DNA of 62,939 nucleotides, the filler included, from Neolecta irregularis DAH-3 (lineage: Eukaryota), in NCBI GenBank assembly GCA_001929475.1. It is 4 parts of 4 records of this genome, joined end to end, with 100 filler letters (N's around TTAATTAATTAA, not from the genome) between each part and the next. Parts side by side here need not be neighbours in the genome. Positions count along the whole stretch, not along the records: positions 24,660 to 54,776 come from LXFE01000678.1; 3 more parts are not named here. The stretch is one strand, 5' to 3'. Of this stretch, positions 1 to 62,939 are shown one piece after another. Under the pieces are notes generated by a model that was not told the origin of the DNA, did no database searches, and was given only the letters and a program-made list of their open reading frames with translations. The translations under genes and the position numbers were made by a program. Position 1 is the first letter of the stretch, and each line of letters opens with the position of its first letter.

Positions 1-55
1 CCGCAAAACCCATAACCGCCAGACTTGCAAGTGGAACTGAATGAATATTCGCAGC

Positions 56-1568
56 ATGGCTCTCCGCTCTGCCTGCCGCTGCCTGTCACTACCCTCTGCC
101 GCCTCCTGGCCTCGGCTGCTTTCCACTCGCCTATCCCGCAGCTATGCCTCCAATTGTGCCGTTCTCGCAATGCTTCTCTGACTGCAAGCTTTCCCCAAGC
201 ACCAAATCATCAGCATGCCCGCCCTCTCTCCCACAATGACCCACGGCGGCATCGGCTCCTGGTCAAAGAAAGAAGGCGACCAGATCGCCCCAGGCGACGT
301 CCTCGTCGAGATCGAAACAGACAAGGCCCAAATGGACTTTGAGTTTCAGGACGACGGCTATATTGCAAAGATCCTGGCAGAGACAGGCACCAAGGATGTC
401 CCAATCAACCAGGTATGCGTCTTTTGTCGCAGGTTTAATTACACAGCCAATCGCTGTCCTAGTTGATTCAGAAAGCGACGTCGAAGCATTCAAGAATTTT
501 ACCGTCCAAGACGCTCAAACTGCACCCTCTCAAGAAATGGAACAACCTCGGCAGGATACAAAAGAGGAAAATCCCCTCCAACCCGAACCAGCCAAGACCG
601 AAACAGAAGAAGAGCACCCTGCATCCTCTGAACCACCCTCACATCGAATCGCTGCTTCTCCAATCGCCAGAAAACTGGCCTCTGAAAAAGGTATCCCTCT
701 AAAAGAGGTAATAGGTTCAGGTCCAAACGGCAGAATCATAAAATTCGATATCGAAAATTACAAACTAAAAGCTGAAGCACCAAGCTCAGTCCTCTCGTCA
801 TCTTCCTACACAGATATCCCCTTGTCCAACATGCGCAAAACAATTGCAAAGAGATTAACCGAGTCAAAACAGCAAAATCCCCATTACTACCTCACACTTT
901 CAGTCTCAATGGACAAAGTCCTGAAACTCCGCGAGAGCTTAAATTCCACCTCGAATGATTCATACAAACTCAGCGTCAACGATTTTCTCGTAAAAGCCGC
1001 TTCAGTGGCTTGTAAAAAAGTCCCCGCTGTGAATTCTGCTTGGCACACAGACTATATCCGACAGTACTCAAACGTGGACATCTGTGTTGCAGTAGCTACA
1101 CCCGCTGGCCTCATGACCCCCATCGTCAAAAATGTCGAGACAAAAGGCCTTGCTACAATCTCTAGCGAAATCAAGGATCTCGGGAAGCGGGCTCGTGAAT
1201 CAATGTTGAAGCCAGACGAATATCAAGGTGGAACTTTTACCATCTCAAATATGGGAATGTTTGACATCGATCAATTTACCGCGATCGTATATCACCTGTT
1301 ATTTATATTTGCTCAGCCTAGATTAATCCCCCGCAAGCTGCAATTCTTGCTGTCGGTAGTACAAAACCAAAAGTCGTGCTAGATGATTTCTCGGAAAAGG
1401 GATTCAAAGTTGAGCAAATGATGACGGTCACTCTGTCCTGTGACCATCGGTATGTTACATCATTACTTTGGTATTAACCACTTTAGGGTCGTCGATGGCG
1501 CTGTAGGTGCCGTGTGGATCAAGGCTTTCAAGGACATTCTTGAAAATCCATTACATTTATTGCTTTAG
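56..1568 (+). CDS. LAT1: Pyruvate dehydrogenase E2 (dihydrolipoamide acetyltransferase), mitochondrial; 4 introns (156-188, 413-446, 1287-1321, 1450-1486)
   Basis: Arg/Ser-rich presequence MALRSACR..., lipoyl domain MPALSPTM...EIETDKA, E3-binding ASPIARKLA, catalytic [11 protein letters not shown]...[12 protein letters not shown]...SCDHRVVDGA. Introns restore the frame. Confidence 0.95.
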
Positions 1569-1843
1569 CTTGTATGCTGGATCCTGTGGTTTTGCTTTCC
1601 ACTGAAGATAGATAGATCAGTTGTCTTTATTTCCCCAACCTTGATCTGTTGTAGTTCTCTGACAATTCTTGTATCTAGAAAGATGCAAAACCGAATTCGG
1701 TGGGAAATCTGGACAGTCTTAGAGTACAAATACCGCTAATATTTCGTAATTGGCCACTAAATAATACGTATTGGCGCCTCGACCAACCTTCAACTGGATT
1801 CCCCGAGATAACCCCTTGCATACACTTGTTCGCCGGCATAGAT

Positions 1844-4800
1844 ATGTCTGCCGAAGAGAGACAGTCTGATGAATTCGATGTATCGACCGGAGATATCGGA
1901 AGCGCATTTTCGACTCCTGTGGAGAACCCTCAAGATCTGACTACTCACGATCAACCCAATTCCAATCGACCTCAAGCCAAGAGCGAAAAACCTTCACTGC
2001 CAACGCATACTGAACGTATAGCTATTAAAAGTAGCAGCGAGACATATACCGACGATCCAAATAGTGACAAACATACATCGAAAACTACTAAACTTCATGG
2101 TCTTATTTCGACAACAGCAGGCTCACATCCCTCAACAGAGCATTTATCGGGACCTAGGAGTGATACAGACTCTGCCATTGTTGAAGATTCAGAGACGCCT
2201 GCAGAAAGTATAACTGGTTCAAACCATTCAGTGCAGATTGATGAACACGTCCACGTGGACAGCCAAGCCCCGCATATCTCCAGGTCTGCTTCACCAGTCA
2301 CTCAAGTTTCTCCAAAATCAGAAGCTTCTACCAACTCTACCACTTTGCCGAATCCTACTGAGCATCACCGTCAAGGCTCTTCGGTTTTGACAACTTTATC
2401 TACTTCCATTACACTTGACAACTCTGGTGCTTTGAGTTCTATGGTATTTGTAGTTCAAGCTCTTGAGTGTATCGAAAAGAATAAAGACACGAGAAGACGG
2501 ACACAGTTATATGATGCCGTGAGAAAGGCATTGGGTAATTATAAGTGAGAAGTTTCAATTAATAGCTCCAGGTCTGATACGAAAACAAAGCCTGCGATCT
2601 CCTTCCGCAAACACCGTTTTTGAACCTCTTCGCTTGGCTTGCGAATCTAATCAATCCTCGTTAATGAAACCCGCTCTCGACTGTATCGCAAAACTTGCAT
2701 CCTATGATTTCTTCGTGGATCCGCCTCCTCCCCCTCCTGCACCTCTGTCAAGCATTGTCCCAGTACAAAGAGCCGATACACCCACAACACCCATTTTGGA
2801 GCGCGTGGTGGATACCGTATGTGCGTGCTTTCAAGGAGAAGTTACGGATGATGCCGTTCAAGTTCAGATCATAAAGGCGCTTCTTGCTATTGTTTTGGTT
2901 GATCGCAAAGGATCTGCGTTGCATCAAGGTTCTTTACTGAGAGCCGTACGACAGACCTACAATATTTTTCTTCTAAGTCGAAATGCTACCAATCAACATA
3001 TAGCACAAGGCGCACTTACTCAGATAATCGATACGGTATTTGGACGTGTCAGGATCCAGAAGGAAAAGCACGAGGATATTTCAAACGTGGATTTGGAGAT
3101 TCCAGTATCTGGAACTGAGGAGGATATTGCAGACGCTGGTGAGGAGAAAACTGTTGGTTCTGAATTACCAGAAGGCAAAGCCACTGGATCGCGTCAAAAT
3201 AGAATGACATTGCATGCATCATCTGCCTTTATTACTGATCAGTAGGAATTCTTTTGAAGGACGGAAATCTTTTGATGGGGTGTCTACTGCAAGATCAGCT
3301 TCAAGCGACGATGAACAAGATCTCGTTGTTAAAGACGCATTTCTTGTATTTCGCTCCATGTGCAAACTTTCTCTCCACTCACTAACACCGGAAAGGTATT
3401 CAATATTTTGTCTGTCTTTGCTGACAGCGTTAGTGCTGCCGATCCAAAGTCTCATGCAATGCGTTCAAAAATATTGTCTCTCTCAACGATCCACAGTATC
3501 CTCAGTTCTCATATCTCTATTTTTACCGACCCACGCGTGCTAATTCGGTCCTCATCAAGTCAAGAGAAGACAACATTTATGCAGGCTAGTAAACAATACA
3601 TATGTCTTAGCTTGTCTCGGAATTCTGTCAGCCATGTCCAACAGGTTTTTGAAATTAGTTGCAACATTTACACAATATTCGTCACTCGACTACGGAACGT
3701 CCTCAAGGTTCTTTTTAAAATTCGTTTATTTGCTGATTCCTTTTAGAAAGAAATCGAAGTGTTTACCCGTGAGATCTTTTTGCCAATCCTGGAAATGAGA
3801 ACTTCGTCATGGCAACAAAAACAATATCTTCTGAGCGTGTTTACAGACATTTGTAGAGATCCTCGCGCGTTGGTAGAAATATATTTAAACTACGATTGCG
3901 ACCGCTCAACTTTGGACAATGTTTATGAAAGGTAGAACTGATTGATGGCTGCTTGTACTAATTGCAGAATTATGAATGTGCTGTCAAAGATCTCTGCTAC
4001 AGTAGTAAACTCCCGATCACAGCAGCAGTCACAATCCGAGCAATACAAACATGCTGGCCAATCTGATTCACTACCCTCTAGTGTCGCTTTAGATACTAGT
4101 GGAGCTGTGCTACCAGTAGAATATCATCTTAGACGCCAGGCATTGGAATGTATAGTTGCAGTCCTTCGTTCGCTTGTTGAATGGTCTGAGACAGGAATGG
4201 CAGCCGCCATAGCGATCAATCTAGATGGAAGTGAAAGATTGAGTGGCGATACCCGATCCGAAGACTTGGAAGCACGTAGGAGTTCTGGAACGCAGTTGTC
4301 TACTGGTACGAGAACACCCAGTTCAACCTCTTTTTTTGCAACAAATTCTGCCAACGAATCCAAAAATGGCGTTCTTACGCTAGTGGACGATCCTACACAA
4401 TTTGAGACTCAGAAACATTTCAAGAACGCTCTTCTCGACGGTATACGATCATTCAACTACAAACCAAAGCGTGGCATTGCTTTACTCATTAAGCAAGGCT
4501 TTGTCAAATCCGATTCACCTAATGATATTGCACATTTTCTGCTCACAACCGAGGGTCTCAGTAAAGCAGTCATTGGAAATTATCTCGGTGAACCAGATCA
4601 AGCGAATATTGCCACAATGCATGCCTTTGTTGACCTGCAAGATTTTTCAAACCTGGATTTCGTGCCTGCACTGCGGAGATTTCTGCAAGCTTTTCGTTTA
4701 CCGGGAGAAGCCCAAAAGATTGATCGATTCCTGCTCAAGTTCGCAGGCAGATATGTTGAACAGAATCCAAAGGAATTTTCCAACGCAGACGCCGCTTACG

Positions 4801-7800
4801 TTTTGGCGTATTCTGTAACAATGTTAAACACGGATGCACATAATCCCCAAGTAAAAAAGCGCATGACGAAACCCGAATTTATCAAAAATAATCGCGGTAT
4901 AAATGATGGCGGGGATTTGCCACAGGAAATGCTCAGTGCTGTATACAATGACATTCAACAGAATGAGATTGTCATGCAAGAAGAACAAACTGCAGCTATA
5001 CTTGCTGGTGCAATGAATGTCACTCGGTCAGGAATTGCCGCAGGAATTGGTAATGCACTGGCATCTGTTGGTCGAGATATGCAACGGGAAGCATATGTCC
5101 TCGCTTCGGAAGAAATGGCGAACAAGACAGAGGTATAGCCATCACAGAATTTAGTGCTAACCATCAGGCCCTGTTCAGGAATATTATTAAAACACAACGC
5201 AAGTCTGGGCTCTCTGAATCAATCTTTTATAGCGCGACCCATTTTGAACACGCAGGTCCGATGTTTGAGGCAGCGTGGATGCCATTTCTTGCAGCGTTAT
5301 CAGGCACTGTTCAAGATTCCAATGATGTTGATAATATTAGAGCATGTATGGATGGCTTTCGACTCTCCATTCGAATCAGTAGCTTATTTGGGCTTGATCT
5401 TGCTCGTCGTGCATTTGTTGGTGCTTTGGCAAAGTTCACATTCTTGTCGAATTTGAGCGAGATGAAACTGAAGAACGTAGAAGCCATCAAGACTTTGCTG
5501 AGTGTTGGATTTTCCGAGGGAAACCGGCTGCGCGACTCATGGAAAGAAATTTTGACTTGTGTCAGTCGCCTGGAAAGACTGCAGTTAATCACGTCTGGGA
5601 TTGACGAAAATGCAGTGCCGGATTCTGCCTTGAGGCCTCAGATTATGTATGTTACTCGATCTGCACTGTTGACATTGAGTCGATCCTCATCCGAAACAAC
5701 GCGGTCATTCACTTCTCTTCATCTCAAGCCCAAGACTTTCACATCAGGACAATTTGCTAGAGAAGTCGCCGATCTGACTCAGTCGCGAGAGATCTTGCAC
5801 CTGACTGATAAAATATTCACAAAGAGTGCTGAGCTTTCAGGAGAAGCAATTGTCGACTTCGTTCGAGCCCTAAGCGAAGTGTCATGGGGAGAAATTCAAT
5901 CATCAGGTCTCGGCGAGCATCCTCGCATGTACAGCCTGCAGAAGGTTGTCGAAGTATCGTACTACAACATGGATCGAATCAGAATGGAGTGGTCCAACAT
6001 CTGGGTTATACTTGGAGAGCATTTCAACCGGGCAAAGCCTCTGTAGTCGATTTTACTGACATTCAGGTTGGTACTCATCCAAACACTGCAGTAGTCTATT
6101 TCGCCATGGACTCTCTTCGGCAGCTATCCATGCGGTTCCTGGAAATAGATGAATTGCCTTTTTTCAAATTCCAAAAGGATTTTTTAAAGCCTTTCGAATA
6201 TGTTATGTCTCATAACAGCGCAGTAACTGTCAAGGATATGGTATCTCGACGAGTTTTTACAGCCCTTTAATTGATATTCTAGATCCTGCGGTGTCTACAC
6301 CAAATGATTCAGACTCGAGGTCACCGGATCAAGTCTGGCTGGAGAACCATGTTTTGCGTCTTTGCTATTGCCTCTCGAGAGATTTATGGTTTATTCTCAG
6401 CCGGAAAACGTTAATTTTTAGAATCTGTCGTAAGCTTTGCTTTCGAAAATATCAAGACAATCAACAACGACTATTTTTTACAAATTTTCGCGCATGGTAG
6501 CTACCCAGATCTTGCCGTCTGCCTTACAGAACTTGCCAAGAATCAAAGGTTTCAGAAATTCAGCCTCCAAGCCCTTGAAATTTTGAAAGGGACTATACCA
6601 AACGTGCTTGCAAGATCCGAATGTCCTCTATACGAAAATTCTTCTCTCATAAAAAGCGATTCGGCAGATGCCGACCCGACTGTTCGATTTTGGTTTCCTG
6701 TTCTATTTGGATTTCATGATATTTTGATGACCGGTGATGATCTAGAAGTTCGCTCAAAGGCATTAACTTACTTGTTTGATACGATCACCAACTATGGAGA
6801 TGGCTTTTCCAACGATTTCTGGGACCTCGCTTGCCGACAATTACTTTTTCCTATTTTTAAGGTTCTCAAGTCACGATCAGAAGTGTCTCGATTTCACAAT
6901 GATGAGGATATGACCATTTGGCTTTCGACCACGATGATCCAGGCATTGCGAAATATGATTGCCCTTTTTACTCATTACTTTGCTCGTCTTCACCAACGGC
7001 TCGATGGATTTCTTGAACTGCTAGTTTCATGTATTTGTCAGGGTTTGCCACATGGTCATAAAGTTTCCATTGATATATAGAAAATGATACCTTAGCACGA
7101 ATAGGCAGTTCGTGCCTCCAGTCATTGATTTTAGAGAACGTGCATAAGCTTCAACCAGATCACTGGACTTTAATTACGAATGCATTTGTTAATCTTTTCG
7201 AAACAACAACTCCACGTGCATTATTTACCCAACAGAATGAGGTCGTTCAAACCCACTCTTCAGAGAATTCTCTGCGAATCAACGGTGCCGGTGTTGAACG
7301 AGAAGGAAACAACAACATTGATGACTCGAGACTCACTCAGCTCCAGTCACCTGCGGATTCTGATACTGTTTTTAGTAGAGAAGAGCCACATATTTCGCCA
7401 GCAAAACGAAAAGAATTTAAACAGACCATCGTGAAATGTGTTCTACAGCTTCTTATGATAGATACGCTATCGGAGTTGTTCTCAAGCCATGATGTTTATA
7501 ATTCTATTCCTTCTGCGCATATTCTCATTTTAATGGGAGAATTGAAGAAAAGTTATGAATTTGCGAAGACCTTCAACAATGACTTGGACCTGCGTAACCA
7601 CCTATTACGCATAGGTATTACTTTGTTTTTCTGTGTTGGCTTACTTCAAGGTTTCATGAAGCAATTGCCCAATCTCCTGCGTCAAGAGTCAAATAGCGCC
7701 GCCACTTATATCAACATTCTGATTAGAATGTACAACGATCCACAGGAAGACCGAATCGCGAGCAAGACTAGCGTTGAAGAAGCATTAATCCCGTATTAGA

Positions 7801-8139
7801 GCTGATTATTCCTTAACACTGACAAAAGTCTGTCTTTCGAAATCCTTCGAAATTTTAGCAAACTTAGTGCTGAATCACAGCAGCGGAATATCGCGGCCTG
7901 GGCTCCCGTTGTTGCTGAAATTCTTCAAGGAGTGGCCGAATTCTCAGAACAAGATGTATGTGCACCTGCGAATATCAAACATTAACTAAGTATAGTTTAA
8001 CAAGAGTTGCGATACATTCTATCCTCTGAGTACAGATTTAATCTTGATGGAGTTATCTTTACAAGTCCGGAGTTCATTACATGCTGTATTCAAGCGTATG
8101 GGATCTATGAGATTCAGCAATAAAAGTGCAATCAGTTGA
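1844..8139 (+). CDS. SEC7: Sec7/BIG family Arf guanine-nucleotide exchange factor; about 14 short introns
   Basis: DCB/HUS motifs (YLNYDCD), Sec7 domain FRLPGEAQKIDR...MLNTDAHNP, HDS motifs (YYNMDRIRMEWS, FKFQKDFLKPF). Spliced frame ends at TGA 8137-8139. Confidence 0.95.
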
Positions 8140-8444
8140 ATTCTCTTTGAGTTGTTCCTGAATTTTGGGGGTATGGAGTGTTGGGTATTACTTCATAATT
8201 ATTGGGAATTCTGAAAGAAGTATTTGAAAGATTACAATATAAGGAATCTTCAAATTTTGTTTATATTGTAAAGAGTTTATTACCTGAGGAATTTTTTCTA
8301 GAGTATTTGGTTAATGAAATACATGATTATTCTAAGGATTATAATTATTGATGCTTTTTGGAATATATATGTAAGTATGCTATGCATACTCACAACGTTC
8401 ACAGTGGTCAGCACACAGTGTCACGTGACCCGCNNNNNNNNNNT

Positions 8445-8605
8445 TCTGCCTGCCGCTGCCTGTCACTACCCTCTGCCGTCTCCTGGCCTCGGCTGCTTTC
8501 CACTCGCCTATCCCGCAGCTATGCCTCCAATTGTGCCGTTTCTCGCAATGCTTCTCTGACTGCAAGCTTTCCCCAAGCACCAAATCATCAGCATGCCCGC
8601 CCTCT
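8445..8605 (+). repeat. Near-identical copy of LAT1 5' region (68-227) between two 10-N gaps; probable allelic or misplaced contig
   Basis: Direct match to 68-227 with one C>T substitution and one extra T in intron 1. Confidence 0.9.
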
Positions 8606-8615
8606 NNNNNNNNNN

Positions 8616-8753
8616 ATCCGAGAGCAAGATTTCATGGTATAGGCTTGCGTCTTGGACCCAATCATTGGAAATCTCTTTAAAATACTCAAGATCTGATGCC
8701 ATGCAAGTCAGTGTACAAAGCGTGAGCAAACAGAAGAGTTTTGGAAAAATCAT
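8616..8753 (-). CDS. 5' fragment of a candidate small secreted protein, truncated by a gap
   Basis: MIFPKLFCLLTLCTLTCMA-SDLEYF looks like a signal peptide. TATATAAA lies on the minus strand at 8797-8804. The ORF runs into Ns. Confidence 0.35.
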
Positions 8754-9613
8754 GTTGGATAAGTCGAAACTAGGGCGGCCCGGATGGATTGAGGGGTTTA
8801 TATAGGAATTTGTATGAGTATGTGGCGGCCAACGGAGACACAGCTTCCGCAAACATATTGCCCAATCCGTCAGCAGTGTTCTCTGGCTGTTTGCAGGACG
8901 TTGATCAATTTCCAAATTCTTTCCGTATTATTTCCTATTTCCTATCCTGCCCCTACGTTTCACTGCTTCTAGATTCTCTTCACCTCTACTTCCACTTTCG
9001 TCATTTATCCTGCCTTTTTTATTTTATTTTTATTTCTCTTCATCCCCTTTGCTCGCACGATTACAGGAATGGGGTAGTGGGGCTGTTGCGAGGACTGCAA
9101 CGTTTCCCTTTCTCTTACTTCATAGTCTCAATTCTTCGATTTAGGTTTCACCCTCCGAGACAGTTCTGCCCCTGTTCCCTGCTCCATGTCTGTTTTACTT
9201 TGCTCCAGTATCAGGCTTGCAGGTTCTGTTTATATGTATCCCACTTGAAGCATGCATGGTGCTGCTAAGGTTTGCAAGTGTTTATAGGGTTTAATAGATT
9301 GTTGATGGGTAGCACGGTTATATAGGCTTTCACTGTCTTAGGTTGTCAAGACTTGGGAATGGAAATAGGCTAATATAGTGGGCTACCTAACACTGCAGAA
9401 GAGCAGCCCTTCTTATAGTCGCCAGCAGCAGGCTGGCAACATATGGAAAAGGTGCAACGAGAAAGAAGAGATAGCGGGAATAGACAATACAGAGCCCGAC
9501 CCGGGAGCGGCAGAAGGATGCAAAGCAGTTTACCAGCCTCCCTGGAAGTAGAGATAAATAGTTGACGGGAAATAAGAAAAGGAAATACCTGCCATCATCA
9601 TCCTGGTCTAGGA

Positions 9614-9635
9614 GGGAAGGGTTAGGGTGAGTGGG
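9614..9635 (+). promoter_or_regulatory. Canonical G-quadruplex motif just upstream of eIF3k
   Basis: GGG-AA-GGG-TTA-GGG-TGAGT-GGG, ending 38 nt before the ATG at 9673. Confidence 0.4.
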
Positions 9636-9672
9636 TGGAGCGGCTGCGAGTCGCGACAGCCCACCACCTTCC

Positions 9673-10475
9673 ATGGCCGCCCTGATCAGCGCATGGCCGC
9701 CCGCGCTGGCCACGGCGCCGCCGTGCAGACCCGCGCATATTGCGGAAATCCTCGCCGGCGTCGAGCGCTACAACCCCGACCGCGTCACCGATCTCGAGTC
9801 GTATCTCGAGGCGCAGTGCAAAGACGGCACCTACGACTGCCTCGCAAACCTCGCCCTGCTCAAACTGTGCGTCCCGCTGAAACAGCCCGCGCTAACAGCA
9901 GCAGCTACCAGTTCAACCCGGAAATCCGCTCCACAGAGTCTATCACGGACATCCTCGTAAAAGCCCTCGCCGCCTTTCCCCTCCCCGACTTCGCCCTCAG
10001 TCTCCACCTCCTCCCCCCCTCAGTCCTCCGCCCCAAAAACACAGACCCGCTCGCCGAAGCAGTCCAAAAGCTCTTCCAGGCATACGCTGCTCTAGAAGCA
10101 GCCGACTTTGCCTCGTTCTGGGAATTGGTCGACTCGGATGACTTGTACGCAGACCTCACCGCTGAAACAGCCGGCTTTGAAACAGAAATTAGAAAGTCCA
10201 TAGCAAGAGCCCTTGCTCAAAGCCACAAAGAAATCAGTAAATCGGTCTTGGAACTGTATTTAAATCTGTCCGGACAGGTCCTAGATGATCTTTGTGCCAA
10301 GTTTGGTTGGATCGTCAAAGGTGATCTTGTAGAGATTCCAGCCAATGCATATAATCAGCCAAAAAGTAGTCTCACTAGAGAAAATGTTAAATTTGAACGT
10401 GCGCTAATATTCTTTGCTTGTATGCTGACGTTAGAATTGTCTCGATTGCTTCAGAGAGCTGCCATGGCTGATTGA
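9673..10475 (+). CDS. eIF3k: Translation initiation factor eIF3 subunit k; introns 9867-9904 and 10399-10434
   Basis: GVERYNP...YDCLANLALLKLYQFNP...ILVKAL...PDFAL motif of the eIF3k PCI domain. Confidence 0.9.
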
Positions 10476-11133
10476 TATATAAAGTTTGAATACTATTTGT
10501 CTGATAAATGAAAAGATTTATCACACCTTATCACCCTTGTAATATGGCTGCATTTGCATGGTATCTTGGCTATCTGCATACATATTTTCTTTCTCCCACA
10601 TTTTGTTGAACAAGTCAGCCAATCTACAGTAAACAATAAAATCTTTTCCTTACTATCTTATATTTAGCTCCTTTATAATACCCATTAATGGTAAGTATAA
10701 CTAATCATTATTAAACTATATAAGAGTAAAGGGTATGATATTATTATTTACCCTACTATTTATAACTATCTACTTTGATCTTGAGTATACCTCGTGAACA
10801 AAATGACTGACCATTTGACAGGCTAGGGCGAAAAATATCGCCTTCACGTTGGAAGTGTCAAACTCATAGCTAAATTCTAGATTCTAGATTAAGAGAATAT
10901 GCCTTGTAGTCTCGGTAACGGTTGTGGGGTATAAGTACCATTTGTACACTTGATGGGAAGGATAAGAAGGGAGCTCTAATCAGTTCGAACTTGTAACGCT
11001 TCGAAAAAGCAGGTGGAGGGTTGATAATACAAAACAAGATAAATGGAGACGTCATTGCGCCATAATATCAATTTACGAACAAAGTTGCATCATCTCCCAG
11101 TACCTGCAATACAAACATCTTTGCTATTCCCCC

Positions 11134-11671
11134 TTATTGATGCAATCCCTTCTGCGCCTCCTCTACCATTGCCAAAAGTTGGTCATCATTTATTTTTTGT
11201 AGGTCGGAATTTCCTGTTGTATCAGAAGATAATTGAATCACTTCTATGATGTACCCCCAATATGAGCTTCCCCGATAAAGATATTGGGAACAGATCTCTG
11301 ATTCGTCTTTTCCGCAAGGAAATTTTGAATTGCATCCCCGTCGTCTAAAAGATGCATATTAGTATTCTTGCAGTAAACGGACTGAGATTATACCGATCTG
11401 ATCGAGGTCCATTACAAAGAATTGAATCTGCAAACTGGAAAGACGATCCTTAGTTGCCCTGCAATACGGACTGCATTTTAACTGGGGGCCCGCAAAGTGA
11501 GAACATACCAGTAGCTTTTTGAAAAAACCACAACCGAATTTTCAGTTATGATGCGATCGGTTTTAATCTAAAAAGATTAGCGATGGGTGGCAATATGGTT
11601 GGGCAAAGGACTTTGGTAGCATCCATTTGTAGTGGGGTAAGTGGAGAAGGGCGAGAAAGACTGAGTCCCAT
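11134..11671 (-). CDS. Dithiol glutaredoxin (CPYC) with 4 introns; catalytic exons absent from the ORF track; alternative in-frame starts at 11626 and 11728
   Basis: Spliced translation MGLSLSRPSPLTPLQMDATK|IKTDRIITENSVVVFSKSYC|PYCRATK...DLDQI|DDGDAIQNFLAEKTNQRSVPNIFIGEAHIG|GNSDLQK...LHQ*. Confidence 0.9.
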
Positions 11672-12059
11672 CCGCTGGTTTTTGAAAATACGGCGAACAC
11701 TACTCGTGTGCCGCAACAGAGACGTCATGACAAAAGTTTTGCAAAAAATGATATAAAATATGCTCATTTGAACGATCACCAAAATATCACGCCAAGCATC
11801 ATATATATATAGGTTAAACAGGTTCCTTGCCTATATATGTAAAATAGTTGTGCGTAGCCTAGAGGGAAGTTTGTGGAATCGGAGAAATTGTATTTCCCAA
11901 CCTGAAAGCGCAAACTCACCTACTCAGCACATCTACACACCAAATTCCATTTATTGAGCTATTTCGTAATACATCCCTGTTGCTTTGGGGAACTGTGCGG
12001 ATTTTTTTTGGATCTCGTAAAACGGCAATTCTCGAAGGATCAGTGGAGAGGGGTTCTCA

Positions 12060-14842
12060 ATGGGAGAAGAACAGAACACAAATGGAATAATTGCTAATAC
12101 AGACCAACATCAATCAATAAATGAGCATGATATATCCTCGTCCTCGTCGTCTGTCGTGTCAAATCAGCTTCAGCCTTCGCCAGAAAAGTCATCGGCCATG
12201 GAAAATGAAGCAGCCGCTATCGCCAATCTTGTGAGCGGCCAGCTAGAGAGTTCCGCGAATGACCAACAGTCCGCTGTCGAGAGAGATACAACTCCTAAGC
12301 CGCCTAATGAAGTTATGCATAAGAATCCCAGTGATTCGTCACCTTCTCAAAGAATCAAAGAGTCAAAAATCTACGCTATTCTCTCCAGCCAACTTAAACG
12401 GAAGCGTTTGCCTCACGACAAAATCGGAATTTTCGAAGATAGAATTGCAATTAATCCAATGGATACCCAAGCCTGGCTCTCCCTTATCAAAGAACATAAA
12501 GAGAAAGGCAAGGTCGATGAAGTAAGAGCGGCCTTTCAGAGATTTTTCAAAGTTTATCCTGGTGCCGTACGCATTCTTTGGTCCGCAGGGAAATCTTATC
12601 ATATAGGCTAATCAATGGATTGACTGGATAAACCTTGAACAACAGTACAACAACTTTCAAAAAGTGGAAGAAATTTTTGCCAAATGCCTTCCAACCGTCC
12701 ATTCTGTCCCCCTTTATAAAGTTTATTTGGATTATGTACGCAGAGTAAATAGTATAAGTAGCGGAGGCCAGGGAGCACGCGACATCATTACGGCTGCATT
12801 TGATTTTGTTGTGAAAAGTGTGGGTTTAGATCGGGATAGTGGGAGTATCTGGTCGGAATATCTGGATTTCGTCAAAGGATGGGATGTACGTCAGCAAATT
12901 TTTGATAAGGCTGATTTTGAACAGGCTGGTACAAAATGGCAGGAACAACAGCAGATGGATCAACTCAGAAAGATATTTCAGCGAGCTGTCTGTATTCCCT
13001 TGGACAATCTTGAATCGCTTTGGAGGCGATATGATGCCTTCGAAAATGGATTGAACAGAGCTACGGTATAATTCAGCGTTGACTATGGTTGAGTTATTCA
13101 GGCACGCAAGTTCCTTGCAGAAAAGTCGCCCGCATATATGACTGCTCGAGCATCTCTTCGCGAATTAAGTGATATTCTCTCCAAAATCAACCGCAAAGAT
13201 CTTCCTTCTTTGCCGACATGGGATTCGAGCGATGTTGGCGAGGTATTTCACTTTATGATCTATTCTTATGTTTCAGCTCCTGGCTTGGAAACGCTGGATT
13301 GAATGGGAAAAATCTGATCCTTTGGTCTTGGAAAGTCCAAAAGCTCTATCTGAGCGAGTAATATATGCATACCGCCAAGCAATCATTCGTATGCGGTTCT
13401 ATCCAGAGATTTGGTGTGATGTTATCCTGAATTGTCTAACTTTCAAAGGTCTTCTGCGGCTGAGTACTATGTATCTCGACAGATGGAGAAAGAAGCTTCA
13501 GATCTCCTCAAGCAGGGGATTTTAGCCAATCCGACTAGCTATCTACTTCATTTTCAATATGCCGAGCACGTAGAAGCGAACGGTTGCCTGACGGAGAATC
13601 AAACCATCTTTGAGAATTTAATTCAAGCGGTCACTGCGGAAATTGAAAAAGTGCAAGCAACTGCTGAGATACAGAAGTCGCAGATAATGGAAGCTGTGGA
13701 TGAGAATGACGAAATTCAAGCTACTATTGCTAGTGAGGAAGAAGATGACGCAAAGTCCACCGAAAACCAGGACAAGAAAGAATCTCAGATTAAGGCAATC
13801 AACGAGGACACTTTGAGGAGATGTGAGGCCTTTGGAGCAGACTTGTCTGTTGCCTGGGTCATGTATATGCGTGCGATGAGAAGAACCGAGGGTATTAAAT
13901 CTACGCGTTTGGTATTTGCCAAAGCTCGAAAAGCGTTGTTCGTATCGCATATCATATACTCTGCCTCGGGTATTACATCCTCTCAATCACTCTATTGATG
14001 GAATAGCTATGATGGAATATCATTGCAGTAAAGATGCCACCATTGCTCGTAAGGTCTTTGAATTTGGATTAAAGAAATACTCGCAGAATGCAGATTACGT
14101 TCTTTCTTATCTCGATTTCCTGATAAATATCAACGACGACGCCAGTAAGTAACCCACAGAGCTTTGATGGAAACTCATATGAAGATGCTCGAGCTCTATT
14201 TGAGCGAACTGTTCCAAAATTCGAAGCAGAGAGCGCACGACCACTCTATCAAAGGTTTTATCAATATGAAGCACATTTTGGTGATCTTGGTGCTGTGTTG
14301 AAACTGGATTCCCGTATGACTGATCTGTATCCAAAAGGTATCACACATTCCAGTATTTTACTAATTTTCAAGAGTCCAGCTTATCAAAGTTTCGCCTTCG
14401 AAACCGATATGGTAGATCGGATGCCATTGCAAACCACGATTTGGGAGGTTTACGGCTACCGGCTCATCCATCGGAAATAAAGAAAAGTTCTGACTCATCG
14501 TCGGATGATTCAGATTCTTCGACCGAGGACGAGAAAGTTGAAACTCCAAAAAAGCGCAAACGAAAGAATAAACGACCAATTGTCAAAGATCGAAAACCCG
14601 GAAATGCTTCTCCTGCCAGAAAGCGACTGCAGACCAAGACATTGGCTAGAGATTCACCGTCTCCTACGGGTGCTCCTGTTCTTGTCCAACTCCCAGATGC
14701 ATTAGCTACCATGGTCTCTCGGTTGCCTCCTGCGGAAATATTTGATGGGGCTACTTTCCATTGTGATAAACTGGTTGATTTAATTCTCAAAGCAGAAGTA
14801 AGGCCTGTGGTTTTGGGAGATGAGATTTGGCAAAAATCTTAA
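12060..14842 (+). CDS. RNA14: mRNA 3'-end processing factor Rna14/CstF-77 (HAT repeats); about 8 introns
   Basis: KRKRLPHDKIG, QRAVCIPLDNLESLWRRYDAFE, WIEWEKSDPL, YMRAMRRTEGIK...MEYHCSKD. Confidence 0.93.
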
Positions 14843-15123
14843 TTGGAGTGCAAAAGATTGATTAAGGGCTGTGTTTATCCATTGTATCCTAAGGATTTTA
14901 GTATATGAGTATAATTTTTGCCGAATCGGCGTATAAGAGATTGAGCTATGCAAATATTTAGCCTAAGTGGCATTGTTTTATTGATGGCAGCCTATAATAA
15001 ATGGCCGTCCAAGAAAATGGGATCGCCCAAGACCAACCGATGTACCACAGTTTCCATTTACACTCCACCACATCGCCCGCCCTATTTCTATCTTGAGCAG
15101 TCGCCCAGTGCACATCCGCGTAT

Positions 15124-16673
15124 ATGGATTTTGTTAGCTATGAGATTTCGGACGAAGTGCAGTTCTGGTCAGGCAAGCTGTTTTGTCCCGCTTTCACAGA
15201 CTAGTGCTGACTATAGCGAGAGCTCGACGAGATTTTGAGTCCGTTCACGCAGACTAAAGACGTGGTAGATGCTGCTGCCCGTTCATTTGTCCGATTATCG
15301 GCTTCTTATAGAGGCTCGCATGACTCTCAAGTCGTTACTTATGTATAGAGGAATATCTTCAGCGCGATGCGGATGTGGAATCCTGCTGTTCCAAACTCTT
15401 GGATTCGCCTTTATACGAAAAATACGGCGACCGCGTGCGAAAATATTTTATTGAAGAGGCGATATCTGTAATTCTGCGCATGATATTGCATTTTAACCTA
15501 AGAATCCTGACAATTCAAGGCGATATATCTTATTTTCGTTATTACTATATGATGGACGAAATCGACATGCAACCTTCAAAGCATTGAAGAAAGCCAACGT
15601 GTTTCTCGTCTTGATCGAGATTGTTTGGAAAAAGTACGAGCAAGACTTTCGTTTACATAGACTGGGCGTTGAAATGCTTTATGAAATGTGTAGAACACAA
15701 AAGCTTTCGCGACACGAACTAGGTATGTTTGTGGGGGAATTCAGGTTGATTGTGGAGAAAATATCGATCCAAATCTTATTAGTTTTCTTTTTGAATTGGC
15801 CGAACATACAAGTGCCAACGAGCCGTATGCTCAAGCAATCGCCAAAGTTTTGGTAACGCATTGTTCAGAGTTGGGATTTACCGCGTAGCTCGTCTTCAAT
15901 GAACAATATATGATCGCTTCATTACCTCCGCCAAAGGGTTCGCCCCGCACACCATTTCAAACCTGCAATCCACCAATCAAAAATAAAGTAATCTTAATAC
16001 TCTCTGAAAAAGGATCAAGTTGTCGTTCGTTTGGCGAGATAGTAATCTTTATGCTCAACAGACAACGCAAGTATTCTATTTGTATTGGGCTTATAGTGTA
16101 GGCGAAACATGTGTTCAGTTATTAATACTAAAGCTGCTCTATTTACTATTTATTACGCCAAGGACTTATGAATATATGTACACCAACGATCTTCGTGTTC
16201 TAGTCGATGTATTCATCCGAGAACTGAACGATCTCCCGGACGAAGCTGAAGCGGTAGATCTGCGCTCTTTCTGGATTGACATATAGCTACGACATACTTA
16301 TCTACGCGTCTTGCATCCTCTTCTTTCACACACCCAACTCCGTCGTGAACCCCATTACAAACGCGAGGCTCTCCGGAAACTGTTTCATGGCTTGAAGGGT
16401 GGTCAGTACTGGGCAGTGAAGACACCCAGCCCCACGACACTACGTCTTGTTGAGCGGTGTCTTCGAGTATCGTGGATTCAAGACCAAGGAGACGATACAC
16501 CAACTGTAAAGTACTTGGATGTTGCTCATTTATCAGAGACGGGGAGCAGTGTTAGTCTCATGAATGTTGCGCATACCCCGAAACCGCCTGCTGGTGTTCA
16601 GACGCCATCGTTGAAGGATCGTCAGTTGATAGGTCAGGTTACCGGAGTTGATGGAGTGATTGCACAAGCGTGA
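15124..16673 (+). CDS. LDB17: Ldb17/Dip1/SPIN90-family Arp2/3 activator; 7 introns, three with GC donors
   Basis: [41 protein letters not shown]...[19 protein letters not shown]...[17 protein letters not shown]. Confidence 0.85.
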
Positions 16674-16710
16674 TTGGCGTTCTGGTGTTTATCTCTTTGG
16701 CGATGCTTCC

Positions 16711-17664
16711 TTAATGGCTGTTGTGTCGAGAGGTCTCCTGCGAGTCGACTATGTCCGCCCAGGACGCGCCTTTGCGTCGTTTCGTCTTGGTGTTTACTGT
16801 CTGTTCCATAAGAGTGTGTTTATGGGTCTCCAATTGAATCTTTTGCTGTCTCATTACTATGCCTATCTCATTTCGCATATTTCCTTTAAACTCGATCTGC
16901 ACCTCCACTTCTACGACCTCGTCCATGAATGGGGCTAGCCAAACCTCCCAGCCGAACCGTTGCAGCAGGAGCAGTTCGCTGCTGACCCTGATAAATTCCA
17001 ACACGGCAAACCTTTTTAGCGGTTTGACAATCCTGGGGGTAATGTGTGAATTCCCTGACAACCCCAAATATCTCAGATTTGAGAATTTTCCCAGACTGGC
17101 GGCCAATCCAAACTTGTAAACGTGGTCGTCTGAAATTCTAGTCGCATGTAGTTCAAGGTCTCGTAATTTAGGTACATCTCCCAGCAAATAGACTTGGTCC
17201 CGTCGGATATCGCAGGCTGATAAATCTATGATTGTGATTGCATGAGATAGATGCTGGGCGATGTATTTCACTATTTGGGGAAATTGCGCGCCCGATAGGT
17301 TTTTGTGTCTCCACGTTATTGGATGAGGATGAGCTAAGGTGTATATCGCAAACAGGTGGATAGAACGAGGTGATGAGCTGTATATTAGATCTGCGAGGCC
17401 TCGCGGCAACGACTGGAAATGTGTTGAACTGAGACTTGACGTATGGTTTGAGAGATATGTCTTGCATATATCAACCAAAGAAGGTGGATTGGATGAACTG
17501 AGAGAAACCAAAGGAGGATACTGAACTTGAAAAGGATTGAAGGGATCACTTTTTTGAATGCAAAGCGGGGCTGTGTCCAAGTCTAGTGTTTTCAAATGCC
17601 TTTCTATCCGCGTATCATTTGGAGGCTTTGAATTATGCGAGATTCGCGCTCCTGATCTGAACAT
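16711..17664 (-). CDS. Intronless hypothetical protein with RNI-like leucine-rich repeats
   Basis: 317-aa ORF with LRR-like IIDLSAC, LRDLELHATRISD and LRYLGLSGNSHIT. Confidence 0.6.
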   Translation of the reverse strand: MFRSGARISHNSKPPNDTRIERHLKTLDLDTAPLCIQKSDPFNPFQVQYPPLVSLSSSNPPSLVDICKTYLSNHTSSLSSTHFQSLPRGLADLIYSSSPRSIHLFAIYTLAHPHPITWRHKNLSGAQFPQIVKYIAQHLSHAITIIDLSACDIRRDQVYLLGDVPKLRDLELHATRISDDHVYKFGLAASLGKFSNLRYLGLSGNSHITPRIVKPLKRFAVLEFIRVSSELLLLQRFGWEVWLAPFMDEVVEVEVQIEFKGNMRNEIGIVMRQQKIQLETHKHTLMEQTVNTKTKRRKGASWADIVDSQETSRHNSH

Positions 17665-17731
17665 TGTGGTTGTCTCGAATTAGATACAAGACTGGATAGA
17701 TTTGAGGGAGGAAGTTGAGTACGCGCAACAA

Positions 17732-18559
17732 ATGACTCGCCGTTCTCCGTCTTTGAAGAAAAGTTTCCTTTATCTCGGCGTATTCCTTTCCATTTTAGCC
17801 TCTTTGTATCAAGCGTTTTTGATATTTCTTTTTGATTCAGTATAGATCAAGTCGCTATTCGCCCCGATTACAATCCGTCAAACTCCTCTTGTTGACAGCT
17901 CATCCTGATGATGAATCAATGTTTTTTGGACCAACGCTTTTAAATCTGCAACATACCCAAATATCGATATTGTGTTTGTCGAATGGAGATGACGGGGGCC
18001 TGGGCTCCATTCGCCAAGTCGAATTACGCGATGCCGCTGGCGTTTTGGGAATCAACAGTATTAAAGTAATCAATGATCAGTATTAGAGTATTCAATAACC
18101 AAATAACGGGATAGACGAATACCGGATGGAATGAACGTTACTTGGGATAAAACTATCATCCAAGAATACCTCGCTCAGTATCGACAATCATTCGATTTCG
18201 ATACGGTATATCCTTTTACAAATAAATCCAACTGGCAGATTCTCACTTTTGATCAAGAGGGCGTTTCGTCACATTTGAATCATATTTCGCTCTTCCAGGC
18301 CTCGCTTGATTTTTGCAAAATGTATGATTTGGGGTTATATACATTGCGCACTGTAGCAATTTATCAAAAGTACTTGGGCGCATTTGATATTTTGTTCTCG
18401 ACCATGTCTAGCGACTTGACGTTTGTTAATTCGCCGGTGAAATGGTACACGGGAGTTTGTGCTATGAGAAGACATAAATCGCAAATGGTTTGGTTTCGAT
18501 GGGGATGGGTTACTTTATCGAGATATATGTATGTCAATACAATCTCTAAAAGGTTGTGA
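17732..18559 (+). CDS. GPI12: N-acetylglucosaminyl-phosphatidylinositol de-N-acetylase (PIG-L)
   Basis: N-terminal TM anchor, AHPDDESMFFGPT, TFDQEGVSSHLNH, AMRRHKSQMVWFRW...SRYM. Confidence 0.92.
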
Positions 18560-18853
18560 ATTGGAGAAACTTTTAATTGAGAAACTATTAATTGTAAAGA
18601 GCTCCGTGGAGATTAGAGAAACTTCTAATTGCATTCGGACTTCTTCGTTTGTCTGACAAGCAAATCACTTGAACACGATTACACAGTTTGATTAGTGGTA
18701 CTACTCTAGGAGAGGTGTTCGTCATCAGGTGCCCTAGATAAATCTTCGCCAACTGCGAAAACCCAACCTCCACCTTTCTACCCCTTTTCTCATTTCAAAC
18801 CTCTTCCTTGTACCAGTCTCCCTCGCTCCTTACCCTCTTCTATCAAATAACAG

Positions 18854-20402
18854 ATGTCTGGTACGTCTCAATTGTGCTCGCGACACTATGTTCTAACGGA
18901 CATTTAGACGTCGATGAGCAAAGTATTGCCTCCGAGGCTCGTAGCAATCCGGATTTCGAGACTGAAACAGGCGACACGCAATCTTCTCCTGATCTCAAAG
19001 TATGCGAGTTATTGTAGATTTGGCTAATGCAAAGACTCCTGTGAACGAACTGCAGGACCTGTATCCATCCAAAGTTTCGAATATAGTCCGAAGGAAGCTT
19101 ACTGGATTCGTGGGCTTTGCCAATTTGCCTAATCAATGCCACCGAAGAAGTGTTCGCAAGGGGTTTAATTTTACGATGATGGTTGTTGGTAACGAGATTT
19201 GATCGAGGGTGGTGCTAATAAATAGGGGAATCCGGACTGGGCAAGACGACTTTGGTGAATACGTTGTTTAATTCTTCGTTGTATCCGCCGAAGCCGGTAG
19301 CCGGGCCGAGTTTGGAAGTGCCCAAGACTGTTGCGATTCAGAGCATATCTGCTGGTAGTGTTTTGCGCGAGTTTGCTGACGGACTAGATATTGAAGAGAA
19401 TGGGGTTCGATTGAGGTTGAATGTTGTAGACACCCCAGGGTTTGGGGACTTTATCGACAACGATGAGAGTTGGAAGCCCATCTTGGAGAATATTGAGGGG
19501 CGCTTTGACAGCTATTTGGAGGCGGAGAACCGAGTCAACCGGGCCAACATTATTGACAATCGGGTGCATGCATGTGTTTACTGTATCCAGCCTACTGGGC
19601 ATTCGCTCAAGGAGCTTGATATTGAGTTTATGAAGAGACTGCATACAAAAGTGAATCTTATTCCGGTCGTGGCCAAGGCGGATATGCTTACGGAGGAGGA
19701 GGTTGAGGCATTTAAGCGGCGGGCAAGGGGGCTTGTGGAGCGTGCTGACTGTAGATTCTTGCCGACATTGAGTATCACCAGATCAAGATCTTTGAGGCGC
19801 CGCGATACGAGCTGGACGACGAGGAGACGATCTGCGAGAACCGGGAGATTATGGCGAAGATTCCGTTTGCGGTGGTTGGCAGCACGAACGAGGTGATGAC
19901 GTCGAGCGGCAAGCTTGGGCGGGGGCGCAAGTATCCGTGGGGGGTTGTTGAGACGGACAACGAGGACCACTGCGACTTTGTGAAGCTGCGGCAGATGCTT
20001 ATCCGCACGCACATGGAGGAGCTCAAGGAGAACACGAACGACGTGTTGTACGAGAACTACCGCAGCGAGAAGCTGACTGCGATGGGAGTTGCGCAGGACC
20101 AGACGGTGTTCAAGGAGGTGAATCCTGCGGCGAAGCAGGAGGAGGAGCGGCAGCTGCACGAGGCGAAGCTGGCGAAGATGGAGGCGGAGATGAAGATGGT
20201 GTTTCAGCAAAAGGTGACGGAGAAGGAGTCGAAGCTGCAGCAGTCGCAGAAGGAGCTGTATCTGCGGCACACGGAGATGAAGGAGAATCTGGAGAAGCAG
20301 AAGGCGGAGCTGACGGACAAGCTGATGCGGATCCAGCAGCAGGGCAAGAATCTGGAGGAGAAGGGCAAGCGAAAGGGGTTTAGTCTGCGGGGGGCGAGTT
20401 AG
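18854..20402 (+). CDS. CDC3: Septin, Cdc3/AspB group; 5 introns including a 32-nt GC-AG intron (19723-19754)
   Basis: [12 protein letters not shown]-loop [28 protein letters not shown]-terminal coiled coil ending [10 protein letters not shown]. Confidence 0.9.
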
Positions 20403-20429
20403 CTATTGATAATTGAGTGCGTCTGATTA

Positions 20430-20547
20430 GTGCATTCTCTTTCTTTACTCCACTTTTCCACTCCACGTGCTCCATCCACTCTCCATCCACTCTTACCACT
20501 CACCCACCCACGTACTCCACCCACTCACCACTCACCACTCCTCTTCA
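20430..20547 (+). repeat. C/T-rich low-complexity (CCACT-like) intergenic tract
   Basis: Repeated ccact/ccacc units between CDC3 and POM33. Confidence 0.6.
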
Positions 20548-20559
20548 ATCTAACCAACG

Positions 20560-21469
20560 ATGACTGCCGCCCCCGCCGTGCTCCCGCTGCAGAAGCGGCT
20601 CGAGAATCTCGTCCAGCACACGCAGTTTGCGTGGTGGACCGGCCACCTGGTGCTGCTGCTTGCGGCCCTGCGCTACTCGGTCGCCGTGCTGCGCCTGGCC
20701 GCCGCGGCGCACGCCTGGGCGTACCGCACGGCCTTTCTGGCGGCGATCTTTGCGTACTCTGTGGTTATCTACAAGACGTATGCGCGGGCTGGCTTCCGCC
20801 TGGACTGGCCGGCGCTGACGCGCTTCTGGATGGACGAGAACGTCCAGTACCTGCTGCTGGCGCTTGTCTTCTTCCGCGCGGCGCCGATCTACCTGGCGCT
20901 GCTGCCGTACGCGGTGTTTTCCTTCTTCCACTTTGTGTCGTACCTGCGCGCCAACGTGCTGCCGGCGCTGGCCCCAGCCGCGCTGGCGACGCCGGCGTCG
21001 CCCGCGGCGCGCCTGGCCGCGCAGATCCAGTACTGGGTCAAGGCGACGTACGAGCCTGCGATGCGGCTTGTTGCGCAGATCGAGGTGGTTGCGCTGGGCG
21101 GGCGGATCCTGCTCGGGGTGCTGACGTACGCCCCGGCCTGCTACTTGCTTGCACAGCCGCTCACCGCCACAGGCTGCGCACGTCGTGGGGCGTGCTGCTC
21201 GTCTACCTGCACTTTCTGCGCTTCCGCTACTTTACGAGCGCATACACGCGGTACCGCCCCAGCCGCCGCCGCCGCCGCTGACGCACAGCCACACCTTTAC
21301 GCGCGTCGCGCTGCGCATCGACCATCTCGTTGCGGCGCACAACTGCCCGCCCGCGCTCGCCGCCGCCTGGCACGCCTTCAAGCGCGGCGTTGCGCAGTAC
21401 GCCACGACGCCGTTGATCAACACGCCCGCCGCCGCAAGCCCCGCCGGCGACAGCGACAAGGCCGAGTAG
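20560..21469 (+). CDS. POM33: Pom33/TMEM33 (UPF0121) ER/nuclear-pore membrane protein; 2 introns
   Basis: QFAWWTGH, AYSVVIYKT, DENVQYLLLAL, LLPYAVFSFFH..SY.R, FLRFRY.TSAYTR. Confidence 0.85.
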
Positions 21470-21566
21470 CAACGTCTTTGTATCGTATCTGATCTGTCTG
21501 CATCTGTCTTTTCTCTCTCTTCCTCTTCTCTCTTCTCCCTCCCTCCTCTGTCTTCCCTCCCTCCCC

Positions 21567-24326
21567 TCACTTCCTCCGGCGCCCCTTCTTCTCTACAATC
21601 TTAAACTGCCCGTTCCACTCTGCTTCCGCCCGCCTCCCCGGCGTCCGCGCAACCTCGCTCCACGCCCCCTTGCGCCGCGCTACAAACTCCTGCGCAAACC
21701 GCCGCCCGTCCATCGTCGTCGAGTTGGCGTAGATCGTCTCGGCGATGATCTCCTGCGAGTCCCGCGTCAGAGGGAACGAAAGAAGCAGCTGCAGCGTCTG
21801 CTCAGCTGTATACCGTTACCTTGTTCACAGACCGGGTGGTGCTACCATTGACATTCGCATTCAACCCTCTCATCGAGTCCCGCGCCCACTGCGTAAACTC
21901 CTCGCTCGCGAGCAAAGAGTTCCACACCACCACGGGCCCGGCGGCTTTCGCGGCCGGCTTGCCCGCGACAATATTCTTGCTGGCGGGCGGGCCCTTGGGC
22001 TTCCCGACCACCGTCCACGCGCCCCCGCCCGCGGTCCCGCTCTTTGCGGCCCCGCTCGGCGACGCGGCGGTGTCGGCGTACCGCTTCGCGCTCTCCCTGC
22101 AAACATCGCTCTTCCTCGCTTCCTCCTCCTCTTGAATCTGCTGCAGCGTCTTCTTGTTCCCTGCGGCGCCCTTCCATCCGCTGCCCTTGGACGCCCATCC
22201 AGCTCCAACAGGCAGCCCCTCATAGCCTTCGCCGGTCTCTTTTCCTTCTTGACCCTTTCGACTCTCTTTTCCTTCTTGACCCTTTCGACTCTCTTTTCCA
22301 GTCTCCTTCATATTTCCAGTCTCTTTCATATTTCCAGTCTCTTTTTGACTCTCTTTTTGACTATCTTTCCTATCTCTTCGACTCTCTTTTCGAGCTTCAA
22401 GCATCTGTATCTCGGAAAACGAAGGCGTCGAAATATTGCCCTTTGGGGATGCCCATTTATTCTTCGGCGTCGGTATCTGCTCCACAACTGGACTCGTACT
22501 AGATTTCTCTTCAGACGGTGTAGTCGTCGTAAGCGCTTTTTCTTCAGGTTGATCTATCTCGACTTCCTTTTCAGCCTCGACTACCTCCAATGGACCGTCT
22601 ACTGTAGAATTGTTCCATGGACTAAACCCAATCGATGTCCCTACAACTGGAGAAAACGGAGGTCGATGATTATCATACGGAGAATACTGCCTTAATTGCT
22701 GCTGATGAAACAGCTCCTTTTGCCGAGCTGCAAGAATCGCTTCCTCTTGCTTTCTTCTTTCCAACGCATTCTGCTGCTCAGCAGTCAGCGTCGTCCCGAA
22801 ACTAGGAAATTGGCCCGGAAACGGAGGCTGCAATCGCCCTGGCTCCCATGCACTCGGCCCTTTACATCCAATCGGAAGCGTTTCCGTCCTCGACGGCAAC
22901 GGTATCAAGAAGGGCTCTTTTTTATTGCCAATGCGAGATATAAACGATCCCAGCAGCTCGAAATTCACATCCTCCTCCATTTTCACTTGTAGGTCGAATT
23001 TGAAAAAGCCAGCAGTATACCACTCGTGCATTTGCAACCCCGTAAACGGGCCTTGAATCGACCCTGACGGGTCCCGATAATGCCAGGATACGGAATCAGG
23101 CATTCTCATTACGCGAGTGGTGTTTGGCGGAGCAGCGGGCAAAGATGGTGTGTTTGGAGCTACCGGGTGCTCAAAAAGCGCTGGATTCGCGGATTGCGTG
23201 TCGTAAAAGGGCTGCATTGGCGCGGACTGCCGCACCGGTTGGCTGGGAAACCGGTCTGCTTCGCTAATAGGATCTTCATTAAAAGTCGACTGCTTGACCG
23301 TCTCGGGAATCGCAGCAGCATGTTCGAGTTCTTCTGGTTGAATACCAAGGCTTGCTAGGCGAGACACTTGACGACCTCCAGCAAGTCCGGGGCGAGGAAA
23401 GGTATTCTCCATCGCCGAGTCGACTGATCGTCGAGGCCGGGCAACAAAGACTTCACCAATCTACGAATGAGCTCATGTAGACGGAAAACGCTCACTTGAT
23501 GGGTTTTCGAAATGTCGGCGCTATATTCGCCGGGACTGTCTCTTGTAAAATATCCATCTTGATTAAATGCTCCCACTGTCTCTGCACTAGAGGTCTGCCA
23601 TACTTCGGCAAACGGCCCTTCCCGGCTACGTGAGCTTCGAGTGGAAACATCAGAGCCTTTCCCGATCATGTCCTTTCGCGCTGGGATAAGCAGAGGATAG
23701 ATCGAGAGCATACATCTTTGGTAACCTGCACTGCGCGGGGTATTCACTCGCTGTGGATACAGCCGTCCTGACCCGCCGAGCTCAAAGGCATGGGTGCTGA
23801 TTGCGTCCGGTCGGCGTTTGCGGTCGCAGTTGACTTTGCCAGAAAAAAGCTGCACACTCAATCACTCCTCGCCAAGTATAATACCCTTGAATCATCCTCA
23901 GTCATGGACGACAGTGATAGAGGTTCTTGCGGCGAAGCACGGACGAGATAGCTGTCGACGTCCAGGCAGAGAGGAATGCCGGCATTGAGATACCTGCCTG
24001 GATTGGCCTTGAAGACGTCGAGAATGTTGTCTCGCGAGAACTTGGGGTTGTCTCGCGAGAGCTTGAGAGTGTCAAGGTTGTCTCGCGACAACTTGGGAGT
24101 CTGAAGGCTGTCTACTGGCGGGTGATGTCCATTTAAAAGTGTGTTGTATGCAAGAGCAGCGCTGTACGAGAACGAGGGTTGGCTATGGATGTCGGGCGGT
24201 GGAGCGATGGACGAGGGAGGGAGCGAAGCGGGCTTTGAGGATGACTGGAGCCTGGACGGATTGAGCGGCGGGGGTGAGCAAAGACGCATACCATTCCGGA
24301 GCCAGGGTTTGCAGTGTCGGGGCCAT
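21567..24326 (-). CDS. GYF-domain protein (Smy2/Syh1/Mpd2, GIGYF-like); 4 introns
   Basis: GYF domain WHYRDPSGSIQGPFTGLQMHEWYTAGFF, LTAEQQNALERRKQEE, C-terminal IIAETIYANSTTMDGRRFAQEF. N-terminal LAPEWL is split by an intron. Confidence 0.85.
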
Positions 24327-24493
24327 TGGAGCAAGCGTGGTGGAACAGTGAGGTGACGGAAAATTCAATGCAATGCAGCGCCGGGGCAAATGTGCCCGCA
24401 CTTGGAAATACATGCACAACAGCCTTGTGCTGCAAATGTTCTTTTATGCCCCGGCACAGTATATAGACAGTGTTGCAATATAGACAGACAATG

Positions 24494-24559
24494 CCGCAAA
24501 ACCCATAACCGCCAGACTTGCAAGTGGAACTGAATGAATATTCGCAGCATGGCTCTCCG
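24494..24559 (+). repeat. Exact 66-nt copy of window positions 1-66 (LAT1 promoter and ATG) at a contig end
   Basis: Identical string ccgcaaaacc...atggctctccg, followed by Ns. Confidence 0.95.
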
Positions 24560-24659
24560 NNNNNNNNNNNNNNNNNNNNNNNNNNNNNNNNNNNNNNNNN
24601 NNNTTAATTAATTAANNNNNNNNNNNNNNNNNNNNNNNNNNNNNNNNNNNNNNNNNNNN
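24560..24659. other. Artificial scaffold spacer: N-run with TTAATTAATTAA linker
   Basis: The linker gives stops in all six frames. The same structure occurs at 54777-54876 and 61080-61179. Confidence 0.95.
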
Positions 24660-24995
24660 GGATAGACAGAGGGGAGGATAGAGGGAGGATAGAGGGAGGA
24701 TAGAGGGAGGATAGAGGGAGGATAGAGGGAGGATAGAGGGAGGATAGCGTGGATAGGGAGAGGGAGGATAGACAGAGGGGGGATAGACAGAGGGAGGATA
24801 GGGATAGTGGATAGGGACAGGGAGGACAGAGGGAGATAGGGATAGTGGATAGGGACAGGGATAGGGACAGGGAGGATAGACAGAGGATAGGGATAGTGGA
24901 TAGGGACAGGGATAGGGACAGGGAGGACAGAGGGAGATAGGGATAGTGGATAGGGACAGGGATAGGGACAGGGAGGACAGAGGGAGGATAGGGAT
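24660..24995 (+). repeat. Purine-rich minisatellite (GGATAGAGGGA units, then GGGATAGTGGATAGGGACAG variants)
   Basis: Tandem 11-mers followed by higher-order units of about 50-55 nt; almost all purines on the plus strand. Confidence 0.9.
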
Positions 24996-25019
24996 ATAAC
25001 CTCCCAAGCATCCCGTTCT

Positions 25020-26093
25020 ATGCACATATCCACTCAGGGCTCCCCCTTGCGCCGCCGCACAGTCGCCTTCGTCTGTCCCTCTGCTCGTCCTCCGCTTTCC
25101 GCCTGCTCCGACGAAGAAATCCTGTTTGTGCCCCGGCTGTCCCGCAGCAAGCATCCACCCGATGTCGACGATGTTTCCCCGGACGATGTTTCCGGCGGCT
25201 GTACCTCGGTCCCTCGATACAAGTCAGTCCCTTCTCGATATAATTCTCCCCTCGACGACTATATTTCAGTCTTTCCCCCCTCTGCTGCCCTGACCGCTAG
25301 AACACCATGGCCGCCAGCCCCCCCGACCCCCCCGTTGCAAGCTTTGCCCTCTTTCTGCCCTCGGACAACAATCTCTATCTCTCCGGCGACGACGAGCCGA
25401 ACGAGAGCCTTGCTCACGCCGCCTGGAACGACCCCTCAGACTCCTCCGCTTCTCCCTCCATACAGGGTCCCTTCACATACGCCTGCCCCATCGATCCCTC
25501 CGAATCGGATTCCTCCGACAGGCAGTGGACTAGATTCAAACGCCATCGCCCCCACACCAAAAGATTGCATCGCAAAAAGAAACCCGATAGACCCACTCTA
25601 GACCTTGCGCGCATAAACTCCCAAATCCGAGAATTCATCCACAGCGACAACCACACGCAAGCTCCCATTCACACCCAATCTAAAAACAAGACTCGTGCTT
25701 CCTCCCATGGACCGTGCTTCCAGAAAAATAATCCATCTCCTCGCGCTAGCCTACAACCTCAAATCAAAATCTTCCGGCTCCGGAGCCCGCCGCCGTCCAT
25801 CCCTCATCCGCACACCCCGAACCACCTACTCCCCCAACGAACAAATGATCGCCTCAATCCTCAAACGAAAACACTCCCACAATCCTTCCCCACATAAAAT
25901 CAAACCGTGGATACGGGACGGCGAAATAGTAGGCAACGGCGCCCCTGAAATCGCACAAAACAATAAAGGACGACGCATGCTCGAAAACTTGGGCTGGAAA
26001 TCAGGTATGGTTCTAGGAACTTGTAATGCCCAGAGCGGAAATTTACATCCCATTCAAGCCATCTTTAAAAATAATAAATTCGGTCTGGGATAA
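25020..26093 (+). CDS. SQS1: R3H + G-patch protein (Sqs1-like); introns 25269-25300 and GC-AG 25657-25690; 5' end uncertain
   Basis: LRRRTVAFV, R3H LPPMDRASRKIIHLLA.AYNLKSKSSGSG..R, G-patch GEIVGNGAPEI..NNKGRRMLENLGW.SG..LG. Confidence 0.8.
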
Positions 26094-26157
26094 TATTTGC
26101 TTATAGCATAACTATGTTATTATGTTATTATACAAGATATTCATTATATTCATTATA

Positions 26158-27748
26158 TCACCCTTTTTTAACCGTTCTTTTTACCCTTTTCCGTTTTTTG
26201 ACCCGCGTTTCTAGTGTTTTGGTTGTGGTGGCTGGAGGTAGTAGGCCTGCGTCTCGCATCATTTCAGCCAGTTCTTCATCTTGAGAAAGAATAGAGTCTG
26301 CGTTCGTTTTTGTCGATATAGATTCAGAACTGGATCGATCTTGGGAATCCAATAGTGTCGTGATATCTTCATCTCTCTTATCTGTCAATACCTCTGATTT
26401 ATCTTCATCTCTCTTATCTGAGAATACCTCTGATTTATCTTTCTTATCTGAGAATACCTCTGATTTATCTTTCTTATCTGAGAATACCTCTGATTTATCT
26501 TCTCTCTTATCTGAGAATACCTCTGATTTATCCGCGAATACCTCTGATTTATCTTTTCTCTTATCTGAGAATACCTCTGATTTATCCGCGAATACTTCCT
26601 TGGTGATACTAATTTTCGGATCCTCATTCATATTCACATCACCCAATTTCAGTTCCCACCTTGGTACAGAAACAACCTTGAGATGTTTCTTACTTTTCGC
26701 ATGTGACTCAAACTGCTTTTCGGTTTTGAAATATTTCCTACAGGCGACACATTCGTAGAGCTCGGATACCGGTGCTTCAGATTCATCCTCGTGTATTGAT
26801 TCATCATCTCCACACTTGGTCCAATCAAGTTCCTTGTATTCGCCAAGACTCGCTTGAAACGCAGCTTTATCCCGCACAGCTTGGTTTTTAGACGCTGCTA
26901 ATAATTCCCTCTGTCGTTGTTTTTCATCCACATATTGCGCTTTGTACCTGGGATCGCGTTTCTTGATAAATGCCACCAGAGACTACCGTAAATAAATTTC
27001 GCTAAACAACACACCCGAATGGTATCATTGTACTCTTTCTTCTCTCCATCTCGAACCCGCTTGTTCTCCTTCTCCATTGCTCTCTTGTTTCTCCGGTCTG
27101 GCGCATCCCGGTATCGATCACACCACGAAAAACTCTTCTCCGAACTAAATGATCCCCATGCTGTATAAAATCCCCGCAGTTCGTTACTTGTACTCGTGCC
27201 AAAGGAGGGATATCCCCGGTAACCCACTCCAACGGACTCACATGCCACTTCTTCCTCTGCAGAAAGCTGATCGAAAAGGCTCCGAAAGCGAACGTAGAAC
27301 CCCTTTCAAGTTAGAATAAAATCTGGGAAATAAAACTTTGGCAGAATCATCGTATTTTCCCAATTTCGTAGAATCGAAAAAGGGTAATAGATCATCAGTC
27401 GATATTCCTGAAACATCCCTAGATACCCCGCCATCATGACTTTCTCCTCGGAGAATTTGCTTTCCTCGTTAATCGGGAAAACAGTAGAATTCAAACTTGT
27501 CTGTGTCCATCATACCACGCCCTCTCTGTATCATCCGACAAAACTTCATAAGCTGCTTGAATTTCAGAGAATCTTGAAGTCGCAGTCTCGATGTCTTGTG
27601 TATTCTTGTCCGGATGCCAGGCTAAAGCTTGTTTCCTATACGCTTTTTTTATTTCATCCGACGACGCATTACGCTCGATTTCTAAAACGTTGTAGTAACA
27701 CCGTCGTTCATTTTGCAGGTCTGTTTCCTCAGATGCTGCGTTGCCCAT
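26158..27748 (-). CDS. JJJ1: J-domain + C2H2 zinc-finger co-chaperone (Jjj1/DNAJC21)
   Basis: [66 protein letters not shown]. Confidence 0.9.
26368..26595 (-). repeat. Coding tandem repeat inside JJJ1 encoding about 7 (D)[10 protein letters not shown] units
   Basis: Repeated gaatacctctgatttatc on the plus strand; units of 21-36 nt, all multiples of 3. Confidence 0.9.
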
Positions 27749-27858
27749 ATGTATCGCCCGTGTTTATTTTTGACAGGTCACAGGCGACGTCGTCGCGAAC
27801 CAAACTTTACCTTGAAACGACAGCAGCAACATCAACATCGGCTCCTCCAATTATCAGC

Positions 27859-29726
27859 ATGAGCATTAATTTGAAAATGCTCTTCTTTGAATCTCGAGCA
27901 GCGTCGTTTCGTCCAGTCGCTACTGGTTCACGGAAAAAGGCACCGCAGCAATGGCCCCATGAATCTCCCACACCTGAAGCAGTATCAATTTGATTCGCAT
28001 TAGTTGCTGATCTTGCGGAATAGCTTGCAAACGCTGGGTTCTATTATAAACCCCAGACCGATTCTAACGATAACGTTGTCTGTTTTATGTGCAAGAAGAA
28101 TCTCAATGGGTGGGTCCCAGACGACGATCCTATCCAAGAACACTATATCCACGCTCAAGAATGTCCATGGGCAGTCACCTGTCACTGTCGACAAGAAGCC
28201 TTGCGAGTCAAAAAGGCTCGCGACAACGACGAAGCGGTCACACTCGATCACGATGTCAAGAGCGACACATTCCTTGAAGCTAGGGAAAAGACATTTGGTA
28301 ACATGTGGCCTCATGAAAAGAAAAAAGCCTGGGTCGGGAAATTGAAAAAGGTCTGTGGTTCATATGAAGAAACTAATGAAATTGCAGATGGCACAAGCCG
28401 GCCTCTACTTCACACCGACACCCACCTCTGATGATTTCGTCTGCTGCGTATACTGTGAGCTCGGCCTTGACGGCTGGGAACGACAGGATGATCCATAGTA
28501 ACAAGACGCGAAAGCAGGGCTAATTCGTTAGTGAAGAGCATCAAAAAAGGAGTCCCGATTGTCTATATTTCAACTCAACCACAGGCCACACTAGCCCAGT
28601 AGCTGAAGTCAAACCAGTGATACAAACGGGAAAGACTGGTAGCAAAAAAGACCCGAATTCAGTGAGTAGCTTGTCAGACCCCACATCTTTAAAAGGTTCT
28701 CCGTCATCGTCAATAAAACCAACAAAAGAGGCGCTAAATCCGAGAAAGCGCAAATCCAGTCTCATTTCCGGTTCTCCTTCATCTATGAAATCGTTCGGGT
28801 CGCAACATAAGCGTCGCAGAGCTCCAAGAGACTCTGCTGCTTCCACCATAACCGAGAATGACATTGTACAGAAGAAAACACGGGGTCGGAAAGCCAGAGT
28901 AATTTCCCTTGATGAAGATGAAGATGACGAATTGCCCCGGAAAACAAGATCGAGTCTAAATGCTCCTGAAAGGCGGTCATCGAGACGGATCTCTGGAAGG
29001 AACGCTACCAAAACTATTGAGAACTTTACCTCTGGATCAAAGAAAGGCGCCAAGAACACGCAAAGTACTCGTATATCAAATTCACACCCAGAGGTTACCA
29101 CTAGTAAATCGCCGCCACCGATTTTCGAGAAAGCCGAAATTAGCCTCCTTCCTATCCATGAATTTACAGAAACCGAAGATCAGGCCGAATCCGTTGGCCT
29201 TGGACCAGGAGTATCACAGAAAAAGTCTACGATAAAAGATCTGATTCCAGAACATCCGGAAATGCTCCCAGTCGCTTCGCCTCCAAAAGCCGTCTCAAAA
29301 TCATCATTCAAAGGAAGCCTCAAGGAAATTTTATCGGTTTCGAATTCTGGAAAGATAGACAGTATTAGCACGGAATCAGACAAGCAAGATAGCGATCTAC
29401 CAGAGAGCCAGTTTTCAGACGCTTTGCATAATTCAGAAGAATTTTCCAACTCTGCAATAGTTGTAACTAATGAATCTTCATCATCTCCCGATGACCATCT
29501 GTCCTGGAATCCAGTCGACCCAGTAACCCTTTTCGAAATTCCAGATCTAATACCGCAAGAACTGTTGTTCACAGAATCAGAGCTCGATATGGCCGTCTCG
29601 AGATATATTATGTATACAGGCGAAAAAGAAGTGGAGGCAGTTTCTCTTAAATTTGATAAAATGATTGAGAAACTACGTAATTATGGTGATGCTGCTGTCG
29701 CGGGACTGGAAGGACTCGGTCGCTGA
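27859..29726 (+). CDS. BIR1: Bir1/survivin-like chromosomal passenger protein (two BIR domains)
   Basis: WPHESPTPEALANAGFYY.P....DNVVCFMC..NLNGW.PDDDP..EH....CPW. Second BIR MAQAGL.F.PT...DD.VCCVYCELGLDGW..DDP..EH..RSP.C. C-terminal survivin-like tail. Confidence 0.88.
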
Positions 29727-29832
29727 GCAACTAGTAGCTGAAATGTATATAAAGATGGGGTTTCTTTGCCAAACAAGGAATTTGGGTGTTTTGTCATGTG
29801 TAGTCTTATGTACTCCTTGCTTTGCTTGCAGT

Positions 29833-31353
29833 TTAGAGCCTTTTGATGTGATAACTCTTCAATTTGACAAATGGATCAAAAGCAAGAATGCTGAGAGTGG
29901 CTCCTCTTCCACTTTCTTTCCATCCAGTCCATGCAAGTGAAGGATCCTGATCCATCAGTCAATTTATAAGCCACAAGGTTACCGGGTAGTCTGCTCGGTT
30001 GACAAAGACTGTACCAGCCTCAACCTGATCGCAAAGTTCAATGGCCTTTGCTTCATCTGCAGTCCAGATAGATGCGGTCAATCCATATTTGGAATCATTC
30101 ATATGCTTGATAGCTTCCTCGTCGTCTTTGACTTTCATAACGGGCATGACAGGTCCAAACGTTTCTTCTTGCATGATTTCTGCCAATCAGAACCATCAAT
30201 GACCGTTATCACTTGTGTCATTTCTGACATTCACTAAAAGGCAAGGAGCAACAAATGTTCCTCTTCCATCATCTTTTGGGAAATGAACTCGGGGAATTAA
30301 GCTTCTTGCACCTTGTCTAATGGCATCTTCAATTTGCAAGCGTATTGTGTCGGCAGATTTTTGACTTACAACCGGGCCAAGCATGGTACTCTCGTCTGCG
30401 GGGTCGCCCAGTATGTATCCCTGAATGATGAGAAAAGTCTGTCTTGGACAATACCTCGATTTCTGCTTTTGCCATGCCGACAAATGTGTCATAAATACTT
30501 TCGTGAACATAAACTCTTTCTATAGAGCAACAACTCTGGCCAGAATTGAAGAGAGCCCCCTCGACAACTTCCGGGACTACTTTTGCGAGGTCGGCATCAG
30601 ACCTGATATATGCAGGATCTTTTCCACCGAGCTCCAAGTTTACACTTATAAATCGATCACAAGCGGCTTTAGACAGAGCACGGCCAGCGGCGACTGAGCC
30701 TGTAAAGCAAACTAAACTGACTTTGTCATTTTTCACAAGATTTTCAAGCTCATGGAGAGTATTCGTATGAATTACAGTAAATACTGCCTCTGGAAGTCCG
30801 GCTCTCTTGAGAAGTTTAGAAATTCTTTCACCCACAAGAGGGGTCTGGGGTGAAACTTTGAAGAGAACTGTATTCCCGGCTAAAAGAGCGGGAAAAAATG
30901 TATTGATTGCCACAAGATACGGGTAATTCCATGCTTTGTCATTCAGCAAAGCAAAGAGGAGTATACCATACTTGAAACGATAAGGGCTACTCCTACTGGG
31001 ACTTTTTTGATCCATTTATTTATGTTTTGCTCCTGCCCCGCGTCAATGTCTCGTAGCGAAGTCTCGGCTATGTCTAGCAGAAAGCGAGCGCGCTTCATCA
31101 TGGTTGTAATCTCGCTCTTACAATAACGGGCCGGTCTTCCCATCAACATGGAAATCTCTTTTGCCGCATCGTCAATGTCTTGGTCTAGAAGAACGAGGAA
31201 CTTTTCGAGCCATTGTTTCTTCTGGCCTAAAGATATCGTTTTGTATGATTGAAAAGCGGCGGCGGAAGCGGCCAAGGCATCTTGCAAATTGCTGGTCTTG
31301 TGTACGCAGACAGGATTTCCTGTCACCGGGGAAATGGTAATAATTTCAGACAT
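29833..31353 (-). CDS. NAD(P)-dependent aldehyde dehydrogenase
   Basis: WNYP, FTGSV..G, LELGGKDP, FNSGQSCC, MQEETFGPV, NDSKYGLTAS. Confidence 0.92.
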
Positions 31354-31583
31354 TGGCGCAAACTTTTTGCGCAAGATTTCTTGGAATGGCCAAACAGAGG
31401 TGTGTTGGATCTGGAAACGTGTTTGGTTCCTCCACTATGGAGAGAAGCGGTAATTTATTTAAAATGCTTTCTAGAATACATTCAAATCGTTTCCCCACCT
31501 TTGTGGAGTATGATATTCGTCATGGTCGAATGGTGACTGTCGAGTCCCTACCACGAGCTAACGGCTGCTTTTTTCTGTTTACT

Positions 31584-32537
31584 ATGAACCACACTGACCT
31601 GTCTCTCAAACGACCTATGGAGGAAGCTCCTGCGGCCAGCAAACGACTACGAACAGAAAACCAGGGTCTTCTACAGCCAGGACAGCCCATGGGACCGCCG
31701 AGAACTGCTCGTATGTCATTCTATTGAGCCGGTGATTCTGATTCTGGTAGCATTGAAGCACGTTCTCTGCATTCATTTCTTTGTCGAAATTAACCTCACA
31801 GTATTAAATCAGGCACAAACGACCTACAGGACGCTCTGCATTCCGCCGGAGTGGACGTTCGGGCAGAAGAACTGAATCTCACTTCCTCGTTGCACCTCTC
31901 ACAGTCATCAAGTTATATCGACAGATCGCGGCATTCAGACTTTCTAAACCACCAGCCGCTGGCTCTCAATATCGACAAGGTCATCGCTCAGCATGGCCTG
32001 CGGAGTTTTGAGTCTGACGTGCCCGTGTTACTGGCCCTAGGACTTCAAGACCGTCTCCGGAAACTGCTTGTTCAAATGATTCTTCTAGAGAAACATCGCA
32101 CACTGCCTGTTGCCGTACAGAGTGATTGGGTGGGGGATACTCTGCGGAAATTGGAAGAACGAGATCGGTCATGGATAAGCAAGCAGACCCCGGCCGCCAG
32201 CGCCTCAACAGATAGGGAAAAGGGAGGAAAGAATATATCAGAGACCGCGCTCCACCGCCAAGCAAATGTAACCGCTCTACAGGCCACTGGAGGGCAAAAG
32301 AAGTATAGTTGGATGACATCTGGAGGATCAGGAGGCGGAGCAAACGCAATCTCGACTCCTCAACGCCGGAAAAAGGTTGAGATTAAAGAATACAAGGAAG
32401 AGACTGGACAGGTTACTATTAAAGACGCTCTGATGACGATGGAGATGGATCGAGAAGGCAATGGGTTAATATCTGGCCATGGTGGCAAAAGCGTAATGGA
32501 AGCCTGGATGAAGCTGCCAGGTGGCAGTTCGAGATAA
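31584..32537 (+). CDS. TAF4: TFIID subunit Taf4 (histone fold); includes an inferred 7-nt micro-exon 31751-31757
   Basis: DLQDALHSAGVDVRAEE, HRQANVTALQATGG.KKYSWM, VTIKDALMTME.DRE. Confidence 0.8.
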
Positions 32538-32743
32538 TTCACCCTGTAGTTTGATACGAATGCCATTTAATCAAGCGAGAACACGAAAGAAAGAGAACTG
32601 GTACTCTGCTATATTCGCTATCCAGCCAATTTTTGAACCCCGACTTCCCCGTCGTGTGGTTTTTCATTGACCATAATCAACGAGACCACCGGGCGTGCTA
32701 TGCCGGAAGACTCTCCACTATTAGCGAGCCACAGACACTACGA

Positions 32744-34458
32744 ATGAAGTTCGGAAAGACTCTGGAGAAAGCTCTTGAAGAAGATGACATCCCTGAAGAA
32801 TGGAAGACTGCCGCCATCAACTACAAGGCTCTAAAAAAATGCATCAAGAAAGTACGGTTTTCAGGCTACTGCATTCTGATACAATATCAAGGTCTCCAAT
32901 GAACTTTCTCTATTGGGCCTGGATGCTTCTACGGTGAAAATTCTTGATGACGCACATGCGGCTATCGCAGATCATTTTCATCTTAAATATTCGTTTTCTG
33001 GTGATGCATGCATACCGGATAATTAGGCTAATGCCCTGGTAGATCCTTATGGGAACTTTCAACCTCATCCGCGGATTATCTTGACACTAGACAACACGTT
33101 ATCCGAAAACGACGATCTCCCCCCTCGAATTCGTGAATCCCTTGGAGAACTAATCTCAGTCAATCGACAAGACTCCTCATCTCTGCCAAATGATTCTGAT
33201 AGCGATGTAAGTGCTGATCACGATCCTGTTTTCGATATTTCGAGCAGCGATTCCAACATCTATGAAGAGTGCACTGATGAGTCGCACGGTCATATAGAGG
33301 AGAGAGACATGGTCAATGATATGGAAGAGATCTTGGGGATTCCAAGGTTGGAAGTGGGAAAGTATCTTTCGTTTTTTAAGGAAATTTATTCACCTCAGTT
33401 CCGTCACACATATTACAATCAGCCTGAAAACAGATGGCGAATTTTTCGGCATGTTAAAAAATGAACTTGATTTGCTCGAAAGCCTTCACGAACAGCAAAC
33501 CTCCATACTTACCTCCAACGTCGATTCGCTTAGTCGAGCTTTACCTATTGTAGCTGGACCTCCAGAGATGTGTAAATCCGATCTTTACGCTTGGAGAGAA
33601 ATTTTTCAGTGCTACATGTCATCTCAAGTATTCATTGTAACTAATGAGCGGTTCTCGGGCGAAACAAGCATCGAAGTAGCATCGGAACGGTTGGAATTAT
33701 ATTCGAAGCGATTGAAGGATTTGGGTTATGTATTCGAAATCTTGTTGACTGCTATCTAACATTTCAGCCCCGCAAGTTCAAGCTGAGCAAAAGCAAGTCT
33801 CTTTTGGAGGATTTCACCAGATTGAATATGGTGTTGCTTCTGAATTTGCGCTTTCAAAGTATCAACAAAACTGCAATGGACAAGATACTTAAAAAGTTTG
33901 ATAAGCGTACATTATTGGGGTTTGAAAATTTCTTTCAACATCCTTCTAATTACTGAGAGCCCGATCTTCGTTCATTGATACAATTTCACCCGGTTCTTTC
34001 CTCGCAGTGTCGTTTTCGAAATTTGTATGTTTTACAATGTCGAATCATTTGCTTTCTGTGGTTCCACAGCTTGACGATTACACATGTCCGATCTGTGCTT
34101 CGATCGTAATGAAGCCAAGTATACCATAGCAGCGCATAGTATGTCTGACTTGTAGTTCGACTTGGTTGTGGCCATACGTTCTGCGTTCGATGTCTTGTCA
34201 AATTACAACGTGCCCAAAAAGACAAGTGTCCGCTTTGTAGACGAGAGGTCGTGATGAGTGCTGACTCTCGTACGCTTCCTCATATCATTGCCTTATTGAT
34301 GAGCAGGAAATATCAACAAATCACTGCTAAATTTTCTTAATTCGTATTTCCCGATTGAAGCAAAGCGCAAGCAGGCAGAGAACGAGACAGAAGTTGCATT
34401 GGAGCAACTGGAAAGACTTGGCTTTGCGCCAGACAGAACTGGTTGTGCGTTGATGTAG
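32744..34458 (+). CDS. SPX-domain RING E3 ubiquitin ligase (Pqr1/NLA-like architecture)
   Basis: MKFGK...INYKALKKCIKK, INKTAMDKILKKFDKRT, RING CPIC...RLGCGHTFCVRC...KCPLCR. Ends GCALM*. Confidence 0.88.
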
Positions 34459-34496
34459 CAAGACGATCAGACAAGAAAGGCGGCGNNNNNNNNNNC

Positions 34497-34562
34497 GGCT
34501 TTGCGCCAGACAGAACTGGTTGTGCGTTGATGTAGCGAGACGATCGAGACAAGAAAGGCGGC
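34497..34562 (+). repeat. Duplicate of 34420-34484 across a 10-N gap (unmerged overlap or allele)
   Basis: Same sequence with an A>G change and a 1-nt indel. Confidence 0.85.
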
Positions 34563-34779
34563 TTTTGATTGATATTTTGCAGCTAAGTGGAATTTCGGTG
34601 ATTTGGATCTTTGAGGACTTACGGACGTCTGCATCTGGCATTCCTATGGATTTTGTTTTGTTTTCTCTGTGTGTTGTACTGTACATACAATTGGATTATG
34701 GTTATACTGGAGACCTAAAGTGAAATAATATTCAGAGTTCCCACCCTCATCATCGAGTTTCACCACCATCGTGATCATC

Positions 34780-35828
34780 ATGTCGCTTCTACCGCGACTA
34801 CTAAAGCCTGCCTATTTTCGTCCTTTTATTCAAAAGGTTATATACTATTGTTGCAAATTTTTAATATGATAGTGCTACACCTCTTCATCGTCCAGTAGTG
34901 CTTCCACGACCGATTCTAGAAAATGGGTTACTTTCGCTACGTGCGCAAGTGTTTCTTCGGTTCTCGGCCTGGGGCTTTATTATCAGGCATATGCAAATCC
35001 AATTAGCGCAACTACTGCAGCGGAAGAAGGTCTCCATCCCACACACTATCCCTGGCCTCAAAATTCGCCTCTATCCGGCTTTGATCACAAGAGGTACTTC
35101 ATTGGATATTGTAATTCAATATTGACCAAGCCAAGCCTCCGGCGGGGCTTCAAAGTATATCAAGAAGCATGCGCTTCATGTCATTCATTGAGTAGAATTG
35201 CCTGGCGTAATCTTGTTGGGGTTACGCATACGGTGGATGAGACAAAAGCTCTCGCAGAACAAGTCGAATACGACGATGGCCCAGACGACAAAGGAGAAAT
35301 GTTCAAACGTCCTGGGAAACTCAGCGACTATCTTCCTTCTCCATTTCCAAACGAGCAAGCTGCCCGAGCCGGCAACGGAGGAGCATTGCCGCCTGATCTA
35401 AGTTTAATCGTCAAAGCTCGTCACGGGGGATGCGATTATATATTTTCTATACTTACCGGATACGTCGACCCGCCTGTTGGTGTAAAGTTGGGAGATGGGC
35501 TTAACTTTAATCTTTACTTTCCTGGAACTGGAATCGCAATGCCCCGAATTTTGTTTGATGGTCTTGTCGAGTACGAAGATGGAACTCCTGCAACGACATC
35601 TCAGATGGCTTATGATGTCACAAATTTCTTAAACTGGGCTGCTGAACCTTGTTTAGAGGACTCAAAACGCAAGGTACCTCCCATAATTGATAGAATTCGC
35701 TAATAGTGAAGGGACTGAAGGCCGTTGTAGGATTCGCTGTCTTGTTCGGAATATCGATTTGGCTGAAGCGATTCAAGTGGATTCCTCTGAAAACCCGGAA
35801 GATTGTGTACAACCCACCAAAGATATAG
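34780..35828 (+). CDS. CYT1: Cytochrome c1, mitochondrial
   Basis: AEEGLHPTHYPW, RRGFKVYQEACASCHSL (CxxCH), PPDLSLIVKARHGG, GTPATTSQMA. Confidence 0.95.
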
Positions 35829-35949
35829 ATATACAGCAAATAATGAAATAAGCACGAGCTTTCGCATATTAAATAGTCAATTGCAACCCAACTCCCCATC
35901 CTGTGATGCGCAAATGCCTTCTAATAGACAGAATGATACAGAGATCATA

Positions 35950-37196
35950 TTAGCTTGCCTGGATAATCGCACGAGCAACCTTCTCGTCTGTCAATCTCTT
36001 TGACAAAATTCCTTTCAAACGGGTAACCAATTCAACTTTGGAACCTGTAACACAGATTTGGGGGTTGTTCTTGCGGTGCAGTTCGAGATTCTGCTTCAGG
36101 AATGGCAGCGTTAATACATCCACTGATTTTGGATCAGCCTTCAAGTTTTGCGGAATTTCAATGGCATATTGTGTATATCGACTGTTGAGGTAGTCTAAAC
36201 AACCTGAAGGAATACTGAGGTATCTAGCACAGCATTCATCTGCCAAGCGACGCAGTCCGAACATTGATAATGACGTTCCAGCAAGTGCGAGGGAAGAAAG
36301 TTTGATCATAGCTTTCAAAGGAACGCAGAGGTCATCGTTTATTCCTTGGTTTGACGAAACATCCAAGATTTCAAGGGTATGTCGATGGCATACAATATGA
36401 TGAAGTGCCTCGGTAGTGATCCCAGTATAAGAAAGGTTCAATTCACGAAGATTTGGAAGCAACCGAAGAAGGGAGACATCATCGTTAATGAGCGAAGAGC
36501 GGGACAAGTTCAGGTATTGTAGCTCGACATAAACCGACTTCTCAAACAGTGGTTGAAACAACAACGTTGCTGGTTTTTCGTGTGAACAATATGCTTTCAA
36601 TGAAGGAGTGAGATGGAGGGATGAAATTGGAGTTTGGGACAAGGCGTGTAAGAGTTTAGGCGTTAGAAATCCTAGAGTCGGATTTACGTAGCAATGATAG
36701 TGTACCTCTCAGTTCTAGCCATTCGAAGAGTTCGCGGTCATTACTGACTCCTTTCTTGAGATCAAGATCTAATTCAGCGAATACAGAAGGCGATAATTCT
36801 TCTGCGAATATATCACGTTCTCGGGAAAGGCCAACTGGGGAGTTCTCCACGAAATCTTCTTCCTTTTTAACTTCTTCGCCTTCATCTTAACTCAGTGAGA
36901 GTTTGACAAATAAGAGTACCGTCGTGTTCCGCAGGACATGCAACACCAATGTTTTCTTGACCTTGATAAAGACTGTTTCTGCCGCGGTTTGTAAATGATG
37001 TTGAGATTGCGGGTTTAACAGAAGGTCCGCCGCTTGAACTTGTATTGATAGACTTTGAGGCAAATGGGACTCGTTGTGCTGCAACGTGAGTATTGTTTGA
37101 CCTTTTACGCTTTGCAAAGGGCTTATAATCGTTGTCCAAGCAGCTGTGTTCATCACTGGATTGGACAAGATGCGAGCTCGAGCGCTTCTTTGCCAT
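35950..37196 (-). CDS. Leucine-rich-repeat protein with a SAP-like C-terminal motif; 2 introns
   Basis: LQYLNLS, LRELNLSYTGIT, LEILDVSSN. C-terminal LKQNLELH...VTGSKVELVTRL. Confidence 0.7.
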
Positions 37197-37245
37197 CGAA
37201 ATAGCAGACCGGGTACAAGATGGTAGTGTTTCCTAAAATGTCGTC

Positions 37246-39047
37246 ATGGCAGATGAACTCTGCGTCACCACCAAAATTCCGATGTTCCCAGACGAGGTTT
37301 TGTTGCATATATTCGAGCATCTCGATTCGAGGACATTGTGTCGATGTTGTTTAGTTTCCCACCAATATCACCGGATTGCATCTTCGGATGGCTTGTGGAA
37401 GACACTGTTGCGTAAAGAGTAAGCAGCCTATAGCGCTAGCTATTGACCTGATTAGATATAAGTTTTGGAATTCTCCACCTGATTGGTCTGAAAAATTCCG
37501 GTATAAGGATGTTTTCAACCATAGAAAGTATACAGATCGTCAAGTTCAAAAGTCTCTGGAACAAATTATACAGTCATCCATTGGTCGTATAACTAATTAC
37601 CATCATATCGCGAACCGCTATAACTACGATGCCATCGACATATTACTACAAAACCATTACCTCAAAGGTTCAGATATTCTCACGAGGAAATATTATTCTC
37701 GAAGCCTCGTGCATTATCTTCGGAGGCGCAAAGCCTTTTCTGTTTGGTCTTCCTTGGTCACCGGAACTGAAATACCAAACTTTGATATTACTGTGTCATA
37801 TTTTTCCCATTTCTATGGAACCGATTGTATTGAAGTACCAATCTGCCTGTTACTCATATACCAAACCTTTAGATTTCTTCAAAGCTTGATACGCTGACAA
37901 AAAATTTCAAAGAGGAATACCTTGATGAATTCGAAGCCTCTAGCCTCGATCAAAAATGTGGAATTATCGGTGCCTTCATGAACCAACGTGGGATCTCTGG
38001 AGCAACGGGCGCAGATTACTACCGAATAGAAAATAGCTTCATCCATTTCGCCTTGAATCGTGTTCCGACACTCCCAATTACTCTCGCTGCGATATTTTGC
38101 GGTATCGCTCGCAGGCTTGAAATTCATGCAGCCCCAGTTGATTTTCCCGGCCACGTTTATGTTACCGTCTCCGAAACCGCTGATTTCCGCAACAATATTT
38201 ACATTGACATCTACAACGTAGGTCGGCTGATCTCAAGATTAGAACTTGAACAATCACTCGCATCCATTGGAGAACCTCCTAGCCCTATATACCTTTCCCC
38301 AGCTTCGGCAATCGCTATGATTCGCCGAGTTTTTCGGAATATTATCAACAGTATACAGCAAGGCGAGGATTCCCGGAACGGGAAACCACTGGCATTATAC
38401 TCTGCAATTGCGGCCTTGTTGACTATGAATAATGAAATTGATGAAAGAACAAGAGATATATTTGCTTCCATCATTCAGAACCATTTTCCCATGGGTAACA
38501 GTTGTTCAAGTTTGAATCACTTATTTCAAGACGTCGATATACTTGAACAAGTAATATCACGACTACAAAATTTCAACGATACAGGCGAATTATCTTCACA
38601 ATGTCGTTCGATTAGAAGTAATGACAATACTCCGCTCCCTATACATCGTCGTCAAAATACATCTTTAATCTCGTATCGAATAGGTGATGTGTTCCAGCAC
38701 AAACGATATTCATATGTTGCCGTAATTACTGGATATACCGAAGTGTGCAATACAGGTGACTCTGGAGTTTCACCAAATTTTAATATCTAGCCGAGGAGTG
38801 GATTAGAGCGATGCGAATTGACGAACTGAATAGGGGTCGCGATCAACCATTCTATCATGTAATAGCAGAGGATGGAAGCTCCCGTTATGTGGCCGAGGAG
38901 AACATTCGTCCTATCAACGATATTGCTTCGTGTGAAATTTTTCAAGATCTCGAGGATATTGGAAAATACTTCAGAAGATTCAATCAAGAAACTGGTCGTT
39001 TTGTTCCAGCTCCAGACCTTGAGATATCTTATCCAGATGATATCTAG
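37246..39047 (+). CDS. F-box + transglutaminase-like (SirB1) + YccV/HspQ domain protein (FBXO21-like)
   Basis: F-box FPDEVLLHIFEHL, LPITLAAIF..IARRL......FPGH, YRIGDVFQHKRYSY.AVITG...QPFYHV...DGSSRYVAEENI...IGKYF.RF. Confidence 0.85.
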
Positions 39048-39090
39048 AGCATGCGGTGGACATCCAAATTCCCCATCTATGTGTATTATA

Positions 39091-40339
39091 TTATTGTATA
39101 GTACTTTGAGAGTTTAGCTTGGCAAATGATATGCACCGAGGAAGCGGTATGGATTCGGAGACTGATCTTAAAAATTCAAACATATGGGAGCGTAATTCGC
39201 CAATTGGATTATTTCGAGCGACTTTTAATAAATGCTGATTAAACACAGAAGGATCTTCCGGTATAATCTCACAAATTAGTCAAAGGGATAGAATTCCGGA
39301 AACGAACCTCTGTGATTAGAGCTCTTTTTGATTTTACAAAATAGTCTTTGGCTTCATCTTCCATGAGCGAGAAGATGTCTACAATGGTTTCTCCATTCGC
39401 AGTAATTCTTTCTCGAGAGAGGGCGATATCAATCACAGAAAAATCAGCTTCCGAGTTACAAAGAAGACCTTCAAGGATCGTCTGGCAGTTAAAGTATGAT
39501 CTTGAGATGAATTACCAACATGTTTCGCTAACAACATGAATAAATCGATCCAACTATTAGTAAAGCCAGCATGCACTTTCTCAAAAACCATTGTACTGAC
39601 CACAAAGAATTCCTTTAGAGCATCTCTAAGACAAAGATCGGATTTGGGCCTAGATCGACATGTCTGGCAGCGTTTTATTCGATGTGATCGGCATAACAAA
39701 TTTCGGGGACGTAAATTCTCTTGAAGCTTTGCGCGTAGTTTCGAGTCAAGCACTGGGCTCAATTCATTATTCTTCAACGGCCCTTGAGACCGCTGCAGTG
39801 TCGCTCTTTGTGGAACCGCAAGATCTACTGGTGGCGTGTCACGGGAGATTTGTATATCAAGGAATGATGAAGACAGCGCGCAAACGAGACGCAAAATATG
39901 TAACCGGCGACATATTATATCCTTGTAAGCTGCAGGAACATCAGCACGATTNNNNNNNNNNATGTCACGGGAGATTTGTATATCAAGGAATGATGAAGAC
40001 AGCGCGCAAATGAGACGCAAAATATGTAACCGGCGACATATTATATCCTTGTAAGCTGCAGGAACATCAGCACGATTGGCATGTATAAGGAGATCTAGTC
40101 ACAGTCAGCAACGATCGTGAAACTACGTTTCAACCATTAGCGATGGAAAGGAAATGGGATATGTCAATGTCAATGTCAATGTCCGGTCGCATCTCATTGT
40201 CAAGCTTAGTTTCATAGGACCCCTGTAGACGGCCAAAAAGCAGTTCCATTGCTTCATATAACGAGTAATCGACAATGGCAAAATTGATACTAGATGCCGG
40301 TGTTGTGCTCGTGATCGAAGAGTCTGGAAGCATTGACAT
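39091..40339 (-). CDS. Hypothetical fungal protein (3 introns; interrupted by a gap-duplication at about 39837-40077)
   Basis: Short GT-AG introns join open exons: CRSHRIKRCQTC...WIDLFMLLAKH|TILEGLL...HLLKVARNNP...FEFLRSV. Stop at 39091-39093. Confidence 0.6.
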
Positions 40340-40443
40340 GTAATGTGCTCTCCCTACGACTGCATTCTTATTTCAATATCGCCATGAAGTATATTTACAT
40401 TATAACTGTAGAGAGAATAGAATAACTAAAAGGATACTGAAAT

Positions 40444-43139
40444 TCAATATGGAGAATCCACCACACTATTTCGAAGATTACTTCGCAACGGGCGTAAGGG
40501 TGTGGCGAGTGACTGCCTTGTAGGTCGAACAAATGATTTCTTGTCGACTATCGAGACTGAGAGACGGGAGGTCAACTCTAATTCATAGGAAATGCATACC
40601 ATCATTTGACAAAGTAACAATTACATTGTTGTCCGATCCAAATTTGAAGTTCTCCGCTTTGACCTTCAAAGTTAATTTCACATTTAGAGTTTATGTTTGT
40701 ACCTCTTCGCCATAGCTTTTGATGTGATACTTGTTAGTAATACCCTGTTTGACTTGCTCAAAATTCCAGGAGATAACGTACGGTCCGGAGCTCGTTACAA
40801 TGGTCGTTTCCTTGACATCTGGTCCCGTGTTGAACTTGGCAGTCGTGAAGCTGAGGGCAGATGTTTGCTGCATCATCGCAACATGTTGGGGCTTGAGCTG
40901 TAAACGCCTTGGACGAGGCTTACTATCCTTTGCAAAGCTTCGCTCAAAACCTAACTTCCCTTCGTATCTGCCTTCTTTAATCGTAGCGTCAATAATGAGA
41001 AGATAGGTTTTACAAGTTGCAAGAACCCAGCCACCGTTTGCAGTGACATCAATTCCAATAATAGGTTCTCCAAGAGGCATCAATAAACTCTTCGCATTAA
41101 TACCGAGCCGATCAAAAAGTCGGATATCCCCTTTATTGGAGGCTACAGCGATATATCCTTGTTCTGTAGTAGCAGTGGTTGAGAAATCATTCTTAGAAAC
41201 GTAGCTTTTGTGTTCAGAGTTAACGAGCTTGTTCCCAGACAAGCGCGGATCGATTCTAAACAAGCCGTTTTGCGAAATCCCAATCACTGTGTGCTCTGAT
41301 GTCATCTGTGCAAACTTGTTGTCTGGAGTGAAATCTTTAACGGTAATGTCTTCATCTACTTTCCATTCATCAACAACTTTCCCTGTTTCGAGATCCATCT
41401 TGTAAAGGCTCTGAGGGTTATCAGGATTCTGAAGAATCATGGCAGAATCTTCTTGATGGAGCAGAACCTAAAGGTCAACAAAGATGACGAAAGAACATGT
41501 ACTTTAGCAGGATTGAAGTCTTTGCCATTCATATCCGCAACTTTGTTGATGGTGGTTGCGAATTTGAGTCGATTATCGTTGGTGTGTTTGAATACACCGA
41601 TTTTATTCCCACGCACGACAAATGAACGATTGTGTTTGTATCCAACGGCCAACTGACTGTTTTCACCTTCCCCACCCACTCCTTCAGTTTCGGAATCGGA
41701 CACTTCGCTTTGAAGAGCTGCAATATAAGCCAAGCTAAGGATGCTATTGTACCGTCCTCAAATTCATCGGTCTCTGACTGAGCAGAAGTCTCTTCTTCGT
41801 CAGGCTGGTCAATGTCCATTGCATCGTCATCTCTGAAGGCATCCATGACGTAATCCCGCTCTTCGCCTTTGTTCTTGGACCATTTAGTTTCATTCAGCAT
41901 TTCCCATAATGCACGCATTAGACCTTCCTGGAAGATCTCTTCGGTCTCTATATCTGGGAATCGCAGAAGCCAAGAATAGGCTTTGTTATTCTCGTCATAA
42001 TAGTTCCATATAAAACACAATTGTTCCTATCGTTAGTATAACTTTTTAGAAATCGACAAACGTAGTTGAAGACAGGCGACATTTCGGGAAGGATTTCCAT
42101 TTCAAGCCAAGGTCGCCCTTGACTTTGAATTGAAAGCCAGTCTGGGATGTAAGTAAGGCTTGTGAAGTAGGCGCGTGCATTTCCACTCTCCGATTTCAGA
42201 CACTGTTGCAATGACGCGCTTTTCCTGCAGAACAAACAGGCCTTCGGTCGGATCAAATAGGTGAAGTTCTGCTCCAACCTGAGCGAGAGTCTCGCCCTGT
42301 TCAGGTGCATCAAGGACTATAGGTGCAATAAATGTTTTCTCCCTACGTCGTACCGCTTTGGTGGGAAATCTTTTCTCTGGATTGGGAGAATATCTTGGTG
42401 CTGGAGCACTGAAATCTTCCGGCGTCGAGGGCCTCTCCGGGGAATCACTGGCCTCTTAGATATCTGTAAACATAGGTGAAATACGCGTAACTGAATTGCC
42501 GTAAATCTACCTCTGTAGCAAAGGTATGGGATTGGCGATATTTCCTTTCATACATACACTGGTAGGCAACCATTTCAAAAGCATAGCAGGTCTCAGGGGG
42601 AGTAGATCCATCGCATAAAAATTCATAACGATCGCCGTAATCCTGACTTCAGTTGAAGAACAATACAAGAAAAAGGTACTCCGGATAGGTCTTTCCAGCT
42701 GAAAGTGGTTCCTTCCTCATTGACGACTACTCTTAAATCAAGCGACTGATCTATAAGAAAAACTTTCTCTGCGGAATCTGATCGGTAAGCTTCGATCTGA
42801 TTACAAATTTTACCCTCAGAGCTGACGTCATCTTCACTTATCTCTTCTTCGCCTTCTTCATATGCCCGCTGAATCACCAGATGATAATGATAATGAGTAG
42901 ACGTCCGTCGAACAGAGGCAACAGCGTCTTTGAAACTGCAGCATCAATATCTTTCGGTTTCATTTTCCGAATACTTACATACATTCGCTGGAACCCTTAG
43001 GAGAACTAGGCCGTACAAGAAACAGTTGGCCCGCAGGTATTTGCACAACTTCGGTTTTATTTGGATCACCTAAAGCAGTAAATACAATGACAAAAGATAA
43101 AGTATAACCCCAGATGTATTTTCCAAGTTTCTTGAGCAT
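40444..43139 (-). CDS. VID27: Vacuolar import and degradation protein Vid27; many introns
   Basis: MLKKLGKYIWG, GQLFLVRP.SPKG..ECIF, NSQLAVGYKHNRSFVVRG, LYKMDLE.GKVVDEW, AVASNKGDIRLFDRLGINAK. Confidence 0.92.
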
Positions 43140-43395
43140 TTCCATGATTGGCAAATCTTGGAGGTGAGCCGATAACCTTCAAGTATAAAAAAGCGCGCGG
43201 GAACTTCAAAATTTTCGAGAACATCAAATGTATGCATTAATCTATTACGTGCAAGTTCTCTTGTCAGGATCAACATGCTCTTGCTCTATGTACAATTTTG
43301 CGCCATCAAATCCAGCCTTATAAATTATTCGCTTATATAAAGGAAGCGCGAATGCTAATGTCACAAGTATAAATCACATGAACTGCACAATAGTG

Positions 43396-44836
43396 TCAAG
43401 TTTTAGCCTTCTTTCCGGAGCGGGTAGCTGGGTGATTAGTGTATGTGCTGAAAGACTTCATACACTTTTCTGCTTCCACGGCATTGTCATCCTTTTCCGT
43501 CATTACACTTTCACGCCGACGTTTTACTCCATTTGGACTCGTACTTTTACAATCCTTGGGCGATATCTGAATAGATGAGCCATTCTGTGAGGGCCCAGGC
43601 CCGTTCAACGTGATAGATGTATTAAGATGCTGGAGGTGAGGGGACGGTGATGGAGCTGAAGGTGATGATCCATTCTGTCCTAGACCATGCATGGACATTT
43701 GCAATGAACTGGCAAAATTTCGCAATGAGGTCGTCGGTGCAGCATCCTGGCTTGCGGAAAAGCTCATGAGCTCTCGCATATATGAAAGACTTTCAACAAT
43801 CTAAAAGCTTTAGACATACTAATCAAAGTTCTACCTCTAAGCAACGCATTGCTTTGGGTGTAATCCCGAAATCATTTACGAGACTCTCGGGTATCCGAAT
43901 CTCTTCCGATACTTGGCTATGCCGTCTAGTATTGGTGCTTGGGGTGGGGGAACTCTCGACACTTGTGGGGACCGGAGACGGTTTACACAGTATGTTCCGA
44001 GGAATTAATTCAAAGTGGCTTTGGGTTAAGAAATCGAAAGTATCAATCCTCATGACCCCAGGGAGATAAAATACCCTTAAATGACCGGCGACTGTGACCT
44101 ACCATAAATCATTGATTCAAGAAAAATATGTGAAATACCTGAATCCCGTTCTCGAACCAGTAGATAATGCTTGCGCGTGGACATTCAACGAGAAGCATGC
44201 CCGTAGGCAACATAAAGTCTCTCGGTCCGTCTAAAAGCAACTGCATTTGACGAATTCCGCTTTCATGGTTCATAAGAAAGTAGCGGGGTAAAATCCCACT
44301 GGGAATTTCTACTTTGTTTAGCAAAATTGAGCGAATCCTAAAAAGATTTACCAAAAAGTCTTTGGTCTTTTGTGGTTGAATGATATGAAGTGTATCGCAT
44401 AACGGCGTTATCCATGAAATAATCGCCAATGACTTTCTTCCAATAGGCTATGTTGTGTCTATGCTATTCGATGAATGAAGATCGTTTGTAGGGGATGATT
44501 TACTTCCCTGCACCCGCTCAACGCTTCGCCAAACTGATGCAATCGAAGAACACCGCTGTTGACAGCTGGTCTTAGCCTGTATATCGTAAAAATCTCGGGA
44601 AATATGATGCTTGGAAAAACATACTGCGTTGCAGGCGCGCTAGGATTCATAGCCATTTGATTGGATAGCGACGCTTGAGAAAAGCCAGGCGCAATATTCT
44701 GGACCTGGCTCCTGGCCAGCATCTGCTGATGCTGACGAGCTTGCATCTGGGCTTGGATCATGGCGGGGTGCAAGTTTTGCGAAAATTGCTGCATCATTGC
44801 AGAGTTATGTGGACCGGAGCCTGGTGGAGCAGTCAT
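43396..44836 (-). CDS. LIM-domain-binding family transcriptional co-regulator (Mfg1/PtaB/Adn1-like); start uncertain
   Basis: Q-rich N-terminus, VLRLHQF.E.LS, YWKKV..DYF, FEIP..ILPRYF, VNDFGITPKAMRCLE...MRELM.FS. Confidence 0.8.
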
Positions 44837-45017
44837 GATGTGGAAGATACAATATCGAATATTTATCCGTGAATCGAGATATGGGGATCTGCGGTTGGTT
44901 TTGGTGGCGGAAGAGGAACTTCTGTTGTACTGCTCACATCCGGAAAATTACTCAACTACAATTTTATACAATTAAATATCCATTAAGTGCTTATTGATTG
45001 CGGGGTATTTCAAAAGT

Positions 45018-46477
45018 TCAATGACGAGGCGGACCGCGACCGTGATTCGGGGTCCATGCACCCAGCGACTCATTCGCGTAAAAGTCCATAGGATAGGTCT
45101 GCTGCCATTCTACTTGTCCAAGTGCAACAGAGAACTCATAAGGCGAAAGTAGCGGCTTTGTAAAGGCATACCCCCAGTCAATAGACAACCGAGGGCATGC
45201 AATCTGAACCCATGCATCAACATCTTCGAACTGATCTAGCTTCGAGGGAAAAATCTCGGAGAGTAGGACGATAATATGCACCATTCCAGCACGACGAATT
45301 TGTGTTTCCAAATTCTTAGGTCAGTTAGAGACAAGAGATCAGTTCTCTACCTCAAGTACTCTAAGGCTTCCTTGCCTTCCAAGAGTACCGAGAATCAATC
45401 CAATTTTTTTCGAATGACGTGTTTTGGCTATAGCGTCTTGTCTAAGTTCATACATTTCATCATGTCCGTATTTTTCGTGTGTGAAAGATCGAGCATAGGG
45501 GTCATAGCAATAGGCAGTAACAGTTGGGTTTGCGATCATAATTGACTCAAGATGGAACCTTCCATCTCCAACATAAACAATTAGGTCGATGTCTTTGCCA
45601 AGTTTAGGAGCTGTACAGCCTAAAATTTCTCCCGGTGAAAGTGGCTTGGCTTGTGGTATAGTAATGCGAAATCCAGAATGTGATTCAGTCCGTGTTTCGA
45701 GGTCATCACGTACTGAGTGTAGAGTTGCAACAAACTGTATCGTGCCAACTAATGCAATACTCGTTTCTGCAGGTATATTATGACGCAAAGTCGATACTAG
45801 GTGGTTTGTATCAAAGGCAATATCCACGAATATGTAGAGAGTTTTGATTGGCGTTACATCTACTGGAACCAAACAAGAATGGCCATAGTGGACAAGGAAG
45901 TCGCACCCCAAGGCTCGTGCGGTGAAATCGTCGATACAACAAGCTCCATAAGTCACGTCCCCCATAACGAGGCTTTCAGCATCACAGAACCTTGTTATCA
46001 ACTAAGCTACAGGATATGATACCGTTCAAGGATGTCGGCGATTGTACACGCGAACATCAAAAGTCCTTCAGGCATTTGTAGCGCTACTGAAAATGTTAGG
46101 CATAACATTGTTCAAATCCGAACCCCTCTTTGCATTCACGCGTCGAATATGCCATACCGTTTTATGAATCTCGAGGTTATAGTTGGTAGGTAGCTGAAAA
46201 ACAATTAGTTCATGCACGGCTTTGTAACAAACAAGATCTATGGCCTTATTCAGTTCTGGGTCTTCCAGAATTTCTTTTGGAATCTGGTTAACAGCTCTTG
46301 CACATCTCTCCGACTTTTCTAAACAATCAGCCGCCAAGAAAACGACAATGTACTGGATATAACAACTGCGCCATTTCCAATGCTCTCGTCGCCATTAAAG
46401 GCCTTTAAGCGGACAGCAGCAGCATGTTTCCTTCCTATAAAACGTTTTCTCGCTGGAGGTGTACTTTCATTAGTCAT
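45018..46477 (-). CDS. DPH1: Diphthamide biosynthesis protein Dph1
   Basis: [73 protein letters not shown]. Confidence 0.95.
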
Positions 46478-46587
46478 ACTGCTGTCGAAACTAAAAAAGA
46501 CACCAGTAAACGTCGCTGCACGTGATTCAAGATCACTGTTGTCACACTTCCCCACTCCTCTGTTCGATATATATACAGTTTTCGCCG

Positions 46588-47680
46588 ATGCCTCCGATAA
46601 AATATCCCAGACCGACAGGCCACAACCTACTGCCGCCCCAGGTTTTAAGGCCAAAATCCCACGAGTATGTTCGTATTGTAGATGTGAGTGTGAGAGACGG
46701 CCTTCAGAATGAACGCGGATTTGTACCTACAGAAATTAAGTGTGAATTGCTTGATCGTCTGACCCGGACGGGATTGGAAGCTATCGAGGCTACAAGCTTT
46801 GTATCTCCGAAGTGGGTCCCCCAGGTATTCAACTGTGGAGACTTCATGTGCTCACTGTTCAGCTTGCTGATGCTCGAAAAGTCATGGGGCATATTAAACG
46901 AGCCCATTCCGCTTCGAAAATCCGATTTCCTGTCCTTGTCCCTAATAAAGGAGGGTTGGAATCTGCCCGTGCTGCTGGGGCCACGGAGATTGCAGTATTT
47001 GCTTCCGCAAGCGAAGGGTTTAGTCGAAAAAACATCAATTGTTCGATCGAAGAAAGTTTGAGAAGATATAAAGAAGTGTGTCTGTTGGCGTTACAATATG
47101 GAATGAAAGTGAGAGGTACTACTGGATGCTGTTCAAGGTAATTTATCAGGGTACGTAAGCTGCGTTATTGCTTGCCCGTACGATGGTCATACACCTCCGG
47201 AAAACGTACTACGAGTATCACAATCCCTTCTAGACATGGGCTGCTTCGAAATATCTTTAGGAGACACAATTGGTGTCGGAACACCAGGTATCTGGCTTAT
47301 CTCTATTGGCTTAACGATAAGCAACGATTGGAATTCTGTTGAATTATCTCCTCAAAACAATTCCGTCACATAGCCTAGCAGGCCATTTTCATGATACATA
47401 TGGGCAGGGTGTTGCTAATGTCGTCAAAGCTCTTGAAATGGGAATTCGAACGTTTGATGCAAGTGTGGGTGGGCTAGGTGGGTGCCCCTTCGCAAAAGGG
47501 GCAACGGGCAACGTTGCTATGGAAGATGTTCTCTATTGTTTGCATAGTATGGGCTTTAAAACCGGTGTGAATTTGGAAATGGTTGCGGATATTGGAGACT
47601 GGATTTCGAAAACCTTGGCCAGGAACAATTCCTCGAGGTGTGGGACTGCTTTGGTAAACAGGCGGAGGGCGAAATTATAA
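46588..47680 (+). CDS. Hydroxymethylglutaryl-CoA lyase
   Basis: [61 protein letters not shown]. Confidence 0.93.
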
Positions 47681-47764
47681 CATCGAAGTCTAGACGCTAG
47701 TTATTATGTAACTGACTATGTTGGAGGTCAGGAGACGTTAAATGTGATTATGCGATTGCCAAGA

Positions 47765-49228
47765 CTACATGACTGAGAATGCCTCTTCTATAATATCTAG
47801 CCCATTCCGCAAAGGTTCTGGTTCAATATTCAGGGGAGGAATGATCCGTAGTGTATTGTTGCCGGCAGATATGATCAAAAGACCGCGTTCCCGACACAGG
47901 TCAATGAAATGCGTTGGGTCAACAGATAACTGCACGCCAAGCAAAAGACCTCTTCCCCGAATCTCGGTTATCAGCGAGGGAAATCGATATTGTAGACGTC
48001 GTAATCGAGAAGTAATAACATCACTTGATTGTTGAACTGACTGTAAGAGTTCGGTTGAAGATAGACGCGAGAATGTATGATGAGCAACTCGACAGGCGAG
48101 TGGGTTCCCTCCAAACGTGGTGCCTTGACGTCAATGGATATGTTTCAGTCATTGTCACCATGATCTCCAATCTTGATAGCCTCTGCTACATCTTCACCTA
48201 CGAGAATAGCGCCGATTGGGAATCCATTTGCAAGTGATTTGGCCATCGTTAAAACATCTGGCTGGATATATTTCGGTAAGTATTGGTGAGCCCATAACTT
48301 TCCTGTTCGCCCGAGACCACACTGAAGAATCAGTGGTGAATTATCAGGCCTTACCTGAATCTCATCAAAAACAAGTACTGCGCTCACCTGAGTACATCTT
48401 TCCCGCAAGGCCCCCAAAAACTCAGCCGATCCTTGATATACTCCACCTTCGCCCTGAATAGGTTCAACTATGACACCACATGTTTCTTCCGTGACAAGCT
48501 CAGCAATGCCTTCAGCTTTATTATATTCTCCGACCACGAAACCAGGAACCATTGGAGCAAAAGGTGCTTGATATTTTGGATTTGGGGTTGCACTTAGGGA
48601 ACCCATCGTTCTACCATGAAATGAATTCGTGAAGGATACGATCTTATGTTTTTTCACATCGCCGATTAATTTTCCCACTTTCCTACAAAATTTGATTGCC
48701 CCTTCGTTTGCCTCTGTTCCGCTGTTGGCGAAGAAGACTTTGGAAGCCTTCTGCATTCCACCTGATAGTCTGGTTGTCTCAACAATAAGCCTTGCAAGCT
48801 CTCCAGCCTGGGACGCATGATATAAATTGCTGACGTGAATTAACTTGAGAGCTTGATCGTGAATGATGGCGGCGATCGTTGGATCAGCATGTCCAAGAGC
48901 ATTTACAGCAATTCCGGCAGTGAAGTCAATATAGCGCCTTTGGTTCTAATTAGCTCGTGCGGCCAAGAGATGGAAGATTCCTGTTTTCCAAGTCCCATAA
49001 ATATGCACCTTTACCCCGCGTGAATACAACATTTGGACGAGTATATGTGGTCAACACGAATTCAGAATTATCCTTGATCAATTTTGCAGATGGCGAATTA
49101 TCAGACGGATCTGGATGCGAGACTTTTCTAATCAACTACGAACAATGAGAAAACAGCCTTCTTCATGAGAACCAAACTATCGACCTTTGAAGTATTTTGG
49201 CTAGATGAGTAAAGTGCTGATTGAGCAT
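47765..49228 (-). CDS. ARG8: Acetylornithine aminotransferase, mitochondrial
   Basis: YIDFTAGIAVNALGH, NSGTEANE, SFHGRTMG, VEPIQGEGG, DEIQCGLGRTG, MAKSLANGFPIG, HGTTFGGNP. Confidence 0.93.
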
Positions 49229-49504
49229 GACTCAGCCTTATCTGCGACCTTAAATTTAATTCACCAAGATCTTGGAGGCAGAATCTTCGAAATGAATGGA
49301 TCATTATTTCAAGGATAGAAAGTAGTGGTAGTGCTCAGTGAAGTACAAGTTCCAGGCTAAGAGTGCGTTCGCCAGTCACTATTTTGACCCAAATATGACG
49401 TTTTGACGTAGTATTCCATATTCCATAATAACGTTGCGTTCGGCGCCACAACTATTCCAACTTCATTTTCTCATATGCGGCTTAGAAACCCGAGAAAAAA
49501 ATCC

Positions 49505-49547
49505 AGACCATGGGCCGGGTTAGCCCCATGGCCCGTCCCCAACACTG
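49505..49547 (-). mobile_element. hAT-like DNA transposon terminal sequence (remnant)
   Basis: Minus strand CAGTGTTGGGGACGGGCCATGGGGCTAACCCGGCCCATG matches 51560-51598 at 31 of 39 positions. Confidence 0.5.
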
Positions 49548-49717
49548 CTTCAGTTATAACAAGCTGACCCGTTGTAACTCGATCACGTAGCAAGTGATAC
49601 CTACTTGCAGTATCTGATGTGGCAGTTATATATTCAAAATGGGATATTAGAATTTGTTTCATGCAGTTATATATCGCAAGTCTGATTAGTGAAACCAACC
49701 TAGCCTGGGACTGCATC

Positions 49718-50869
49718 TCATTCCAACCCGCTAATCATCACCTTCAGTACATCATTTCCATCCTTGACCGTCTCAAACGCTTTCACCGCCTCCTTGAATG
49801 AAAAGCGATGTGTGATCATCATCTTCAAATCCACTATTCCATCACTCACAAGTCGTAAGCTTTCACGATAGCAACCCTCAGAGTATCGAAATGAACCTAC
49901 AAGAACGATACCTTTGGAGATGAGTGTCGTTATCGGAAAAGAAATCATCTAGAATTAACCACGCCACCATTTCACAAACCTCTTTGCCCATTCCAGCTTG
50001 GACGAATCGTCCTGCGCGTTTCAAGACATATATTCCTGTTTGTATACACGCCTCTGCTCCAGTGGCATCGATGGCTACATCCGCACCGTCGCCCAGGGAA
50101 AACTTCTCTATAATCTGTTTTGCCGTTTCTTCTGATGTCCCTTTACCAGGCACAAACACTTCCGCACCGCCAAACCTTTTCGCGTATTCGAGTTTTGAGG
50201 AAACCAGATCAACACTGATTATCTTTCTTGCGCCATATGCTCTGGCAACGGCGGCAACGACAAGTCCAATCGGACCAGCTCCAAAGATAACCACAACATC
50301 TCCGCCCTTCACATTTCCACGCTTACAAATTTCCACACCAACACTCAACGGCTCAATCAGCGCGCCTTCTTCAAACGTGACGTGGTCAGGTAACTTGTAG
50401 CAGAAATCCTCTGGCGCCAAGTAATATTTTTGCAGTGTTCCGTCAACTGGCGGTGTTGCCGCAAACGTGAGTCTCGGACACAATGCATAATTCCCAGATT
50501 TACAGTATACACATCGACGGCATGGAAAACCTGGTTCGACTGCAACTCGATCGCCAGGTTTCAATGATTCCACTTCTTTGCCAACGCTGTGAACAATTCC
50601 ACTTGATTCATGGCCTAAAATCATAGGATCCTGAACGATGAAATCTACGTTAGATTAGATTGTATGTTCAAGATACCTCCGATTCGACCCTTAGTCCAGT
50701 AATGTATATCGCTCTATTTTCAGACCAGATCAAGGCAGAATTGTACGCCGCATATCCCAGTCTGCTTAATATGTACTTTGACGTAATATGGGTCATCTAG
50801 TTCCGGCTCGGCAGAGTCTTTAATTTGCAAGACATTTGCTTTTTGAAGGATGACTGCTGGGGAGGACAT
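49718..50869 (-). CDS. Zn-dependent polyol (xylitol/sorbitol) dehydrogenase; 3 introns
   Basis: TGICGSDIHYW..GRIG.F, LGHESSG, structural Zn site CRRCVYCKSG.Y.LC, EGALIEPLSV, GAGPIG, GSFRY. Confidence 0.92.
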
Positions 50870-51166
50870 CCTTGGTGGTTGACGATTGTGGAGAAGATGA
50901 ATCATTTAAATAGGGGGCTGATCCGATCCTGTGAAACGTCGTATTTCTCCCTTTGATCCATGGATTAGGCTGTGATTATGTTGTTTTTGAATACAAAAAG
51001 TTGATTCATGTCTCAATCTGATCATCGAACTGTCTGAAATACACGAGGTGTACTGATGACCACACATGATAACTGTAAGGATATACCCAACCGGTATACC
51101 TTACCAATACAGTAACCAGGCGTTGGTGGCATAAGAAGCGGAGTATATATTTATATACTAGCCTGG

Positions 51167-51221
51167 GTTACAACACTTTGGCTAGGTATGTCCCTGTACG
51201 GAGTTACAACACTTAGGCTAG
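51167..51221 (+). repeat. Pair of 19-bp direct repeats (GTTACAACACTTwGGCTAG) with a 17-bp spacer
   Basis: 51167-51185 and 51203-51221, one mismatch. Confidence 0.8.
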
Positions 51222-51559
51222 AAATATTGCCTGGTCTTATTTGTAACTTCTGGCGTTAATCTTACATTTTTTCACAAATACCGGCCAGCATTTCTGCGAG
51301 GGAAACGGTCGACAAAAAGATTTCGGAAATTGCCACCCGAAGTAAGAAACGTGTACAGCATGATGTCAGGAATAAAAGATATCAAAATGGAGACTGAAAT
51401 CAAGTATACGGCAAGTAGTTGTTGTCCATTACCACTTTTTTCAGGAACTGGCGATTCAGTGCAAGCGACTCAAGCAAGGCTGAGTGTGGCCAAACGAATT
51501 ATACGCGCATGCCAAGGAAATGGGCACGTTCTGTGCCGGCATTGCTAGAAGACCTAGTA

Positions 51560-51660
51560 CAGTGTTGCGGATGGACCATGGACTTAATCCGGCCCGTGAA
51601 AAGTCCATGGCCTGGACCAGGGAAAAAGCCCAGTCCATCCGACCCATGGATCGGATGGAT
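51560..51660 (+). mobile_element. hAT-like transposon end with repeated CCATGG subterminal motifs (remnant)
   Basis: Begins CAGTGTTGCGG, contains several CCATGG motifs, and resembles the inverted copy at 49505-49547. Confidence 0.5.
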
Positions 51661-51744
51661 AGTATCACGTGATATTAACTAGTAGGGATTTACCCTATTA
51701 TGAAAATAGCCGTTACAGGATCAACACATCCTTGATTCTCCACA

Positions 51745-52045
51745 ACTTCCTCGCCTCCCCGCCTCACCAGCCCATCTCGCCTGCCTCTCCTATCTCTCGC
51801 GCCTCGCCAGTCTCTCCCACCTCACGCTTCTGCCTCTCCCACCTTACGCACGTCGTCTTTCCCGTCCCGCCTGCCCTTCCAGTCCTGCCCGACTTTCCAG
51901 TCCTGCGCGCCTTTCCCATCCCAGCCGTCCCTTCTTCCTCTCCCGTCTCTCCTGTCCTGCCCGTGCCTACTCTCCTGTCCTGCCCGTGCCTACTCTCCTG
52001 TCCCGCCCGTCCCGCCCGCCTCTCCCGTCCCGCCCGTGCCTCCTA
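51745..52045 (+). repeat. Pyrimidine-rich low-complexity tract (CCCGT/CCTGC/CTCTCC units)
   Basis: Very C-rich; includes a duplicated TCCTGCCCGTGCCTACTCTCCTG. Confidence 0.75.
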
Positions 52046-52395
52046 GCCACGTGTGGTACGAAAATGATATTGTAACCTTTTGGAGGATATTTAAAGCAGT
52101 CTCTTGTTTGGCTTTTCATTTGGTCAAAGTCTAGGTTTCTATAACCGATGCCGCTATTTCTGTTTCTGTAGACCTATAGGCGTTTGCTTATAGGACCAGT
52201 GAATAATGCTCTATTCATCCAGCAAAGGAATCTAACTATCGTTTTTTCTTGGTTTATACAAGTCTGCAAAGCTCTACAATTGCAACCTGCGTGTAACAGT
52301 CGCATGACGATTTGCCGAGTAAATTAGTGGAAATGCCCTTAATTTCAAGCCTCCACTACCAAAAAATAAATCTTAATAGTTGCACCATCGAGCGA

Positions 52396-53779
52396 ATGAA
52401 AATAAAAGCTCTCTCGCGATCTCACGAGGCTTATCTTCCAAGAAAAGGAGACCATGCGCCTCTTTCGCGCAATATCGATCCAGCTCTCCATCCATTCGAA
52501 AAGGCCAGAGAATATACACGAGCTTTGAATGCAACAAAATTAGATCGCTTATTTGCAAAGCCTTTTGTTGGACAGCTCGGTCGGGCTCATGTAGACGGAG
52601 TATACTGTATGGCAAAAAACAAGAAAACGGTCGGATGGTGTGCTTCTGGGAGTGCGGATGGATGTGTGTCCGCTGAACAAATTGGAATAACTGTCTAGAT
52701 GTTAAAACGTGGGATTTGGCAAGTCGAGAGGAAATAATGAATGTCCAGGCGCATGACGGAATTGTCAAGGCACTCGGATGTACAATTACCGGAGATTTGT
52801 TGTCATGTTCGACAGACAAGACTGTGAAACTTTGGTCTCAAACTTCGGATACGGTATTCATCTTTCCGCTAGCATTTTCTTAAAGATTGAGCCGAAACAA
52901 GTTTACCACCATGACCAATCCTTGTCATATCTTTCACCTCATGCCAAGAACAATCAGTTTGCCACTGTTTCCTCTAATCTCGATATTTGGGATATCTCTA
53001 GGTCATCACCTATCGAAACACTTGAATGGGCAACAGAATCTCTACTGCATTGCTCATTCAACTCACTTGAACCTTCTTTGATCGCAGCTACAGGGTCTTC
53101 AAGATCACTGATATTCTACGACCTACGAACGTCGTCTCCGCTGGAAAAACTTACCACTTCTCTCATTTCCAATGCTGTTTCATGGAACCCACTAGAAGCG
53201 TTCACCATCGCAGCGGCAAATGAAGACGGTAATATTTACATCTTCGACATGCGTCATCTTAAAACGGCACGAAATGTTCTCAAAGACCATGTTGCTCCAG
53301 TAACTACAGTTGATTACTCACCCACCGGTCAAGACATAGTGTCCGGCTCTTACGACAAAACAGTCCGCCTTTTCAATATTCGAGAAGGTCGATCGCGAGA
53401 TATCTACCACACCAAAAGAATGCAACGTGTCTTTAGCGTGTTATATAGCATGGACAACAGTTACGTCCTCTCCGGGTCGGACGATGGCAATATCCGCGTC
53501 TGGAGATCACAAGCATCTAAGCGCACCAAGATTTTAAGCCTTCGTGAGCGAAGCAAACTTGAATACGACGATAGCCTCAAGGAACGCTTCAAACATATGC
53601 CGGAAATCAAAAGGATTGCTCGACACCGTCATGTTCCGCATATGATAAAGTCAATCGCGAAAAATAGGAAAGAAGAAGAAGATGCTCTCAAGAGAAAGCG
53701 GGAGAATCGCAGACGCCACGAGAAAGGTATTGAAATGCCGAAGGAGAGAGAAAAAATGGTTGTAGGAGTTGCCAAGTAG
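52396..53779 (+). CDS. SOF1: U3 snoRNP WD40 protein Sof1/DCAF13
   Basis: RNIDPALHPFEKAREYTRALNATKLDRLFAKPF, DIYHTKRMQRVF, SGSDDGNIRVWR, PEIKRIARHRHVP. Confidence 0.95.
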
Positions 53780-54602
53780 GATTTTGTCGGGGCAAATTAT
53801 ATCTTTTTGAAGTAATTTTTGGAGTTGCATTTTGTAGGATTAGATTAGAAACTTACATATGGCGATCCTTATGGGGGGAATAATAAACCCAACAATCATC
53901 ACGATATTGACGAGATACACTTTATCTTCCCAGCGAGAAGCCCTGCCCTAAAGCGAAAGCACGCTCACAAAGAAATAGATGAGCCAAGATCTTCCAGGAG
54001 GCGATTGAACCCATGCACAAAGCAGCTACCGACTCACAAGCTGTTTTCTTCAAGTTCGTTGATATTCCGCTTCGGCTAAAAGTCAATCAGTGGGCTTGAA
54101 ACATCCAAATACAGAATTGTCAAACTGAAAAAATAAAGATAAGCATCAATGTGTACTCATTAGAAGGTAAGACATCATTTATAGGAAATATCATTTTACG
54201 ATGGCGGATGAGAAAGTCTGCTTCGGGGATTTTCCAACGTTACTGAAGCATGTAACCGGAAAACTTTGGCAGTAGAGGAAACAGGCTTCTTAGTTCCTTA
54301 TGAACTCTAGTTGCATTTGTTATTTGTGTGGCATGTCTCTATGATTTCAAATTAAAGAAAAATGATTTTCATCAACTAATTGCACGACATAAAATATTTT
54401 ATTTAGGTAAAGGTGGTCGGTCATATTTACATGTAGATTTGCTTTTTGTTAATTAGTATCACATATTTCTGCCGCAACGTCAAACTTTATAGATTCGTTA
54501 TAGTAACATACATAACATCGCTCTTCCATCTACTTTCTTGCATAACTCACTTTTACTTCTTTTCCTTCGAGAATCATGCCACTTGTTCCTTNNNNNNNNN
54601 NT

Positions 54603-54776
54603 CCGTTGTAACTCGATCACGTAGCAAGTGATACCTACTTGCAGTATCTGATGTGGCAGTTGTATATTCAAAATGGGATATTAGAATTTGTTTCATGCAG
54701 TTATATATCACAAGTCTGATTAGTGAAACCAACCTAGCCTGGGACTGCATCTCATTCCAACCCGCTAATCATCACC
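54603..54776 (+). repeat. Duplicate of 49569-49742 (3' end of the polyol dehydrogenase) isolated between gaps
   Basis: Same sequence with two transition differences. Confidence 0.9.
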
Positions 54777-55250
54777 NNNNNNNNNNNNNNNNNNNNNNNN
54801 NNNNNNNNNNNNNNNNNNNNTTAATTAATTAANNNNNNNNNNNNNNNNNNNNNNNNNNNNNNNNNNNNNNNNNNNNTTGGAGTCATCGTTATATATCAAG
54901 ATTCATATCTTCCCTAAGCATGTCGTGAATACAGATGTTGGTGTAGTCGGTTGTGATATATATCAGCGTGAAATTATGTATATTAATATATATTTTCTTT
55001 TATGTTCAGTTTATACGCTGCAATGCTTACAATATGATGAGACACCCAACGGCATCAACACTAAAAATCCAGTGCATCCACCTGCCCGCCTGGCGGGCCA
55101 CCCGCCCGGAGCAGTATAGACAATAGACACTTTTGGTCAAGTCCGTTCATGGATGTAGCGGCATAATGGGCAATAAAAACGGCACTTTCCATTAGTTCTA
55201 CAATGAGTTATATCCTCGCTAAACTCGGTACGATTCAGGAGGGAAAGGTG

Positions 55251-56417
55251 TTAAGTGTCTTGGTCTCTCATTGTAGCTAGATACGCAATTACACTTGCAG
55301 AACTGCCGTCTGGATTATCGACTGGCGCATTTGGTAATTTTTGCTCAAGAGGCGAAGGCTGTCCGGTGTCTTTAGGTAGTAATGCACTTGACATAGTTTC
55401 GTATTCATTCATGCTGCACGACGGTGCAGACTGATGTTGGTTGTAACTCTGTATGGCAGCAGTTTGTTTCCTTGCATTACGAATGACAAACGGCGCTTCG
55501 ATGGTTTGCGTGAACCGATCAACCTTACGCTTTAGAAGAAGTTATCAGAATAAATTGACCTTCTGTTGACCCCATCCACCAATCATCAGAATCTCCTCGG
55601 GAATCGCGTTCATAGCGTTCCGTAAACTTCCAAAGTTGCTAATGAGAGATAAGGCATCCGCTTTGTTGACACTTCGTACTGACGTTAAAGTATCGATGAT
55701 TCTTGAAGCATAATCTGGTGCTTGCTTTTCCATGATCAAAGTCGGCTGAGCCATTTCGTAAGATTTAAATGTCTCTAGATATCTCCCTGCTTCTGCATCT
55801 CTTTCTCTGTTAGAAAATGAAGGTGGTCTCTACTTACGTCCATGCAAGTATGATGGTGAGGTTATTTATAATACTAGTCTTCGTAAGATCGCGAATCGAA
55901 TCCGTGTGATTATCCTGAACGTCAAAAGTTGTTTGTGCAAACGCAATACGATGTCAACGCGCACCAAGAGGATTCGTAAATTGTAAAGCTTTCCCAAGGC
56001 TTGGATTCGGTTGTAGACATACTCAGGATGAAGGCGATGATATTTCAAGCTTTCATTCAGCAAATGGCCATATCCGAAACCATGATATACCTCAGAAATA
56101 ATGCGCAAGTGGTTGTTCCTACAACAAAATCAGACTGAAGTTCACTATCGTATTCCCATGGAACATTTCTGATATGATCCAGTATTCGATTTCCTTTCTC
56201 TCCAGTGAGCGTCTTTATCAAAAGGGTTTACTCGTACTTGTCTTGGATTGACTAAGATGTTATTAGATCCGCCAGGATTATTTAGTCTTCGTGGGGTGGG
56301 CTGTTGAAAGCCGCTATCGGGATTTGCAGGGCTTGCAAAGGACTTTTGGACAGAACTTACAGCCTGTTCCAATTGTGCCAAAGCCTCTTGATCCAAGTCG
56401 AAATCAAAGTCATTCAT
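55251..56417 (-). CDS. RAD10: Excision repair protein ERCC1/Rad10/Swi10
   Basis: [71 protein letters not shown]. Confidence 0.92.
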
Positions 56418-56645
56418 TATGATCTCACTTGTTTACTGAGGCTTCCAAGGACAAGAAGATCACATGACTTTACGAAATCAACCCATATTGCTGACCAACG
56501 AACAAGGATTCAAAGCTAGTTCCTTGTCTACGGGGAGCGTCCCAGCATATTACATTGTATATCCAACGTCTTCTGTCCCAAACGGTAATATGGTAATATT
56601 TGACAGAAGCTACCAATGCTTATACCTGTAAATATACTCGACGTG

Positions 56646-58529
56646 TCAAAAACCGCTGGCATGAATCTTTTGTTGACCTTTGACTTTTCCTTGTCCAACT
56701 TCCATCTTCGCAGCCTTAGATCCAAATTGCACAGCCCTGAATTCTAAGGCTAAATTTGAACTTGTATGTATACCTTTTCTTCTCTCTAGCCGTCTTGACA
56801 ATCCCAAGCCTAGCAGCAAGTCTTCTTAATAGTAACTTATCCCCTCCGACATGAGAAAAATCCACCTTTTGGTCTATTTGAAGACTGCACAAGTACAATA
56901 CAACATTTTCGTCAAGAAAGGGGTATCGAACTTCTCGTCCATGATGAGAAATTATGCGATCATCACGTCCTAGATTTCGAGTTGGAAGGCGGTCAATGTC
57001 AACTTGTAACTGTATATTAGCAAGTTATAGTAATGGCATTTATACTTCTTGTATCAATTTTTCCCATCCCCCGGCTTTGAATGTCTTTAGATGCCGTGAA
57101 TAACCACTTCCCAAGATCAGTCAATGCTTCGAATATTGGCATACCCCAGTTGTTCATCTGCCCCCATACCAGAAAACAAAACCTTGGCAGTAGAAGAGTA
57201 TTCTAATTTGTTTCCGTCTTGTGATCTCATAATTCCCCGTGCCCGGGCAGAGAAATAGAACGCCATGGAGATGTCGAGGTCCATAACCGAATCATTCGGA
57301 TGCGCCAACTGAAATATTTCTTTTTTAGATTGCATTGCCTCAGCAAAAGGAACATCAATCTATTGCCTATTAGGACTAGAATACAACATCATTATGCCTC
57401 GATGAATCTCCAAGCTCTATTATGAGTATTTTCTATAAGCTCTTTCCACCCTTGGAGGCCCGTCATACGATCCGGGCATAACTGATAACCTTCTTCGACA
57501 GTGAGGTTGTGAGTGGAAAGAAACCGTGGATTCTCGAAAGCGACATTGAGAAGGTCGATTGGCTCATCGACTGGAAGGACGTCGTGAAGTAATCTTGCTA
57601 TCACTCCACAATCAAGACCACCAGAATATAGCACCGCTACACGAGGCTTGTGCATATGCGAGTTCGGTATGGTTACAGCCCGTATCCGTATTGCTTCAAG
57701 AAGAATATAATGAAAATTAGTCAATGGATCCCACGAGCCAGATTCGGAAGGAATAGAGGTATTCAAAGAGAAATATGGCCTCTTCTTTGTGAGTAGTCTT
57801 CAGGTGAGAGTCTTCCTACCAAATTATACAAAGGCGGTCCTCGATTTCTTTTGTTGAAGAAGGATGTATATGTAATTGCCCACTAGATATGGGTCGTAAG
57901 CTAGGTATTGGGTGGATTAGGCAAAGACAAACACTTTCAGTTGAGGAACTCAGATCCAGGCAATAAATGCCATTTGCTAGTACATCATCCCATTCATCAC
58001 TACTTTCTCCAACGCTGGATAGAATGAATATATCGTATGTTTTTCGCAAAAGAGATCTGCGACCAAGGCGGTCTCTCCCAAACCATACTTTTCCTTTATC
58101 TTTCTATCATTCATGTCAGCGAAACAGATTACTTAAAGGTACCTGAAAGTAAACAAAGGCATAGGGTCCTTGGAGATCCTCCATTACGGCAGAGACGTTG
58201 TGGTTTCCCGATAATTGATCCAGTAGTCTTGATCCGTCATTACCATAGTAGGGCATCCACTCGGCAATACTGCACCACACCTCACCATTCCAGCAAAGAA
58301 TATTTCCCTCTTGAGATACCAGCGGCTGGGTGGTAATATCGTTGCCTCGGAGATGGAGGACAGATGATGAACACGTGAGTTCAAATGTGGTTAAAGCGTC
58401 GAGGTGGATAGCTTGGATGCAGGTAGAATACGAGTCCGGACCTCTGGCTTTGATATACGGCTCTAGAGTACCAATAGAGGCATCAAATATGTCTGTGGAA
58501 CGTCGTATAGAAAAGAAGATGCCGCACAT
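56646..58529 (-). CDS. Asparagine synthetase domain-containing protein (ASNSD1/YML096W-like)
   Basis: Ntn start MCGIF, WNGEV, GRDRLGRRSL, LYSGGLDC, DLLNVAFENPR, GMGADEQLGGY.RH, RNLGRDDR, KKRAVQFG. Confidence 0.92.
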
Positions 58530-58825
58530 CCACGGACTGAAAATTGAAGAGGTCACAGCAAGTCTAGATCCTTCTCAAGCGGTAATCGCCGGTTCCGCTA
58601 ATATTTAAATAAATATAAAGAATTATTATATAGTAATTTAATTCCACCAACAAGTACGATATTCCCTGTTTTAGAAAATGGAGATATTTATTTGGTGGGT
58701 AGCTGGCGAACGCAGCCTAAATCTATAATTCGAAGAGCCGTTCGAACCTCCCCCACTCTTCCTTTTCGAGTTCGTTTGCAGATAGAAGATTTATCTATGC
58801 TGTAAGCAAAATTCTTCAACTGACT

Positions 58826-59269
58826 TCACCATAGCTTCATAATTGCAAGATAGGTCTGTTTGCAGCCCGCCATCCACTCATTCTTCAAAATTGTATCACA
58901 CAGATAATACTTAGTGACTGTGGTTGTTGGCTCCGTAAATTTACTTAGGTATTGATAACTGGGTCTAAATTTACCTCCAGACTGGCTATTAAAATGGAGA
59001 TAACCATCGTTCCCCCAGTTTCCTGCAAGGCCGTCGACTTCGGTATCCTTGAAACTTACGTGCAACTCATAATTCCTAAAGTAGAAATTTATACATGTCT
59101 GTGTCCTGGAGATCGAGCTCAGAACATGAGTATTAACCGTTATAGCTAGACAGCTGTCGCCTATGGGGCCGCCCACCTTATCAACCGGAAATATATGAAA
59201 GTACGTATAAGATCGAGTGTTGGTGGATCTGGCGAACAGGAAGCAAAAAAGAAGACCAAGAAGTTTCAT
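58826..59269 (-). CDS. Intronless orphan small secreted protein candidate (147 aa)
   Basis: MKLLGLLFCFLFARS signal-like N-terminus, four further Cys, no recognised domain. Confidence 0.55.
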   Translation of the reverse strand: MKLLGLLFCFLFARSTNTRSYTYFHIFPVDKVGGPIGDSCLAITVNTHVLSSISRTQTCINFYFRNYELHVSFKDTEVDGLAGNWGNDGYLHFNSQSGGKFRPSYQYLSKFTEPTTTVTKYYLCDTILKNEWMAGCKQTYLAIMKLW

Positions 59270-61179
59270 GGTGAACGTGAATGTGAATTCGGTAGGGGAG
59301 GGGGGATGGTATACTTATAGAGCTGGATGTCAGGAGCTACTGGGCTAAATTGAGCATGTCTTCTTCACAATGGCCGCTTATTCAAAACTTATTTTTCAAT
59401 TTGAACTGCTATCAATATCCACATGATGACCTCTTAGAATTTTAAAGGACCTCTCGATACTCCGCCCTTTCATCATTCACACATGTCTTCCCTGGTTTGT
59501 AACCACCTGTGGTCCTGCGAGTCACCGGGCAGTGTGACCTGAAGCTTAGACAGAAGGAACTACGCCCTGTGATCGGTCGAAAGGCTCTCTCAGGTTAGGG
59601 CTCCGCCATTACAACGCTACTTTCTCGTGTTTCCAGATAGAAAACATGCTATAACCAGACTGGCACAAAGAGCGTTTCACTTGACCAGCCTGCTTGAGCA
59701 TACTTTACCTGAGCATGATGTAGGCAGATATCCGCATATAATCATAAATCGCATCACTGACTCGGCAAGTGAATTGTCCCATCACGTCGAGACGAGATGA
59801 AAGAATTTGCAGATCCGATTGAAGATTCAACCAAACGATCTGGCTTTGGGAAGGCTACCTCCACAAGTCTGCTTGAATAGCGTACAAGTTGTTTGAGGAC
59901 TATGTTCGCGTCCAGCACCTCTGCTGTAAACTAGGTGTGCATGATATTACTTGGGAATCGTACAGCGAATAAAGAGCCAAGTTAAAATGTTGTGTTCGAT
60001 GTCGAAGGGGAAACTGGGTTAAGGGTCCGTGCCGACAGAGGCGGTGCGGGTAAGTCAAATGTACCGTCGTACTCGTGGGAAACTTTCTGTTTTTGGCGCC
60101 AACACACCACGGCCACTCACATAACAAGACCTGCATCATTGCTCTGACTCAGATATCACTATCCCAAACCACTATCGCCTACAGCCATTATATTTTATCT
60201 TCCTCCGGCCCCCCGACCCTTACAGGCCCTGAGCCATCAACAAATTGAAAAGAGGGAGAACCTCATCCTTCGGTAGTCGTTTACCCTGGAGTATCCCCGG
60301 TCATCGGGAATATGCGGTCACCTCAGGAGTCGCTAGGTAGCTTTCAGGGGGTTGATGATTTATTCATCTCTCTGCCGACGTGGAGTAAAGCCTGCTCTGA
60401 GGTATATAGCTACGTACTTTTCTGCTCTTCTAGACAGAGGAATATAACTCGCCCCCGTTTCTTTTCTACGCATCATCAAAGGCAGACAGAATTCCGTCAA
60501 TTCAGACAGTAGCAACCCTGCTTGTGTCAGGCCTAAAGGACCATCAAGATTAGGTTTTATTCACTAGTCTAAGCGATATGAACTTCTATATGGATATACC
60601 GCTACTACCCCCACTACCACTTTCGAGATTTTCTTCACTACTAAAGCCAATTTCAATTTGCCTCGCCTCTACAACATTCCCTTAACCATCGAAATTAATG
60701 CCAGTTTGGTCTGGTCTACTTGGACGGTCTGTTTGGACCAGCCGGTTAGGAACGCTGGATAGGAGTCATCAGGATATGTAAAAAGCGACGATTAAGCGTA
60801 GTTTTGGGGGAGAGAAAGACGGGGTTCAAGAGAGCATCTAGATGGAAAAGATAAAAAGAACGTGTCGCGCAGATTCCGGTTGTAGAGGTTTTAGGGGGGG
60901 ATTCCGATATATATCAGAACCGATTCTTAGAGGAGATGAAGCGAAAACGTTCCATCGATTCTTTGCGTGGATGGATAGAGCATTATCCAACGCCTTACAA
61001 AAAGGCAGCTATCTGACTACTTATAGTTTTACAAGTATGAGCCACGTCATTGTAGTAAACCAAGGAAGCGTATAATAATNNNNNNNNNNNNNNNNNNNNN
61101 NNNNNNNNNNNNNNNNNNNNNNNTTAATTAATTAANNNNNNNNNNNNNNNNNNNNNNNNNNNNNNNNNNNNNNNNNNNN

Positions 61180-61400
61180 TACCCGCCCGCCCTTCCTGGC
61201 CGTCCTACCCACCCACCTTTCCCGTCTGTCGCACTTGCGCATCCGACTCTCCTGTCCCGGCCGCCTCCTTTCCCGTCTGTCTCACCTGCCTGCCCGCCCT
61301 TCCCGTCCATCCGACCCACCGCCCGCCTTTCCCGGTTCCACTCACGCGCCCGCCTCTCCTGTCCAAGCCGCCTGCCTCTCCCATCCCGGCTGCCCGCCTT
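61180..61400 (+). repeat. C-rich low-complexity tract (CCCGC/CCCGT units) at a contig start
   Basis: Similar composition to 51745-52045. Confidence 0.65.
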
Positions 61401-62714
61401 TGATCGTATCATCCGCCTCTCAAAGTCAGAGAGAACTGGCGCCTCCCGGATTCAGTAAATCCCAAACTACCACGCGAAGACATCTCGAACCTGCAGTCGC
61501 CATGCCTTGTCCAAACGCAGCCTTGCCCACCCCGGCGAGCGCTGATCGTGCCAGCACTCAATTCGGCAGTCTCAACTTGGCGGGTGCAGGATCACATCAT
61601 GCCATCGGATGCCCAAAAGCACGAGAAGTATGCATCTTGCCCGAGTTGTATTGATTTGGTTCCAGAGAAACATTGAAACCACAAACTCAGCCATCTCAAC
61701 CGGCAGTTTCAATTCAGCAAACACTTCCCCAAGCTCATCTACCCTCTCCTGCAACCCTTAAGCAAATGCAGCAGCCTCATCCAGATCAGAAGGCCCCACA
61801 GCATAATCAACCGCAGCAGCAACAGCAACAACAGCAACAGCAAGCTTACCGATATCCTCCGCATTCTTCTCATCTGCAAGCAAAACCTGAGCAACAATAT
61901 GAGTTATTCAGCCATACGGCACAGTATCACCAAGGAATGCCATTCGGTCATCAACATTACAGTGGTTTTGGTAATCCAAGTTATTATGACCAACGATCCA
62001 TGGTATCAGTCATATGTAGTGAAACTTTTTCGTTTATCGTACTAGGGATACCTGATGCCTGATGCCTGATGCCTACAGTCAGAATGGGGCACATAATTTA
62101 CAGCATGGCAGAGCCAGTGTTGGAACAGAACAAGCTACTTCATCAAAACAAAATTTGCCCATGATGCTAACAGTGGTTTGCCCACTGTTTCACAAAGTCC
62201 GGTCGCTCATGGCCAACTGGCTCATCCCAGCGCACCTCAAGGTCCTTATTATAATCCATACCAAAACTACAACCAGGTGGGTTTTCTTGATAAACATTGT
62301 CTAACCTAAGATCCCTTATCCTTATGGATATGGATCTAGTGGCCGTGGTATGTATAGTCAGGGAACATATGGTTCACCTCATGAGCAGGACCGACAGGAT
62401 ATCCCAATCAATATGGTAGCCAACCTCGCAGTAACAGCACCGACTTTACCCGCCATCAGAACTCCACTCAAGCCTCAACCTCATGTTGGTGTCCAAGGTT
62501 TGGAACAGCCAACTCCTGACGATGCTTTTGCCCCAGTTATGAAAAGCGTAATCAACAACAAGGGTATAATCAGAATGTGCATTGCGGCAACACATTTGGT
62601 ACTCAGTATCCTCAACCTCAGTACGGATCTAGTACATCTACTCAGCAAAGTGGTTCTGCCAAAGCTGCGCAGAACAATAGCCAACCTTGGGGCAGCTATG
62701 GTTCCTATGCCTAA
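61400..62714 (+). pseudogene. Def1/UBAP2L-like Q/Y-rich protein, 5'-truncated and multiply frameshifted (pseudogene or low-quality sequence)
   Basis: AVAMP...DRASTQFGSLNL motif, poly-Q, YYDQR and a GY-rich tail. Coding-like segments switch frame several times outside introns. Confidence 0.5.
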
Positions 62715-62939
62715 TGAACTTGACGATATTGTGGACAGTTTTAAGACTTAAGTTTGAGGGGAAGAGCTTATTATAGTCGCGTTATTTGGTCTCTGTGGTC
62801 TATCTCTCATGGTTTTGTAAAACTTCTCGATGAAAAATACTTATGTTCATCATTCATTACAATGTACTGTCCACCTCTTACGTCAATTGACCTGGAATTC
62901 GACTGTTGTCTCATCAGTGTGTCTGTCCACCCGCCCGCC

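Follow-up and report, generated by a model that had tools for sequence, protein, structure and literature searches.

We found that the introns in a 62,939-nt window of Neolecta irregularis DNA are probably ordinary U2-type introns in an extreme state, being dense, 37 ± 2.5 nt long, equipped with a minimal G/GUAU donor and a YURAY branch site, and recognized by intron definition via spacing. The window consists of N. irregularis contigs with artificial spacers between them and contains about 29 genes. Its exons were 99-100% identical to proteins named Neolecta irregularis DAH-3, and the next relatives by exon identity were Saitoella, Pneumocystis and Schizosaccharomyces (64-67%).

We assembled a core set of 51 introns from 13 conserved genes in this one window (Table 1). 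Validation came from Pfam profile coordinates that run on across the junction or from spliced alignments with 14-40 homologues per gene (VID27, 40; Sec7, 14; the asparagine-synthase-domain gene, 21; SPX-RING, 32), so that reading frame and homology underlie all 51 junctions; this method cannot see genes of low conservation, introns in UTRs or long introns, if there are any. Removal of the intron restored a continuous conserved protein in every case. In none of the 51 could an equivalent GT/GC..AG pair be reached by sliding, and none had an in-phase GTRNGT within 12 nt; boundary error is therefore excluded. The public annotation implies 30 of the 34 validated introns that lie in genes with an annotated Neolecta protein, and the genome paper gives RNA-seq support for 99.4% of Neolecta genes (PMC5309816). 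Judged by homology and frame, the introns are thus confirmed as real, ultra-short and tightly sized. Outside the core set, a further intron of the PDH E2 gene is plausible: the lipoyl profile match, in an ORF that opens at 182, starts at about nt 209, upstream of the first in-frame ATG (215), so that an upstream exon from the ATG at 56 would be needed.

Table 1. Introns in the window. Profile positions are those flanking the junction; fractions are homologue spliced alignments supporting the intron.
Gene	Coordinates	Strand	Length (nt)	Feature	Evidence
PDH E2	156-188	+	33	GTGCCG; candidate first intron, outside core set	frame logic; plausible
PDH E2	413-446	+	34	GTATGC	Biotin_lipoyl match (ORF 182-463) ends at nt 412; frame resumes at 447
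PDH E2	1287-1321	+	35		2-oxoacid_dh 166 to 167
PDH E2	1450-1486	+	37		2-oxoacid_dh 205, split codon, 207
Sec7-family GEF	2535-2571	+	37		11/14
Sec7-family GEF	3212-3245	+	34	probable GC-AG, outside core set	11/14; summed local score 2176 vs 1926 for annotated 3242-3293
Sec7-family GEF	3396-3433	+	38		13/14
Sec7-family GEF	3708-3746	+	39	GTTCTT	14/14; HUS 103 to 104
Sec7-family GEF	3932-3967	+	36		14/14
Sec7-family GEF	5133-5167	+	35		14/14
Sec7-family GEF	6032-6066	+	35	GC-AG, GCAAAG	14/14; score 4056 vs 3584 for annotated 6005-6066 and 3256 for 5989-6017; higher in 9/9 homologues
Sec7-family GEF	6241-6282	+	42		14/14; HDS 36 to 37
Sec7-family GEF	6389-6421	+	33		14/14
Sec7-family GEF	7043-7080	+	38	GTTTGC	14/14
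Sec7-family GEF	7615-7650	+	36	sole validated 3n intron without in-frame stop	13/14; BIG2_C continues 55 to 58
Sec7-family GEF	7793-7828	+	36		14/14; BIG2_C continues 101 to 104
Sec7-family GEF	7956-7995	+	40		14/14
RNA14/Suf	12567-12606	+	40		Suf 50 to 51
RNA14/Suf	13066-13101	+	36		Suf 190 to 191
RNA14/Suf	13243-13276	+	34		Suf ~236 to 238, within 1 position
RNA14/Suf	13414-13448	+	35		Suf 282, split codon, 284
RNA14/Suf	13970-14006	+	37		Suf 409, split codon, 411
RNA14/Suf	14145-14184	+	40	GTAAGT	Suf 455, split codon, 457
Septin	19723-19754	+	32	GC-AG, GCAAGG	Septin 164(+1) to 166; ORF 19755-20399 opens at profile 166
R3H/G-patch	25269-25300	+	32	GTCTTT; candidate, outside core set	GT..CTGAC..AG present
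Aldehyde dehydrogenase	30934-30971	-	38		Aldedh 134, split codon, 136
Aldehyde dehydrogenase	30421-30454	-	34		Aldedh 294 to 295
Aldehyde dehydrogenase	30180-30212	-	33		Aldedh 362, split codon, 364
SPX-RING	32852-32891	+	40		26/32
SPX-RING	33730-33767	+	38		28/32
SPX-RING	33920-33957	+	38	GAG acceptor	29/32
SPX-RING	34119-34155	+	37		26/32
SPX-RING	34270-34306	+	37		22/32
F-box/transglutaminase-like/YccV	38756-38790	+	35		YccV-like 29, split codon, 31
VID27	43070-43108	-	39		31/40
VID27	42936-42978	-	43	GTAAGT	39/40; VID27_N 42, split codon, 44
VID27	42778-42813	-	36	probable, in frame, outside core set	9/40; spliced 1601 vs retained 1467, spliced higher in 8/8 homologues
VID27	42643-42679	-	37		40/40; VID27_N 122 to 123
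VID27	42448-42484	-	37		26/40; alternatives picked in other 14
VID27	42142-42178	-	37	GC-AG, GCACGC	40/40; VID27_PH 38, split codon, 40; score 1592 vs 640 for annotated 42242-42278
VID27	42027-42061	-	35		40/40; VID27_PH 66 to 67
VID27	41718-41752	-	35		26/40
VID27	41468-41502	-	35		40/40; VID27 55 to 56
VID27	40664-40702	-	39		40/40; VID27 312 to 313
VID27	40557-40599	-	43		40/40
Diphthamide synthesis	45315-45350	-	36		Diphthamide_syn 227 to 228
HMGL-like	47288-47321	+	34		HMGL-like 170, split codon, 172
Class-III aminotransferase	48124-48158	-	35		Aminotran_3 285, split codon, 287
Rad10/ERCC1	56050-56090	-	41		Rad10 43, split codon, 45
Rad10/ERCC1	55915-55949	-	35		Rad10 77 to 78
Asparagine-synthase-domain	58104-58142	-	39		13/21; 7/21 picked 58094-58132
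Asparagine-synthase-domain	57360-57397	-	38	GC-AG, GCATAA	21/21; open frame, good scores; annotated 57360-57449 had no open frame when tried
Asparagine-synthase-domain	57107-57144	-	38		21/21
Asparagine-synthase-domain	57010-57045	-	36		21/21
Asparagine-synthase-domain	56737-56773	-	37		21/21

The original prediction held that nearly all introns traced in the window are 32-48 nt long, and the validated introns bear this out, since all 51 fall within 32-43 nt (median 37, sd 2.5). Two of its examples belong to the core set: the 33-nt intron at 6389-6421 was recovered with all 14 homologues, and the 32-nt intron at 19723-19754 was validated by the Septin profile but has a GC donor, not GT. Such a narrow, unimodal distribution (sd of about 3 nt or less) is that of Paramecium-type minimal introns. 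When run with a nearly uniform length prior over 20-130 nt, a gene finder placed 25 of its 38 introns at 31-43 nt. A trained gene finder called 97 introns in 22 of the 29 gene regions, 96 of them 31-47 nt long, and gave no model for the other seven. At least five ab initio calls, four among the 97 and one in an earlier model, are false positives by Pfam continuity and lie inside continuous exons (41068-41103, 48322-48354, 19927-19964, 35094-35135 and 35155-35195). Aligning four annotated N. irregularis proteins with the window gave 52 implied introns, 48 of which are 32-48 nt; for the other four (52, 52, 62 and 90 nt), homologues favour alternatives of 34-43 nt. Density in the resolved genes is roughly 3-5 introns per kb of coding sequence, and an earlier count of about 130 introns across the window is plausible. 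The intron richness of Neolecta has already been published: a set of 1211 orthologues contains 4202 introns in Neolecta and 862 in S. pombe (PMC7940399). No description of its intron length or splice-site features was found in the literature searched.

An unbiased EM search returned YTRAY as the branch motif, and random seeds converged on it. Among the first 46 introns it was present in the 3' zone of 33, whereas 500 shuffles gave 9.9 on average and never more than 19, and 38 of the full 51 carry it. A CTRAY-like site about 6-12 nt from the AG had been predicted; in agreement, 33 of these 38 introns have the branch A 6-10 nt upstream of the 3' junction. The median distance of this A is 28 nt to the 5' end and 8 nt to the 3' junction; its distance to the 5' end is 26-31 nt in 34 of the 38 and never below 17 nt. 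Because the branch site mostly sits 6-10 nt before the 3' junction, there is no room for a polypyrimidine tract, and, as also predicted, none was evident in the first 46 introns, where the branch A and the AG are separated by only some 5-8 nt, with a pyrimidine content of 63% compared with 57% upstream. The GT/GC..AG ends, the YTRAY motif and protein continuity on removal are those of U2-type (major) introns. U12-type (minor) introns have a rigid /GTATCC or /ATATCC donor and a TCCTTAAC-like branch site. Given that GTATCC/ATATCC donors were found in none of the 51 introns and that the branch motif is YTRAY, we rejected the U12-type class.

The donor consensus is G/GTAT, with 47 GT and four GC donors, and all 51 introns end in AG. 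Positions +3 to +6 had been described as widely variable. This is true of +5 (A15 C6 G17 T13, 0.04 bit) and +6 (A14 C11 G8 T18, 0.02 bit), half true of +4 (T in 30/51) and untrue of +3 (A in 41/51), while -1 is G in 32/51. The predicted departure from the canonical ascomycete GTRNGT is evident, as only 4 of the 51 donors match it, with G at +5 in 17 and T at +6 in 18. Information amounts to 5.74 bits over -3 to +6 and to 1.54 bits over +3 to +6 (bootstrap 1.22-2.27 bits, n=46), which falls within the weak-5'-splice-site class of 1-4 bits described for intron-rich eukaryotes (PMC2483917). The true GT donors resemble CAG/GTAAGT more closely than exonic GTs (5.07 matches versus 3.62 over nine positions, P=1.7e-12), and at +4, U outnumbers A by 27 to 9 (log2 = -1.58, n=46). 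GC-AG introns account for about 1% of introns in fungi. Here there were four among the 51 (P=0.0044 against a 1.3% background), plus one probable, and the public annotation missed them.

We then asked how much each feature contributes, in a leave-one-gene-out test on SEC7 and VID27, which together hold 22 true introns among 15,320 GT/GC..AG candidates; the score was the number of true introns in the top k, where k is the number of true introns in the gene (12 and 10, respectively). Donor alone recovered 0 in SEC7 and 0 in VID27, donor plus acceptor 1 and 0, these plus the branch point 2 and 2, donor and acceptor plus length 7 and 5, and all features 10/12 and 7/10. In other words, motifs alone recovered 4 of the 22 true introns at top rank, and the addition of a length term raised this to 17; without length, true introns stood at a median rank of 40th and 49th among thousands of candidates. 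With all features, five of the 22 still fell below decoys, and intron-like decoys occur within real exons (e.g. 41068-41103, 42317-42353). Thus a length term was needed to tell introns from decoys in this statistical model, and the data support the view that length and branch point carry most of the discrimination in information terms. The test shows that these features suffice in a model whose training data were of the same kind; it does not show that the cell uses them. The prediction that these introns are defined by length plus branch point accordingly stands as an information argument (17/22 against 4/22), not as proof that the spliceosome measures length.

On the reading that we prefer, the donor is minimal, with no preference at +5 and +6 and with C tolerated at +2; the branch A lies about 28 nt downstream of the 5' end and some 8 nt short of the 3' AG, and there is no polypyrimidine tract. 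The 5' splice site would pair with the branch site over the full length of the intron, and their fixed spacing, if the spliceosome uses it, could make up for the specificity missing from the weak motifs; an AG a few nucleotides beyond the branch point would then be chosen as the 3' site. Unspliced transcripts may be caught by nonsense-mediated decay. If retained, 37 of the 38 introns with unambiguous phase would shift the frame or bring in a stop codon, and an in-frame stop occurs in 10 of the 11 whose length is a multiple of three (3n), against about 55% expected by composition; the sample is small, and homology has most difficulty in validating 3n introns that lack a stop. In Paramecium introns, 3n depletion is the signature of translational surveillance. 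The concept of splice sites pairing across the intron reportedly goes back to Romfo et al. in 2000 and Lim and Burge in 2001, and S. pombe and other short-intron fungi likewise have short introns with CTRAY near the 3' AG and little or no polypyrimidine tract. However, S. pombe prefers A at +4 with an m6A-modified U6 (PMC10581693), whereas Neolecta has U at +4 and no G at +5. Saccharomyces-type yeasts (GUAUGU) share GUAU at +1 to +4, but they are intron-poor with a rigid GUAUGU, unlike the intron-rich Neolecta with its unconstrained +5 and +6.

A second possibility, which we regard as less probable than this reading, is that no ruler operates, deletion bias having shrunk the introns to the minimum tolerated, with donors weakened by relaxed selection, decay as a backstop and the same cues as in other short-intron fungi. 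This would fit the rule relating intron number to weak 5' splice sites, as formulated in PMC2483917, and the distances of the branch A are as a steric floor predicts, while 37 of the 38 retained introns would be decay targets. Pneumocystis, a relative in the same subphylum (Taphrinomycotina), is also intron-rich, with about five introns per gene (PMC4764891) that are dense and short, about 50 bp on average (PMC6747714); retention has been detected for 42-49% of its introns (PMC6747714; PMC4764891), and retention with a decay backstop has been discussed. The introns of Neolecta are shorter still, with a median of 37 nt, and keep within a tight range (32-43 nt, n=51), in a genome that is 44% GC and not AT-rich and with a GC-AG share of about 8%. 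The Pneumocystis donor consensus is said, by Thomas et al. in 1999, to be degenerate and without a fixed G at +5. Against the absence of a ruler, motifs alone rank the true introns too low, so that a further cue is needed, and spacing is the obvious one; moreover, a floor leaves the upper bound unexplained, since none of the 51 introns exceeds 43 nt.

It is also conceivable, though we consider it unlikely, that degenerate donors and the absent polypyrimidine tract reflect altered machinery, in which a molecular ruler replaces base-pairing at the donor. Altered-snRNA splicing systems, such as that with the Cyanidioschyzon U6, have a changed U1 5' end or U6 ACAGA box. Candidates here would be changes in the U1 5' end, the U6 ACAGA box, U2AF, U1C or Luc7, or loss of METTL16 (the U6 m6A writer) or SNRNP27K. 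Consistent with this are the lack of information at +5 and +6, the four to five GC donors among 51-53 introns, the strong preference for U at +4 and the position of length as the most informative single term in the decoy test. In Saccharomycotina, the U preference at +4 goes with loss of METTL16/SNRNP27K and is found mostly in intron-poor species, according to PMC10581693; the intron-rich Neolecta is therefore off-trend. However, the window offers no evidence on snRNAs or splicing factors, and no snRNA genes were found in it. Altered U1/U6/U2AF recognition is not required, because 1.54 bits lies within, albeit at the low end of, the range for intron-rich species with standard snRNAs (PMC2483917); the branch-site consensus of Neolecta is degenerate, like that of other intron-rich fungi (PMC2483917). 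Altered snRNAs are likewise unnecessary because, as stated in PMC10581693, 5' splice-site preference shifts across 240 yeast genomes while U1 ACUUACC and U6 ACAGA stay invariant. In addition, A at +3 and G at -1 are favoured by standard U1/U6/U5 contacts, and the GT donors are closer to CAG/GTAAGT than exonic GTs are. We suggest that the snRNAs of Neolecta may well be standard. Finally, that the exons are really continuous or the boundaries misplaced is extremely improbable: the gene finder did place false introns in continuous exons, but profiles or homologues run continuously across all 51 junctions, retention would disrupt the frame in 37 of 38 introns, no boundary can be slid or has a canonical donor close by, and the public annotation, which is independent, implies 30 of 34.

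A more specific version, which we put forward only tentatively and hold to be doubtful, is a relaxed reading of the 5' splice site: +5/+6 pairing would be dispensable, C at +2 tolerated, U at +4 favoured via lost or changed U6 m6A (METTL16) or SNRNP27K, and the spacing of about 28 nt from 5' site to branch, in introns of 32-43 nt, would be the main determinant. Very narrow length distributions are known from Paramecium (25 ± 3.06), Dicyema (25 ± 2.5) and the Guillardia nucleomorph (46 ± 2.7), in Table 2 of PMC2483917, whereas fungal medians in that table are 55-63 nt (S. pombe 56, C. neoformans 55, A. nidulans 63) against 37 in Neolecta. Unlike Paramecium, dicyemids and nucleomorphs, in which CTRAY is almost absent (1-12% in the same table), Neolecta keeps YTRAY in 38 of 51 introns. 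If the relaxed reading is true, then these introns would represent a fungal equivalent of the 'ruler' introns of ciliates that has kept its branch site, and Neolecta would be an intron-rich exception to the rule that ties U at +4 to intron poverty.

The window consists of nuclear fungal DNA with a GC content of approximately 44%, and Pfam matches to 150 open-reading-frame (ORF) pieces indicate approximately 29 genes on both strands, including PDH E2, a Sec7-family exchange factor (SEC7), RNA14/Suf, a septin, aldehyde dehydrogenase, cytochrome c1, VID27, a diphthamide-synthesis gene, Sof1, Rad10 and others. The exons are 99-100% identical to annotated proteins of Neolecta irregularis DAH-3, and the next-best relatives, Saitoella, Pneumocystis and Schizosaccharomyces, show 64-67% identity. 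The spacers at 24560-24659, 54777-54876 and 61080-61179, each composed of 44 N, TTAATTAATTAA and another 44 N, are artificial and follow blocks of 24559, 30117 and 6203 nt; the window is therefore several contigs artificially joined, and this has no bearing on the introns. Extra runs of 10 N occur at 8434, 8606, 34486, 39952 and 54592. Positions 1-66 are identical to 24494-24559, so that the two ends of the first contig share 66 nt. This duplication appears to be non-biological, produced by overlap in the assembly or by a circular graph path. The region 20001-25000 has a GC content of 56% (approximately 44% elsewhere) and many open frames; its minus strand carries a large GYF-domain gene. The second contig starts with a short tandem repeat of GGATAGAGGGA-like units (24660-24700). 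In a BIR gene on the plus strand, new exons open at 28024 and 28388, in both BIR domains at position 23 of the 70-position profile, which suggests that the intron position was duplicated together with the domain.

Introns were validated by two independent routes. In the first, single in-frame exons were compared with Pfam, and the profile coordinates had to continue from the end of one exon to the start of the next, with Pfam matches at the ORF level as the control. In the second, homologues of four genes were aligned to the genomic DNA using a custom protein-to-DNA spliced aligner, which accepts GT or GC donors and any length of at least 20 nt and has neither a branch nor a length model. An intron was accepted when its profile junction agreed to within a single position, or when most homologues, by a clear margin, gave exactly identical boundaries. 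In this way, we obtained 51 introns in 13 genes (the core set, the first 46 of which were used in earlier tests) and two probable introns, one in SEC7 and one in VID27 (42778-42813). For none of the 51 does sliding the boundary lead to an equivalent GT/GC..AG pair, and no in-phase GTRNGT donor lies within 12 nt of any of them. Because the homologues disagree there, 57780-57934 in the middle of the asparagine-synthase-domain gene and 33001-33398 in the middle of the SPX gene were left out. In SEC7, 5647-5679 is ambiguous (7 of 14 alignments; scores of 6781 versus 6715). For genes with an annotated Neolecta protein in the comparison, the annotation implies 30 of 34 validated introns; of the remaining four, three are GC-AG introns and one uses an alternative donor.

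All of the validated introns are 32-43 nt in length (median 37, mean 36.9, standard deviation 2.5), and the annotated proteins imply 52 introns, 48 of which are 32-48 nt, in agreement with the original prediction of introns of 32-48 nt. For the four longer annotated introns (52, 52, 62 and 90 nt), the homologues prefer lengths of 43, 34, 35 and 38 nt. A gene finder whose length prior was nearly flat placed 25 of 38 introns at 31-43 nt. When the prior was flat to 300 nt, there were 60-63 predictions at 32-48 nt, 0-3 at 49-70 nt and 34-49 above 70 nt, the last group being mostly gene-merging artefacts. A trained gene finder gave 97 introns in 22 of the 29 gene regions. At least five of the ab initio introns are demonstrably false calls, either wrong-frame or in-frame, inside real exons; four of these are among the 97, and this census is therefore a rough figure. 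Given that the fully resolved genes carry at least seven introns each, the predicted total of approximately 130 introns is plausible. The short introns are real, and go beyond what chance or annotation error could produce.

We then calculated the base composition of the donor site in the core set. Position -1 is G in 32 introns (0.44 bit), +1 is G in all 51 (1.96 bit), +2 is T in 47 and C in four (1.56 bit), +3 is A in 41, T in six and G in four (1.05 bit), and +4 is T in 30, C in 10, A in nine and G in two (0.42 bit). Next come +5, with A 15, C 6, G 17 and T 13 (0.04 bit), and +6, with A 14, C 11, G 8 and T 18 (0.02 bit). Therefore, the donor consensus is G/GTAT (exon/intron) and no more. The wide variation that had been described for these donors is thus present at +5 and +6, but not at +3. 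The otherwise near-universal G at +5 has been lost from the Neolecta donor, and four of the 51 donors fit GTRNGT. Together, positions +3 to +6 contain 1.54 bits (bootstrap 1.22-2.27 with n = 46). U is favoured over A at +4 by 27 to 9 in the first 46 introns and by 30 to 9 in all 51. True GT donors match the classical U1-pairing consensus at 5.07 of nine positions, versus 3.62 of nine for exonic GTs (P = 1.7e-12), and the U5 and U6 interaction potentials were not anti-correlated (rho = -0.11, P = 0.49).

At the other end of the intron, EM from 30 random seeds yielded the branch-site motif YTRAY, which is found in 38 of the 51 introns. Its A precedes the junction by 4-20 nt, and by 6-10 nt in 33 of these 38. 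Among the first 46 introns, 33 contain the motif, whereas 500 shuffles gave 9.9 on average and 19 at most. The distance from the branch A to the 5' end has a median of 28 nt and is 26-31 nt in 34 of the 38; its median distance to the 3' junction is 8 nt. Position -3 at the acceptor is C in 20 introns, T in 18, A in 12 and G in one. There is no polypyrimidine tract, nor space for one, so that both the branch motif close to the AG and the absence of such a tract were correctly predicted. The lengths of the intron segments on the 5' and 3' sides are negatively correlated, but this was rejected as evidence because the near-constant total length forces it.

Is length needed to find these introns? 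Donor, acceptor, branch and length models were trained on the introns of other genes and used to score all GT/GC..AG pairs between 20 and 300 nt long in the pre-mRNAs of SEC7 and VID27 (10,608 candidates with 12 true introns, and 4,712 with 10, respectively), counting the true introns in the top 12 and top 10. The donor alone placed none in either gene, and donor plus acceptor placed one in SEC7 and none in VID27. Adding the branch point to these two gave two and two, adding length to them gave seven and five, and all features together gave 10 and seven, with five true introns outranked by decoys. In information terms, motifs alone do not define the introns; most of the work falls to spacing. 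This is a statement about the model and not about the enzyme; it is as an information argument of this kind that the proposed definition by length and branch point stands. The decoys 41068-41103, 42317-42353, 4897-4936 and 48322-48354, which are GT..AG segments of 33-40 nt scoring like true introns, lie within exons whose continuity is shown by Pfam or homology, and aberrant or regulated splicing could take place at such intron-like segments. If retained, 37 of the 38 introns of unambiguous phase would introduce a stop or shift the frame, which fits a decay backstop; stop-free introns with a length divisible by three are the hardest to validate.

Some of the introns begin with GC, as listed below. 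The validated ones are based on unanimous homologue alignments, exact Pfam continuity or both, and GC-AG introns score much higher in the alignments than the GT-AG alternatives of the annotation. PMC7072748 gives a GT-AG share of 98.7% in fungi, against which four GC-AG introns in 51 are an excess (P = 0.0044; 95% interval 2.4-20.8%, calculated on 4 of 46).

GC-AG introns in the window and the GT-AG introns given in their place by the public annotation
Intron	Status	Annotated GT-AG intron
3212-3245	probable, outside the 51
	3242-3293
6032-6066	validated	6005-6066
19723-19754	validated	
42142-42178	validated	42242-42278
57360-57397	validated	57360-57449

The annotation also joins genes. The annotated protein P0001 (1134 aa; 39094-43145, minus strand) is VID27 read through into the next downstream gene, with the VID27 homologues stopping at 40447. 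Another, P0241 (886 aa; 55254-58529, minus strand; Pfam Asn_synthase and Rad10), fuses the asparagine-synthase-domain gene, whose homologues stop at about 56650, to Rad10/ERCC1. Standard gene finders thus cope badly with the Neolecta genome, fusing neighbouring genes and exchanging GC-AG introns for wrong GT-AG ones. These errors will distort studies of orthology, intron evolution and gene content that use Neolecta, which serves in them as the key early-diverging multicellular ascomycete.

It was also proposed that such introns imply altered recognition by the splicing machinery. An Rfam scan of the window gave no matches and no snRNA gene. Introns of Pneumocystis, a relative, have reportedly been found to have a degenerate donor. 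They average approximately 50 bp (PMC6747714), compared with the Neolecta median of 37 nt, and number approximately five per gene (PMC4764891). Weak 5' sites are an established rule in intron-rich species, with 1-4 bits at +3 to +6 according to PMC2483917, and the value for Neolecta lies at the low end of this range. In the same paper, Table 2 gives median introns of 55-63 nt for intron-rich fungi, and comparably narrow lengths only for Paramecium, a dicyemid and nucleomorphs, which lack CTRAY. N. irregularis itself is intron-rich, with 4202 introns in 1211 orthologues versus 862 in S. pombe, as stated in PMC7940399. In Saccharomycotina, U at +4 goes together with intron poverty and the loss of METTL16 or SNRNP27K, with U1 and U6 unchanged (PMC10581693); the +4 U of Neolecta runs against this trend and would not be expected where introns are abundant. 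If METTL16 or SNRNP27K were lost in Neolecta, this would account for its +4 U. The proposed alteration of snRNA or U2AF recognition is not required, and the original interpretation was half right. Neolecta is best regarded as an extreme form of a state already known in intron-rich eukaryotes, with short introns and weak donors.

Intron richness is already public, as are short introns in the annotation. The genome paper (PMC5309816) describes RNA-seq from N. irregularis fruiting bodies; its main text contains no occurrence of 'intron', 'splic' or 'exon', and its supplements may hold intron statistics; the literature on Neolecta introns and splicing, in the parts accessible to us, gives counts and no description of intron length or splice sites. 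As far as our searches reach, the 32-43 nt window in a fungus, the absence of a +5/+6 preference combined with U at +4, and the raised GC-AG share, mishandled by the public annotation, are new. Of the intron-rich fungi compared, Neolecta would be the one with the shortest introns and the tightest range of sizes. One limit is that it is no laboratory organism; as a natural case, it allows spacing-based intron definition to be tested, and it illustrates how much splice-site information can be lost with thousands of introns still being removed.

Follow-up and report, generated by a model that had tools for sequence, protein, structure and literature searches.

A probable GA-AG intron in the ARG8 gene of Neolecta irregularis, an early-diverging ascomycete

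Introduction

Introns start with GT almost universally. C at the second intron position (+2) is the common exception, at about 1-2%, and A at this position is far rarer. In DNA of Neolecta irregularis DAH-3, an early-diverging ascomycete of the Taphrinomycotina, the two parts of a conserved segment of the ARG8 gene are separated by 43 nt on the minus strand that can be read as an intron beginning with GA and ending with AG. A preliminary description of this DNA, made from the sequence, had proposed exactly such an intron. Here we ask whether the 43 nt are removed from the transcript, whether the odd base is really there, and whether the spliceosome is the likely agent of removal. The analysis covered a stretch of 62,939 nt (the window), to which all positions refer. 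Among the entries listed by a literature search, no title or abstract concerned Neolecta splice sites, and the words intron, splice, RNA-seq, transcriptome and canonical have no mention in the main text of the Neolecta genome paper (PMC5309816).

The ARG8 gene and its public model

ARG8 (ArgD) encodes acetylornithine aminotransferase and lies on the minus strand, running from approximately 49304 to a stop codon at 47765-47767 (Table 1). Its two large open reading frames match the Pfam profile of class-III aminotransferases, PF00202, with E values of 5e-71 and 5e-26, and a 263-residue query is 61-69% identical to named fungal acetylornithine aminotransferases. Taken with the gap-free junction described below, the profile match and the identity to orthologues are what a full-length member of the family would be expected to show. 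The top database match of the query is a protein of the same species (P0001, 365 aa), titled 'Acetylornithine aminotransferase, mitochondrial, partial [Neolecta irregularis DAH-3]', with 96% identity over 98% of the query; the mismatch between the two is due to an 11-codon in-frame intron that was left in the query. Another gene in the window encodes a protein with 100% identity to sec72 of N. irregularis (P0121). As both genes match proteins of this species, the window is Neolecta DNA.

P0001, which corresponds to the window from 48930 onward, begins with the residues IDFTAG, just 3′ of the 43 nt, and at least 52 conserved upstream residues are missing from it together with the presequence. 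Truncation at this point is as expected if a gene finder limited to GT and GC donors had failed at the donor.

The base composition of the window is uneven: positions 18001-24000, which hold septin, TMEM33/Pom33 and GYF-domain genes, have a G+C content of 0.51-0.57, compared with about 0.44 elsewhere, and are followed by a run of N at 24560-24659.

Table 1 Features of ARG8 in the window, from 5′ to 3′ on the gene strand, with the basis of each assignment; slashes mark splice junctions
Feature	Position	Strand	Basis
Predicted 5′ part of ARG8, likely ATG at 49304-49302	49136..49304	-	inference only
Upstream coding exon (LIRKVSHPDPSD...AYLWDLEN and two bases of a split Arg codon)	48981..49135	-	open reading frame; aligned to 12 homologues
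Putative 5′ splice site CAG/GAATCT; exon side CAG equals the consensus	48975..48983	-	sequence
Probable 43-nt intron, GA..AG	48938..48980	-	sequence; skipped in X2 record 9; frame and homology
Likely branch site CTAAT with its A at 48950, 12 nt from the end of the intron	48949..48953	-	motif; use inferred
Putative 3′ splice site AG	48938..48939	-	sequence and X2 joint
Downstream coding exon (completes the split Arg codon with its third base and continues RYIDFTAGIAV...FDEIQ)	48355..48937	-	PF00202, E 5e-71; P0001 begins here
Canonical GT-AG intron, 33 nt, GTAAGG...CTGAT...CAG, in frame, stop-free	48322..48354	-	skipped in X2 record 9; absent from P0001
Canonical GT-AG intron, 35 nt, GTGACA...TTGAC...AAG	48124..48158	-	skipped in X2 record 9; Pfam coordinates contiguous across it
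Last coding exon, stop codon 47765-47767	47765..48123	-	open reading frame, homology, PF00202

Reading frame and homology at the junction

Around the 43-nt piece (48980-48938) the minus strand reads ...TTGGAAAACAG/GAATCTTCC...GCTAATTAGAACCAAAG/GCGCTATATT. Left unspliced, the frame passes from ...GKGAYLWDLEN into ...RNLPSLGRTS and reaches a stop codon inside the piece itself (...AYLWDLENRNLPSLGRTS, then stop); that the unspliced frame meets a stop had been stated in the preliminary description. The conserved continuation RYIDFTAGIAVNALGH resumes in a different frame at 48936, and removal of the 43 nt joins both parts. We enumerated all in-frame, stop-free GT-AG, GC-AG, GA-AG and AT-AC introns of 20-300 nt in this region. 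This gave 61 solutions, and only one of them, GA-AG at 48980-48938, yields ...LWDLEN/RRYIDF.... No GT-AG or GC-AG solution among the 61 keeps both YLWD and YIDF, in agreement with the earlier claim that no GT or GC donor in the right phase would preserve the YLWD motif. The nearest canonical alternatives, a GC-AG intron at 49006-48946 and GT-AG introns at 49027/49030-48946, were rejected, as each removes conserved residues.

Against each of 12 fungal homologues the spliced protein shows no gap at the junction, and several of the homologues have ENRRYIDF or ENRRYLDF at exactly this point. Frame and alignment thus agree with the preliminary description that the 43 nt must go to join WDLENR to what follows.

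Five other fungal metagenome loci (L001-L004 and L006, of 80 kept) are contiguous at the ARG8 site and have no intron there. They therefore offer no support from conservation and show merely that those fungi lack the intron, which, judged from these sequences, may be lineage-specific. None of the 80 loci kept, all at 60% identity or less, is a second Neolecta sequence. Within the window the intron has no other copies, just chance matches of up to 14 nt, and hence there is no sign of an introner-like family.

Evidence from sequencing-run contigs

Two public runs from one study, X1 and X2, were used, both as assembled contigs. Record 1 of X1 is a DNA contig of 5487 nt that equals the window over 47600-49406 at every position except 47762, and it includes the 43 nt. 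Record 9 of X2 (4119 nt, depth 72.5) has no other letters relative to the window and skips five stretches. One of its joints, from 48936 to 48980, skips exactly 43 nt, with a 3-nt ambiguity at the ends; this is the same piece whose removal had been predicted from protein homology alone. The contig also skips both canonical ARG8 introns, 48354-48322 (33 nt) and 48158-48124 (35 nt). X2 carries the label 'DNA?', which is a guess, and contigs give neither strand, abundance nor single-molecule proof. Because exactly the introns are absent and every exon base matches, we infer that record 9 is derived from cDNA. The 43 nt are present in DNA and absent from this transcript-like contig, and frame and homology demand their removal. 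If X2 is indeed of RNA origin, they behave as an intron should, being kept in X1 and skipped in X2. No X2 contig retaining any of the five skipped pieces was seen; contigs drop rare forms, so that this result is silent on intron retention.

Record 9 is a composite path, and its joints are not automatically coding splices. The 43-nt joint might have been produced during reverse transcription or assembly, by template switching or by a graph shortcut across a repeat, with the genomic gene being broken or read in some other way. The trinucleotide AGG is directly repeated at both ends of the piece, which is the kind of place where template switching arises, two further non-canonical joints occur in the same contig, and PMC7072748 mentions that GA-AG calls may stem from template switching. 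Set against this, three nucleotides make a short repeat for template switching, the remainder of the gene is undamaged and its canonical introns are clean, and an artefact would have had to coincide by chance with the sole deletion that restores the frame and the ENR/RYIDF alignment. That this deletion was predicted beforehand from the protein also sets the joint apart from the other odd joints of the contig. We therefore regard an artefactual joint as very unlikely.

Splice signals in the window

We compared the proposed GA-AG intron with 24 introns of the window. Exact mapping of the public sec72 protein to the window supplied 13, all GT-AG; a further 10 GT-AG introns were fixed through contiguous Pfam profile coordinates or the X2 contig, and one intron was GC-AG. 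This set was built by requiring GT or GC donors and so says nothing about how frequent GA donors are. The sec72 model spans 1844-8136 on the plus strand, with introns of 33-62 nt. The GC-AG intron, 32 nt long, lies in the septin gene at 19723-19754 on the plus strand (GCAAGG...CTGAC...TGTAG) and was placed by overlapping Pfam profile coordinates. Two more introns from pairs of open reading frames stand outside the set, both of them GT-AG (E2, 413-446; VID27, 41752-41718). Ab initio intron finding by the joining of open frames had yielded 4568 and then 1288 candidates in 389 groups; it was too noisy, and was replaced by Pfam-anchored pairs of open reading frames and the sec72 model.

The 24 comparison introns are 32-62 nt long, with a median of 37 nt. 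G is found at -1 in 17 of the 24 and A at +3 in 19, and positions +4 to +6 are nearly random, with G at +5 in just eight. Four of the 13 sec72 donors begin with GTT, not GTA or GTG, which indicates that the donor consensus is weak. Matches to the 9-mer CAG/GTAAGT number 4-8 (median 5) across the 24 introns; the GA donor reaches six of nine, and 17 of the 24 score lower. A YTRAY-type motif is present in 20 of the 24, with a distance to the 3′ end of 6-10 nt for 18 of them and of 17-18 nt for two, and was not found in four. The proposed intron, 43 nt long and carrying CTAAT at 12 nt, has both the branch motif and the size of a Neolecta intron. An earlier TAG at 48946-48948 is skipped over as acceptor.

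The donor reads G at +1, A at +2 (the odd base, 48979), A at +3, T at +4, C at +5 and T at +6. The ATCT at +3 to +6 is identical to that of a GTATCT donor at 6241, and this donor belongs to a 42-nt GT-AG intron of the public sec72 model (6241-6282). The single-base difference between GAATCT and GTATCT to which the preliminary description had pointed is thus a difference from a real donor. Position +2 aside, these signals suggest that the GA-AG intron is above average for Neolecta. The preliminary description had also called it, if real, the extreme case of relaxed donor recognition. Relaxed recognition is in line with the near-random +4 to +6 positions of the 24 introns; 'extreme case' goes too far, as GA-AG introns are recorded at low frequency for other fungi (PMC3577648, PMC11590231).

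Placement of the cut and the agent of removal

The AGG repeat at both ends of the intron, which is the usual protosplice context, allows four equivalent cut placements with the same product. On the gene strand these are AG..AA, GG..AA, GA..AG and AA..GG, and the corresponding ends on the opposite strand are TT..CT, TT..CC, CT..TC and CC..TT. Canonical ends are absent from all four placements on either strand, and none starts with GT or GC. G at +1 together with a terminal AG is present in one of the four, GA..AG.

The 43 nt could in principle be removed other than by a GA-AG spliceosomal reaction, that is, at another placement, by an IRE1/tRNA-ligase type of mechanism or by a U12-type spliceosome, since the product does not reveal the cut site. 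AG..AA, GG..AA and AA..GG are without both conserved ends, whereas GA..AG keeps G at +1 and the terminal AG and has the branch motif at the usual distance. IRE1/HAC1-type introns are marked by two stem-loops with 7-nt loops that carry the cleavage sites. The two stem-loops were not found here. A 103-nt segment had a minimum free energy of -16.6 kcal/mol (z = +1.6), and 196 of 200 shuffles folded at least as well, so that the fold is weaker than that of the shuffles and no stable structure is indicated; we also take it that neither end of the ARG8 intron fully fits the IRE1 loop rule. U12-type introns have the donor (A/G)TATCCTT and the branch box TCCTTAAC, and within 48938-48980 there is neither a U12 donor nor this box. 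Ascomycota are not known to have a minor spliceosome. Removal by any of these other routes thus has only a slight probability, and a cut at GA/.../AG by the spliceosome, with CTAAT as the branch site, would best account for the ends of the piece.

The base at position +2

X1 differs from the window and from X2 at 47762, just 3′ of the ARG8 stop codon, where X1 has T and the other two have A; this is the sole difference in 1.8 kb. X1 is therefore not a plain copy of the window, and the samples are slightly different genetically. At 48979, record 1 of X1, a contig with a word depth of 474, carries A, with no other letter recorded. The preliminary description had asked for this base to be checked, and its presence in an independent deep assembly means that it is not an assembly slip.

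The donor could still be GT in those individuals or nuclei in which the gene is expressed, with the A at 48979 reflecting a polymorphism or an error in the DNA data. The samples are genetically non-identical, as 47762 shows, and contigs mask minor variants. Against a concealed GT, A stands at 48979 both in the window, whose base at 47762 is that of X2, and in X1, whose base there is different, and the depth of X1 came with no second letter. We consider a hidden GT donor highly improbable.

Other joints and the 5′ end of ARG8

Record 9 of X2 skips two further pieces in and near the coding region. The first, 36 nt at 48012-48047, lies in frame inside the coding region, and its loss would remove 12 conserved residues, LQSVQQSSDVIT, a segment that is gap-free in all 12 homologues and present in P0001. 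On the gene strand the piece has the ends CT..AC; the plus strand reads GTAATA...CTGAC...TGTAAG, a perfect intron of the Neolecta type. The skip is likely to reflect splicing of an antisense RNA, perhaps read-through from the HMG-CoA lyase gene, which is convergent with ARG8 and has its end near 47680. Splicing of antisense RNA is also how PMC7072748 accounts for CT-AC 'introns' annotated in fungi. The second piece, 37 nt at 49192-49228, can be read on the gene strand as AT..AC or CA..TA; its plus-strand ends are GT..AT, the donor being GTATTT and a CTGAT motif standing 8 nt before the end. After this skip the ARG8 frame keeps two stop codons, TGA at 49165-49163 and TAG at 49138-49136. Neither joint is compatible with ordinary sense-strand splicing to a functional ARG8 mRNA.

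If the 37 nt are kept, a canonical 49-nt intron at 49184-49136 (GTCGAT...TCTCAT...CGTAG) would leave the N-terminus open, starting with the ATG at 49304; alternatively, a 42-nt intron at 49177-49136 following the 37-nt skip would do the same. The X2 contig removes neither of these candidates.

Upstream of ARG8, at about 49328-49500, the intergenic DNA shows a roughly sevenfold rise in summed contig depth in both runs (3328 compared with 474 in X1), accompanied by numerous diverged contigs and by loose ends. This stretch probably represents a multi-copy element; a second copy was not found within the window.

That the locus is a decaying pseudogene, in which a frame-restoring joint would be irrelevant, is barely plausible: the two in-frame stops kept in the 5′ part of the X2 contig would be cleared by the canonical 49-nt or 42-nt intron, the 36-nt joint that deletes conserved residues concerns a piece that is a perfect intron solely on the opposite strand, an open frame of 419 codons extends from 49135 to the stop once the 43-, 33- and 35-nt introns are removed, and the identity to fungal orthologues given above holds over the 263-residue query.

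Discussion

Together, these data make it probable that the 43 nt are a genuine spliceosomal intron of Neolecta ARG8, of the rare GA-AG kind and U2-type. We envisage an ordinary U2-dependent intron with A in place of T at +2, CAG/GAATCT ... CTAAT ... AAAG/G, whose precise removal would bring back the reading frame together with ...LWDLENRRYIDFTAGIAV..., a conserved segment of acetylornithine aminotransferase. The tiny introns of Neolecta are probably recognised more by their short length and a YTRAY branch site than by a strong donor, and the other features of this intron (the CAG exon end, G at +1, A at +3 and ATCT at +3 to +6) appear to equal or beat the local norm. Most likely, then, it is the major spliceosome, with a low dependence on donor sequence, that lets the A at +2 pass. 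In preparation for the second step of splicing, U at +2 contributes to docking of the 3′ splice site. A cost in efficiency is to be expected from its replacement, for which strong pairing on the exon side may compensate. The most economical history would have T replaced by A in a donor of the GTATCT type, a change tolerated by the local splicing machinery.

When a GA donor is permitted, at least 52 conserved residues are gained upstream of the start of P0001 (51 codons and the split Arg codon), and other Neolecta genes may likewise have been cut short by gene finders limited to GT/GC-AG introns. A transcript-supported donor with A at +2, among very short introns with a very weak donor consensus, also bears on the minimal information that the spliceosome needs at a 5′ splice site. 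One could go further and suppose that Neolecta generally splices by a rule of length plus branch site, and that GA and GC donors, perhaps with non-AG acceptors, are far commoner in it than in other fungi. Within one 1.9-kb stretch, a single transcript-like contig has the GA-AG joint and the 37-nt joint (GT-AT or AT-AC, depending on the strand), and the window also contains the GC-AG intron of the septin gene. We think such a general rule unlikely. Were it true genome-wide, Neolecta would parallel Oikopleura among the fungi and would offer a natural setting in which to study the role of the +2 base.

GA-AG introns are already documented in fungi, and Neolecta ARG8 is a further single case with no new mechanism. 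For Fusarium graminearum, PMC3577648 places GA-AG among the 0.31% of 'other' splice sites and reports seven genes with non-canonical sites that were confirmed by Sanger sequencing. For Ganoderma lingzhi, Table 1 of PMC11590231 gives 35 GA-AG introns among approximately 92,000 (0.038%). As in these fungi, the ARG8 intron appears to be a U2-type GA..AG intron in a protein-coding gene for which a GT/GC-only gene model is wrong. Unlike them, Neolecta belongs to the Taphrinomycotina and has much shorter introns, and the support here is one contig and homology, compared with Sanger-verified cDNA.

Among animals, PMC7072748 describes Oikopleura dioica and Eurytemora affinis as having more GA-AG than GC-AG introns genome-wide, mentions a proposed variant U1 snRNA for these GA-AG-rich animals, and finds a conserved AG before the GA and an A after it in their supported GA-AG introns. 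ARG8 has the same dinucleotides and the same flanks, AG/GAA. In contrast to these animals, Neolecta presents one known case, set beside about 26 introns of one window that were collected by a method biased to GT and GC; Rfam matches in the whole window numbered zero. Human FGFR genes are cited in PMC7072748 as holding an efficiently spliced GA-AG intron in an otherwise normal gene, with a different dependence: ARG8, by contrast, has no GT in the 11 nt upstream of its donor (TTGGAAAACAG).

With U12-type AT-AC and GT-AG introns the ARG8 intron shares the possibility of termini other than GT-AG; it differs from them in having no ATATCC or GTATCC donor, no TCCTTAAC box and a length of just 43 nt. 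GC-AG introns, of which the septin gene provides one in the window, are alike in that a change at +2 is tolerated there too, with good neighbouring positions compensating for it.
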